The notes: a model not told the origin generated them from the letters alone. A stretch of DNA of 64,000 nucleotides from Chiloscyllium plagiosum (GCF_004010195.1 NC_057716.1:78735630-78799629), one strand, 5' to 3'; numbered from the stretch's first letter, positions 1 to 64,000 are shown. Translations and numbers: made by a program.

Positions 1-39
1 ATAACAATGTGTCTGATAACAGGACACTTCGAAAATTAA

Positions 40-195
40 GTTAGGACTGGCAAGTCAACATGGATTTATGAAAAGGAAATCACATGTAACAAATCTGTTA
101 GAATGTTTGAGGTTGTAATTTGTAGAATATAAGAAGAGGAAGCTGATGGATGTAGATATAGAGCCTTGATGAGACCATACCTGGAGTATTCATGG
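40..195 (+). mobile_element. Old CR1-type LINE RT fragment
   Basis: agtcaacatggatttatgaaaaggaaatcacatgtaacaaatctgttagaa encodes a SQHGFMK..KS..TNLLE-like CR1 RT motif; later agaccatacctggagtatt (RPYLEY). Confidence 0.65.
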
Positions 196-199
196 ATGT

Positions 200-519
200 C
201 CATAGAATCCCTATGGCGTGGAAACAGGCCTCTCAGCTGAACAAGTCCATACCAATTTTTGACGAGCATCCCACACAGACCCAGACCCACATCTCTATCC
301 TTTCCCTGTAACCCTGCACCTAACCTCACATCTCTGGATAATATGGGCAATTTAGCATAGCCAGTCCACCTAATTTGCACAGATTTGCACTGTGGGAGGA
401 AACTACAGCACCCGGAGGAAACCCACACAGACCCGTGAAGAACGTGCAAACTCCACGCAGTTGCCTGAGGCTGGAATCGAATCCAGGTCCCTGGTGCTGT
501 GAGGCATGATGCCGCCCCA
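200..519 (-). mobile_element. HE1-type V-SINE, diverged
   Basis: Reverse complement of the HE1 body (tgtgggaggaaac..cacccggaggaaacccac) plus tRNA-derived head remnant. Confidence 0.85.
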
Positions 520-896
520 CTGCAGGGGGAATGTAACAAGTGCAATTTTGTTCTCTTTACGTATGGATAGGTATACTTGTCATTGAGCAAGTGTAATGAA
601 GATTCAGTAAACTACTTTCTGTGATGAAGTGTATTGGGGCAAAAAAATGAAATAAAAACAGTGAGGGATAATCTTAATTAAAAGAGACGACTATCATTCT
701 GAAAGTTTACAATAGCGACTTTGCAGTCCTCCCAGACATAAACATTTTCCTCATATTAACACTCTTATTCTTCCTTTTGCTTAAGAAGTGTTAGGGCTGC
801 TGTTGGTTCTCAGCTAATATAAAATGGCTGCTGGAGTTTTTGTTTGACACAAAAAATGGCCACCGCCGACTGTTAACTGAAGCAGTAATTTATAGA

Positions 897-1101
897 GGAG
901 AAAGTGAGGTCTGCAGATGCTGGAGATCAGAGCTGGAAATGTGTTGCTGAAAGATTTCAACCTACTGCGAATCCTCTTACAAGGATGCCTTCCTTGAAGA
1001 AGCTCTCTTCCTCCATTCCTGAAGGGCTTATGCCCGAAACGTCGATTCTCCTGTTCCCTGGATGCTGCCTGACCTGCTGCGCTTTTCCAGCAACACATTT
1101 C
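897..1101. mobile_element. Penelope-derived fold-back element with degenerate hammerhead motif, 14-bp TSD
   Basis: Inverted arms ctggaaatgtgttgctg / cagcaacacatttccag; ctgaagggcttatgcccgaaacgtc (HHR core with small deletion); TSD cagtaatttataga at 883-896 and 1102-1115. Confidence 0.8.
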
Positions 1102-2049
1102 CAGTAATTTATAGAATCAGACTCACAGCATTTGCGCTCATAGCAACCAGGAAAGGTAATCAAGTATCCAATAGACATCACTTATTAAGTAGAAATGCTT
1201 TTAAGATAAAAAAACATAGCCATGACTTATGGTAAGACTGCTCTGATAAGGGAAGCAATGATAGAAACTCACCTTGCAAGCTAATTTAAAGTTTTCTATT
1301 CAATATCAGATAGAAGGAGAAAAAGTTTGACTTACATCAGTTTATATATATGTGTGAGTGTGTGCATAAACATAGATATATGTGTATAATAGTAGTTTTA
1401 ATGTATTTGACATCAAGACATTTAGTTGGATTCCTGTAGACAGTTTTAGACACGGATACTGTCTTCAAGGAACACTCTTGGAAAAACCTTAATGGAGGTC
1501 TCTTTTGCCAGCCAATTCTACATTGGTTATTTAGAAAAGATTAGAAATGTCTGATCCCATAATAATTAAGACTCAAGGTAATTATCGTTACACATTATAT
1601 ACACCTTTAAATTCTAAATGGACCAACAAATTAATATTACATTAACTGAATTCCTATGGATAGATAGCCTTAGACACCAGGAAAAGCTCCTTGCTAGCAG
1701 GGAGAATTGAATAACAAGTGCAGAATTCATCACTGTTGGAATGTGGTTGTGAAAGCCCAAGAATAGGTGGTAAAGGAGGCTAGTAAACATCATGAGATCA
1801 TGGGAAGACTTAAGATTGTCCATCAATTTGTCCATCATTAACCATGCAGTCACATAATTAACCTGACTGGATGTGTATGTAATCAATGAACAATATCAGT
1901 TTGTAATTGTCAAAGGCAGGCTGAAAACAAATACACAAAAATTTATGTCTTTCCTTTGTTCAGAGAAGCAGCTTCTGAACCCCCAGAGGTTTGTTCCCAC
2001 TGGTGTAAAATCAATAAACTTTTTGATGTTGGAAGTAGATCCCCGGTGT

Positions 2050-2530
2050 TGAGTGATTTATTTAGTCATTCCACCCAAACAAAGAAAGTGTCCCATGAGG
2101 AAAAATTAAATGGATCAGGCTTTTGCTCTTAGGAGTTAATAAAAAAAAAACAACAAATGCTTCACAGAGCTTGACAAGCAAGATGCAGGAAGCAAGTTTC
2201 CCCTGGTTGGATAGGCATCCAGATCCAGGGGACATAGCTTCAGAACAAGGGTAGATCTTTTCGGACTATGCTGTGCAAGGAAAGTTTTTAGATGTGTGAG
2301 GAAAACTTTTATTTTTACATGGATGGTGGCAGGTGCCTAGAATGTGCTGGCAGTGGAGGTGGTACAATCAAACATGATAACAACATTTAAGAGGCACTTA
2401 GACTGTTACATGAACAGGTAGGAAATAGAGGGATAAAGACCATGTGCAAGCAGATGAGATTAGTTTAAATGGCATGATAGCACAGAAATAGTTGCCAAAG
2501 GGCCGGTTCCTATGCTGTACTGTTCTAGGT
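2050..2530 (+). mobile_element. Decayed CR1 LINE 3' fragment(s)
   Basis: Remnants of FFTQRVV..WN.LP coding sequence and a 3' tail gccaaagggccggttcctatgctgtactgttcta. Confidence 0.7.
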
Positions 2531-2757
2531 TGGGAAAAACATCTTCACAGAGAGAGTGGTGAATCTTTCAAATTCTCTGCTTTGAGAGCTATTGCAGTGA
2601 TTGGAACCAAATGGATCTCATTGACTATGAGGTTGTTAAGTTGGGCAAATCAGGGAGTCCTGGCTGACAGATAGAAACAGGAGATTCAGGAGTCTCCTGA
2701 TTATAGGGACTGGGTTTGAGCTGGCTGGTCACCAGCCCATGCACAAACCCCATATAA

Positions 2758-3080
2758 ATTAGATTACATTACATTACAGTGTGGAAACAGGCCCTTCGGC
2801 CCAACAAGTCCACACCGACCCACCGAAGCGCAACCCACCCATACCACAAACCTAACACTACGGGCAATTTAGCATGGCCGATTCACCTGACCTGCAAATG
2901 TTTGGACTGTGGGAGGAAACCGGAGCACCCGGAGGAAACACACGCAGACACGGGGAGAACGTGCAAACTCCACACAGTCAGTCGCCTGAAGCGGGAATTG
3001 AACCTGGGTCTCCGGCGCTGTGAGGCAGCAGTGCTAACAACTGTGCCACCGTGCCGCCCACTATGCCACCGTGCCACCCA
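2758..3080 (-). mobile_element. HE1-type V-SINE, full length, with 20-bp tandem duplication of its 5' end
   Basis: Complete head/body/tail; 3041-3060 ctgtgccaccgtgccgccca is repeated at 3061-3080 as ctatgccaccgtgccaccca. Confidence 0.92.
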
Positions 3081-3329
3081 CGGTTGACTTGGTGGCTGGC
3101 TACCAGACTCTGTGCAGTTATTTCAGACATGTTGTTCAAGATTGAGATTGATAGATTTCAATGGATTAAAATCCCAAACAATATGGCAATAGTGCAGGGA
3201 AGTGGTGAAATTGGCGATCAGCCACAACCAAATTGAATGTTAGAGTGAGCACAAAAGGGATGAATGATCTACTCCTTATGATCTTCATTATAAAACACAG
3301 GATCTAGAATGCTTTATGCACGTCTCCTT

Positions 3330-4400
3330 TAAGCTGTTCTCCTTAAAACTGTTCTGCCACCTTTAATGATTTGAGCACATTAACCAGCAGATCCCTCCAT
3401 TCATACATCCCCTTTAGGATTGTGCCCTTTTATTTATATTAACTTTTCTCTTTCATCGGATCAAAGTTAATCATTTTACACTTCTCTGCATTAAATTTCA
3501 TATGTCGCTTGTTTGCCCATTCCACCAACCTGGCTGAGCTGCTTTGAAATTTAAAACTATCTACTTCACAGTTCACAATGCATCCAAACCTGTTGTCTGA
3601 AAATTTCAATATTTTGTGTTGTTGCCCAAGTCTAGGTGTTGAAGGTGTATCAGGAAGAGCAGTGGCCTGAGCATTGATGTCTTGTGAATGTCTCTATGAT
3701 TTTTTTTAGATTACTAATTAGGTTAGATTAGATTAGATTCGATTCGATTACTTAGTGTTCAAACAGGCCCTTTGGCCCAACAAGTACACACCGACCCTCC
3801 AAAGAGGAACCCACCCAGACCCATTCCCCTACATTTCCCCCTTCACCTAAGGCTGCTGGCAATTTAGCATGGCCAATTCACCAAACCTGCACATTTTTGG
3901 ACTGTGGGAGGAAATCGGAGCACCCGGAGGAAACCCAAGCAGACACGGGGAGAATGTGCAAACTCCACACAGACAGTTGCTTGAGGCTTTCTTCCAGACT
4001 GAAAAAAATCACTTCACCACACTGTTTCTTGTCACTTAGCCAATTTTGTATCAGTTACTCTCCCTTTTATCTCACATGCTGAAACTTCATTCAGAAGTTT
4101 ATTGCGTGGCAGTTTATTAAGTACCTTTCAGAAATCCACCTAACACAGAATTCTCCGTTACCTTATCAAAAATGTTGAGGAAGTGAGGTAAAGTTAACCT
4201 TCCCTTATCATTTCTAAAAACTTACACAGCAATTTTATCTGACTGATTTATAGTTGCATGTTATACTTAGGTATTTGTTTGAAAAAGAATGTAATGGCTG
4301 CCAATCTCCAGTCATCTGGCACCACCACTCTATCGAAGGAGCTTTTGAAGATTATGCTCAATGCTTCCCCTATTTCTGCCGTTCATTCCACGGATGCATC
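3330..4400 (-). mobile_element. Old CR1 LINE RT remnants interrupted by an HE1 copy
   Basis: Degenerate antisense CR1 RT motifs (ttaaatttcatatg..gcccattccaccaacc; tacctttcagaaatcca). Confidence 0.5.
3708..3987 (-). mobile_element. HE1-type V-SINE, 5'-truncated
   Basis: (ttaga)n tail and V-domain body, no tRNA head. Confidence 0.9.
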
Positions 4401-4912
4401 TCATTGTCTCCTTTTGACATATCAAGGTCTCGAGACCACGCTGCTCTCAACCTGTATTATAATGGGTGATCATTTAACCAGGCTATTATTAAAGTACAGA
4501 GAGCCTAATAACTCCTGCTTATCAATTTAAACCAATTTATTGTTTCAATTTCTGCTCTTTCACCATAACCTGTGCAGCATAACTTTCCAGAGTCAAGACA
4601 AATATGGAGTACTCAGTTAATAACACAGCCTTGCCATTTAATCCAACGTCGAAATTCAATTTCAGTTCCATAACTGATCCCACTCTTTTTAAAAATCATC
4701 CATTTACTATACTTTTAGAAAAGTCTTTTGGATTCCCTTTTACATTGGCTGTCATTGTGACACTCTGCTTCTTGATTTCTTCTCTATTACATCTATCCTT
4801 GATTCGCTTTATCTTCTTTCCACCTTTTATCACATAAGGAAGCTCTGCGTAAAGTTGACCCACTTTTCCCCTTCATGAAAATGTAGCTTGTACCCTAAAA
4901 AGTATCCCCTTC

Positions 4913-5217
4913 AGATTAGATTGCCTGCAGTATGGAAACAGTCCCTTCGGCCCAACCAGTCCACACCAACCCTCTGAAGAGTAACCCACCCAGACCCATT
5001 TCCCTCTGACGAATGCACCTAACACTATGGGCAATTTAACATGGCCAATTCACCTGAACTGCACATCTTTGGACTGTGAGAGGAAACCAGAGCACCCGAA
5101 GGAAACCCACACAGAGAACATGCAAACTCCACACAGGCAGTCATCTGAGGCTGGAATTGAACCTGGGACCCTAGTACTGGAAGATAGCAGTGCTAACCAC
5201 TCAGCCACCATGTCACC
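4913..5217 (-). mobile_element. HE1-type V-SINE
   Basis: Tail agattagatt, body, and head cagtgctaaccactcagccacc. Confidence 0.9.
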
Positions 5218-5685
5218 TGAAGGCAATTCATTCTTCTATTAATAGCTTACTCTGTCATTCTAATGTATCAAGGTCTGATCTGTTCTAACTGAATTTCCCT
5301 CACTGATTAATTATTCTTTATCGATATTTCTGTTGTAGTTTATGGAATCTGATATTAATTTTAAAAATCAGTCACTTCAAGGAATGATAAGATAAACATT
5401 TTGCTAAAGTTAAAGCTTACACATGTGAAGGCATGTTATTAGCTTTATTAGGAGTTAGAAGATAGCATGAAAGGATAGGGATATGTACTCACATTGAAAG
5501 AAATACACACCAGGGAAATGATATATTGGCCTTGAAATGAATGCAGTGAGGATTATCCAGATGCCACCTGTGTTCTGAGGATTAAATTTTATGGAGAGTT
5601 TAGACAAATTATGCTTTTATTTCCTGGGATAAAGAAGGTTAAGTTGTGATCTTGCTCAGATTTTTAGGATTGTGATATGACAGGT

Positions 5686-6073
5686 AAAAGCACAACAACT
5701 ACTGGCAGATATCAACACCTACCAAATGAAGGAATTTGACCCCACACCACAACTCACCAATAGAATAAATAACACACTAAGGAATCTACAAAAAAAAGGA
5801 CAGATAACCAGAGCTGACCTACAAAGAATGAAACCGGAAAGCAACAACACCCCCAGATTCTATGGATTACCTAAAGTACACAAACCAGACATCCCACTCA
5901 GACCCATAGTATCACTACCAGGGACACCTTCACACAAACTGGCCAAAGAACGCCAACAGAAACTGAAACACCTGGTCAGCAGATCCAAACACTCTATACA
6001 ATCAACAAAGGAATTCTTGGACATCATCAGAAATACACACATAGACAAAGAAGAAACCATGATATCATTCAAC
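5686..6073 (+). mobile_element. Penelope-like element reverse transcriptase fragment
   Basis: ORF ..TPRFYGLPKVHKPDIPLRPIVSLPGTP..MISF is the hallmark PLE RT N-terminal motif; it runs into the assembly gap. Confidence 0.92.
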
Positions 6074-6573
6074 NNNNNNNNNNNNNNNNNNNNNNNNNNN
6101 NNNNNNNNNNNNNNNNNNNNNNNNNNNNNNNNNNNNNNNNNNNNNNNNNNNNNNNNNNNNNNNNNNNNNNNNNNNNNNNNNNNNNNNNNNNNNNNNNNNN
6201 NNNNNNNNNNNNNNNNNNNNNNNNNNNNNNNNNNNNNNNNNNNNNNNNNNNNNNNNNNNNNNNNNNNNNNNNNNNNNNNNNNNNNNNNNNNNNNNNNNNN
6301 NNNNNNNNNNNNNNNNNNNNNNNNNNNNNNNNNNNNNNNNNNNNNNNNNNNNNNNNNNNNNNNNNNNNNNNNNNNNNNNNNNNNNNNNNNNNNNNNNNNN
6401 NNNNNNNNNNNNNNNNNNNNNNNNNNNNNNNNNNNNNNNNNNNNNNNNNNNNNNNNNNNNNNNNNNNNNNNNNNNNNNNNNNNNNNNNNNNNNNNNNNNN
6501 NNNNNNNNNNNNNNNNNNNNNNNNNNNNNNNNNNNNNNNNNNNNNNNNNNNNNNNNNNNNNNNNNNNNNNNNN
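6074..6573. other. Assembly gap (500 N)
   Basis: Run of N. Confidence 1.
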
Positions 6574-7150
6574 CGGTGTTTGTAGTGGTCTGTCCCTGCC
6601 GCTTCCGGTTGTCAGTTTCAGCTGTCCGCTGTAGTGGTTGGTATATTGGGTCCAGGTCGATGTGTTTGTTGATGGAGTTTGTGGATGAATGCCATGCCTC
6701 TAGGAATTCCCTGGCTGTTCTCTGTCTGGCTTGCCAGACAGGAAGACAGCTAACAATCCGCATACATGAACATCAACTAGCCATGAAACGACACGACCAG
6801 CTATCCTTAGTAGCCACACATGCAGACAACAAGCAACATGAATTTGACTGGGACAACACTGCTATCATAGGGCAAGCCAGACAGAGGACAGCCAGGGAAT
6901 TCCTAGAGGCATGGTATTCATCCACAAACTCCATCAACAAACACATCGACCTGGACCCAATATACCAACCACTACAGCGGACAGCTGAAACTGACAACCA
7001 GAAGCGGCAGGGACAGACCACTATAAACACCGGAGGAAACATCAAAGAAGCACTTCGCAGAAGGTTCCCAAGCACTGATGATGTCGCCTAGCCAGAGGAC
7101 GAAACGTTTGCAATAAAAACTTCCAGCTCGGCGAACAGAACCACAACAAA
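6574..7150 (+). mobile_element. Penelope-like element 3' part (GIY-YIG C-terminus and pLTR) with an inverted duplicated arm
   Basis: 6736 onward encodes QTGRQLTIRIHEHQLA..REFLEAW..SINKHIDL; 6574-6735 is the near-exact reverse complement of 6871-7032. Confidence 0.92.
7072..7111 (+). ncRNA. Minimal (dimer-type) hammerhead ribozyme motif in PLE terminus
   Basis: GCA-CUGAUGA-U-GUC..GAC-GAAACGUU-UGC: core CUGAUGA/GAAA, stem II GUC/GAC, stem I GCA/UGC, loopless palindromic stem III (ACGU). Activity untested. Confidence 0.7.
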
Positions 7151-8309
7151 ATAGTCTTACACTCAGAGTCATGTCATTTGGGAACAAAGTTAGGGATAAC
7201 GTCAAAGGGTGAAAGAATTCCCTTCCTCAAACATCAGTAGATGATGTCTTAACTAAGAACTTCAAATCAGAAATCCACAGATTATTTTGAGAGATCAAAA
7301 TATTAAGGAATATGGGGCCAAGGCTAAATATCAGAACAGGAATGAGGAGCTGACTGGCATTTTCCTCCTGCTATCCCAAGGTCAGTGGTTATATAATGAA
7401 AGAGACATCTCTATTTATACAGGGCAAAGGGCAAAAGAATTCTTCACTGTCCAAATCAATTGTCAAGTGTGTTACTGGAAAGAATATATACAGCCAGATT
7501 TGGAAGCTCAATTTTTTTGAAAGTGAATGATACACATGTCAGATTCCAGATGTCAGATTAGTTCAGTAATATGAGACAATATTTTCGTAGAATTTGTCTA
7601 TGTTGCTGTTTCTGAGGCATTCTTTGAGAATTGTTTCATAATTCTTTCAGGATTTCTGTCTTGTAACACGTAATTGCTTAAACAAGATTCACCAGGTTGT
7701 TCATTTAAAAATGGTGGGATATTGATAACATGTTAAAACACAAAAACGCATGTCATATAGCTGAATTAATGTAGGATTCTTTATTGAAAAGAATTTCCTT
7801 AATATTATGCTGCACAGAAAAAAAATAATCACCTCTCGTCTATGTTAATTTGCCATTCATTTAATTCCTGGATGTCAGGCAATTAACCTCAGTACTTGGT
7901 ATCCAAAAAAGCTATTGATTGCCCAAGGCAAAACAAAATGATTGGCAGTTATTGAGCGACTGTATGAGAAGAAATATTAACGTCAAACTTAAATTTCATC
8001 TCAGAAGAAGTAAATTTTTTTTTGACTTTCATTAAACGTGCCATAACTGTTTTATAAAATATTTCAATTCAAATTATTGTCTTGTGTTGCATTCCTTCAA
8101 TGTCCACAACATTCGAACAAACAGATCACAAATTATTGGAAGTAAACAAATTGTCCCTGAACTGTAGAGATCAGAGAGGTCCCTGATTTAATATCCTGTT
8201 GTACTGAGTTAGTTTTTGACATTTCTAACAATGACAAAGTAGAAACAGGCCCTGAGGCCAGATCAGTCTGTTGTTGTCTACAAGAACAAATAGTTTTAAC
8301 TTGACTGAT

Positions 8310-8480
8310 GCAGAAACAATATATTATGAATGCTGATGATCTGAAATAATAGTCAAAAATGTTGTAAACACTCAAAGGTTCTAATGAAAGTTCACTGATC
8401 TGAATTATTAACTTGGTTCTCTTTCCACTGATACTGCCTGACATGTTGCATCTCTTCAACTTGATTTTGTACCTTTCATT
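8310..8480. mobile_element. Very old PLE-terminus fold-back remnant
   Basis: Degenerate antisense terminus (gaatgctgatgatctgaaataat..aaatgttgtaaacactca) followed by a sense copy (ttctaatgaaagttcactgatctgaatt..gatactgcctgacatg). Confidence 0.4.
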
Positions 8481-8862
8481 GATCTGGTTTGTCTTCAAAC
8501 CATTTTATTCAGTCTTAATTTCTAATTTTGAATGTTGGTTCATCATTTAATTATGAACCTTGGAAGTAAGTTCCACTACATCACAACTCACTATCTAAAT
8601 AACTTCCTTGTGCCTTCTCATCTAAATACCTTACAATTAATGTCATATTTCTACTTTACCGATGCTCTGTGGTTGCTTCTATCAACTCTGTTTTGTTGTG
8701 TTATCAATTTAAGCATAACCTTCACAAATACAAAACCCTCCCCACTGTATTATTTTTGAAGTTTCAATATCCTTCTTATAGCAGTAGAGGACAATACTCC
8801 AGAACACACTGTCCTCTCACTGATGTAAAATCATACTAATGCCATGAGTCCATCATTACCCT

Positions 8863-9522
8863 GTGACATCCCTGAAAGTTGCCACCCAGGTGGATAGTAC
8901 TGTTAAAAAGGCATACAATGTGTTAGGTTTAATTGGTAGAGGGATTGAGTTCCGGGGTCGCAATACCATGCTGCAACAATACAAAACACTGGTGCAGCCA
9001 CACTTGGAATATTGTGTACAGTTCTGGTCCCCATATTTTGGGAAGGATGTGGAAGCATTGGAAAAGGTGCAGAGATTTACCAGGATGTTGCCTGGTCTGG
9101 AGGGAAGGTCTTATGAGGAAAGGCTGAGAGACTTGAACCTGTTCTCATTGGCAAGAAGAAGGCTAAGAGGGGATTTGATGGAGACATACAAGATGATCAG
9201 AGGATTAGATAGGGTAGACAGTGAAAGTCTTTTCCCTAGGATGATGATGTCAGTGTGTATGAGGGGGCATAACTACAAATTGAGGGGTGATAGTTTGAAG
9301 ACAGATGTCAGAGACAGGTTCTTTATGCAGAGAGTGGTAAGGGCGTGGAATGCACTACCTGCTCAGGTAGTTAACTCAGCCACATTAGGGAGATTTAAAC
9401 AATCCTTAGATAAGCACATTTTAGGATAATGTAGTAGGGGGATGAGCTGAGAATAGTTCACAGGTCGGCGCAACATCGAGGGCCGAAGGGCCTGTTCTGC
9501 ACTGTATTGTTCTATGTTCTAT
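8863..9522 (+). mobile_element. CR1 LINE 3' end (RT C-terminal region and tail)
   Basis: ORF with YKTLVQPHLEYCVQFWSP, RRRLRGDL, FFMQRVVRAWNALP; tail ggccgaagggcctgttctg..(tgttcta)n. Confidence 0.93.
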
Positions 9523-9569
9523 TTTCAGTTATGAAGACAAGTTGGTGATGTTGTGGCTGCTTTCTTTCA

Positions 9570-9930
9570 AGGGCAAAGAGAAAGCTTGATTAAAACTTTG
9601 AAAATCATGAGGGGTCAAATTTGAGGAAACAAGGAAAGACTGCTCCTACTCATAAATGGATGAGAGAGCTCAGATTTAAAGTGATTTTGAAAAGAAGTAA
9701 ATGCAATATGAAAAAAACTGTTTCACATTGTCAGCAATTCAATACTGAAATACATTGGATGGAAGTACAATCAAGGAATTCAAGAGAACATTTGATGAAT
9801 ATATTTAAACAGAAATAATGCCCAGGGTTGTAGAGAAAGGGCAGAAAAAAATAGCTCTCGGTCATGATGCGCACCTAGAGAGCCAATGCTGATAAAATGG
9901 GCCGAAAGGTCTTCTTCTGTACTATAGCAA
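9570..9930 (+). mobile_element. Decayed CR1 3' end
   Basis: aaaatcatgagggg.. and tail aaaatgggccgaaaggtcttcttctgtacta. Confidence 0.6.
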
Positions 9931-9984
9931 TTTTCCAAGTTTGTGATGTTCAACAACATGTCCACTTCTGAATTTTTACCATTA

Positions 9985-12106
9985 TCAGCCTCAGACTTGT
10001 TCTTAACCAGAAACTTAATTGGAGCAACCATGTCAATATTGTGGCTACAAGTTAATGCTGAGTACAGAGATTTGGAATTCTGCAAAGCGTAATTCATCTA
10101 CATCTCCTTCAAAGCTTGTCCTCCATCTTACATGTCAGGAATCTGATAGAATAATCCCCATGTACCCAGATGAATGCAGCTCCAGCAACACAAAAGAGGC
10201 TCAATATAGTTCAGAACAAAATAGCCTATTTAATCAGTGCCCAACTACATGAAACACTCTGTTTCTCCACCAATAGCTGAGAATGGTAGAAGTGCACATC
10301 TTTTGCAAAATGAACTGCAGCAACTGACAAAACTTCATTTTAGAGCCCCTTCCAAACCGGTTGCCTCACATAAGTTAGAACATCAAGTGCAACAGACAAA
10401 TGGGAACACCGCCAACTACAAATTTCAGCTGCACAGCTTTTACCCACACATTTGTGATCAGCAGAGGTTCAAGATAGCAAAGAGGGCCTCTGCATGACCT
10501 GATTACTCTCCACCTCGTTCTAAGTTTCCATGGTTGTCTCTGCTGGAGTGTTCATGTGGGCCTGCTGCAGGAAAGTTCAAAGAAACTTGTCATCAGCTTG
10601 GCTGGTCTTGCCCGCTATTCCTTATTCTCAACTTCATGTGCAGTTGTAGTCCATTTGAATGTAGCATGTTGGAAGCAGTTGCTAGTTGCGGCTTCTGCCA
10701 TCATCTTTGACATCTTCTTTATTGTATCATCTGGACACTAGAGCAGTTCGGTTACACCCCTGCTTCTTAATGATGGCCTGAGAACCTGAGAGACCAGCAG
10801 CCAATAGCAGTGAGCTCTAAGGTTCCTAATCACAAGCTGGAGCTTGGCCATTGTGCTGGGAGGCAAGGCCATCTGTTTGAGGCCAGTAATGTTGGGTGTG
10901 CATGTAGCAAATATCTGCATTATTGATAATTTTTCTTTTCATCAGCTTTGTCCACAAGCTTCAAGCCTCAAAAATGCTGGAAATCATCCAGATAGTTCCA
11001 ATAGCCTCATACTGTGTGGACAGTGTTTTGATATTCACAAGGATACATGGCTTCTTGGACAACCTATTACAAGTAGCAGCTTTTCGGTGCTGTCTGCATT
11101 CCTCACTCCATGTTCAACTGTTCCATAATTCATCAAAGACCGATCTGGAAAATGACAGTGCAACAGTCCAGTTTCATCAGAGTTAAAAATGCCTCCTGTT
11201 ATGTATTCATTCAGAGAATGGGTAAAACTATTTTGCAAACAATCATTTATCATTGCTGCGCTAACTGGCAATCTCTTACTTCTTACCAAATGGAAGGCAA
11301 TACTGTACCTCCCTTGAATCTATCCTGCTACCTACTTTGCCAAGGTGACTTCACTTTCCTACAGAATTGGACTGGAGACAGGAACATTCTTTGTTTGAGC
11401 TGCCTTGAACCATGTTAGTAGGGCTTCTTGATAGGCAGTCATTTTCATTTTCTTCCTCACTGCAAAGAATACTTGCTTCTCAAATCATTCCTGCATATTC
11501 AACCTCGACATCAGAATGGTCAGTAAACTCAATGGTGCAATCTCCCACTCATTAGCGATGGCAGCTTTTTGCTTCACATTATAGTTCTCCACTTGTTTCT
11601 CAACTTGAATGATCTCTGATCAACACTTTCAACTTTTTCACAGGTTAACTATCATTTCAGAGTTTGAGGGTCATTTCACCAGGAGATATTGTATGATTTT
11701 GCACTCCAGCTTCGCCTAACTCCATTTTAAGTGGTTGGTGCAGACATTTGATAAGCTTGCATGAGTTTGACTACTCGAGAGTTACCAGTCCCACACTGGA
11801 AGTTATCATGGGCACATTCTATTAGATTTCCCATTCTACCTGTGGGGATGACTGTCAACTTTCAATCAACCAGACATTTAGGTCATTCAAAGTTGACTAA
11901 TTCTGATATTTCAGCATTTTACTATTCTTTTACTGCAACTGAATCAAAACCTTGAATGCTCTTCCTAACAGAACTGCAGGACACACACAATGAATTGCAG
12001 TGATTCAAAAAGGTGGATTACCATCACCTTCTCCAGGGTAACTAGGCATAGTTAATAAATGCAAGCTTTGTCAGCAACATTCATATGCTATGAACAAACA
12101 AAAAAA
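9985..12106 (+). mobile_element. 3' part of a second LINE family, split by a Tigger insertion (LINE pieces ~9985-10450 and ~11924-12106)
   Basis: The two pieces match contiguous sequence of the copy at 36555-36835 (atgggaacac.. then ..tcactgc..aaatcctg..ccttctc.agggcaa). Confidence 0.65.
10455..11924 (-). mobile_element. Decayed Tigger/pogo (Tc1-mariner) DNA transposon, transposase pseudogene
   Basis: Minus-strand IFNSDETGLLHCHFPDRSL (DDE first Asp motif), LPPSTMAKLQ..IRNLRAH, and an upstream KAAIANEWEIAPLSLLTIL CENP-B-type HTH; multiple stops and frameshifts. Confidence 0.8.
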
Positions 12107-12756
12107 GACCCTACAATGCAATTTTTGAAAACAGATTTAGCAATTTGATGTGTTACTTTTGGTAGCTGATGAATATACTGATACTGATGCTATTCCACTG
12201 TACTGATTCTATTTCTATTCCAATTTGATTATCACTAATAAATGTTTTTCCACTAAAATGTATAATCTCAGACTTAATGATAGCTATCTTGTCTTTTTTT
12301 ATTCAGTCCTTTGTAGCCTCCTTCAAGTCGGAGGTTAAAACTGAGATGTAAAATTATGGAAACTTTTTGATTAAAATCATGGAAGTGAAAATGAGGCATG
12401 AAGAAAGCTTTTATTATTAACAATGTTTTTAGCTTCCAATTGCATCTCTCAAGCATTTTAATTAATCATTTAAAAGTTAAGGTAAGTAGATTTTCTCTCG
12501 CCAAGCACATTCAGAGATATTGCCCCAAGGCAACTGAATAGAGCTTGGTTACAGATCGGCCACAGTCACCACCAGTGACAATATAGGCTCTGGTGGGCTG
12601 AATTGACAACTACTACTCCTACATTTCTATCGCAATCTATTTCATGTAATGCAATACAGAATTGTTTTGCTGCTGGCAAACAGCAATCGTTTTGCACATA
12701 GTGAGATCTTGCAAACGATAATAAGGTGGATGTCCAATTCTCCTGTTTAGATTTTG

Positions 12757-15119
12757 ATAAGGGATAGCATTACAGCTGTGCTGAGGGAGAATATTCCTGG
12801 AAATATATCCAGGGAAATTATTTGGGTGGAATAAGAAAGGAATGATCACCTTATTGGAATTGTATTATCACCCCCTAATAGTCAGAGGGAAATTGAGAAA
12901 CAAACTTGTAAGGAGATCTCAGCGATCTGGTAGAATAATGAGATAGTTCTGGTAGGGGATTTTAACTTTCTAAACATAGACTGGGACTGCCATAGTGTTA
13001 AAGGTTTAAATGGAGAGGAATTTGTTAAGTGTGTACAAGACAATTTTCTGATTCAGTATGTGGATGTACCTCCCAGAGAAGGTGTAAAACTTGACCTACT
13101 CTTGGGAAATAAGGCAGGGCAGGTGACTGAGGTGTCAGTGGGGGGGCACTTTGGGGCCAGCGACCATTATTCTATTAGCTTTAAAATAGTGATAGAAAAG
13201 GATAGACCAGATTTAAAAGTTGAAGTTCTACATTGGAGAAAGGCCAATTGTGATGGTATCAGGCAAGAACTTTCGAAAGCTGATTGGGAGCAGGTGTTCA
13301 TAGGTAAAGGGACGGCTGGAAAATAGGAAGCCTTCAGAAATGAAATAATGAGAATCCAGAGACAGTATATTCCTGTCAGAGTGAAAGGAAAGGCTGGTAG
13401 ATATAGGGAATGCTGGATGACTAAAGAAATTGAGGGTTTGGTTAAGAAAAAGAAGGAAGCATATGTAAGGTACAGACAGGATAGATCGATGAATCCTTAA
13501 AAGTATATAAAGGCAATAGGAGTATACTTAAGAGGGAAATCAGGAGGGCAAAATGGGGACATGAGATAACTTTGGCAAATAGAATTTAGGAGAGTCCAAA
13601 GAGTTTTTACAAATACATTAAGGAGAAAAGGGCAACGAGGGAGAGAATAGGGTCCCTCAAAGATCAGCAAGGCGGCCTTTGTGTGGAGCCACAGAAAATG
13701 GGGGAGATACTAAATGAGTATTTTGCATCAGTATTTACTGTGGAAAAGGATATGGAAGATATAGACTGTAGGGAAATAGATGGTGACATCTTGCAAAATG
13801 TCCAGATTACAGAGGAGGAAGTGCTGGATGCTTTGAAATGGTTAAAGGTGCATAACTCCCCAGGACCTGATCAGGTGTACCCGAGAACTCTGTGGGAAGC
13901 TAGAGAAGTGATTGCTGGGCCTCTTGCTGAGATATTTGTATCATCGATAGTCACAGGTGAGGTGCCGAAAGACTGGAGGTTGGCAAACGTGGTGCCACTG
14001 CTTAAAAAGGGCGGTAAAGACAAGCCAGGGAAATATAGACCAGTGAGCTGACCTCAGTCGTGGGCAAGTTGTTGGAGGGAATCCTGAGGGACAAGATGNN
14101 NNNNNNNNNNNNNNNNNNNNNNNNNNNNNNNNNNNNNNNNNNNNNNNNNNNNNNNNNNNNNNNNNNNNNNNNNNNNNNNNNNNNNNNNNNNNNNNNNNNN
14201 NNNNNNNNNNNNNNNNNNNNNNNNNNNNNNNNNNNNNNNNNNNNNNNNNNNNNNNNNNNNNNNNNNNNNNNNNNNNNNNNNNNNNNNNNNNNNNNNNNNN
14301 NNNNNNNNNNNNNNNNNNNNNNNNNNNNNNNNNNNNNNNNNNNNNNNNNNNNNNNNNNNNNNNNNNNNNNNNNNNNNNNNNNNNNNNNNNNNNNNNNNNN
14401 NNNNNNNNNNNNNNNNNNNNNNNNNNNNNNNNNNNNNNNNNNNNNNNNNNNNNNNNNNNNNNNNNNNNNNNNNNNNNNNNNNNNNNNNNNNNNNNNNNNN
14501 NNNNNNNNNNNNNNNNNNNNNNNNNNNNNNNNNNNNNNNNNNNNNNNNNNNNNNNNNNNNNNNNNNNNNNNNNNNNNNNNNNNNNNNNNNNNNNNNNNNN
14601 NNNNNNNNNNNNNNNNNNNNNNNNNNNNNNNNNNNNNNNNNNNNNNNNNNNNNNNNNNNNNNNNNNNNNNNNNNNNNNNNNNNNNNNNNNNNNNNNNNNN
14701 NNNNNNNNNNNNNNNNNNNNNNNNNNNNNNNNNNNNNNNNNNNNNNNNNNNNNNNNNNNNNNNNNNNNNNNNNNNNNNNNNNNNNNNNNNNNNNNNNNNN
14801 NNNNNNNNNNNNNNNNNNNNNNNNNNNNNNNNNNNNNNNNNNNNNNNNNNNNNNNNNNNNNNNNNNNNNNNNNNNNNNNCTGTTTCACACAGAGGGTGGT
14901 ACGTGTATGGAATGAGCTGCCAGAGGACATGGTGGAGGCTGGTACAATTGTAACATTTAAGAGGCATTTGAATGGGTATATGAATAGGAAGGGTTTGGAG
15001 GGATATGGGCCGGGTGCTGGCAGGTGGGACTAGATTGGGTTGGGATATCTGGTCCACATGGACAGGTTGGACCAAAGGGTCTGTTTCCATGCTGTACATC
15101 TCTATGACTCTATGACTCT
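12757..15119 (+). mobile_element. HER1/CR1 LINE ORF2 pseudogene (endonuclease C-half, linker, RT, 3' tail), spanning a gap
   Basis: VLVGDFNF..IDW, LDLLLGN, SDH endonuclease motifs; EILNEYFASVFT, SPGPDQVYPRTL, DWRLANVVPL..YRPVS RT motifs; (ctatgact)n tail; in-frame stops. Confidence 0.95.
14099..14879. other. Assembly gap (781 N)
   Basis: Run of N. Confidence 1.
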
Positions 15120-15601
15120 GTTCAATATGTTAAGATCTGAATGAAGGAATAATGTGCTGCAAGACAAATGTTTTTTTATCAGTACGATAATTGCATTATT
15201 CAGAATTTTTACTGTTCATATTGTTTTTTGTCTGCAATTTCTTCCAGAAAACTAACTGGACAGGGCTCAGAGAGGAACTTAAAAATTAGGGTGGAAATCT
15301 TCATTTTTGCTCTCAGATAAATTTTTGAGTCCATTACAGTCCAATTTAGGCAACAAATTTGATATAATGGTCAAATTTATTATCAGTTAATTGTTTGCTC
15401 TGCACGTAAGTAGAGTGTATCTCTGATTTTAACTCCTTTCCTAGTGATCACTCTGCCATCAGCACCCCTACTCCTCAGTAATGGAATTCTCTTCTGAAGT
15501 CTCTCTCCCTCTCTATATTTCTTTTGATACTTTAAGGTGTGCCCCAAATCCATCCTTTGTGTCAAATATTAGTTTGCCTCCCCACATGCCCTTACATGAC
15601 T

Positions 15602-15960
15602 AAAGAACATAGGAACATAGGAATTAGGAATGGGAGTGGGCAATTCAGCCATTCAAGCCCAATCCACCATTTAATATGGTCATGACTAACATTATCATGG
15701 TCTCAACTCCATTTTCCTGCCTGTTCCCCTCAGCCCTTTATCTCACTTTTCATCAGAAATGTATCTATTTTTGTTTTGAATCCATGCATTGATTCTCCTC
15801 CACTGCACTCCTGGGCAGTGAGTTCCACAGATTCATAATCCTCTGAAAGAAATAGTTTCTCATCATTTCAGTTTTAAACCTGCTTCGTCTCACTCTATAT
15901 CTCTTGTTCAACACTGTCCCACAAATGTAAAAATCTGTTCAACGTGTTAAACTTTCTCTA
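15602..15960 (-). mobile_element. CR1 3' end
   Basis: Tail aagaacataggaacataggaatt; antisense gagttccacagattcataatcctctgaaagaaa. Confidence 0.75.
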
Positions 15961-16157
15961 ATGCTACTCCTGTACAATGAGTTGTTATGTGTGTCTTTTT
16001 GTGTTTAAGGTGCAATGCAGGTCTTGCCATCAAGTTTTACTTTCAAGGTATATTCGTTGTAATTAACAGGTCGATAATCTATTGGAAGCAGTTGCAACTT
16101 CAAAGCATCATTTTTAGAGGTAAAGTAATAACTGAGCCTTAAACGAAAGCATTCCAA

Positions 16158-16402
16158 ACTCTGTATCAGAAGATCGTGCATTCAAGACCGACTCCCGAGA
16201 TCTGAGCATAAAACATCAGGGATGAAATTCCATTACAGTGCAGGGGGAGTGCCTATAGTGTGAGGGATGCAGTCTTCTAGAGGAAACATTAATATGAGTC
16301 CCTATCTGCAATCTCACATAGCAACTAAAGATCCCATGAGACTATTCCAAAGGATGAGGAAGGTGGAATTCTCTCTGGTGTCTTGACCAATATCTATCTC
16401 AT
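16158..16402 (+). mobile_element. DeuSINE-like (SacSINE1/AmnSINE1-related) copy
   Basis: Deu-domain-like gggatgcagtcttctagaggaaacattaa..aaagatcccatgagactatt..ctctctggtgtcttgaccaatatctatc. Confidence 0.65.
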
Positions 16403-16699
16403 AATAGAATTAAAAATTACATTTATCTTTATATTATAATTAGAAAATGCATCCTAAACAATCAACCACACTTCTGTGATCATTGTTGTTTGAACTTGAT
16501 TACTTTTTGGTGCTCATTGTGCTAGAATTATGATTTATTGATTGAATTAAAGATAATATTTTGATTTGAAAATTATATGGATATGAAAATGCACCCATCT
16601 TGTCCTGGCTGGAATGATCTCAAAGGATTGTGCAAATTCTTTGAACAAAAGTGGGCAAGAAACACATTTTCATCATAAAGTTGTATGGCATGAAGGAGG

Positions 16700-17200
16700 C
16701 TTTTTGGTATACCAAGTCTATGATGACCTATCTAATTCCCCTTTCCAGCACTTGGCCCATAACCTTGAATGCTTCCTGTATAATTATTCTCCAGGCACTG
16801 CATTCCAGATTCCTACCATCCTGTAGATGAAAACAGTTTTCCTCAATTCCCAATTAAAGCTCCTGCCTTTCAGGTTAGAATTATGTCCCTATCTTTGCCT
16901 CTTCAATGAAAGAGAATAGCTCCTTCCTGTTCACTTCTCCTCACCCTTCATAATCTTCTACACTATAATCAGGTCCTGCCTCAGCCATTGCTGTTCTAAA
17001 GAATACAGGTTGAGCCTATTCAGGATCTTTCCATAAGTAAAATGCTCCAACCTGGGCATCATTTACATTCCCTCCAGTGCAATTGCACTCTTTCCAGAAT
17101 GAGATGACAAAAGCTGTACAGAATATTCCAGCTGTGGATGAACCAAAGACTTGGAATGCTCCAACATAACCTCCCTGCTCTTATAATCTACATTATGTTC
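16700..17200 (-). mobile_element. Decayed CR1 3' region
   Basis: ttccagcacttggcccataacc, gcattccagattcctaccatcc, ctgtacagaatattccagctgtgg (antisense PQLEYCVQ-like). Confidence 0.7.
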
Positions 17201-17325
17201 ATCTGTCTTGGACCAACATTATATGTCCATTATAGTTCATCGATAACCACTCTGTGACATATGTCATTCAACTAACGCTCGATCAACCTACCTTTCTGCT
17301 GCCCTCCACTTTCCCCTCTAGAAAA

Positions 17326-17491
17326 CGTGGAGGAGCTGATGTTGGACCTGGGTGGACAAAGTTAAAAATCACACAACAGCATGTTATAGACCAGCGTTCG
17401 GAGATACCCGATGAAGGAGCAGTGGTCTGAAAGCTATTGCTTCCAAGTAAACCTGCTGGTCTATAACATGCTGTTGTGTAATTTTTAACTT
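17326..17491. mobile_element. Short PLE-type fold-back element (distinct family) with hammerhead remnant
   Basis: 37-bp inverted arms 17359-17395 / 17455-17491 (1 mismatch); loop has ccgatgaaggagcagtggtctgaaagcta; imperfect TSD ccctctagaaaa / ccctccagaaaa. Confidence 0.72.
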
Positions 17492-17644
17492 CGCCCTCCA
17501 GAAAAGATCTCTGCAGCTTTACAGTTCAAATGAAATAGCCAAATTGGCTAACATTTTCTTTTCATTATGTCACTTTTTGAGTTATTTTTGCTGTTGCAAT
17601 TTCAATCATTATAGGAAAGGGAGAGAGATGGTCAAAAGCAGTTC

Positions 17645-17915
17645 ATGAAATCTCTACAGTGTGGATGTAGGCAGTTTGGCCTATCAAGTCTGTGACCACC
17701 CTTCGAAGAGCATTCTACCCAGACCCAGCCCCCTACTCTATCCCCATAACCCTGCATTTCCCACAGCTAATCCACCCAGCCTGCACATCCCCTGACACTC
17801 TTGGTAATGCAGACACAGGGAGACAATGCAAATTCCTCACAGACAGTCACCTAAGACTGGAATCAAATCCTGGTGCTTGGTGCTGTGAGGCAGCAGTGCT
17901 AATCACTGAACCACA
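17645..17915 (-). mobile_element. HE1-related V-SINE, diverged with internal deletion
   Basis: tgctgtgaggcagcagtgctaatcactgaaccac head; accctgcatttccc body. Confidence 0.8.
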
Positions 17916-19519
17916 GTCTTATATGTCTTATGGTCAGCCTATGGAATTTCAAGCAGACGTATTAACATCCATATTTAATTTAAATATTTTCTTCCATTGA
18001 TTTTTTTGTTGTGACTTACATGCCATCAAGAAAAGAAAGATTCTCCTATACCCACTTAAAGAGATAATTTAGGTCAATTATTTGTATTATTGACTGATGA
18101 TTTTCTTACAGTGATAGCAACAAGCTTTTATGTGCTACTCCTTGTGAGAACATCTGAGTACTTTGCAAAGCACAAGAAAATGATGAACATCAAGGAGAAA
18201 GAAAAGGTATAAAAATAAGGGAGTGAAAGCACAGTTAAGCAGAAAGTTTTATAGGAGGTATTTTAAAAGAAACAGATGTATGATGAGAAATGTGATTAGG
18301 AAGGAAAAATTTAATGGACAGAGACATTGTAGCTGACATCACTTTGTCCAGCTCTGAAAAATGCTCAGACACTTTTTTTTAAACAAAGAGTATTTAATAA
18401 AAGCATGTTGCAGATAACGCTGTAATAATAATTGAAAAGCAGAGAACAAAAATATTAATTTGGAGTTGGGGAGTAGCAACAGTATAGGATGCATGGTTTG
18501 AAACGACAGAATTCTGTTGGGATGGGAGCGTGAAATAGTTCCTAAATTGAGGATAAATTAATTTGCTGGGATTGAGCCTGTGGGATTTTAAGTGGTACAA
18601 GATACCGACACAGATTTTTAAACAGGATGGAATTGAAGTGATTAATGAGGACAGATCTATAACTTAGAGAGTTATAGTCATTCCTTGAGGAAATGAAAGT
18701 ATGGATTTTAAGTCTACGGAGGGCTAGAATGTGGGGTTGAGGCCACAATCAGATCAGCCATGATGTTTCTGAGTGGCAGATTAGGGATTCAAATGAACTA
18801 CTCCAGCTCCTAATTCAGACAGCTGTTTGTTTGTATTGTCTAACTGGATTTTTAATCTGTTTCAGAATCAGACAAGTCCAAAAATTGGCTGGCACACCAG
18901 CTTTCTGCCGCTGGCCATTTTTATGTAATGTCTCCCTGTCAATAGTGCAGAAAAAGATGTTAGGCAAACATCATTATACTCCCTTGCCCTCCAGAGCAAT
19001 TCCAAGGCCAATAACAGAAGTTAAATATTCTAATCATCGTTATTTATGTGATGGTGGTGATAATCATTTCCACAGTTGTACTGAATCAGCAAGTGAATCA
19101 CAAATTCCTCTTAAGTTGCCTTATTTCAGTTTCACACCATGTTTGCTTAATTAAGATAAGACTTCTTTAAAGTTATACCCCAGAAAAATAACATTAATGA
19201 TGAAGTTACAGTTATTTGTTTGTAACTTTGAAATTTTTGGAGCTTATTTTGGTCACTAGCCTAGGGTTATGAAGTATTTGTACTGTTGCCCATCACTCAC
19301 CATTACTGTCCAGTCTGCTGTAATTTTGGAAAGGGGGTAGGGAGAGAGCAGTGTTTCAGCTCCAACAGAAAATGACTTCCTTCATTTATAAAAATTGGGA
19401 CATGTCATCCCAAACTGCAGTACAATTTTTCATGCTTAACGCCAGTGATGCACAAACCTCACAGAGGGGTCTCGATGTAAAATAACTAAAGTAATGTTTC
19501 TTAAAAGGTCTGTGGGAGG

Positions 19520-19815
19520 TTTCTGCATGTCTAAGAGTAAGGAATAAGCCATTCAGGATTCAGATGAGGAAGAATTTCTACACTGAGAGTGTTGTGAACC
19601 TGTAGAATTCTCTCCCACAGGAAGACAGTTCATTAGATATCTTCAAGAGGGAGGTTTTGTTTTTGCCCTTGTGACTAAAGAGATCTAGGGTATGGAGAGA
19701 TGGTAAGAATAGGATACTGAGATTGCATGAACAGCAATGATCATATTAAAAAGTGGTGCAGGCTTGAAGGGTTGAATGGCCTCTTCCTGCACCTGTTTTC
19801 TATGATTCTATGCTT
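19520..19815 (+). mobile_element. CR1 3' end
   Basis: gatgaggaagaatttc..gtgaacctgtagaattctctcccacag; tail ggcttgaagggttgaatggcct..(tctatga)n. Confidence 0.75.
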
Positions 19816-20082
19816 CTGCACCGACCTGTCACCTGTTCTACTCTTTTCCTGTAACCTAATGGTTTTGCTAGCATAAAAGCGTCTGTTATCCTCCTGTCAC
19901 TCTTTTCGTCATATTTTGTATCTGACTAAGAGTTTGGGTTCAAGGCAGGCTCCTCAAGAAGGAGGCAAGGGCAAGAAATGACTTGAGGCATGGGCTTCTT
20001 TTGAACACATCTTTTTAAAAATGAATTTTAAGTACTCCTGTACCTGGGTAATCTGTGATATACAAAAAAAAGATTTTTTAGT

Positions 20083-20581
20083 TTGTCCACAGGTCGTTGT
20101 TTCTCATTTTAAGAAAATTGCTGCAGTGCAGTATTGACCAGTATTCAAGGCTCTGCTCCAAGACATGAACATACATGTCAGATGTGAAATTATTTTATTT
20201 AGTGCCTGGTATAATCTTTAGACTGTAGCACATCTTTGAGAAATGACCTTCTTACTACAAATAATACATAGTCCATGAAAGATTGGGTGGTTTTGTTTTT
20301 GCTGATGTAGAATTTTGGAACCATACTTATGACAAGATACTGTAGCATTACATTGCTTAGCATTTTGCATTGAAGTTGTCACTTAAGGGTATATTTGTTT
20401 TTAGATGACAGATCTGTCTCCTCTAGTTGAATGTTAGCATGGAATCATAGAAGCTCTACAGTGCGGAAGTAGGACATTCAGCCCATCAAGTCCACACTGA
20501 GAACATCCACCTAGACTCACCACCCTATACTTTCCCTGTAACCCTGCATTTTCCATCGTTAAGCCACCTAGCCTGCACATC
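20083..20581 (+). repeat. Direct duplication copy A (~500 bp; partner 22610-23118)
   Basis: tttgtcca..gttgtttctcattttaagaaa..cctagcctgcacatc is present twice with high identity. Confidence 0.93.
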
Positions 20582-20782
20582 CCTGGACACTACGGGTAAT
20601 TTAGCATTTCCAATCCACCTAATCTGCACATCTTTGGATGTGGGAGCAAACCACAGCATCTGGAGGAAACCCACGCAGACACTAGAAGAATATGTAAACT
20701 CCACACAGACAGTGTTCCAAGGCTGAAATCAAACCCGGGTCTCTGGTGCTGTGAGGCAGTAATGCCAACCACCGTGCTGCCC
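20442..20782 (-). mobile_element. HE1-related V-SINE
   Basis: Tail gaatcatagaa, body, and head gtgaggcagtaatgccaaccaccgtgctgccc. Confidence 0.88.
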
Positions 20783-21061
20783 CAATGTTCTATCTTGTTT
20801 TTCATAGTCAACACTCAGTAGAATACTTTGCACCAAATGGAACGTCTGCTCTATAATTCTTTTTGACTAATTTTCTAAGATTTGTATCCACTGATAGTTG
20901 GACTGCTCACTCAAGAGTCAGTTTCTCTTTTGATTGAAGAAGTTTGAGTTCATGAAGTAAAATCATAGAGAAGAAGCCCTACTGGGCTCTTTGCAATGAT
21001 ACCATTCCTGCTCTGTCCCCCTTGACTCCACCTTTAGCCTTGTTGTCGTTAGCTTACTGGC

Positions 21062-21911
21062 TAAGAGTGGTGCTGGAAAAGCACAGCATTTCAGGCTGCA
21101 TCCGAGGAGCAGGAAAATCGACGTTTCGGGCAAAAGCTCTTCATCAGGAATAGAGGCAGAGTGCCTGCAGGGTGGAGAGATAAATTAGAGGAGGGTGGGG
21201 GTGAGGATAAAGTAGCATAGAGTACAATAGGTGAATGGGGGTGGGGATGGAGGTGATAGGTCAGAGTGGAGGGTGGAGTGGATAGGTGGAAAGGAAGATA
21301 GGCAGGTAGGACAAGTCATGTCTGCTAGGAGGCGTCTAGTCTCCCCAATGTAGAGGAGACCGCATCGGGAGCAACGGATACAATTAATGATATTGGTGGA
21401 CGTGCAGGTAAAACTTTGATGGATGTGGAAGGCTCCTTCAGGGCCTTGGATGGAGGTGAGCGAGGAGGTGTGGGCGCAGGTTTTGCAGTTCCTACTGTGG
21501 CAGGGGAAGGTGCCAGGACAGGAGGGTGGGTAGTTGGGGAGCATCAACCTAACCAGGTAGTCACGGAGAGAACGGTCTTTGCGGAAGGCGGAAAGGGGTG
21601 GGAACAGAATTGTATCCCTGGTGGTTGGGTCCGTTTGGAGGTGGCGGAAATGTCGTTGGATGATTTGGTTTATGCGAAGGTTGGTAGGGTGGAAGGTGAG
21701 CACCAGAGGGGTTCTGTCCTTGTTACGGTTGAAGGGATGTGGTCTGAGGGCGGAGGTGCGGGATGTGGACGAGATGCGTTGGAGGCATCTTCAACCACGT
21801 GGGAAGGGAAATTGCAGTCTCTAAAGGAGGAGGCCATCTGGTGTGTTCTGTGGTGGAACTGGCCCTCCTAGGAGCAGATACGGCGGAGGTGTCTACAGTC
21901 ATTGTTTTTAC
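21062..21911 (-). mobile_element. Neptune-type Penelope-like element fragment (thumb, Cys-rich linker, GIY-YIG, pLTR with HHR), 13-bp TSD
   Basis: Minus strand LRRICS..FHHRTHQM, CHSRNCKTCAH, CTSTNIINCIRCSRCGLLYIGETRR; HHR ctgatgaagagcttttgcccgaaacgtc; TSD ttagcttactggc at 21049-21061 and 21912-21924. Confidence 0.9.
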
Positions 21912-22609
21912 TTAGCTTACTGGCCAGACTACTGAATCCATGCTGAAAATGGTGCAGCCTGACACTGAACTATTGCAGCCAACAGCCTAACACAAGGATC
22001 ACAGCAAAGTATCTGAACTGTCCTTTACAGTTTCCTAACAGGATGAGTAACCATAATCTTTTTGAATTGTGGAGTAGGCTGGATGGGCTCAATTGCGTGT
22101 TTCTGCTTCTATTCATACATTAATGTGTTTTCATTATGTCACCACTCAACATGCTTTTCATAAAGGCTTCAGTCTGGGCAAGGGTACTTACAGAATAGCC
22201 AATTAAGGTAAACATCAGGGTGAATAGTTTAAAATTTGTATGTTCTGTTGTTCATGTCATGTTTTTAATGTTTGTTTTGTTTTAGGAAACAGCAAGTGAT
22301 TGTGTTAATCAGGGAGTGACAAAATTGGTGTTCAGTCTCATATTTCATTTATAAGAAAGGGGCTGAAAGAATTGAATGTTGATGGTAGACTTCTTAAATG
22401 ATCGTCGTGGAATTTTAATATTTGTCATTTTAGCCTGCAAATTGACATACACCTTTTCAGATAAATATTATGATTAACTTAATCATCAGCGACTTCACTA
22501 TCCCTCAGCTTCCCAGTGAACACTTAAACTCCTTAATCATTTTGTTTTTTCTCTGCTAAGGATGAGCTGAGAGCTAGTGTATATCAAAAACATATTGTAG
22601 CCATCTTGT

Positions 22610-23118
22610 TTGTCCATGGGTAGTTGTTTCTCATTTTAAGAAATTTGTTGCAGTGCAGTATTGACCAGTATTCAAGGCTCTGCTCCAGGACATGAACATA
22701 CATGTCAGATTTGAAACAATTTTATTTAGTGCTTGATCTAATCTTTAGGTTGCAGCACATCTTTTGAGAAGTGACCTCTTTTACTACAAATAATGCATAG
22801 CCAATGAAAGATTGGATGGTTTTGTTTTTGCTGATGTAGGATTTTGGAACCACACTTGTGACAAGATATTGTAGCATTACATTGCTTAGCATTTTGCATT
22901 GAAGTTGTCACTTAAGGGTTTATTAGTTTTCAGATGACAGATCTGTCTCCTCTAGTTGAATGTTAGCACGGAATCATAGGAACTCTATAGTGCGGAAGTA
23001 GGACATTCAGCCCATCAAGTCCACATTGATCCTCCAAAGAGCATCCAACCAGACCCACCTCCCATCCTACCCCTGTAACCCTGCATTTCCCATGATTAAT
23101 CCACCTAGCCTGCACATC
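22610..23118 (+). repeat. Direct duplication copy B, ending in a 5'-truncated V-SINE (22971-23118, minus strand)
   Basis: Matches 20083-20581; the SINE portion stops at cctgcacatc. Confidence 0.93.
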
Positions 23119-24909
23119 GCTGGGCAAACTGTTTTCTCTCAAAATTATCTGAGCCATGATGGCGGCGAAGAGCCCTTTGGATTTCTAATAATCTTCTCTT
23201 AATTGCATACCAATACTTGGCCAAAACTTGCATCATGTCATTTTTGGATTAAGATTAACAATCTAACTGATCACCTCATTATATTGAAATCTGTCATCGG
23301 GTAAACTTTTTAAGTCATTGCATTTTTCATGAATTTAAATAAAGAAAATAAGCAAGTCTTCCTCTCATTCCCTTGTCTGAAGCATCTTTTTTTTTTACCT
23401 GAAACATTAACCTCATTTTTCTTTTTGCAGATATGTGCATTTCTAGCATTTTCAGTTTTTATTTTAGGCTTCCAGTACATGTGATTTGTTCACTTTGATT
23501 TATTCTGTCTCTCCTATTTATTCGATTTTATGATGAAAATGATTTAAGCTCACAAAGTTTTTAGGTTCTGCTGGTCAAAAGCAATGAATATAAAATAGCT
23601 CTGTACACAGGTGGGTGTCTTCTGTTCTTCCAAGGGTTTTCTTTATTTTTTGATCTCTTTAAGTGGGCTGAGATGGAGTTGCTTATATAGATTCAATATA
23701 ACAGTGAGCACACTACTCCACATTAATATGAATAAAATGTTATTCAGTATTAAAATAAGTCTTAGTAGTTTATCTTATTTCAGCATCTTTCTTAAAGTAT
23801 GAACAGCACCATGAGTCCTTATGTGTTATCACAGTTAAATAATGCACAAAGTTCACTGCGCAGCACAAGTGATAAACCACAATGTATTAAATCCAATTGT
23901 GGGACATGAGTTATGATAAATGCGGCATCACTCTAGGATACACATCATGTTCTAATTACACAAGAGATATGCAATTTGAATAACTTTTGTTTCAAAGTTT
24001 TCTTACAAATGAGAAATAGCGATTCTCGCTTGTAAGCTGATGTGCTTAATTGACACCAAATACAACTGTTTGGATTTATGATCGGGTGGCTTAGTATAAT
24101 TTTTAATTCTTGGAATGCCGAGTTGTGGAGTCGATTAAAGCTTACAAGAAATTGCTTTTGATTTTTTTTTTATTTTGAAGAGGTCTTGATCACATATTTA
24201 AACTTATTTTCTTTCCTCTGAAAATTTGACAAAGAACCATCCACTAACAGATCAGACAGAATGCATGATCAAAATAGTTCAGGAAAAATTTAACATTATT
24301 TTCCAGGGGCTACAGCTATTATAAAAATAATTATCCAAAAATAAGTTACTTTGCCAGAATAGTCATCCTGATTATCCCTGATAGCTGTGGGAAAAGATAA
24401 ATCAAGTTAAGACAGAGTTGAATTGAGCTGAAGAATCTTGCCTATAGTCATATGTTAGATACTTTGGATTTGTTAGTACTTCACCAGTGTAACTTATATA
24501 TGACAGATAAGTCCTCCTGTAATTTAGGAAAAACCCTATTCAGCTGACAGTTAATGAAAAATGAGGTGGCTTTGAAAGTCTCTTTGGACAGTTCAATGTT
24601 AATGGAATCATCCTGTGATGTCTACATGACAAGGAAGATAAATAAGGTGTTGAATTATAGACAAATCCTTTTTCTCTCTATTGATAAAGTCAGGCTCAAT
24701 TTATATAGAATTGCATGAAATTGAACCCAAAACATCAGTGTTGGTGTTTATTCTTCATATATATAATAAAATGCCACTTTTCCATGTCCTGAGATTCTGA
24801 TATAACATGCTGCAATACTTTTTCTCCTGCCATCTGCCTAAAACTCATTAATTTAATCTCATATACACATCCTCTTGTTCTGGACCTCAGTTGCTAAGAT
24901 ACGTTTATA

Positions 24910-25120
24910 GTGTCAACAGTGACTCAATTAGTAGCATATGTAGAGTCACACAGTTTTGTGTCCATGCCTACTTTCGGGCTTCAATATGAAAATCAAAATT
25001 GACACTAAGTACAGTACTAAGTATTACACTGTCAGAGGTGTTTTCTCTCAGATCAGATATTAACCCAAGGCCCCCCCTCCCTACTTGGATGGATATAAAA
25101 TATTAAATGGCATTATTTCT
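24910..25120 (+). mobile_element. DeuSINE-like copy
   Basis: tRNA-like head gtgactcaattagtagca; Deu-like cactgtcagaggtgttttctctcagatcagatattaacccaaggcccc..ggatataaaa..atggcattattt. Confidence 0.65.
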
Positions 25121-25225
25121 AACACAAATATTATCATCGTATTGACATTGTCACCTGTAAACAGAACAGATTAATATAATTTAATAAAGAGCTCTTTCCT
25201 GCCACAAGAGGTACTGAAAATGGTA

Positions 25226-25413
25226 AATGGTAATGATGCAGTGGTAATGTCACTGGACTAGGAACACTGTGGTCCAGGCTAATTCTTTGGGGATAACATT
25301 TCAAATCCCATGGCAGCTGATGAAATTTAAATACAATCGACAAAATGTGGATCGACATTTTAATGGTGATCATGAAAATATCATTGACTGCCGTAAAAGC
25401 TTATCTGGTTCAC
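25226..25413 (+). mobile_element. tRNA-derived SINE family B, 5' half
   Basis: gcagtggtaatgtcactggacta..ttcaaatccca..gatcatgaaa..atctggttcac, similar to 45233, 58965 and 62118. Confidence 0.65.
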
Positions 25414-25523
25414 AAATATTCTTGTAAAATATTGCTTTCAATGTCAATTAGAATTGTTAACAAATATTGGCTATGTCTACATCTCATTAAAGAAAATTAT
25501 ATCCTAAGAATACTTATCTTTGT

Positions 25524-25838
25524 GGGCGGCACGGTGGCACAGTGGTTAGCATTGCTGCCTCACAGCGCCAGAGATCCGGGTTCAATTTCCCGCCTCAGGC
25601 GACTGACTGTGTGGAGTTTGCACGTTCTCCCCGTGTCTACGTGGGTTTCCTCCGGGTGCTCCGGTTTCCTCCCACAGTCCAGAGATGTGCAGGTCAGGTG
25701 AAGTGGCAATGCTAAATTGCCTGTAGTGTTAGGTAAGGGGTAAATGTAAGAGTATGAGTGGGTTGCGCTTCAGCGGGACGGTGTTGTCTTGTTGGGCCGA
25801 AGGGCCTGTTTCCACACTGTAATGTAATCTGTATCTAA
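25524..25838 (+). mobile_element. HE1 V-SINE, full length
   Basis: gggcggcacggtggcacagtggttagc (A box) .. ggttcaattt (B box) .. V domain .. ttgggccgaagggcctgtttccacactgtaa. Confidence 0.95.
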
Positions 25839-26439
25839 AATTAAGGTGTCAGCTGTGAAAGTTGTCTCGAAATCTTTATCCTCAAAGTGAATGCAAAATG
25901 GTGTGGGGTGACTTGTCTATGAGGTCATGATGTTCTCCATGAATATAAGATCAATGTGTCTTTCCACATAAGTTGTTGTGTCACTGTATGATGGGTGTTT
26001 GAAATAGAATTATAACCAGGATTCAAAACTTGTTATGGCTGCTCATTCAGACAAACCCCCCGTATTCTCCTGATGAACATGGCTTGTTGATCTTCAATTT
26101 TATGCTTTGAATAGGAGGACCTCCGTCTCTTATTGTCATAGCGAGTTAAAAGGAATATGTTCACAGCGGATCAGACAGCATCCCTGCAGAGATAGCAAGC
26201 TAACATTCGAGTCTAGATGACTGATCATCACAGCAACATATAGATTGCTGCTTCCTTTTTCTGTAATTGAATAAATGTGTCCAGGAGATTTATTGCTCAG
26301 CCCGACCGAATGCTTTAGTCCTGGAGATGGTGGGCCTGGAGGCAAAAAAGCAACTTAATTTGGCAGGGTAGTGGCTATGGGACCAACTAACAGCTAATGG
26401 TTGTGGGTAGAATGTTACCATTAATCTTCCAGTCTAGAT

Positions 26440-26548
26440 AGTTTCTGATCAATCTGTGCAGAGTTGTTATTAAACATCTTTGGAGCAAGTGGGACTTGAA
26501 CCAAAGCTTCCTCCCAACATCCGGAAATTATCACTGAACCACAAAGCC
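26440..26548 (-). mobile_element. Short tRNA-derived SINE family D
   Basis: Minus strand ggctttgtggttcagtgat..ggttcaagtcccacttgctcc..acagattgat, similar to 28466 and 57655. Confidence 0.6.
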
Positions 26549-26560
26549 TTTTTATTTTCC

Positions 26561-26675
26561 CCTACTGCACCTAGTATTTCCAGGCAGTCTCCCATCCATG
26601 TACTAACCAAGCCTGAGTCTGCTTAGTTTCTGAAATTAAAACCGAATCATGCGTTTTCAGATGAGTATGATGTTC
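26561..26675 (-). pseudogene. 5S rRNA pseudogene or 5S-derived segment
   Basis: cctactgcacctagtatttccaggcagtctcccatccatgtactaaccaagcctgagtctgcttagtttc aligns by eye with the reverse complement of vertebrate 5S rRNA (box C ggatgggagac), with many substitutions. Confidence 0.85.
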
Positions 26676-27619
26676 TTGGTCTGGGGACCTGACTAGTTAA
26701 CACTAGTAGAGGATGAACCATCTTGGAGTCTTGATAAGAAGATGCATTTGCCTTAACACAAGATATACTTTATTGCATTGGTTAGACAGATATAATTATG
26801 AAGATGACCAGAGATGACACATCTGACTCTATCAGAATCTAGAATTCATCCGCTTGTCTCACCATGGAAGGAGTAAGCATTGGGCAGGTACAAGGTCAAT
26901 TGGAATCACATTCTTGCCTTTGTTCCTGAAACATGTGGGCTCCCTAACAACAGAAACCTTTCACTAATGCCTTGGCTTTCATAATCATGGTTACCTTTCC
27001 AGCAGTAGTCATAGCTTTCTCCATGGCCCCTTTGAGTGTGAGAGCTGATGGCTTCTGAATGACCACTGGCCTGCACTGTAAAGTAACTCTTCTGCCGGAA
27101 GTACATTGCTGTCTGCTAAACTGCTTATTGGAAGAAATAATGGAAGGCCTTTGTCCAAAAAGTCAACTCAAATGTCTTACCAGCTGTTGAGAAATGGCAC
27201 GACACATGCATCAGATGTGGAAGATTCTACCCAATGGATGCAGCTAATCCAAAAGGTTGAATTTTCACTTCAGTGACAGGAAGTGCTGGCAAACGTTCTG
27301 GGTCACAAATCACAAATCATCAGCCAGATCACCATCCTATAGGAACCAATCACTGACTAGGGATTTTCAGCTTCATAGCCACCTTGATAATTTTCAGAGG
27401 GACAGGTTTTCTGCTCAACATGGATTGGCAGTTGGGCTCTCAAAGTTGGAGGCCAATCTGAGGCCTTTGAGCATGACAGCAACAGTACATTTTAATCAAG
27501 GATAAATAACCAAGATGACACTTCAACATGGAAACACGGCCTCAACAACTTCTTTTGGAAATTTAAACTAAAACTAAAAATACAGACAAGTGGTGGGGGC
27601 AGTGAGTGAGGAGACACAA

Positions 27620-28025
27620 AGTCATAGAGATGTACAACACAGAAACAGACTCTTCGGTCCAACTCATTCATGTTGATCAGATATCTTAAATTAATCTAGT
27701 TCCATTTGCCAGCACTTGGCCCATATCCCTCTAAACCCTTCCTACTCATGTACCCATCCAGATGCCTTTTAAATGTTGTAATTGTACTCGCCTCTACCAC
27801 TTCCTCTGGCAGCTCATTCCATACATGCACCACCCTCTGCATGAAGAAGTTGTACTTTAGGTCCTTTTTAAATCTTTCCCCCTCACCCTAAATCTATGCC
27901 CTCCAGTTCTGTACTCCCCCACTCCAGGGAAAAGACCTTGACTATTTTTCCTATCCGTGCCCTTCATGATTTTATAAACCTCTATATGGTCAGCTGTCAG
28001 CCTCCAATGCTCCAAGGAAAACAGG
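27620..28025 (-). mobile_element. HER1/CR1 3' end
   Basis: Antisense FSLEHWRL..IEVYKIMKG..LFPGVGE..GHRFRVRG; gtcatagagatgtaca tail. Confidence 0.9.
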
Positions 28026-28465
28026 TGGAAAAAATTCCTCACCAGGGCAACATTTATCAGGACCTGCATACAGGTCTGGAGTCTGGAATGCTGGTCAGTG
28101 TTCAGCTCTAGGTAGTTGAACATCTCTGCTTTTGTGAAATCTGAGTCAAGATCCCATCTTCGTTCTTCAAAACCCGAATTGACTATCTGCCTTGTGAGAT
28201 TGTGCAACAATGCCAGGCCTAGAATTCACTTCTTAAAAGTGGCTGGCACTAGGAATGGGTTGAAGAAAGATGCACACCGGCTGGAATCAGTACTTCTGGG
28301 CCCTGATTATCTCCAGTGACACCCAAAAATTGCTGTTTGACTGTGATGTTCAATATTTCCTAAATAAATCTGTGGATTATCTCTAGTTCTACCATCTGTC
28401 AGGTTTTAATGAGGGAAGATCAAAGCATCTGCAAATTTTCCCAGATATCATACACAAGCCTGACA

Positions 28466-28580
28466 GGGTATTTATAGTGCAGTGATAGTGCCCCTACTCT
28501 GGACTAGGACATAAGGTTCAAGCCCCATCATCTCCAGAGCTGTGTAAAAACACCTCTGAACAGCTTGATTAGAAAATATC
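28466..28580 (+). mobile_element. Short tRNA-derived SINE family D with TSD
   Basis: tagtgcagtgatag..ggttcaagccc; flanking caagcctgaca at 28455-28465 and 28585-28595. Confidence 0.7.
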
Positions 28581-29290
28581 CACCCAAGCCTGACATTCTG
28601 GTTTTTATCCAAGCCCCTGAAATACTCCATCTAGACCTCAAAGTTTATTGCTCACCCCTCTCATAAAGCTCTTCTTGCTCCTGAATTTTTAACTTATTTT
28701 TTGTCTCCCTCCCTTTTACCCTCCAATCAACAAAAAGCACCTTTTTTCCCCTCTATCATAATCCATTTTATGGTCCTGTTGATAGACCTCAAATATCCTA
28801 ATGGAACAATCTGTTTCAAATATATTATGGAAAAGTAATTTATTCTATTCTAGCTCTTGTCACCCTTCATTTTCCTTGATTCATGCAGTTATCGTTGCTT
28901 TCTCCACCACTGCCAGCCCTCTTATCGTTTTACAGCGTTACTGTTAGTCTTTTAACTATCTCAGTCTTCTGGATATTTCAGAATATCTCCAATTCTACTT
29001 TATGTTCTGAGAATCTAAATTCAAACAATTGCAGTCGATCAACTTTCCATAGGTGTGTTTTCAAAACCAACAACTACTCTTGAAAATGTTTACCTCCAGC
29101 AGCCCTTTCATGTTCTGGCATGCTCAACAATACAATAATTAATTATTATAACTAAGCTCCAGTTCTTCTTTACTTAATTTCAAACAAATTACTCAGTTTC
29201 CTTTATTCCCCTTTGCTCCAAATTTTCATTTAGCAAATTCTAGGCAGGGAAGACTTTTCTCACATTAGAACAAAGAACATTTGTCACTCA

Positions 29291-29812
29291 GGTTGGGGTT
29301 CTGGATGTAAGTTTGCTCGCTGAGCTGGAAGGTTCATTTCCAGACATTTCATCATCCTACTAGGTGACATCTTCAGTGGGCCTCTGGGCAAAGCACTGTT
29401 GATAATTCTTGCTTTCTATTTATATGTTTGGGGTCTTTGGGTCGGTGATGTTATTTCCGGCGGTGATGTTATTTCCGGTGGTGACATCATTTCCTGTGAT
29501 GATGTCATTTCCTGTTATTTTTTCTCAGGGGGTGGTAGATGGGGTCTAACTCGATGTGTTTGTTGATAGAGTTCTGGTTGGAATGCTTCTAGGAATTCTC
29601 GTGCATGTCTCTGTTTGACTTGTCCTATGATGGATGTCCCAGTCGAAGTGGTGTCCTTCCACATCTGTATGTAAGGATACTAGTGAGAGAGGGTCATGTT
29701 GTTTTGTGGCTAGTTGATGTTCATGTATCCTGGTGGTTAGTTTTCTGCCTGTCCAACGAAGTGTTTGTTACAATCCTTGCACAGTATTTTGTAAATAACA
29801 TTAGTTTTGTTA
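29291..29812 (-). mobile_element. Penelope-like element 3' fragment (GIY-YIG and pLTR, decayed HHR)
   Basis: Minus strand KTNVIYKILCKDCNKHFVGQ; terminus cactgaagatgtcacctagtaggatgatgaaatgtc; internal 18-bp tandem ggtgatgttatttccgg. Confidence 0.85.
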
Positions 29813-29829
29813 ATGAACTTGAAAAACCC

Positions 29830-30050
29830 TCTTGAAATTGACCCGTCCACCCTGGGGAAAAAGCCTCATACTTTCCACTCACAATCTTATAAACTTCTAT
29901 GAGATCTCTGCTCAACCTCCTGCATTCCAGTGAAAACTAAACCCAGTCGAGCCAACCTGTCTTCATAGCTAACATCCCCCTTACCAGGCAACAATCTGAT
30001 AAACTTTTTCTGTATCATCTCCAAAGCATCCCCATCCGTTTGGTTCTCTA
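29830..30050 (-). mobile_element. CR1 fragment
   Basis: Antisense RDLIEVYKI. Confidence 0.7.
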
Positions 30051-30730
30051 TTCTCACCTCACTTCATTATTAGCTAATTTCATGTTTTTTTTTCCTTTGT
30101 TCAAATTCATTAAATGTTGCTGTTGGTTTATTAATACGATTATTCATAATTGAGGTCCAAACTGGAGCACATATAAGAACCACATGAGAGGAAAATTGTA
30201 GGCAAGTGAACCTTAAAGAAATGGTAGTACTTAAGCAAGAGTATCATGATGAAGATGCCAACAATTTTTGAAAGCTCTCAAAAATACTTCAAAGATTTTC
30301 AATCCATTATCTTTCTTTAAGAAACCTTGTGTGATGAGACATTAAAAAGGGGATAATGCAATTCCGTATCTGCTTAATGATAAATCAGAATCAATGATTT
30401 GCCATAACCTGATGAGAATAGAAGTGATTTGAAATCAGCTTGTTACTTTCCAAATGCTTTTTTCATTTACTGCTCCAGTTTTGCAGTGAGAATGATCACT
30501 AGATTATCAATGCCCACCATCATCTTTCCGCTGCTGACCCCTTTAGGAATTTGTACATTTACAGAAATCCCAGAAATCCAGAAGTTACCATCAGTGATTC
30601 AATGCTTCATCATCAGATGCACTATTGAGTTTCACATTTTGTGCATTCCTTAAGCAATTAAGAAATTTGCAACAACTTCCACTTTTATGCGAGTAGTCTC
30701 ACTATAAAAACGCTTGATACATACAAACCC

Positions 30731-30938
30731 TGGGGAATCGGTTCAGCTCAGTTGGCTGGATCATTAGTTTTCAGAGTAGTGTGATGCCAACAGCATGGGT
30801 TCAATTCCTATCACCTGTTTGAGGTTACCATGAAGGACTCTCATTCTCAACCTCCTCCCTTGCCTGAGGTCTGGTGGCCCTCAGATTAAATCACCATTAG
30901 TTGCTTCTCTCTTTAATGAGACAGCAGCCTTTATGGCA
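30731..30938 (+). mobile_element. tRNA-derived SINE family C
   Basis: agctcagttgg (A box), gggttcaattcc (B box), body gaggttaccatgaaggactctc..ccctcagattaaatcacc; second copy at 60643-60835. Confidence 0.75.
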
Positions 30939-32348
30939 ACACACACACACATGAGTCTTGAAAGAAATATATTAAGGTTTCTGTTGACATACCATCCTCA
31001 AAGCTACTGCTAAACATCGTCACAGGCATTATTTTAAAAAAATGTATTTGTGGAAGATTCAATGTTTCAATGATATTCCTCTTTCATGTACTTCAGCCTA
31101 CAACTTGACTTGTAAATAACTATATACATGAACTGATCAGCTGCATTTGATTCGATGTCTTGATGATTTTGTGCCAAATCCACATTTTTTGAGCTTCACA
31201 TTCCTTTTGATGTAATCAGAACCATGTATTTCAATATTTGATGTGTAAACTAAAAGTAAAATGATAAAACGCTTCAAATTTCCTGCTTTGCTCCCTGTAA
31301 GACACTTGATCTGTATACGGACATGCAGATTAAATGTCACATTACAGTTTATAACAGTACCTTGAACATCATGCATTGTTTTCTCATTAGCGTTTTAGAG
31401 GCTCCTATTCAGAGTAACTTTTTTTAATACTATGGACAAAATACTTTACAGGTCATTTATCGACAATCCTGCATCAAAAAGGTTAAGGGTTAGCGAGTAG
31501 AATCTTCAATTGCTTCATAAATTTGGCATAGTTTCTGATAATTGTTTAACTGCTTAGAGTTCCACAATGCAGCATATTGTGAATTGATGTGATCATGAGA
31601 TAGTGACATGTAGTTTGATATAACAGTCATATTAGCAGTCATGTCCAAGAGACTATTAAGAAAGAATCCAGTAGTTGGTACTCGTGAGAGTTGTATTTAT
31701 AGAGATTAGTGTTATATATAATAGCGTAAATAAGAGAATTTAACTACTCTATGAGTGTTCAATGCCAGCCACTTTTATGCAAGGGTAAACCATTTATTGA
31801 CCACATAAGAAAGATAAGGGTAGCTCTCTTTCTAGAATACAAAATAGAACTCAGAGTCAAAAGCTTCATAGTAACACTGTACAAGCAATTGGAGTTCATA
31901 TATACTATGTGAAGCATCCTTTCTGGAAGATTTTTTTGGAAATAAATGTTCATATTGGGGTCCTGGTCAGATTTGCAGTAATCTTCCCATTTTTTTCTCC
32001 AATATTTCTTCCCTAAAGCTATTGAAGATGAACAAGGAAACATCATTCCCTTCCAGCTTGTTTACCCCAGAAAACTCATCTCTTTCAATACAAATAACTA
32101 TTTTGCTCAGAATGTCTTTAAAAAAACTGAACAAATAATATATTACTGTTGATTTTCTCCTGAAGTAAACCTGAACATTTTCAAATGTAAGCTAATGCAT
32201 TTGCTACAACCTTCAAATATCTTTACTGTGCACATTAGTATTTTCTGCTGTATTCATGAATAAATAAATTGTAAACATTGTGGCCTGAGTGCCATCTTTA
32301 ATAGTTTAACATTTTCTTCTGATTTGTTGCTGGATTTTTGGTGTCATA

Positions 32349-32437
32349 AAGTGGGGTGCTGGAAAAGCACAACCTGTCAGGCAGGAACCGAGGAACAGGA
32401 GGGTTGCCATTCCAAGCTTAGGCTCTTCATCAGGAAT
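32349..32437 (-). mobile_element. Neptune-type pLTR fragment
   Basis: gtgctggaaaagcacaacctgtcaggcag..ctcttcatcaggaat. Confidence 0.75.
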
Positions 32438-32460
32438 GTGCTGAAAGATTATAATTGACT

Positions 32461-32700
32461 AGGAGAAAGTGAGGACTGCAGATGCTGGAGATAAGAGCAG
32501 AAAGTGTGGCTCTGGAAATGCACAGCTGCTCAGGCAACATCTGAGGAGCAAGAGAGTCGATGTTTCAAATGTAAGCTCTTCATCAGGAATGCTCAAAACG
32601 TTAGCTCTCCTGCTCCTGGGATGCTGCCTGACCGGCTGTGCTTTTCCAGAGCCACAGTTTCTGCTCCTATCTCCGGCATCTGCAGTCCTCACTTTCTCCT
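32461..32700. mobile_element. 240-bp palindromic PLE-derived element (two full pLTR 3' arms)
   Basis: Starts aggagaaagtgaggactgcagatgc and ends gcatctgcagtcctcactttctcct; centre is at the hammerhead (tcatcaggaat|gctcaaaacgtt). Confidence 0.88.
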
Positions 32701-32920
32701 GCTGGATTATTAGTTATAGGGCTGGATTATAAATTTTGGGTATGAGTCTGTTTCCATCTGGCTGGCTCACTTTAATGCTTCGAGTGACAGCCTTTTAATT
32801 ATTATGAGGTGGGACTTCTGTCCATTTCCAGTAGAAAGCCCTACGTAATGGAGTTCCTATCAATTGCATACCAGCAGCTCTGTTCCACACCAGGACCAGT
32901 CATTACTGCCAGTATTGTAA

Positions 32921-33030
32921 CCCTGAAGAAAGGTTGCACCCAAAATGTTGACTTCTCCACTTCCTGATGTTGCCTGGCCTGCGGTGTTCTTCCAGCCACC
33001 TGCTTGTCTACCTCGGATTCCAGCATCTGA
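32921..33030 (+). mobile_element. PLE terminus fragment starting at a decayed hammerhead
   Basis: cctgaagaaaggttgcacccaaaatgttgac..ttccagcatctg. Confidence 0.65.
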
Positions 33031-34130
33031 ATTTTTTTTTAATATCTAATTTCGTATTCCAGGAGGACCAGGAAAAAGAAATGTCATGGATGCCCCAAAT
33101 CCAGGTAAGTCCAGGAATCCACTAAGGTGGGGTTGGTCACCTCTTGCTTTTGGAGGGCAGTATGATGGATAGGGAGGAAATACTATGGGACAGGAGCAGT
33201 ATCCATCGACACAAGGTACCTGGAAAGAGGGAAAGCCCCATTGTGCCCAAGCATTGGGAACAATTGGGTGTAGGCCAATTGGATGCAGGCCTCTTCCATT
33301 ATTCCAGTAAATGAAGTTTCAGTAAGATGAGGCATTTAGTTGGCATAAATGAACAAATTAAGGATTCAATTAATCTAATGGCAGGTAGCCCACCCATTGC
33401 CCCCCTCACTACCCATAAAAATGTGGTAGGGCAATGCAGGTTACATGCACCAGCAACTACACAGCACCTTAATATAAGGGTCCATCTATTATTCCGCCTC
33501 CAAGTGGCCTGTAGATTCTGTCCATAAGGTATGATTCTGCTATTCCAGCGGGGTGTTCTAACTCACAAGAAGCATAAATCAGGGGATCAAATCTTTTTTT
33601 AAATGCACCTATTCTCATTAAGAGTGTTGGGATAATACTTATAAGTATTACCCTCTCATGATTACGAGTAGGGTTTGAAATTGACCAATTTGTTAAGAAC
33701 ATAAAAAGGAGCAGCAGGAATACAGCTGTGCTTTCTCAATTCTGTTCCAACACTACAGAAAAATGGTTGATCTAGGTCTTCAGTTCTAAATTTCCAGTCT
33801 TAACAGAGTGAATGAGTTGTGAACTTGCTGCTTCTTTTTATGAGATTCTTGCACTGGTTCAGACTGAAAAATGTGAAAATTATCTCTTTTTTTTGCTCAT
33901 TATTTTGTTTTTTTTTCAAAAGGATGCATTGAAGCCCAGGATCAGGGGCCCGGAACAAAACAAAGTGTCAACTGTAAGTTGACTAGTTGGTGAAAGCTTT
34001 TAATTTGGTTCCCTCTTGTAGGTTACTTTCAGATTTAAGGTAAAAAGGGAAAAATCTACAGGCTACTAACAAAAAAGACTGACACAACATTTTTAAAAAC
34101 CAAATTAAGAACTAAGCAATTAAGTCAGGG

Positions 34131-34245
34131 ATGTTGGGCCAGGCGATGTGTTGTAATTGCATGATGTGGGACCTTATACAGGTTCATGGTGACCATAGTT
34201 GTGGCAAGTGTTTGATGCTTGAGGAACTCCAGCTCAGCGTTGGAC
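34131..34245 (+). mobile_element. CR1 ORF1 zinc-finger fragment
   Basis: CCNCMMWD..DHSCGKCLMLEELQL fits the CxxC..CxKC zinc finger/leucine zipper of CR1 ORF1. Confidence 0.6.
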
Positions 34246-34329
34246 ATAACACATTGAAACAAATAATTCTTCTACATTCAAGAGGATGCACATCCAATTT
34301 ACTCACCTACACACAGTATTTCAGATGAG

Positions 34330-34830
34330 GTATTATTAAGCCATTTACAATTGTATCAAGACATAATTCTGAATTCCAATTCCCTTACAATGAAGGGCAA
34401 CATGTCAAATGTTTTTCTAATCATTGGCTGTACTTGTATGTTAACTTTCTGCATTCCTAGTATGAGTACACCTAAGTCCTTCCAGAGATTAATTTGTAAA
34501 AGTTCCATGTCTTTTAAAGTACTCTTTTGACAATTTTAACAAACAAAGGTGATAACTTTACATTTGCTACATTGTACTCCAGCTGTCCACTCACTTAATC
34601 TGTCCGTGTATCATTACAATCTCTTTATGTCCTCCTGACAGCTTGCATTTCCATCTAAACTTGTGTCACTCATAAGGTTTGTTGCATTATTCCCTGTCTC
34701 TTGATCGACATTATTAATACAAACTGTTCAAGCCCCAGCACTGATTCTTAAGAAGTACAAATAATCATCGCCTGCCAACTCAAACATTTCTTGTTCATCC
34801 TTATTGTCTGATTCCTTTCTGTTAAACATT
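34330..34830 (-). mobile_element. Old CR1 RT fragment
   Basis: Antisense motifs (cccttacaatgaagggcaacatg; tttgctacattgtactccagctg; aagccccagcactga). Confidence 0.6.
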
Positions 34831-35330
34831 CAACAGAAGCCTTGCTTGAAGAAGAGTATAATTGTTAGCAGTGAAATTGTGTTTAAAACGGCTGACAAAT
34901 AACAACTGGTGACAGCAGAGGTGAGATCATTATCATTCTTGGACCAAAAGCTATTAAAAGCTAATTTATAAGGAAAGAAAAAGCAATACTGTGAACACTG
35001 GGTCAGAAATCAATTCCCAAAAGTGCAAGAAACAGGACACCAAGAAAGATAGATAGAACAATGGAAAGAATAGGGTTCTCAAGAAAGCTGAAGAGGAAGA
35101 TGTATTTGCATCGAGAGTTCTGCTTAAACTGGGATCAGGAAAGCAGTTGGAGGCTGCAGACAATAAGTATCAGTCAGAGATTGAAATATAGGCAGGTGGT
35201 AAATCGATAACACCATAAACTTTTGGAAGGTTAACAGTGACGTCTGTTTTTTAAAGATTAAGGAATAAAGTAAGATGAATTTGTGAATGGTATCGTTTTG
35301 CCTGAATAATATCACAGGTTGAATAAAGAT

Positions 35331-35631
35331 ATGATTTGATTCCCTACAGTGTGGAAACTGGCCCTTTGGCCCAACAAGTCCACACCGACCCTCCAATGAG
35401 TAACCCACCCAGACCCATTTCCCTCTGATTAATGCACCTAACCTATGGGCAATTTAGTATGGCCAATTCACCTGATCTGCGCACCTTTGGATTGTGGGAG
35501 GAAACCGGAACACCCCGAGGAAACCCACGCAGACAATGCGCAAACTCCACACAGACAGTCACCCCAGGCTGGAATCGAACCTGGGACCCTAGTGCTGTGA
35601 AGCCACTAACCACTGAGCCACTGTGCTGCCC
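35331..35631 (-). mobile_element. HE1 V-SINE
   Basis: Tail, V domain and head all recognisable. Confidence 0.9.
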
Positions 35632-36554
35632 CACAGTCCTTTCGTCACAAAGAAATGGAGTACTGCTGATAAGATAACATCACATCAAAATATCTTCTTA
35701 AACTCATCAAGACAATTACGATAAATATCAATGTGAAGGGGAAACAATCTTGATATTGTAAGAGAAAAGAGTGCTATTGATTAATGGTGGACTGTTGTGG
35801 AGGCATTGCCACAGAAGATGGAGCAATTAGATGGAGATTGGTGTGTCCTTTAACTGTCAAGCTTTGTTTAAATTTTAAACTCGGCAGATTGACACTGATT
35901 CAGTAAGGCATGCCCTGACAAATTAACTACAGAAATGCCTGATAGCTATTTTGTATAGTTGAAACAGACACTGTTTTTACAGTTTGTAAATGTTCTTTTT
36001 ATCTGCAAAGAACAGAATTCAATATCATAAATTATGCAGCTGCCAGTACTTGCAAGTGTGCTGCATAAAGTTTGGCAGTGAACCATCGAACTCATGCTTT
36101 CTCATTGGCAAGTCTCTATCAATCAATGTCCACTTGCCAACTAATTAGAAATCTTCTCTCATACAGCATAAGTGTTGCCTTTTCTTTACATTTGCTATTT
36201 CTTACCCACTGTTCTGTTGAGTACAAGATGAAAACATTTGACAAAACATTTTTGAGTAAAGACAAGTACAGAATCTGGTGTACACACTTAAGTATTTCCA
36301 GCAAAAAAAAGGGTGAATAAGGTTTGTGAGAAGGACAAGTTTGCACATTGAACCCATAACTAAAACATACAAATGAAAAACATGACATACCTCTGGAATG
36401 GGGCTCGAACACACTTAAAGCTAAGTGTGTTACCAGTAAACCTAAGGGTTTCTTTGCTTATGTCTTTTAATAAGCACTGTGTACTATTTACAAAATGCAC
36501 TCAGAAATTCACAAATATTGCTAAGACAGCACTTTTCAAACCCATAACCTCTTG

Positions 36555-36835
36555 CATCTAGAAAGATAAAGGCTGATAATAGATGGGAACACTATCTCTT
36601 GAGAATTCCTTTCCAAAACACTTACCATCTCAATTGAAATTAGATCATCATTCCCTCACTGCCACTTTGTGAAATCCTGAAACTCCCTCCCTAATAGCAT
36701 TGTGCATGTGCCTGCAACAAATGGGCTGTAGCAGTTCAAGAAGGTAGCTTGGCACCACCTTCTCAAGGGCAATTCGGGATGGCCAAGAAATCTAGGCCAA
36801 CCAGTGAAGCCATATCCCCTGAATGAATTAAAAAA
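36555..36835 (+). mobile_element. 3' end of the second LINE family
   Basis: gcagttcaagaaggtagct..caccaccttctcaagggcaattcgggatgg..atcccctgaatgaattaaaaaa. Confidence 0.7.
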
Positions 36836-37536
36836 TGGCCATAACATAATCCACAATCATGGAGGAAAATTTCATAGACCAGCTAAACATGGAGGGTGTG
36901 GAAGTTCCTCCTGTTAAAGCATCTCAGTGTTGCTGTGAAGATCATATCAGCACAACCCAAGTTGAAATCCAGAGATGGAAAGAAGCACAATTCATTTTGT
37001 GTCTGCAAGCCAGGCCAGTCACTGATCAATTATCTTGTTTGGCATGAGTATTGTCCAACTCTTGCTGCATTTGGACATGGGCTGCTTCAATATATGATGA
37101 GTCACAAAATGTACTGAACATTTTGCAATTATCAGCAAACATCCCCACTTCTAACATTAAGATGGATAGAAGCTAATTGAAAAAGCAGTTGAAGATAATT
37201 GGTCCGAGGACATTATCTTAATGACCTCCTGCAGAGAGGTCCTGGAGCTGAGATAACTGACTTCCGACAACCACAACCATCTTTGTTTGTGCCAGATATT
37301 ATACCAATGATGCAGAAATACAGTAGAAATTAAAGTCTGGTTTCTTTGGGTGCACAAAAAGGTGCAGCAAGATAATGCAAGGCTGCAAGCATCCAGATGG
37401 AATCATACTGAGTGAGTATTATGGTGCAGCACTAGCATGATAGCTGCTGTGCAGATGGATGTGCAGCACTGAAATACAGAAACACTCAGTTAGTGGAATA
37501 GACATGGACTACAAGAGTTCATACAAGTTGGTACTT

Positions 37537-37957
37537 AAGAACATAAGAAATAGGAACAGGTGAAGGCCATGTGGTATCTTGAGCAGCTCCATTATTGAAT
37601 ACGATCATGGTTGATTTGACATTCCTCACATTCACTCTCCTGTCCTTTCCTTGTAACTCTTCATTCCCATCCACACTGCATTGCTTAAACTTCCATCTTG
37701 CAAATAGCAACAGATGCTCCCCCCTTGTAGGACAGAGTCAAACAAGAGGTCAGAGGTACAGAGTGAGAGGAGGTAGGTTCAAATCTGAGATAAGGAGAAA
37801 CTACTTGTGAATCTGTACAACTCTCTGCTCTGAATGCAGAATCAATCAACAGATTCAAGAAAGAAACCAGGATAAAATCAACCATGATCATGCTAAATGG
37901 TGGAGCAGGCTTGAAGGGCTGAATTGCGTAATCCTGCTTCTAATTCCTATGTTCCTA
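37537..37957. mobile_element. Two CR1 3' ends head-to-head (minus ~37537-37690, plus ~37710-37957)
   Basis: Left tail aagaacataagaaatagg..gatcatggttgatt; right aatcaaccatgatc..taattcctatgttcc. Confidence 0.7.
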
Positions 37958-37964
37958 ACATCCT

Positions 37965-38290
37965 AACCACTTGACAGCCTGCCCGCTTCAAAACTTGGCA
38001 TCCTACTCATCTGGCATTCAATCCTATATCCAGCTGGTACTCTAATCATCTGGCATCTTACACCTTGTGCCCTATCCCTTACCTATCTTGTATGTTATCC
38101 CTTGCACACTACTTCCTTCCCAGTTGGCACCCTTCATGGCTGGCATCTGATGAACATTACCCCTCCCTAGCTGGTATGCTATGAAGAGGCTCCATACTTT
38201 CCTGGCATCCTACCACCAATATCCATCTGGCAATGTACCCTCCCAGCCCTCCATTTCCCTTACCTTAAATCCTATCATTTGACAACAACT
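37965..38290 (+). repeat. Degenerate pyrimidine-rich tandem repeat (ctggcatc-like unit)
   Basis: Recurring tggcatc / tggcacc / tggtac motifs every ~15-35 bp. Confidence 0.5.
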
Positions 38291-39547
38291 CTCAAAGTGG
38301 CTTTATGGATCTGAGAGTGAGTATTGGAAAGGAAGTTTGTTACAGATTTCCTTATATAGTGGCATTTTTTTGAAAAATAAATTATGAGTAAAAAATTATA
38401 CTTTCAGACGATCAATTAATTTTTGTTTGCTTTCCCCAATAAACTCTACTTAGCTGAGTCGGAGGTTAGCAGATGGACAGATGTTTGCATATTTCCAGCA
38501 TGAATTAAAGGCCTTTGTTCGGCTTCATTATTTGGAGTTTGAGATTCAATGTTAAAATGAGATTAACTTTGATCTTTTCAATGCAAGTTGATCAACTACT
38601 CTTGTTGCTGGCAGTTAGAAAGCTAGATAGTAGCCTAATTCCTCTGGGTCAATGGAAATGTGATAGAATTTGGGAGATGTGTGTCAGGACCCTATGGATT
38701 CCATGCTCCACAAGCATACACCCATAAAGTTTAAACTTGTGATGGGCTGACTTCTTAGGACCCTAAGCTCAGGCTGTAGACTTGGCGTTGAAGCATTGAA
38801 CTTACCTTCATAACATGATACAGTTTAATAGCTGGTCTGATTTGGTGACAATTTAACAAAACATAACTTTCTAAGACAACCAATTTCTCAATTGCCCTTC
38901 ACGCTGATCAAACATGACTCCTCCTGCTGACTATCCACTTCACCCATTCCACTCACTGATTCACTAATTCATTCACAGACTAATGGATTTGGATATGGCA
39001 TCTATTGTAGTGAAAGGGATGTGTAACCTCCTTTTCTATCTCTTCTTTTATCTAACCATTTTCTCCATGAATAGCTGTTCTGATCCTTTGATGCTTCTGA
39101 GAGATCAGAAGATATGACAAAAAATAAGTAAGATGGTCTGGCTGCATTAATCTTCACAAGTGGTGTCAACATGCACAGTATCAATTTTGACCAGAAGATT
39201 TGGATCGTAATATTTTTTGAACATCTGTTAAAAATATACATTGTATACAATTCTAAATACAAGCTTGTCTGTTTAAGGCCAGAAACAAAATGGTTTTAAG
39301 ACTTTAGTTACTCTTCATGACCCTGGTTTGCTTTCTCTGTCCAAAATGATATTTAATTCATCAGCTAGAAACATGAATTATTCTAAAAACAGACTTTTTA
39401 AAGCAGATTGTAAAGATGTCTTGTGATTGCAGTCAAAGATGGCTACTTTGTATCGCACATTCTAATCTATTGACAATTTCATGGGCAATGCAAAATATCT
39501 GTATCTTCTGTCCCATTAACAAGCATTAAGGTAATCTCCTGAGATGG

Positions 39548-39702
39548 GTAAAAACAATGACTGCAGATGCTGGAAACCAGATTCTGGATTAGAGTGCTGC
39601 TGGAAAAGCACAGCAGTTCAGGCAACATCCGAGGAGCAGGAAAATCGATGTTTCGGGCAAAAGCCCTTCATCAGGAATACAGGCAGAGTGCCTGAAGGGT
39701 GG
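39548..39702 (-). mobile_element. Neptune-type pLTR 3' end with hammerhead motif
   Basis: Minus strand attcctgatgaagggcttttgcccgaaacatcga..gcagtcattgtttttacc; same family as 21062-21911. Confidence 0.85.
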
Positions 39703-39769
39703 TATTCAAGGGTTGGTGATGAATAATTATGATTAATCACCTCAGGTTTTAGTGAAGATCTGTAGCTTG

Positions 39770-40775
39770 GGCTGTGGTTGAAGATGTTTGTCAGTCCGCT
39801 GAGCTGTGTGATTTTCTTGCAAACATCTTGTCTCCCTCCTGGGTTACATCTTATGGGTGACACGGTGGCACAGTGGTTAGCACTGCTGCCTCACAGCGCC
39901 AGAGACTCGGGTTCAACTCCCGTCTCAGGCGACTCTGTGTGTGGAGTTTGCACATTCTCCCCGTGTCTGCGTGGGTTTCCTCCGGGTGCTCCGGTTTCCT
40001 CCCACAATCCAAAAAAAAAAGTGCAGGTTAAGTGAATTGGCCATGCTAAATTGCCCGTAGTGTTAGGTGAAGGGGTAAATGTAGGGGAATGGGTCTGGGT
40101 GGGTTGCGCTTCGGCGGGTCGGTGTGGACTTGTTGGGCTGAAGAACTGTAAGAAATCTAATCTACACTCAGAGATAGCTGTTCTCTATATTATCTTCAGG
40201 GTTGTGTAACCTCCGGGTGAAGCGCTGTCGTTGTGATTTGTCTCGATTGTATACAGTTGTGGCGGGTGGTTCTTCTTCCTGTTTGGAATTTAACGGCCTG
40301 CAGATGGTGTCAATTTCAAAGTGTTTGTTTATGCAACCAGCAATTGCGAAAAACATTAGATCGGACAAATAGGCAGGAAACTCACCATTAGAATGCACGA
40401 GCATCAGCTTGCAACAAAATGACATGACTAATCCTCCCTCATATCAATACACATTGACAATGAAGGACACCCCAATTCAACTGGGACGTTATGATATTGG
40501 GACAGGCTAAACAATGACAAGCTCTGGAATTCCTGGTATTCATCCACTTATTCCATATACAAGCACATTGACATAGGCCCCATCTACTGATGACCACAGT
40601 ACAAAACAGGAGGTAGGACCACCCACCACAACAAACAGAACAGTATAAACTCAAGACAGATCACAATGAGAGTGCTTCGTCCGGAGGCTACACGGCATTG
40701 AAGATGCCACCCAGAAGGGAAACAAAATGTTTGCAAGAAAATCAACCAGCTCAGCGAACCGACCAACAACGTCAT
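39770..40775. mobile_element. Older Penelope-like element with inverted arm (minus ~39770-40345, plus ~40350-40775), interrupted by HE1
   Basis: Plus part IGQIGRKLTIRMHEHQLA; termini ..gctgagctg..ttttcttgcaaacat / atgtttgcaagaaaa..cagctcagc are inverted. Confidence 0.85.
39855..40163 (+). mobile_element. HE1 V-SINE inserted in the PLE terminus
   Basis: Full head/body/tail; atctt flanks at 39848-39852 and 40192-40196. Confidence 0.93.
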
Positions 40776-41417
40776 TAGTCACTTCAACTTAAGCTCAATC
40801 CAGGATGCTAATCACCCAATCACGCCACTTTTCAAATACATCGGCAACAACCTTATTTGGGTCGTCAGCTAAGTTGAAATTTGTCAGTCACATGAAAAGG
40901 TATCCTTTAGTTGGTTTTCAGCACCTGTGTTCTCAGTAGATCTGAGAACAAGCCGCTCACTTGCTGAGAGAAAAGACCCATGCTCCTCCTATACCCTTCT
41001 CTCTCCAAATCACTGGCCAACATTCAGCTCTGTTTGGCACACTTTAGCCATCTGGTACAATTTTGTTGTAGATAGACATTCCTTAGGAGAAACCGACAAG
41101 CAGTACATTTCTAAAAAAAATAGCCAGTGCAATCATTTGCACTTTTAAATTACAAGCATCAGGATTATCAGGTTCAGCCTCAAGTCAACCTAGTCACCAA
41201 CACTGTACATTATTTTGAACTTTTCTGGCTCTAACTTTGCCACCCATCCTTCCTCACATTGTGATCTGCATTTGTGTTTGAGAAAGTCATACCATTCTTT
41301 ATGATTTCAAATGCAATAAGGCTAACCGACATATACCAACAAAACTGCTTAATTCCTTTATGATCAGAGTTTGTAAAGAATGAAATACTCTCCAAATCGG
41401 CAAGCATATTATCTCAC

Positions 41418-41735
41418 AGCATGGTGGCTCAGTGGTCAGCACTGCTGCCTCACAGCACCGGGGACCCAGGTTCGATTCCAGCCTTGAGTGGAAGTGTGGA
41501 GTTTGCATATTCTCCCCATGTCTGCGTGGGCTTCCTCTGACAATCCAAAGATGTGCAGGTTAGGTAAATTGGCCATGCCAAATTGCCTGTGGCATTCAGG
41601 GGTGTGTATGTTTGGTGCATTAGTCAGGGGTAAATATAGGATAATAACATTGGGGAATGAGTCTGGGTGGGTTACGCTTCGGACCTGTTCAGTTGAAGGA
41701 CCTGTTTCCACACTGGAGGGATTCTCTGATTCTAT
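41418..41735 (+). mobile_element. HE1-type V-SINE
   Basis: ggtggctcagtggtcagcactgctgcctcacagc..ggttcgattcc..gaaggacctgtttccacactg. Confidence 0.88.
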
Positions 41736-42152
41736 GAAAATGTACAAAAAAAACCTGCAGCGAATAAATGGAGAAGGAAAAGAAGGGTATCATGCGACCC
41801 TCTTGACTTGTGTGCAACACTCCTTCAGAAATGTTAGTCAGCAAGCTCAGAGAGCAATTCCACTTGTCTGCAAATAATAGTCTGAATTTCCACATGGAAA
41901 TGTGTCAAAGCTACAACATGGAATCAGGACACATGATCAACCAATCAACACTGGTATTCACCCACTGTGTGAACAATTTAAATGAATGATCGTAAGCCAT
42001 TCTGTTCCTACATGTAATAAATTATGTTTTGTTTCCACCTGGACAGAGTCTGAAAGGAGTCTGAATGACTTGGGATATGGCAATATTTGTGGCAGATTTA
42101 GCAAGAAGGCCAATGAGTCCAATCTCAACATGGGGAGTACCATGCTGCATCT

Positions 42153-42330
42153 TTGAATTGAATTGAATTGAATTTATTGTCATGTGTACCAAGGCACAGT
42201 GAAAAGCTTTGTCTTGTGAGTAATACAGGCAAATCACAGAGTTAAGTAGCATAGATAATAAATAATAAGTAAACAGCAGCAAAAACACAAACACAGGTAC
42301 AGTCGAATGTTCAGAGTTTGCAAGTCCAGC
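42153..42330 (-). mobile_element. 3' end of another non-LTR retroelement (Rex1/Babar- or L2-like, clade uncertain)
   Basis: (ttgaa)n tail followed by tttattgtcatgtgtacc..cagtgaaaagctttgt, i.e. antisense aataaa plus microsatellite tail. Confidence 0.55.
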
Positions 42331-43611
42331 GTAATCTGGCAATTCTTTTTTCGAGGCAGCAGCAAACTGGCAATTAAGGGGAATTATTGCTTGTTAAATT
42401 TCATGTTGCTGCCTTTAATTGTCTTATTATTATCCATCTTCCTATCTTACCAAATGCGACAAACAAGCTTGACATTGAGAAAACTTGACAATGAAAGTTC
42501 AGAACGGATGCCTGGCAACAATCATCTTGTTGTGATAGCTGTACACACGTATACACAGACACACACAGACATAGTCTTTAAGAGTCCTCATGGCATGTCT
42601 TCATTCCACTTACAGGACTGTACTGCAGTTAGCACACTGTAAACCCAGGGACTGGATCAGGTTGCATCACTGTCATGGTGCTTTACTTACTCAGAGACTA
42701 CATGGACACTCACAGCATCACTGTTTTATTTTTGGACCTTGCCCTTTCAGTATAATACTTCTGTTTTGCCTCATTGTTTAGCATAGACACAAAGGCAGAA
42801 GCTTATCATGGCTACCAGCAGTCTTCAGTCAAATCAAGGAGGATAGATATGTCAGGGGAAACCAGCAGAGTATCAAGGGCAGTCTCCAAGCTAGTCCTGG
42901 AGCTTGTATGCAGTCAGTCAGCCAGTCAGCCAATCAGGCCAGTCAGAGTTAGAATCCTGTACTCAGAAAGGGTGAGAAGCTGAATGCAATCCATCTATCT
43001 TGGCTTTTGCTGCCCTATTGGGGGCTGTTCTTTCTCTTGGAATGGGAGAGGAGCAGGCATTAAGGCATTAACACGGTTAATATATTGGTGTAGGTTGCGA
43101 ATGTGTCCCAAACAAGTCTGTAGGTACAGCAGTGAACATACAGGGTTAATGGTGTCGAGGGTTGGATCGGGTGATAGCAAGCAATGGAAGATGTTGTAGG
43201 CAGCAAGGTTGGTGGCACATAAACCTTGGTGGGAAGTGAATACCGCAGCAGCAACTGAGTGAGTGAGTGAGGTATCGGAGTGAAGGTAATGGTGCTTACA
43301 CATGGAGAGTTGGAAAGTAAGTGATCTTCTTCTTACAGTGCTGGACGTTCCTCCAGACAGCCCAGACAGCTTTAACCTGGTGGAAACCTTGGACCAGACT
43401 GGCATGGTGTGGTGTCACACTGCTGGAACCTGGGGAAAGAAGACATCCTGCACGACACCAACCTGTCCAGCAGCACCTCTAGGTCAACACCCACAAAGCG
43501 AGGTGGCAACTTCCCATTTCTTCTGTGTCTCAGGCAAATGTCAAGAATGATGTATGGCAGCTCCAGACTGACAGTGCTTGTCCAAGTGCAAAACAGGCTT
43601 TTAAAAATTGT

Positions 43612-43800
43612 AGCTGAAAATGTGTTGCTGGAAAAGCGCAGCAGGTCAGGCAGCATCCAAGAAGCAGGAGAATCGACGTTTCGGGCATGAGCTCCCAAAA
43701 CGTTGATTCTCCTGCTCCTTGGATGCTGCCTGACCTGCTGCACTTTTCCAACAACACATTTCCAGCTCTGATCTCCAGCATCTGCAGTCCTCACTTTCTC
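43612..43800. mobile_element. PLE-derived fold-back element, 14-bp TSD
   Basis: Inverted arms meet at cgtttcgggcatgagctc|ccaaaacgttg (HHR stem II); TSD cttttaaaaattgt at 43598-43611 and 43801-43814. Confidence 0.88.
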
Positions 43801-44033
43801 CTTTTAAAAATTGTCAGAACACAAGGAATGCTGGTTAATTCTGTCATAACCTGGCTGTGGCAAGTAGCTTTAGGAATAGTGTTTGGTAAAATGGGTCTGG
43901 AATCGGTCAATAGGAATGCCATAGGTGCTAGTAGGTGGTTAATGAGGTTAGTTGGTAAGATGAAGAGAGAAAACTCACTACTCCTTGTGTCAAAAACTCT
44001 CCAATAAATAAGAGGTAACCCCTTGAGATCAGA

Positions 44034-44165
44034 TCTGAAGAAGGGTCAATGGACCCAAAACGTTAACTGTGCTTTCTACCACAGATGCTACCAGAACTGG
44101 TGAGTTTTTTGAGCAATTTTTGTTTTTCTTTCTGATTTCCAAAAAATGCAGAGTTTTTTTTTGTT
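44034..44165 (+). mobile_element. PLE terminus fragment starting at a hammerhead motif
   Basis: tctgaagaagggtcaatggacccaaaacgtt (stem II gggtc/gaccc); same family as 55428-55550. Confidence 0.7.
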
Positions 44166-44494
44166 TAGTAAGATTCAACCCCTGGTCTTTAATGTCTACA
44201 TGGTTTCTGCTACAACCTTGAAGTGAATTCTACAGACTGACAACTCATCATGAAATAGTTACCACTGCTGTTTTAAATTTTCAGGTAGGTTTTTTACACC
44301 TGAACCTTTACTGACAGCTCAAAACATCTCTTTATATCTGTGTTGTTTTTAAATTTTAAAACAATGGTGCAAAGCCTTTTTGGGAAACAATGAAAAGTTT
44401 ATTCAGAAAGAACATTTTAAAAATTGCTCACAGTAAAATAGTTTGTAACATTTTAATTGAAGAAATTGCTTTCAAATTAACTTGAAAGTTGTCA

Positions 44495-45125
44495 AGAGTG
44501 GTCAAGAAGGCTTGTCTTCATTGGACAGGGTATTGAGTATAAGAGCTGGCAGGTCATGTTAAAATTATACAAGACATTGGTTCGGCCGCATTTAGAATAC
44601 TGTGTGCAGTTCTGGGCGCCACATTACCAAAAGGAATGTAGACGCTTTGGAGAGGGTGCAGAGAAGGTTTACGAGGATGTTGCCTGGTATGGAAGGTGCT
44701 AGCTATGAAGAAAGGTTGAGTAGGTTAGGTTTGCTTTCATTAGAAAAAAGGAAATTGAGTGGGACCTGATTGAGGTTTACAAAATCATGAAGGGTGGATA
44801 GAGACAAGCTTTTTCCCAGGGTGAAGGATTCAAATGAGAAGTCACAGTTTCAAGGTGAGAGGTGGAAATTTTAAGGGGGATACACATGGCAAGTACTTCA
44901 CACAGAGAGTGGTGGGCGTCTGGAACGCATTGCCAGCAGAGGTGGTAGAGGCAGGCATGGTAGATTCATTTAAGATGTGTCTGGACAGATGCATGAGTAA
45001 GTAGGGAACAGAGGGATACAGATGCTTAGGGATTGGGTGACAAGTTTAGACAGAACATTTGGATTGGCTCACGCTTGAAGGGCCGAAGGGCCTGTTCCTG
45101 GGCTGTAAAGTTTCTTTGTTCTTTG
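44495..45125 (+). mobile_element. CR1 LINE 3' part
   Basis: YKTLVRPHLEYCVQFWAP, FTRMLPG, YFTQRVVGVWNALP; tail ggccgaagggcctgttcc..(ttctttg)n. Confidence 0.92.
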
Positions 45126-45232
45126 AACTTGAACCTTTACTGTGACTAGCTGAGGCAGCTGAAAAGAGACAAACTAGTTCACCTCTTCTCAGCTGGGCTT
45201 TGCACACCTTTCATTATTTCAGGCTACATAAA

Positions 45233-45545
45233 ATGGCCTAGTGGTATTATCACTAGTCTATTAAGCCAGAGACTCAGTTAATGCTTTGCGGCCTGGGTTT
45301 GAATGCTTTCAGGAATTCAATAAACAAATCTGTAATTACATAATGACCATGAAACCATTGTTAATTGTCAGGAAAAAATTCATCTGCTTCACTAATTTCC
45401 TTTAAGGGAGGAAAGTGCCATCCAAACCTGATCTGGCTTACATGTGATTCCAGATCCACAGCAATGTGCTTGACTCTCAACTACTCTCTGGTCTATTAGT
45501 GATGGGCAGTGAATGCTGGCTGCATATCCTTTGAATTAATTTTAA
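45233..45545 (+). mobile_element. tRNA-derived SINE family B
   Basis: tggcctagtggta..gggtttgaat head; gtgattccagatccacagcaatgtg body; LINE-like tail gatgggcagtgaatgctgg. Confidence 0.72.
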
Positions 45546-45548
45546 GGA

Positions 45549-45850
45549 TGGCACAGGGTTTGATTCCAACCGCAGATGTTGGAGTTTACACATTTTCCCT
45601 GTGTGTGCATGGGTTTCTGCCAGTACTCCGGTTTCTTCCCACAGTCCAAAGATGAGCAGGTAAATGTGGATTGGCCGCAGTAAAATTGCCCTGTACTGTC
45701 CAGGAAAGTGCTAAGTCAATTACCCATGGTAAATGTAGGGTGACAGAGATATGTGAGGGGATGGGTTGGGTGAGATGCACTTTGGAGGGTTGGTGAAGAC
45801 TCAATGGGCTGAATGGCTTCTTTCCAACTGGAGGGACTCTATGATTCTAA
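45549..45850 (+). mobile_element. Diverged HE1-related V-SINE
   Basis: ggagtttacacattttccctgtgtgtgcatgggtttc..cccacagtccaaagatg. Confidence 0.8.
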
Positions 45851-46607
45851 CTTTAAAAATGTTTTCTCATCTTTTTCTTTAAGTCCAGTCACTTGTCCTT
45901 ACCAAGTTATTTACAACTTTGTGATTTTTTTTGAGCCTTTCAATTTGATTTTAAGGTCATTGAGCAGACAAACATGAAACGCTGGCACAATGTTTGGATT
46001 GCATGTGCTTTTGTATTTACTTCTTGAATAAATATATTTATATTGTTCCTGCTTATCACTGGAGTCATTAAATCATTTTGATTTAAATATTCATTTTGAT
46101 TTTATGGTTTTCTAAAAAGATTGCCATTATAACAGTGTTTTAATGCACAAAATCAGTTTGTACGTTCAATGAAAAATGTCTAATGGAGTTTGGCTCACAT
46201 CAATCATTTGTTAAAAATCCTGCGGGGTGAAACATTAGCAGGGGCTCAAAGTTTATCACCTAATTAAATGTCTTGCTCTACAGATAAAGATAATTAATGT
46301 CTGAATCTTATTATCTCAAGCTCATTTTTGAATAGTTCCTGATAGTTATCATTATTATGCAATTGAGGATTCTCAGTTGAAAAAAATTGAACTTTCACTG
46401 TTCCTTATTCACTTCTTCTCCAGCATTCTGGAATCATGTTGATTTTGTCTGTTTGGTCTCAAAGTGTAAGTAGAACAGAATAACACCAGAAATATATTGT
46501 TAAAAATAATCAGTGTGGTAATACTCTTTGAGATCGTGGTGAGCAGAAAATCATCAGAGTGCAGCATGAGCTATTTCACCAATTTAGCTTTTTGAATTGC
46601 TGAGAAG

Positions 46608-46926
46608 ATTAGATCAGATTACTTACAGTGTGGAAACAGGCCCTTCGGTCCAACAAGCCCATACCAACCCTCTGAAGAGTAACCCACCCAGACCCATTCC
46701 CCGACATTTTCCCCTTCACCTGACACTACGGGCAATTTAACATGGCCAATTCACCTAACCTGCACATTTTTGGACTGTGGGAGGAAACCAGAGCACCCGG
46801 AGGAAACCCACGCAGACACGGGGAGAATGTGCAAACTCCACACAGACAGTTGCCTGAGGCGGGAATTGAACCCAGGTCTCTGGCGCTGTGAGGCAGCAGT
46901 GCTAACCACTGTGCCACCGTGCCACC
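46608..46926 (-). mobile_element. HE1 V-SINE (left arm of inverted pair)
   Basis: Full-length minus-strand copy. Confidence 0.95.
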
Positions 46927-46935
46927 GGGCTGCCT

Positions 46936-47248
46936 GGCACAGAGGCACAGTGGTTAGCACTGCTGCCTCACAACGCCAGAGACTCGGGTTCAATTCCCAC
47001 GTCAGGCAACCGTCTGTGTGGACTTTGCACATTCTCCCAGTGTCCGCGTGGTTTCCTCCGGGTGCTCTGGTTTCCTCCCACAGTCCAAAAATGTGCAGGT
47101 TAGGTGAATTGGCCATGTTAAATTGCCCGTAGTGTCAGGTGAAGGGGAGAATGTCGGGGAATGGGTCTGGGTGGATTGCTCTTCGGAGGGTCGGTGTGGA
47201 CTTGTTGGGCCGAAGGGCCTGTTTCCACACTGTAAGTAATCTAATCTA
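46936..47248 (+). mobile_element. HE1 V-SINE (right arm of inverted pair)
   Basis: Full-length plus-strand copy about 10 bp from the head of the left copy. Confidence 0.95.
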
Positions 47249-48460
47249 AAAAAAACATAATAATCTATATTCCAAAAAATATTCACAAAGGGAAAAATTT
47301 ATTTGACAACATTCCTAATTCCCAACAATTCACTGCCAGCTCTATCATATTGGGGCAATGCATGGTGTGATGCTGTCAGTTTTGCAGATCATGGGAAATT
47401 AAATATTATCCCTCCACCTCAGAAAATTTCACATTAATCCCAAAATATTGACTGTCACCAGATTACTGGTATTTTGTAGATATTCGGCTCAATGAAAAGT
47501 CCACTCTTGAGCAAGTAGCATTGCAACTGACCTTATAATTCATCTTTCCAACAGAAGTTACTTTGCACCATTCTCGAGCTTGTTTGCAGATCCATGCATT
47601 TGGGAACAAAAATATAATGCGAAGTATTGTTGTCAAAGACACAATAGTTTAGGATTAGATAGATAGCAGTAATAAATAGTATTTTTTCCTAAGAACTACA
47701 AACCTGGATATAACAAATTTAATTATGTGATTAAATGGGATGTGTAATTATTCCAGTAATTAGATTGGAAGGCCAAATTCATTGTAGAACCTTTGTGAAT
47801 GTATGCATCTCCTTATTTCTAAGAGAGATTTAAATTGTAATACGATTTCCAAAATTAATTTACTTCAGTATATTTATGGCATCATAGTGCTCTTTGCTTC
47901 AGTACTATTGGACTAATTGGTCCAGTGAGTAATTCTCTGCAATCAGTATATTTAATTGGTGCAATGGGAGAGAAATGTGTCCTTTTGTTCCGAGATGGTC
48001 TCTGAAGCTTTGGATTGCTTTTAGCAATTTGGTTCAAGTTTTAGCTTTGAAAATCATTGCACTTCATGTTTCTAAAGCACCTTATGTCTCACCAAAAGTT
48101 AAAAAAAACTTATAATTATCCATGGTGCACATTTTCACTCATGCTTTTTTCTTCAAAAGTATCAACAAATCACCTCAGTTATGAATATTTAAGATCAGTT
48201 TAATAATTGAAATATTTACAAAATTTAATGTTGCATGCATACACACTAAGCAAAGTTTTACTCTTGCAATGTAAACAGTAACCCAGTAATTTTAATGGAC
48301 TATTGTCAACATGACAGGAAAGTGAGATCAATTTCTCTGCAACATTTTCCTGAATTTAATAATTGAATTCATGAGATGATCATGTGGTAGACTCTAATTT
48401 TCACAGTGAGGACATGATCATTTCAAAGGAAGTCAACAAGTAGTCCATAAAGATACTTAC

Positions 48461-48501
48461 CTGTGGCTTCTAGTCTAATTTTCTTGGAAATTCTATCCAC
48501 T
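48461..48501 (-). other. Candidate 41-nt exon
   Basis: Minus strand cttgtttttcacAG|agtggat..gccacag|GTAAGT; only one frame is open (VDRISKKIRLEAT). Confidence 0.35.
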
Positions 48502-51500
48502 CTGTGAAAAACAAGTTTAACCTGTGAGAATGGCTTACAGTTAAAGTTTTGAGATGATAGTGCTGCTCTATCCTGCCCTGACACTAACTAAGTGGATGGA
48601 GTGCAGAGGAAAAATATCTGTTCCCATTTTTCACTGAGTAGTGCGGCACTTAAAGTATATGTTTGGCTTTTCTGGTACTTGCTCTTTAAAACCTGAATTC
48701 AATTTATTTACTTAGAGGCAAGCTGAAAGTTTTATGATCAATCCACATTTGTTTACTTTATAGCCTTCGAAAAATACCACTACTATTTTATACTTTGTGT
48801 TAGATGTCATGTTCCAAACTGCATCATCTATCACTACTTTAACAATATAGTTTACTTGAAAGCATTATGAGTTGATGGAATTCAAATTCCCCTTGCATGT
48901 TGTGGATTTCATTCAGTTGATCCTCTCCAGAGCCAATAACAACTACTCCACAATGATGGTTGAGGATTCCCCAATCTCTTTCCTGATCACCTCAAGTAAA
49001 GAGATACTTACAGTCAAACCAACACCCTCCCCTTATTCTGTAACATCACTTTTTATGTTCGTACTTACTTTTCAGATTCATTATTGAGTGATGGGCAACA
49101 CTTCTCTGTTTCACTATCCGTGATTTGTCAGTAATAGTCCTGCCCAAATACTTTCAATTTCCAAGGCAGACAGTAGAAATGCATTGGTTGCTTGAGGTTT
49201 TGTTGCCATCATCCTTTCACAGCAACAAATCTTCATGAACCACTCACTACATGTCATCTGAAGGTGTGCAGAAAGAAAGCCTGCCTCACTTCCTAAAACA
49301 ATTGAGTGCTCCCAAAAGATTTTAATTCGGATTGCCCCTGTAATGATGATGATATACTTGTGACTGAATTTTAATCCTATCTTCCTGTTTTTGCAAATAA
49401 AAGAGCTCTTCCAATAATGTGCAAGATTTTCCTGTATTAATCAAAACATTAGGATGTCTCAGCCATTAGCTGTTCCCAAGATGCAATCACTTTTGCTCCA
49501 CTCTAACCACATTTCAGCCCTGAGGGTAGAAAATAAGGCCTTATTGAGGATTATATGTTCATTTTTTAATATAAATTGGACAGACTTTATTGAAGATTGA
49601 TGATCTTCTCTCAATATATGTATCATACTTTGCATGTTATCCTCATTAATTATGGTAATGGTATCCATTTTGTGGAAGTACATTGATCTTATCCAATCTT
49701 TATATTATAATTACATGGACATCCTGTCTAATTCGGATACTTCCGATAACTTCCATTCTATCTCTGACATCAGATTTTTAAACAAATAATATTAAAGTTT
49801 TTGGGCAGAACATATTGGAATACTAATATTAGACTACTGTCCTGGTGTTATCTGCTTCCACTATTAGACTCATCGCTAAATGTTTGACTCTAAATTCAGA
49901 TAAATTATTTGAATGTTGTAAATGTCCTCATATTTTAAGTGATGAACAGTGACAGCGAACTGATAAGGTTTGCAAATTACATTTTGTCACAGTGCAGTGA
50001 ATAAAATTCCATCTTAACTTATCAGTTTGAGTAGCTTTTTGTAATACATTTGTTCATCCATTGATGGATTGCCTCAAATTTGTTTGAATGTGCGCTTCTA
50101 CTCAAATCAAATTGTAAAAATGGTAAAACTATAGTGTTGAGACAACTCAGCGAGGATTGATGTTTTATACCATGATGGGCACCTCTAATTAAAATATTCA
50201 ACAGTCTCAAATTGATTGTAGCAGTTGTAACTTTCAGTTTCATATTAATCTAAAACTGAATACACGCCTACCAAAATGGGTCTATATTATTTAACAGAGC
50301 TCACCAATGCAACTTGAGAAATCCAACAAAGAACGCACTTTGTAGTTCAAAGCAAAACTCTCAATCACGGGTGCTTTAATTCTGGCACAGAATTAAGTAC
50401 TTACTTTTTTTTAAATCACGTTAAAATATTGACAATGTGGCAATCTTTGATTTCTTTATAAGTACGTACCAAGGGAGAATCATTTATTATTTATTTCTTG
50501 GAAAAGTTTATTACTGCCCTTTTTTTCAGACACAGTGGATGACTGCAAAATACTAAAAACCTAAACTGGAAGACCAAACAGAAACTTGCCCTCACATGTG
50601 ATTGTTATAGTCTGGGCAGATTGCCATTTGTCCAATTACATACCAAATTTCTGGGTGGAAAGTGGATGCAAGAATGTTGAATCACCCCCTTGATACCTTG
50701 CACTCTCCTGTGGAGCAAACTCTATACACGAGTCATCACATTGTTCGAGTCCTGTTAGCTGAATAGAGACTCTGTCACATGACGCCATCCATGTTCTGCC
50801 TTCAAGTTGATCTTATTGGTTCTTGCAAATCAGGGCACATTTATAAAAATAAAATTGCCTCAAGTCATCAAATAACTATATTAAAGATGTATCCTCGCTA
50901 TTTCCATAATTGCATTGCAGAGTGAGCAATATTATTAAACTAGTGGAATGTGTTATTAAAACTGTACAGCTGAGTAGAAGCTGCTCTAAATATCATGGCA
51001 ATAATGAAATTTATGAATAATGTAGGGCTTGACATCAGAGCTTCAGTGCATTGTGCAAATTTCAGGCTTTCTCTTAATGCATTTGATAGTGAGTACTTGG
51101 AGGGATTATTAACAAGGCAGACTGTCTCTAAATGTCTAAAGACTTTGACAGTTTCAGATCTTTTAAAATGCTCAATCTTTTCCTGTGGTTTAAAACCATT
51201 TTAAAAGTAAATTACGGCAGATAGTATGCAGAATTATTTTGCCCTTAAATAAGTATGAAGCATATTTATATGCTACTAGGATGAGAAGTCTAATGTAGAG
51301 CATGACTGAAAGTAAACAATAAATAAAATCATATATGATCATTGAAAAAACAATATTGTACTGAACTATTTTCATCAATGATTTTGAGCTACCAAAAAAC
51401 TGAAATACAGAGTGTGTCAATAGAATAAAGGACGCAGTACAAGATAAAAATATATTCACTTAATAACTTACAAAGGAAGGTTGACATTCCATAGTTACAT

Positions 51501-52174
51501 TTATTCAAATATGGACAGAAGAGTGAACATAATTTAATAATGCAGCAACTTCGATGTAACTCTGAGGAGAATAGTCTTAGAAACTCTTCTTTTAGACAAG
51601 CAATTAGGTCAAGTTCACTTTACAGTATCAGCCTGTACTCCTTTATAATTAATCTGAAGATGAGATTGAGACTGAAGATTCAGCAACTTTGGGAAAAAGT
51701 GTACAAAGAATTAAACTAGTCTATTGTCTGAGAAAGGTACTCAATTAAATGATTATTGTATATTTCCAAACAAACATATAAGAGTAGCTTATTTTAAATT
51801 GTTCTTTCTGAAAACTGGGGTAGATGAAGGGAGAACATTTGCTGCCAAAGGGAGGCATATTTGACACCATCCTACCTCTCTCAGATTTCACTTACACAGC
51901 CTTCAAGTCAAAAGGGAGATTGCAGGATAACAAAGTATAATATATTAATAACATTATTCAGATGAGTTTTTAACCAAGGATTCTGCCATGGTCACTGGGA
52001 CAATCGTGCACCAATACATATCTTCCTCAGTGAAACTGATCAGCTGCAGAGGCTTTGGTCATTGAAACTAAGAAGTTACAGTCATGACCTGGCGGTCGAA
52101 TGCTGTTCACATGACTCTTTCTCAGAGTGAGCATTCGCTGCTTGGCAAGTGGTTGACAGCTAATGGACATCAAC

Positions 52175-52381
52175 AAGGCAAAAGTGAGGACTGTAGATGC
52201 GGGAAACCAGAGTTTAGATCAGAGTGGTGCTGGAAAAGCACAGCAGGTCAGGCAGATTCCGAGAAGCAGGAAAATCAACGTTTCGGGCAAAAGCCCATCA
52301 TCAAGATTTCCGTCGATTTTCCTGCTCCTCAGATGCTGCCTGATCTGCTGTGCTTTTCCAGCACCACTCTGATCTAAACTA
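52175..52381. mobile_element. PLE-derived fold-back element, ~17-bp TSD
   Basis: Arms agtttagatcagagtggtgctggaaaagcacagcag / ctgctgtgcttttccagcaccactctgatctaaact; TSD agct(a/t)atggacatcaac at 52158-52174 and 52382-52398. Confidence 0.88.
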
Positions 52382-52739
52382 AGCTTATGGACATCAACTT
52401 ATTTGTCTTGCACCTCATCTACTTTCAACTGTAACACCTCATTGTCAGCATTCACCACAACAGGGTTTTTTTTTTAAAACATTGCTTGACCTTAGACATC
52501 TGATACAGAGCAGCAAGACCAAAAGCAGCAGCAGTTGCAGGGGCAACACCAGTGCAGCTGCATTCTTCTTGATCGTGTGCTACTAGAGGGGATGGGCATA
52601 GACATCGTGTTCCAAGGAGACCAGACTATCTCCAATAAAGGATTGACATGCAGAAGATCTGTTCTCTAAATGTGTCTGAAATCCATTGTCTCATTAGCCT
52701 TCAGGTTTCAAGGCAGACTGCTACTGGCATCTGCAGTCC

Positions 52740-53225
52740 CAGGAACAAGGCTTTATCCAAGGAAGGAGAAGTTTCACCACAATGATGAGTAGAATGGAGA
52801 GATTGTCTTCTGACCAAAGCTTGAACAGGTTGGGACTTAATTCATTGGAGTTGAGAAGAATGCGAAGTGATCTCATTGAAATGTACAGGATTCTTCCCAG
52901 TTTGATGGGGTAAATGCCAAGAAGATGTTTCTCCTTATGGGAAAGTGTAGGGCCAGATGGCAGAATCCCAGGATATATGAGCACCAATTTAAGATTGAAA
53001 TGAAGAGGCATTTCTTCTCTCAGAAGATTGAGAGTCTTTGAAACTCTTTGCAACAAAGAGGTGTGGGAGCAGATTCCTTGTGTACATTTAAGACAGATAG
53101 AGATAGATTGTTGATTAATTAGATGAACAAAGAGTTATGGGAAAAAGATAGGAAAGTGGACATGAGGAATGTCAGAACATGATTAACTATGATCCTACTG
53201 AATGGAGTTTCTATTTCTTATTGTC
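52740..53225 (+). mobile_element. Decayed CR1 3' region
   Basis: ttcattggagttgagaagaatgcgaagtgatctcattgaaatgtac; ttcttctctcagaag. Confidence 0.8.
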
Positions 53226-54089
53226 TCAGTGGGCTGAACGGACACAGTGCCAGTGGGCATTGTCCTGCAGGTCAACAGAGAGTCACTTTAGAGTCTCTGG
53301 CTAAGCTCAATGTTGAAAGCTCTTTTCTACTGCAAGGGGAGAAGTCAGATGATTATTAATATTAGCAATGGTGAGGAGAGAAAACTTACATTTGTAAAGG
53401 GCAGTTGTAAGTCATGGATGTGAGAAGATAAAAGGATGACAGTGAATGTGAGTGCTACTTGTTAAGATGGGGATGAAAGTTGCCAGCAGAGAAAGAAATG
53501 TGTGCACCTTTTAAATAAGGGGTTCAACATTGAATGCAGCATTACAGATGTGACCTTAAAAGAGTTTGATACAACTATAGCAAAACACCCTTATATATTT
53601 CATGCCCTTTGCAATAAACAGCACAATTCAATTTGTTTTCCAACTCACTTGTTGTTTCTGCATTGTAACTCTATTTGATTTATATCTGCACATGCGGATC
53701 CTCGATACCTCTGAATTCTTTTTGTGAGGAATCACGGACACTTCATCTGATGTATACAAAGGGAATATCTTTGATATTTGTACAGGTATTTGAACGCTGC
53801 ATCTTGGGATTTGATTGGAAACTGGCATCATTTTAGTGCAAAGATGGCACATAAAAAGGGAGAAATTAAAACTCTCTGAATTAGGATGACGCTGCATGTA
53901 TGTAAATGCAGGGTGTGCAGTAGATAAGTTTGGACAAATTTCAGGCACAGAATGCTATGTATATTTAAATGCTCTGATGATAACATAGATCTATGTAATG
54001 GAGGGGTGGGACTATGTACATAATATTCCTGGTTAAAAGATGTCCAGGAAAGATAGCAAAGAAAGAAATCAATAAGGAGAGTGTGACTG

Positions 54090-54872
54090 TAAGATACAGA
54101 AGCAGAATGAAGCTATTCAGTCCTTCAAGTCTGGTCCATCATTCAATCATGGCTGATATATTTCTCAATGCCATTCACCTACCTTCTCCCTGCCACCTTT
54201 GATTCCCTTACCAATCAAAAACGTATCTATCTATCTCCGTCGTAAATAAACTCAATGACTTGACCTCCACAACCTTCAGTGCCATTGAGTTCCACAGATT
54301 CATCATCGTCTGGCTGAAGAAATTCTTCTTCATTTAAAGGGTTGTGCCTTCACTCTGAGGCTTTGGCCTCAGGTCCTAGTCTCTCCTACCTGTGGGAAAC
54401 ATCTTCTCCATGTCCACTCCATCCAGGCCTCTCAGTATTCCAGAAGTTTCAATGAGATCTCCCATCATCTTTCTAAACTCTATTAATCATAGACACAGAG
54501 TCCTCAACCACTCCTCATATGAAAAGTCTTCATCCCTGTAAACCTCCTCTGGACCCTTTCTAAGGCCAGCACATCCTTTGTTAGATACAGGGCCCAGATC
54601 TGCTCATAATATTCCAAATGCAGCCTGGCCAGAGCCTTATGCACTCTCAGTAGTATGTCTCTGCTGTTGTATCAAAATGAATGAGAACATTGCATTTGCT
54701 TTCCTAACTGCCAACTGAACCTGCATGTTAAGCGTAAAAGAATCCTGAACGAGGACTCCTATGTCCTTTTGTGCTTCAGATTTCCAAAACCTGTTCCCAT
54801 TTTGAAAATAGTCTATGCCTCTATTCTTCGTTACAAAGTACAGAACCTCACAATTTCCCACATCCGGGATCA
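54090..54872 (-). mobile_element. CR1 3' region
   Basis: Antisense CEVLYF..QKDIGVLVQDS..QVQLAVRKANAM. Confidence 0.88.
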
Positions 54873-55427
54873 TCTCCTTCTACTTTGTGAGTTTTTCGCA
54901 TGTGGAATGACAAGATTTTTATCAAATAATGGAGAGTTGCCAATCAAGGGAGATTAACGCTTGACAGCCCAACTCATTCAAAAGGTTCTGATCTTGCCAA
55001 ACTCCCCCACAAATACCAGGAACATTGGATATGGAAATCAGAGAAGGTACCTGGTAGATTCAGCTTGCTGCTTGCTCCAAACCACCTCCATATTGAAAAC
55101 CTGGCTCCAACATTTCAAGGTATGTTTCATGGCCACCAGCCACCTGCACAATCATTGGTAGCCAACTTTCATCATTGACCCAGTTACAGGACATTTCTAC
55201 ACTTCAACACTGCGTCTTGGAGAGCACCAGCAAGTATTATTATAATGCTGCTGCAAAGACACTTTGTGTTCAGGAAGATGCACCTAGCTCATGGACTAGG
55301 GTGCATCTCTCAGCTTTTTACCTGTTCTCACAGTGTTCTGAGTGGACCTGGGTGCTCACAGCACCCCGACATGGAATAGACTTGACATGCTGCTTTGCAC
55401 TTTTCCCTCTCAGCCAAAAATGTCAAG

Positions 55428-55550
55428 CTGAGGGTCACTCAACCCAAAATGTTCACTCTGATTTTCCCCCACAGATTCTGCCAGGTCTGCTGAGCTTTTC
55501 TAGCAATTTTTGTTTTTGTTTCTACTTTACAGCATCCACAGTTCTTTCAT
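55428..55550 (+). mobile_element. PLE terminus fragment
   Basis: ctgagggtcactcaacccaaaatgtt..ccacagattctgccaggtctgctgagcttttc. Confidence 0.65.
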
Positions 55551-55553
55551 TTA

Positions 55554-56380
55554 AGTTTAATTCAGATAAATGTGAGGTGCTGCATTTTGGGAAAGCAAAT
55601 CTTAGAAGGACTTATACACTTAATGGTAAGGTTTTAGGGTGCGTTGCTGAACAAAGAGATCTTGGAGTGCAGGTTCATAGCTCCTTGAAAGTGGAGTCGC
55701 AGGTAGATAGGATAATGAAGAAGGCATTTGGTATGCTTTCCTTTATTGGTCAGAGTATTGAGTACAGGAGTTGGGAGGTCATGTTGCAGCTGTACAGGGC
55801 ATTGGTTATTCCACTGTTGGAATATTGTGTACAATTCTGGTCTCCTTCCTATCGGAAAGATGTTGTGAAACTTGAAAGGATTCAGAAAAGATTTACAAGG
55901 ATGTTGCCAGGGTTGGAGGATCTGAGCTACAGGGAGAGGCTGAACAGGCTGGGCCTATTTTCCCTGGAGCGTCGCAGGCTGAGGGGTGACCTTATAGAGG
56001 TTTACAAAATTATGAGGGGCATGGGTAGGATAAATAGACAAAATCTTTTCCCTGGGGTCAGGGAGTCCAGAACTAGAGGGCATAGGTTTAGGGTGAGAGG
56101 GGAAAGATATAAAAGAGACCTAAGGGGCAATTTTTTCACGCAGAGGGTGATACGTGTATGGAATGAGCTGCCAGAGGATGTGGTGGAGGCTGGTACAATT
56201 GCAACATTTAAGAGACATTGGGATGGGTATATGAATAGGAAGGGTTTGGAGGGATATGGGCCGGGTGCTAGCAGGTGGGATTAGATTGGGTTGGATAGTC
56301 TGGTCGGCATGGACAGGTTGGACCAAAGGGTCTATTTCCATGCTGTACATCTTTATGACTCTATGACTCTATTACTCTAT
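55554..56380 (+). mobile_element. HER1/CR1 LINE, 5'-truncated, RT C-terminal region without stops
   Basis: FNSDKCEVLHFG..QRDLGVQVHSSLK..LEYCVQFWSP..RRRLRGDLIEVYKIM..FFTQRVIRVWNELP; (ctatgact)n tail. Confidence 0.96.
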
Positions 56381-56939
56381 ATTATTCTTCTCTTGCTATG
56401 CCACTTAGAGCAGTCACAAAGCCTGAAAGAGTGCCAAAGTTGTCAGCAGGTCTCAATCAAGTCAAGAAGAATAGACTTTGCTCAGTGAGTCTCAGCACAG
56501 GAAGTCAAGGGCAGCCTCTGACACCAGTCCATACACTGCTCGGGAAGCTCAGCATCAGAATCCTCCTCCTATAATGGGTCAGAATGATGGACAGCACACT
56601 ACCTATCTTCAGACTTTTGTTTTCTTCTTGTGAATTTGTCTGCCCTCCTGGAATGAGAGAGAGGCAGGTATTATGGAAATGAAAATGGGTGGCACAGATA
56701 TTACTGTTGGTGCAGGATTGGAGGAGGTGAGGGAGTAAAAACATCCTCAGGTAGTGAACATGCAGGCTTAGTGGTGTTTTGGACAGGAGTGGGCGACAAG
56801 AAGTGGGGAAGATGTTGCAGGTAACATTGAGAGGGGTAGAGCATGAAGCTTGATGGGAGGTGCATACAGAAATAGAGACTCGGTGAGCAATAGTGATGGA
56901 AAATGGATCTTTTTCAGGTGATTATGGGATTTTCCAAGG

Positions 56940-57490
56940 GTCAGTATTAGAACATTTGATTTTCCTGATTTATATGAATGTTCTCCATCTTGGAAAGCAC
57001 AGGACAATTTCAAAATTTGCAGACAATACAAAAACTTGGTAGCATTGTAAACTATGCTTCACAGAAGAACAGGGTGAACATTAAAAAAAAAATTATCAAC
57101 TTGTGGAAAAGGCAGAAAGATGCCAAATTAAATTCAATCCATCTGTGTGAGATGAATACTACTCCAAAGGGGGGTGCACGAGTAGGCAGACTTGTGTGCA
57201 TCAGTCATTAAATGTGGTAGGGCAATAGAGAGAGCAGCTAAGAAAGGCTACAGTATCTGAAGACTATGAATAGTGGCCAGGGTACAAGGGTAGAGAGGTT
57301 ATGCTGAATCTGTATCAGATACTTGCATGTACTTTTTCATGTGTATGGAGTTCATGTCTGGAATGTACTGCCTTAGTGTATGGTGGATGTAGGTTTCAAG
57401 TATTCAAGAGGGCATCAAATGATTAGAAATAATGTGCAGTGTTATCGGAATAGGATGGAAGTCATGACGCAGACACGATGGGCCAAATTC
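56940..57490 (+). mobile_element. Old CR1 RT remnants
   Basis: ttcaaaatttgcagacaatacaaaacttgg (KFADNTKL, the FADD motif). Confidence 0.7.
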
Positions 57491-57654
57491 TCTGCAGGAA
57501 TTCTGAGATTCGATTAGCTAGCTAAGATTCAATCTATGCTAACGTGCTTCTCCCTGTCTCTTATTTTGCATAACATATTTAACATGACAACTTGTCAAAT
57601 GCTAAAATTGATTTAATGATTGATTTCTGGAAACACAAGTACATCGCATCCATT

Positions 57655-57772
57655 GAGGTTTCCTGTGACATGATGGTAGTGTCCCTATCTCTGGACTGGA
57701 AAGTCCCAACTTAAGTCCCACCTGCTCAAGAGGTGAACCTAAGCGTGCTTGAACAGATTGATTAAAAATGTC
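57655..57772 (+). mobile_element. Short tRNA-derived SINE family D
   Basis: ggtagtgtccctatctctggact..aagtcccacctgctc..gaacagattgatta. Confidence 0.6.
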
Positions 57773-57774
57773 TA

Positions 57775-58150
57775 GTACATTCACTGGATCCCATTTATTT
57801 ATATTACTTACTAGTTCCTGAAATAGCTCTAAGAAAAACATATTATCCCTTTCACAAAATAATGCTGAATCTTTCTGATAGCATTATGATTTTCTAAATG
57901 CTCCACCATAATCTCCTTAATTGAAATGCCCTGAACTTTCTCCATGGCAGATGTTTAGCTACCTGGTGCACAGTTCCCTGTTTTCTGTCTCCCTTCTTCT
58001 TAAATACAGAGTCACGTTCCAGGACCTTTCTGGAATCTGAGGCATTTCAAACTTTAATATATCTGCTATTCTGTGTCTATCTTTATTAACATCCTAGGAT
58101 GAAGTCCATCAGGACCAGGGAACTTGCCACAGATTTAAATTCCGATAATT
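57775..58150 (-). mobile_element. Old CR1 RT remnants
   Basis: acattcactggatccc; acatcctaggatgaagtccatcaggaccaggg (antisense PGPDGLHPRM). Confidence 0.7.
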
Positions 58151-58964
58151 TTCACAGCACCTTTTCCCAAGAAATTATGATTGCAGGTTCTTCACGCCTT
58201 TTCACAATCCAATTCAAAATTATTTCTGGGGGTTATTTGTCTATTGAGTCAAGCTGTCTACAGGGAGAACCAACTATCAAATTTTGCTTCCTCAAAAGTT
58301 TCCCTCATAAATATATTCGAAGTGCACTACAGGCTGGGAATCAGTGTTTGTGATATTAGACAGTGAATGATTAATGCGTTTATGTAACTTCTTTGTGTCT
58401 GCTAATTTAACATCAGTCTCAAACATTTGTAATAATGGAACTATTCACTTACAGCCTCATCTCATATGATGGGATACTTTAGATGATAATAACAAAATAC
58501 CGTTAATCAATCACAGGTTGTCACCAAGAAGAGTTTGTTTTCGAGATTTTTGCTGGTGTAGTGCTGAGGAGCTGCACTTTCCTTGCATCAATGCAATATC
58601 ATCAGTAAAATAACATGGAAAGAATGAACATAAAAATGTAATGAGCTATGACAGAGCCTGATAATTTCGAACTCTGCATCTTTAAAACAGCTAGATTTGA
58701 CTTTAACTCTGTTTATTATTCTATGGTCTCAAGACAATTTGCATTTAGTACCTTAATGCATGTCACTTATTTTAATTTTAAAAGGAGAGATACTTTTTCC
58801 CAAAGCATATTATATATCCTTGAACAATTTTATAAATCAGGGATGGCTCTAATTGTTAAGTTGAATTGAAATAAATAAAACTAAACTTTATTGAAATTAC
58901 AACATGCAAATTTCACCAAAACCATAATGTGGATGATTACTCATTCAGTTGACAGAGGTAAAGC

Positions 58965-59239
58965 AGCTGCCAAGAGGGCAGTTAACAGTCAACCACATTG
59001 TGGGTCTGGAGTCGCATGTAAGCCAGACCAAGTAAGGATGGCAGAAAGGATATTAGTGAACCAGATGACTTTTTCTAACAATTGACAATGGTTTTATGGT
59101 GATCTTAATTCAATCTTAGTTCCTATTTTTTTCACTGAATTAAAATTCCACTCTCCACCATTAGCAGGATTGGAATGCAGATCCCCATAAGATGACCTGG
59201 ATGTCTGGATTAATAACATAGCAACAATACCACTAGGCC
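58965..59239 (-). mobile_element. tRNA-derived SINE family B
   Basis: agtcaaccacattgtgggtctggagtcgcatgta..aataccactaggcc. Confidence 0.72.
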
Positions 59240-60642
59240 CTTAATGATCTGTTCCTTCAAAATTACATAACACAATGTATACATGATTTCGCTGTGCACA
59301 TGAATTATCAATAAATGGCAATCATGCTTGTGCCTTCACAGTTTTGTTTCTTGTATCGTTTGCTGATTTCACTTCTTTCTTGTGTATCTTTGATTCAGGT
59401 TATGCTGTTAGTTAGTGATGCTGTCAATCAAATTCCCTCATTTGTACACCTCTCCCAATAACATCTTTCCCGCATTGCTGTGTTTCAATTTTAACTGATT
59501 ACACTTTTATAAAGTGCCTCAAGATACTTTCCCATGTGAAGGACACGAGATAAATTAAAGTTTCTATTGCTGTTGGTATTCATCTACAAGAGTCCATTAT
59601 CCAAGTAGATTACTGAGCATTCAAATTTATGAAGGGCTGGAAAGCCTCCTTTGTTCTCTTTTGTATCGTATACACAATGTTAATTTGAACAATGAAATCT
59701 TTTGAAAGGGCAAGGAGAACTGAATTTGCCTTCATCCTTTTGAATTTTCAAAGTTAAATCAGATTGAAGTAAATAGACCAAAAATTAATGAAAGTATCTG
59801 AGATCTAAGCAGAATTATGATGTTCAATCACTCTCTGAAATCCAGGCTAATTAGCCAACACTATGCAAATTGCAATTGCTTCTACAATAGCAGAAATGTG
59901 ACTTCTTCATCCTCTCCAAACAAATACCAGGCAGTAGCAAAATTACCAATCACTAAACTACCTCTGTATACCATTTACCGTACGGAAAATACTATAGACT
60001 GGATGGAGCATAAATTCGGTGCGCACATAGAAATTTCCATTTCTTTGGAGATGAGACCTTGTGCAACTGTCACAAAATCCTAACATAACATTGAAGAGAT
60101 CATCCATTTGTTCCTTGAACATTTCACAGAGTACAATTACTCTTGTAGAGCTCAGTAAATTCTCTCACACCGCATTGTTATGATTCTCCCTCTGGTCTAT
60201 TCCATTAGCTTCCAGAATACTGAACTATTACAGTACTACTACATTATTACAGTGGGATATCCTGAGATGATGAAAGAGCTACACAAATGTAAATCATTCT
60301 TTCTTTTATTTTGATATGGAAACCAGCAGTTTTTCTTCCTGAATTTCTGAAAATGAATGTGAATGAGTGTGACATTAAGACTCAAAAGCTATCAGGGTGC
60401 TGCAGAAAAGTATATGGCACACTGCTGGATGAAGATTTTGTTAAAAAAAATAACTTATTCACTTTTGAGGTCAGTGAAGAAGCAGACTTCCATCTCCTTA
60501 ACATTTCAAGACTGAATCATCTGGGCAATATTACTCATATTCAGTGGATCAGCCTCGAATCAGAAAACAGCAGTAACGAGGGAGTATGAATAATAAACTT
60601 AATTACATAACCTATGAAACATAAAGTTGGCATAATCTAATA

Positions 60643-60835
60643 AATAGGCTGGTCTCTCACTAGAGAGAGAGAGATGAGGGGTGGTGGTTTAATCTGAGGG
60701 TCACCACGCCTCAGGTGAAGGAAGAGGTTGAGAAGAGAGTCCTTTATGGTAACCTCAGCCGGTGCAGGAACTGAACCTATCAACCACTTCAGATGATGGA
60801 CTAGCAATTCAGTGAAATGAGCAAGTAGACCCCCG
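60643..60835 (-). mobile_element. tRNA-derived SINE family C
   Basis: Reverse complement of 30731-30938 (ggtggtttaatctgagggtcacc..atggtaacctcag). Confidence 0.75.
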
Positions 60836-61099
60836 ACCTCGCACCTATAAAATATTGCTAAAAACAAACAAACTCAATGAATGTAATGAAAAATTGAATT
60901 ATATGTTTTTTTGGTATTTCATGATTTTATAAAGTCACTTTTTAAGGCCAATTTCAAACTTCCTAACTCTCTCACTGAAAACATGTTTGTTCGTTTTTTT
61001 TAATGGACTTAAAAACATATATGACAAAACATCAATTATCGAAATATTGTAAAATATGTTTGCAATCTAAATGAGCATGCAATTATATTGTACTTCAAC

Positions 61100-61686
61100 A
61101 GAGTCATTGAGTCATAGGGATGTACAGCATGGAAACCAACCTTTTGGTCCAACTCATCCATGCCGATCAGATATCCTAAATTAATCTAGTTCTATTTGCC
61201 ATCATTTGGCCCATATCCCTGTGAGCCCTTCCTATTCATATACCCATCTAGATGCCTTTTAAATGTTACAATTGTACCAGGCTCCACCACTTCCTCTGGC
61301 AACTCATGAACAAATTGCCCCTCTTAAATTATACCCTCTACTTTTAGACTCCCCTACCCTAGCGAAATGACCTCGACTATTCACCCTATCTAATGCCCCT
61401 CATGATTTTATAAACTCTTTAAGGTCACCTCTTAGTCTCCAGTGCTCCAAGGGAAAATAGCTCAGCGTATTCAGCCTCTCCTTGTGGATCAAACATTCCA
61501 ACCCTAGCAGTTTCCATGCAAATCTTTTCTGAACACTTCCAAGTTTCACAACATCTTTTCTGTAGCAGGGAGACCAGAACTGAATGCAATAGTCCAAATG
61601 TGGTCTGACTATGTCCTGTACAGCCACAATATAACCTCCTAAATCCTATACTCCATGCACTGACCAATAAAGGCAAGTGTGCCAAA
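61100..61686 (-). mobile_element. HER1/CR1 3' region with internal deletion
   Basis: Antisense VRPHLDYCIQFWSPCYRKDVVKL..RLRGDL; gagtcat tail. Confidence 0.92.
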
Positions 61687-62117
61687 TATTTAAAGCTTGT
61701 GACATTTTATTTGAGATTTGGAAGATTGTCCAAATTTGTAGCTGAAGTCGTTCTAGAAGTCTAGCTTTTTTTCTTACAAAACCGGAGTGCAAGAGAATAC
61801 TTAAAATTTAAACTGGAGGAAACAGATCTGTGTAAGCATCATCTATATTTAATAGTCACTGCTTGTGTACTGTGCATGCGTAAGCCTATTATCTAGGACA
61901 ATAGCCTCTTGAGGAAAAAATATAAAATTAGGCAGCTCTAAGTAATAAAATTAAAATCAAGATATTCAAGCAAAATGAAAAAAAATCAAGCTTTTTTACA
62001 CAGTCATATTCTGGCCTGTCAAATATCAGGGAAAATATTAAGATGTTACATTCCAGAATATTTGTATTTAAAAGGACTGTATGTTGGAGATAAGGTATTG
62101 TTCGTTCATTTGAAAGA

Positions 62118-62503
62118 GTGGCACTGTGGCTATATTATGGAACAGCAATCCTGACGTTTAGGCTTGCAATCCATAGACAGAGGTTGTGGCAGCATAGAAT
62201 TTAAATTCAGTGAATTAAGTACATCTGGTATAAAAAGAAATCAGCTATAGTGCCCATGAAGCTACTAGATTGTCATAAACACTCACAAATGTACTTTAGG
62301 GTAACAAATCTGCTCCTCTTATTCCTGATCTGGCTGATACATAAATCCAGTAACACAAAATTAATCCTTAATTTCCCTCTTAACTGAGAAAATCATGCAC
62401 TTAGAAAGAAGATGGCTCATCGCCAACTATTCAAGGGGTAGTAGGGAGAGCAATAAATGCAAGTTTCATCAGCAATGCCTAAACCATATGCATGAATAAA
62501 AAT
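62118..62503 (+). mobile_element. tRNA-derived SINE family B, diverged
   Basis: gaatttaaattca..catgaagctactagattgtc..tttaggg..aatctgc; tail gcaataaatgc..catgaataaaaa. Confidence 0.6.
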
Positions 62504-63273
62504 CATTCTTGCTTAATTCTACAATGGATGGATTGGATCAGTAAATATACCCAAACAATAAACAGCAAAACATAAAATATCAGTATATTACACATTTCAA
62601 ACTGGTCCGAATTGCTTTCATTCAGTTTTTAGGCATGCCAGAGATGATCATCAAGACAGGAGGATGCCACTTCGAGTTGTGTCCTTGTGCAAATCCTTTA
62701 ATGGAGCAGTTCTGATCAAGTGTTGCAAAGTTGAGTAAAGTAATTGCAGATTGGGAGACAGAAAGTTAGAAGTTGGTGTGTGTAAAATTATAAAATTGTG
62801 TAATTGTAAAATGGGGAAAGCATTTTGTGATCCTTTTAAAAGGTGGTGTTTATTTTTTCTGTGCTTAGATCCTATAAAAATGGATGTCTATGAACTGCAG
62901 CTTTAAAGTTTGCAGGAACAGAGAGTCCTGAATAAAAACATTTTGTATCGAAAGGCTATAGAGTTAGCAAGTCAAGCAGCAGTGTTTAATCAAAACAACA
63001 GGTTTAAAATTTAGCCAATCAATTTGAATCAGGCCTTTAGATACCAAAAATCTATTCAATTTAAATCGGATGGTTTTGACAATGTGGGACCAATCTTATT
63101 GTCAGATATTGATATCGCCATCATGGGTATAAAAGAAGGGGGTAGTTGGATCAAGCCCCAGAGCTAACTGCATTTGCTAGAGCTAAGAACCCTCAGCTCT
63201 TGAGAGAGAAATCGGCTGTCACAATCATCTATGTATTATAGAAAACACCATCTAAATAATAACAGCACCAACA

Positions 63274-63563
63274 CTCACAGCGCCAGAGACCCGGGTTCAA
63301 TTCCCGCCTCGGGCAAGTGTTTGTGTGGAGTTTGCATATTCTCCCCCTGTCTGCGTGGGTTTCCTCCGGGTGCTCCGGTTTCCTCCCACAGTCCAAAAAT
63401 GTGCAGGTTAGGTGAATTGGCCATGCTAAAAATTGCCCGTAGTGTTAGGTGAAGGGGTAAATGTAGGGGAATGGGTCTGGGTAGGTTGCTCTTCGGAGGG
63501 TCAGTGTGGGCTTGTTGGGATGAAGGGCCTGTTTCCACACTGTAAGTAATCTAATCTAATCTA
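63274..63563 (+). mobile_element. HE1 V-SINE, slightly 5'-truncated
   Basis: ctcacagcgccagagacccgggttcaattcc..(taatc)n tail. Confidence 0.94.
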
Positions 63564-63914
63564 AACTGGGCAGACATTCCTGACAGAAGAAGAACAAAGG
63601 AGGCATCTAATGTGAAAGGAATGATGGAGGAGGCACAGAACATTCCGGAAGATACGTAACCTGGTGTAATTTAAGATAATTATTTCTATTTCTTTGTTAC
63701 ATGAGTGATATTTGTATTTATTGGAACAGCATATCATTAGAACATTGCGCTATTCAGGAATAGTTAGTAAAAGGGATTTGTTTGGTTTTTCTCACTGTTA
63801 GAGTAAGATAATTAAATTGTTAATTGCTGATTGTAAAGTGAATGTCATGGATTTCTTTTATTTAACCACGAGAAGTTGCTGGGAAAAAATGGGTTACTTC
63901 TCACACTCCTTTTA

Positions 63915-63989
63915 TTGCTGTGGTTCTGTTCGCCGAGCTGGAAGTTTTTGTTGCAAACGTTTCGTCCCCTGGCTAGGCGACATCATCAG
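63915..63989 (-). mobile_element. Penelope pLTR end containing a hammerhead core
   Basis: Reverse complement of 7075-7150: ctgatgatgtcgcctagccaggggacgaaacgtttgc. Confidence 0.9.
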
Positions 63990-64000
63990 GGGGGAGTTCA

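What the first reader, a model, noticed from the sequence alone, without database searches (positions are those of the whole stretch)
897..52381. Family of MITE-like fold-back elements built from hammerhead-bearing Penelope termini, with long TSDs
Seen: five short elements (897-1101, 17326-17491, 32461-32700, 43612-43800, 52175-52381) each consist of two inverted copies of a PLE terminal sequence. Four have clear or near-clear 12-17 bp flanking direct repeats. The same terminus is physically attached to a GIY-YIG-coding PLE at 21062-21911. Established: PLE pLTRs carry minimal hammerhead ribozymes and often insert as inverted pairs. Inference: these look like DNA-transposon MITEs but are retrotransposition products. 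Each has different arm lengths, so each fold-back probably forms anew at insertion. At about 1 per 13 kb they would be a large genome-wide source of hairpin RNA or cruciform DNA.
Basis: partly seen in the sequence, partly recalled or inferred. Interest (0 to 1): 0.7.

Follow-up and report, generated by a model that had tools for sequence, protein, structure and literature searches.

The report
Capped-end Penelope fold-back insertion stubs
These roughly 200-base mirror-image inserts are short landings of Penelope-type jumping genes, not a DNA-transposon family: one is absent from a related species, which keeps a single copy of its 14-base landing site, and their inner ends pile up at one spot with an excess of G, likely because two short DNA copies, primed from the two cut ends of the chromosome, ran off the capped front end of the element's RNA and were joined head to head.

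Summary
The inserts are real, with corrections. E1 hardly folds back. E2 is a separate family. E3 has a third arm. Only 1 of the 10 listed arms keeps a full hammerhead core.

In 155 arbitrary 10-kb stretches I found 103 tails-out pairs and 0 tails-in (about 1 per 14-15 kb). Target duplications scored in 51 of 99, against 0 of 294 shuffled, mostly 14-16 bp. Usually one arm carries the known 34-37-nt Penelope tail. There were 83 junction types among 92 pairs, which rules out MITE amplification. E1's empty site exists in two runs of a related organism.

Inner ends pile up just before the hammerhead, not at its cut site. The base before that spot is G 5322, A 2478, T 1022 times genome-wide (template base C); one base upstream G is 990 and A 830. 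This fits copying of an RNA cap.

The architecture is known (inverted pLTR, tail, TSD). Two-ended priming with run-off at a capped start is inferred. The scan has noted this before on other DNA (156 findings, at least 21 genomes). Hairpin-RNA function is untested.

The parts
883..896 (+). E1 left target-site duplication (14 bp)
   Evidence: 14 of 14 identical to 1102-1115; a single copy at the empty site in runs X10 and X11
897..952 (-). E1 tail-bearing (long-end) arm, subfamily A, only the last 56 nt of the terminus
   Evidence: reference +69..+125, counted from the C of the CUGA core
953..1014 (+). E1 internal piece: leader and first codons of the PLE ORF, which normally follow the tail; likely a template jump
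   Evidence: ATG at +162 in subfamily A
1015..1101 (+). E1 short-end arm, starting at the predicted RNA start; hammerhead core has a small deletion
1102..1115 (+). E1 right target-site duplication
17314..17325 (+). E2 left TSD (12 bp, 1 mismatch to 17494-17505)
17326..17393 (-). E2 tail-bearing arm, family F2 (unrelated in sequence to the other four)
17406..17493 (+). E2 short-end arm from just before a mutated hammerhead core
21049..21061 (+). TSD of the coding PLE fragment (13 of 13 with 21912-21924)
21062..21911 (-). 5'-truncated, internally deleted PLE copy: Cys-rich linker and YIGET motif (open stretch 21320-21790), 3' UTR, intact hammerhead core, short 3' end
32328..32339 (+). candidate left TSD of the three-arm E3 unit (matches 32700-32711, 1 mismatch)
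32462..32591 (-). E3 tail-bearing arm with the only intact hammerhead core among the ten listed arms; inner end at -5
32589..32699 (+). E3 second tail-bearing arm (inner end +14)
39547..39702 (-). solo tail-bearing terminus (subfamily B1) with intact core; no TSD found
43598..43611 (+). E4 left TSD (14 of 14 with 43801-43814)
43612..43692 (-). E4 short-end arm (+10..+91), no CUGA core
43694..43800 (+). E4 tail-bearing arm (+17..+125), no CUGA core
52158..52174 (+). E5 left TSD (16 of 17 with 52382-52398)
52175..52306 (-). E5 tail-bearing arm (-2..+128), core mutated
52311..52381 (+). E5 short-end arm (+24..+94)

Best explanation
These are short insertions of Penelope-like retroelements, each with its own junction and most with a 14-16-bp target duplication, likely made when the element's protein cut both strands of the target, primed one cDNA from each cut end at the two internal start sites of its RNA (with tail and without tail), and the two cDNAs likely ran off the capped 5' end of the RNA, just ahead of the hammerhead, before being end-joined head to head. 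Shown: insertion with duplication (empty site); tails-out orientation; one tail per pair; varied junctions; a fixed inner boundary; a position-specific G excess. From established work: the Anolis PLE protein cuts and extends both strands, starts at two internal sites that delimit the tail, and is predicted to be a dimer (PMC11167929); an extra G marks cap copying at full-length L1 junctions (PMC11702581). Inferred: that the boundary is a capped transcription start; that the 5' copy of the start sites (only 90-130 nt from the RNA front) is used, giving strong-stop-like stubs; that the arms are primed separately, from the same or sibling RNAs; that microhomology or small patches seal the middle. 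When a cDNA jumps from the RNA front onto another RNA, pieces like E1's 62-nt insert would result. The hammerhead is likely a passenger in these stubs.
For: Empty site: one contig in each of runs X10 and X11 (organism B, two studies) goes from 882 directly to 1102, leaving one 14-mer; an organism A contig in X5 spans 1079-1414 with no differences. Census of 155 arbitrary 10-kb stretches: 103 tails-out simple pairs, 0 tails-in; TSD score >=9 in 51 of 99 against 0 of 294 shuffled, with 34 of the 51 at 14-16 bp; 65 of 103 pairs are long+short, 1 long+long, 1 short+short. Tail length is 34-37 nt in six references. Inner ends: 117 of 325 arms (identity >0.88) end in the 9 nt from -6 to +2; 12 end in the 6 nt around the hammerhead cut, against a mean of 9.9 in other 6-nt bins. 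Base before ATTCC in subfamily A (template C): G 5322, A 2478, T 1022; one base further upstream: G 990, A 830. In 40 consecutive G hits the upstream contexts differ, except for one likely duplicated pair. In 4 of 16 solos the TSD ends right before a G that the right TSD copy lacks (2 more weakly). In 15 of 23 fold-backs the G lies in the seam outside the other arm, and in 3 of these it is the only inserted base. Either arm can reach further 5': tail arm 21, tailless arm 36, within 7 nt 35, of 92. Arms are more alike than control pairs of the same subfamily (0.087 vs 0.109 +/- 0.003), and F1 and F2 never mix in one pair.
Against: No RNA 5'-end data: the one raw RNA run laid showed no pile-up of ends and no reads on the unique flanks in about 2 in 100 of the run. 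The G excess is partly explained otherwise: in 8 of 23 fold-backs the G can belong to the other arm, in 8 of 16 solos it also stands in the target, and 1 of 40 is a mutated read-through copy. In the small random sample G at -5 was not significant (11 of 44, p=0.33). It was counted genome-wide for one subfamily only. 11,583 copies of that subfamily run on through the boundary, so the boundary is not absolute. The tailless arm often stops well short of the short site with its TSD intact (19 of 103 are 'long + other'), so its outer end is not always a fixed start site. 48 of 99 pairs have no scored TSD. Unlike PAc and Adineta, the two start sites here lie before the ATG (+162). No RT-bearing copy of this family was recovered. 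Arm ends come from local alignments to my own consensus references and are uncertain by a few bases.
Confidence: 0.7

Rival explanations
1. Self-priming (snap-back): one cDNA or an antisense template folds on itself and is copied back, so the second arm is a copy of the first (proposed in PMC3846280, on an antisense template).
For: Arms are more alike than control pairs. Some junctions are perfect small palindromes (L075). Recurrent junctions use self-complementary bases near the core. Rare variants shared by both arms: 9, against 2.8 +/- 1.7 in controls. The tailless arm's outer end is sometimes variable.
Against: A copy cannot hold sequence that its template lacks, yet either arm can reach further 5' (21 vs 36 of 92), and the tail sits on either. 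3 of 97 pairs overlap by 10 nt or less, and E1 overlaps by about 20 nt. Both arms can end at the same boundary (34 of 92). Rare unshared variants (217) far outnumber shared ones (9).
Confidence: 0.13
2. Two-ended priming holds, but the inner boundary is not a capped start. It would be an RT stop or processing site at the front of the hammerhead, or a microhomology hotspot, with G chosen by end-joining or added without a template.
For: The G can be explained by target or opposite-arm bases in 16 of 40 loci. Many copies read through the boundary. In D. virilis the start lies upstream of an intron whose end maps to hammerhead helix I (PMC2377424, PMC4209133).
Against: RT has already passed the hammerhead when it stops. 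Ends are not enriched at the ribozyme cut. The G excess is specific to one position and is seen as an extra base beside intact TSDs. The site reads like an initiator (YYANWYY, recalled consensus).
Confidence: 0.14
3. True MITEs: a few fold-back founders amplified as units by a DNA transposase or by the PLE machinery.
For: Size is fairly uniform (median 188 bp). Three junction types recur (6, 4 and 2 copies).
Against: 83 junction types among 92 pairs. The two commonest types occur with the tail on either arm, one in three subfamilies, with different outer ends. The two ends are asymmetric. TSDs are long and variable. The best other genomic matches to E2 are about 80% identical.
Confidence: 0.02
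4. Assembly or library artefact (chimeric hairpins).
For: The assembly has gaps, and PLE structures trouble short-read assemblies (PMC8557442).
Against: TSDs, the empty site, arm divergence of 1.5-15% by age class, and opposite-strand joints in all four runs laid, raw reads included.
Confidence: 0.01

Closest known systems
Insertion unit of endonuclease-positive Penelope-like elements (Adineta vaga Pen2/Pen2a, PMC3846280; general scheme in PMC8557442 Fig. 2 legend; passages read)
   Same: Inverted 5'-truncated copy head to head with a direct one, a 30-40-bp tail at one end only, a TSD around the whole unit, a hammerhead in the pLTR.
   Different: Here the unit is usually reduced to two 50-130-nt stubs with no ORF, at about 1 per 15 kb. 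TSDs are 14-16 bp rather than 8-10. Inner ends are fixed at one site with a G excess. The start sites lie upstream of the ATG.
Poseidon of Anolis carolinensis, PAc (PMC11167929; abstract, main text and first part of methods read)
   Same: Two internal reverse-transcription start sites that delimit the tail, cutting and extension of both strands, predicted dimer, hammerhead not needed for insertion in vitro.
   Different: The PAc ORF starts inside the hammerhead and the sites lie 111-118 nt into the ORF. The text read does not derive head-to-head products or run-off stubs. The family here has a Cys-rich RT-EN linker (Neptune-like).
L1 twin priming and cap-derived extra G (PMC11702581; passages read)
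   Same: Both DNA ends prime reverse transcription, discrete 12-18-bp TSDs, end-joined inversion seam, extra G at junctions that reach the RNA 5' end.
   Different: In L1 the second primer anneals by microhomology next to where the first RT has reached, so the two pieces barely overlap. Here both arms cover the same 3'-terminal sequence from two defined sites, which gives a palindrome.
Minimal hammerheads of PLEs (PMC4209133; results and discussion read) and animal non-LTR retrozymes (bioRxiv 10.64898/2026.07.22.740005; abstract, introduction and part of methods read)
   Same: Minimal type I core, no helix III loop, palindromic 15.2-16.2 region; pairs on opposite strands 100-700 bp apart were already noted in Schistosoma.
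   Different: These are not head-to-tail arrays. Most cores here are cut off or mutated, and in a head-to-head pair only one arm is sense in any transcript.
MITEs (defining features recalled)
   Same: Short, non-coding, numerous, inverted ends, TSD.
   Different: Asymmetric ends, no uniform internal structure, long variable TSD, derived from a retroelement.

Membership tests
EN+ Penelope-like element | Inverted 5'-truncated copy adjacent head to head | tested here: met
   103 tails-out, 0 tails-in simple pairs
EN+ Penelope-like element | 30-40-bp tail, usually at one end | tested here: met
   34-37 nt; 65 of 103 long+short, 1 long+long
EN+ Penelope-like element | TSD created on insertion | tested here: met
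   51 of 99 vs 0 of 294; empty site of E1
EN+ Penelope-like element | Minimal hammerhead in the pLTR | tested here: met
   Core present in all six references, intact in 1 of 10 listed arms. Rfam gave no hammerhead hit. Cleavage not testable.
EN+ Penelope-like element | C-terminal GIY-YIG endonuclease linked to the terminus | tested here: inconclusive
   YIGET motif upstream of F1 termini in the window and many loci; Pfam and PDB blank; Atlas leads only. For E2's family no linked ORF was found.
EN+ Penelope-like element | Telomerase-like RT in the same ORF | tested here: inconclusive
   20 loci with the ORF start gave at most 276 aa before a stop or gap; no RT-bearing copy of F1 recovered; the N-terminal piece has no Atlas hit at 0.9 or more
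Neptune clade of PLEs | Zn-finger-like Cys motif in the RT-EN linker (PMC8557442) | tested here: met
   C-x4-C-x2-C ahead of the YIG region, read by eye in 21320-21790(-)
Neptune clade of PLEs | RT phylogeny | not tested
   no RT sequence in hand
MITE | Many copies with the same internal structure | tested here: not met
   83 junction types of 92
MITE | Short fixed TSD and symmetric TIRs | tested here: not met
   TSD 9-28 bp, mode 14-16; tail on one end only
Non-LTR retrozyme | Head-to-tail units each with a complete hammerhead | tested here: not met
   Head-to-head pairs; 51 of 103 with no intact core, 10 with two
Non-LTR retrozyme | Circular RNA | not testable with these tools
   no suitable RNA data

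The most novel reading that the evidence does not exclude
Penelope-like elements insert by symmetric two-ended priming at two internal RNA sites, and their commonest product in this genome is a pair of strong-stop-like cDNAs that copy the RNA cap. About 200,000 such stubs record the transcription start, both priming sites and the stagger of the cut to the base. They would explain the head-to-head inversion, the one-sided tail and, through jumps from the capped end, the making of pLTRs, with no antisense self-priming and no role for ribozyme cleavage.
Probability: 0.6. Interest if true: 0.62.

Novelty: new variant of a known kind. Interest (0 to 1): 0.45.

Why it matters
The PLE insertion cycle is called undefined in the papers read (PMC8557442, PMC11167929), and the one model I found for the head-to-head inversion is antisense self-priming (PMC3846280). 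These stubs give a large, countable record that favours two-ended priming and names an exact predicted RNA start, both testable by CAGE and in the existing Anolis in vitro system. In practice, roughly 220,000 TSD-flanked palindromes (extrapolated from 97 tight pairs in 1.49 Mb) risk being annotated as MITEs or microRNA precursors; E3 hits MIR6457 at 66 bits, well under its 140-bit cut-off. They would also serve as presence/absence markers between species.

Tried and rejected
Rfam: no hammerhead family; only generic hairpin microRNA models below their cut-offs. Pfam, PDB sequences: nothing for the endonuclease fragment. Wholesale conversion between arms: rejected (9 shared vs 217 unshared rare variants); E2's arms do share several changes, which stays unexplained. 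Inner ends at the ribozyme cut: rejected. A third fixed landing site at about +192: it recurs in four other loci, but that search used E1's junction as bait, and one search shows jumps landing all along the ORF start, so only the take-off point is fixed. Linking E2's family to an ORF: the three distant tblastn hits checked were not clearly attached. Expression: no RNA holder was listed; the raw RNA run gave no reads on E1's unique flanks, which is no evidence either way; differences over the repeat come from other copies, so editing could not be judged. Empty sites for E2-E5 were not obtained. SINE control: among 178 SINE hits only 3 adjacent opposite-strand pairs (2 '+-', 1 '-+'), so tails-out pairing is not a general property of repeats here. 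The search of earlier findings by sequence returned nothing. Literature searches found no paper describing these short fold-backs in sharks or cap-G at PLE junctions. The library lacks most subscription papers (for example Arkhipova 2006, Lunse 2017, both recalled, not seen) and Repbase/Dfam notes, and I did not read supplements (PAc Fig. S1-S2 may bear on this).
Full report
OBSERVATION. The five elements (E1-E5) stand at the stated places. Inverted arms are found for E2-E5 but not for E1 at a 25-nt minimum. E1's arms share only about 20 nt and it folds like shuffled sequence (z -1.0), whereas E2-E5 give z -8 to -23. Flanking direct repeats are 14 of 14 (E1), 11 of 12 (E2), 14 of 14 (E4), 16 of 17 (E5), and 13 of 13 for the coding fragment 21062-21911. 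E3 has a third arm at 32350-32438; with it the unit has one short and one long outer end and a candidate 12-bp duplication. E2 has no BLAST match to the others. The window lies in a 3.56-Gb genome.

ANATOMY. Anchored copies fall into subfamilies A, A2, B1, B2, C (together F1) and an unrelated F2. Positions are counted from the C of the hammerhead's CUGA core. Each subfamily has two discrete 3' ends, about +84 to +92 (short) and +121 to +128 (long), 34-37 nt apart. This is the 30-40-bp one-sided 'tail' of PMC8557442 (passages) and PMC3846280 (passages), which PMC11167929 ties to two internal RT start sites. The consensus core matches the minimal hammerhead of PMC4209133. It is intact in only 1 of the 10 listed arms, and 51 of 103 sampled pairs have no intact core. 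Upstream of F1 termini lies a Cys-rich linker with a YIGET motif. Pfam and PDB are blank and the Atlas gives leads only. Downstream of the tail, an ORF starts at +162 in subfamily A. No RT was recovered, and no ORF could be tied to F2, so E2's PLE status rests on architecture.

CENSUS. I took 155 10-kb stretches at round-number positions on the 37 largest contigs (1,488,443 non-N bases). Five further stretches beside the window were left out and included. Of 293 terminus-bearing elements, 103 are simple tails-out pairs, 0 are tails-in, 183 are solo and 7 are multi-arm. Six of the 103 have seams over 45 nt and are mostly partial matches to another family; 97 remain. That is one per 15 kb, roughly 220,000 genome-wide by extrapolation. 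Among the 99 pairs with enough flank, 51 have a TSD scoring 9 or more, against 0 of 294 shuffled flank pairs; 34 of the 51 are 14-16 bp. End classes: long+short 65, long+other 19, other+other 9, short+other 8, long+long 1, short+short 1. The median stem is 61 bp; 23 of 97 are under 30 bp.

FORMED ANEW. In one search (106 pairs, 92 with exactly one tail) there are 83 junction types. The three that recur (6, 4, 2 copies) use 2-3-nt microhomologies; the two commonest occur with the tail on either arm and with different outer ends. E2's best other genomic matches are about 80% identical. MITE amplification is therefore rejected. In runs X10 and X11 of organism B (two studies) one contig each aligns to 882 and continues at 1102, so E1 and exactly one copy of its 14-mer are missing; run X5 of organism A spans E1's right junction without differences. 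It was obtained for E1 only.

THE INNER BOUNDARY. 117 of 325 arms end within -6..+2; only 12 end at the ribozyme cut (26..31), the background rate. The boundary is the A of TCATTCC/CTATTCC, which fits the initiator consensus (recalled). If this is a capped RNA start, copies that reach it should carry an extra G, as full-length L1 insertions do (PMC11702581, passages). My small sample was not significant (11 of 44). Whole-genome exact counts for subfamily A, template base C, are G 5322, A 2478, T 1022, with 11,583 read-through copies. One base upstream the counts are G 990, A 830. I examined hits 2-41 of the G list (the first lay near the contig start and was skipped): 23 fold-backs, 16 solos, 1 mutated read-through. 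In solos the G is extra to the TSD in 4 clearly and 2 weakly, comes with a few other extra bases in 2, and lies within target microhomology in 8. In fold-backs it lies outside the other arm in 15 and can belong to it in 8. So part of the excess has other sources, but a position-specific untemplated G remains. E1's 62-nt insert, and similar joins from many ORF positions to the same boundary, fit a cDNA that jumps from the RNA front to another RNA.

TWO PRIMERS OR SNAP-BACK. PMC3846280 explains head-to-head inversions by self-priming on an antisense template. Here the tail arm reaches further 5' in 21 pairs, the tailless arm in 36, and 35 are level. Three pairs hardly overlap. Arms differ less than matched control pairs (0.087 vs 0.109) and F1 never pairs with F2, so both arms come from the same or sibling RNAs. 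Rare variants are almost all unshared (217 vs 9; control for shared 2.8), so there is no wholesale homogenisation. With PAc cutting and extending both strands from two internal sites, two-ended priming is the simplest reading. Against it, the tailless end is variable in about a fifth of pairs.

CONSEQUENCE. The hairpin-RNA and cruciform idea is plausible for the 53 of 97 pairs with stems of 60 bp or more, but it is untested. No RNA holder was listed, and reads on the repeat come from other copies.

NOVELTY. The layout is known PLE architecture. Nine literature searches found no account of the miniature form in sharks or of cap-G at PLE junctions, within a library that lacks many subscription papers; no supplements were read. 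For PMC2377424, PMC8969392 and PMC6155905 I saw passages only. The scan itself holds 156 similar findings in at least 21 genomes. They agree with my reading, which was written down before I saw them, and they are not independent support. Verdict: new variant of a known kind; interest 0.45.

Noticed in passing
window 46609-47249: Two full-length SINE copies (tRNA-derived shark SINE; label recalled) head to head, arms 90-96% complementary, a 640-bp palindrome with no TSD found. Such pairs are rare: 3 adjacent opposite-strand pairs among 178 SINE hits.
   Followed up: partly
window 5681-7149: A third PLE family: RT-like frame at 5681-6073, assembly gap 6074-6573, inverted endonuclease-end piece 6574-6735, sense piece 6737-7149 with its own hammerhead-like motif near 7075-7110.
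   Followed up: partly
window 26568-26670 (-): 5S rRNA-derived sequence, 41.6 bits against a 38-bit cut-off; pseudogene or 5S-derived SINE head.
   Followed up: no
window 17351-17395 / 17455-17499: E2's two arms share several changes from the family consensus within about 20 nt while differing from each other at only 1 of 27 compared sites: local conversion or a diverged source.
   Followed up: partly
window 21320 region (-): The coding copy breaks off shortly after the YIGET motif and joins the 3' UTR, an internal deletion inside a TSD-flanked insertion.
   Followed up: no
window 32922-33029 (+) and 55431-55531: Older, more diverged hammerhead-bearing termini of a further subfamily.
   Followed up: no
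window 8848-9429, 12934-14051, 55097-56284: LINE-type RT fragments (CR1-like; label recalled).
   Followed up: no
L257-L276: Many copies run from varied points in the ORF start straight into the hammerhead boundary, short head-to-tail joins with a fixed take-off point; likely the step that builds pLTRs.
   Followed up: partly
consensus upstream of subfamilies A and B1: A pyrimidine tract plus AG lies 25 nt (A) and 17 nt (B1) upstream of the core: a possible 3' splice site like the D. virilis 5'-UTR intron, which would imply a second, upstream start.
   Followed up: no
L208 and L209: Near-identical loci on two contigs sharing insertion and flank (segmental duplication or assembly duplicate).
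   Followed up: no
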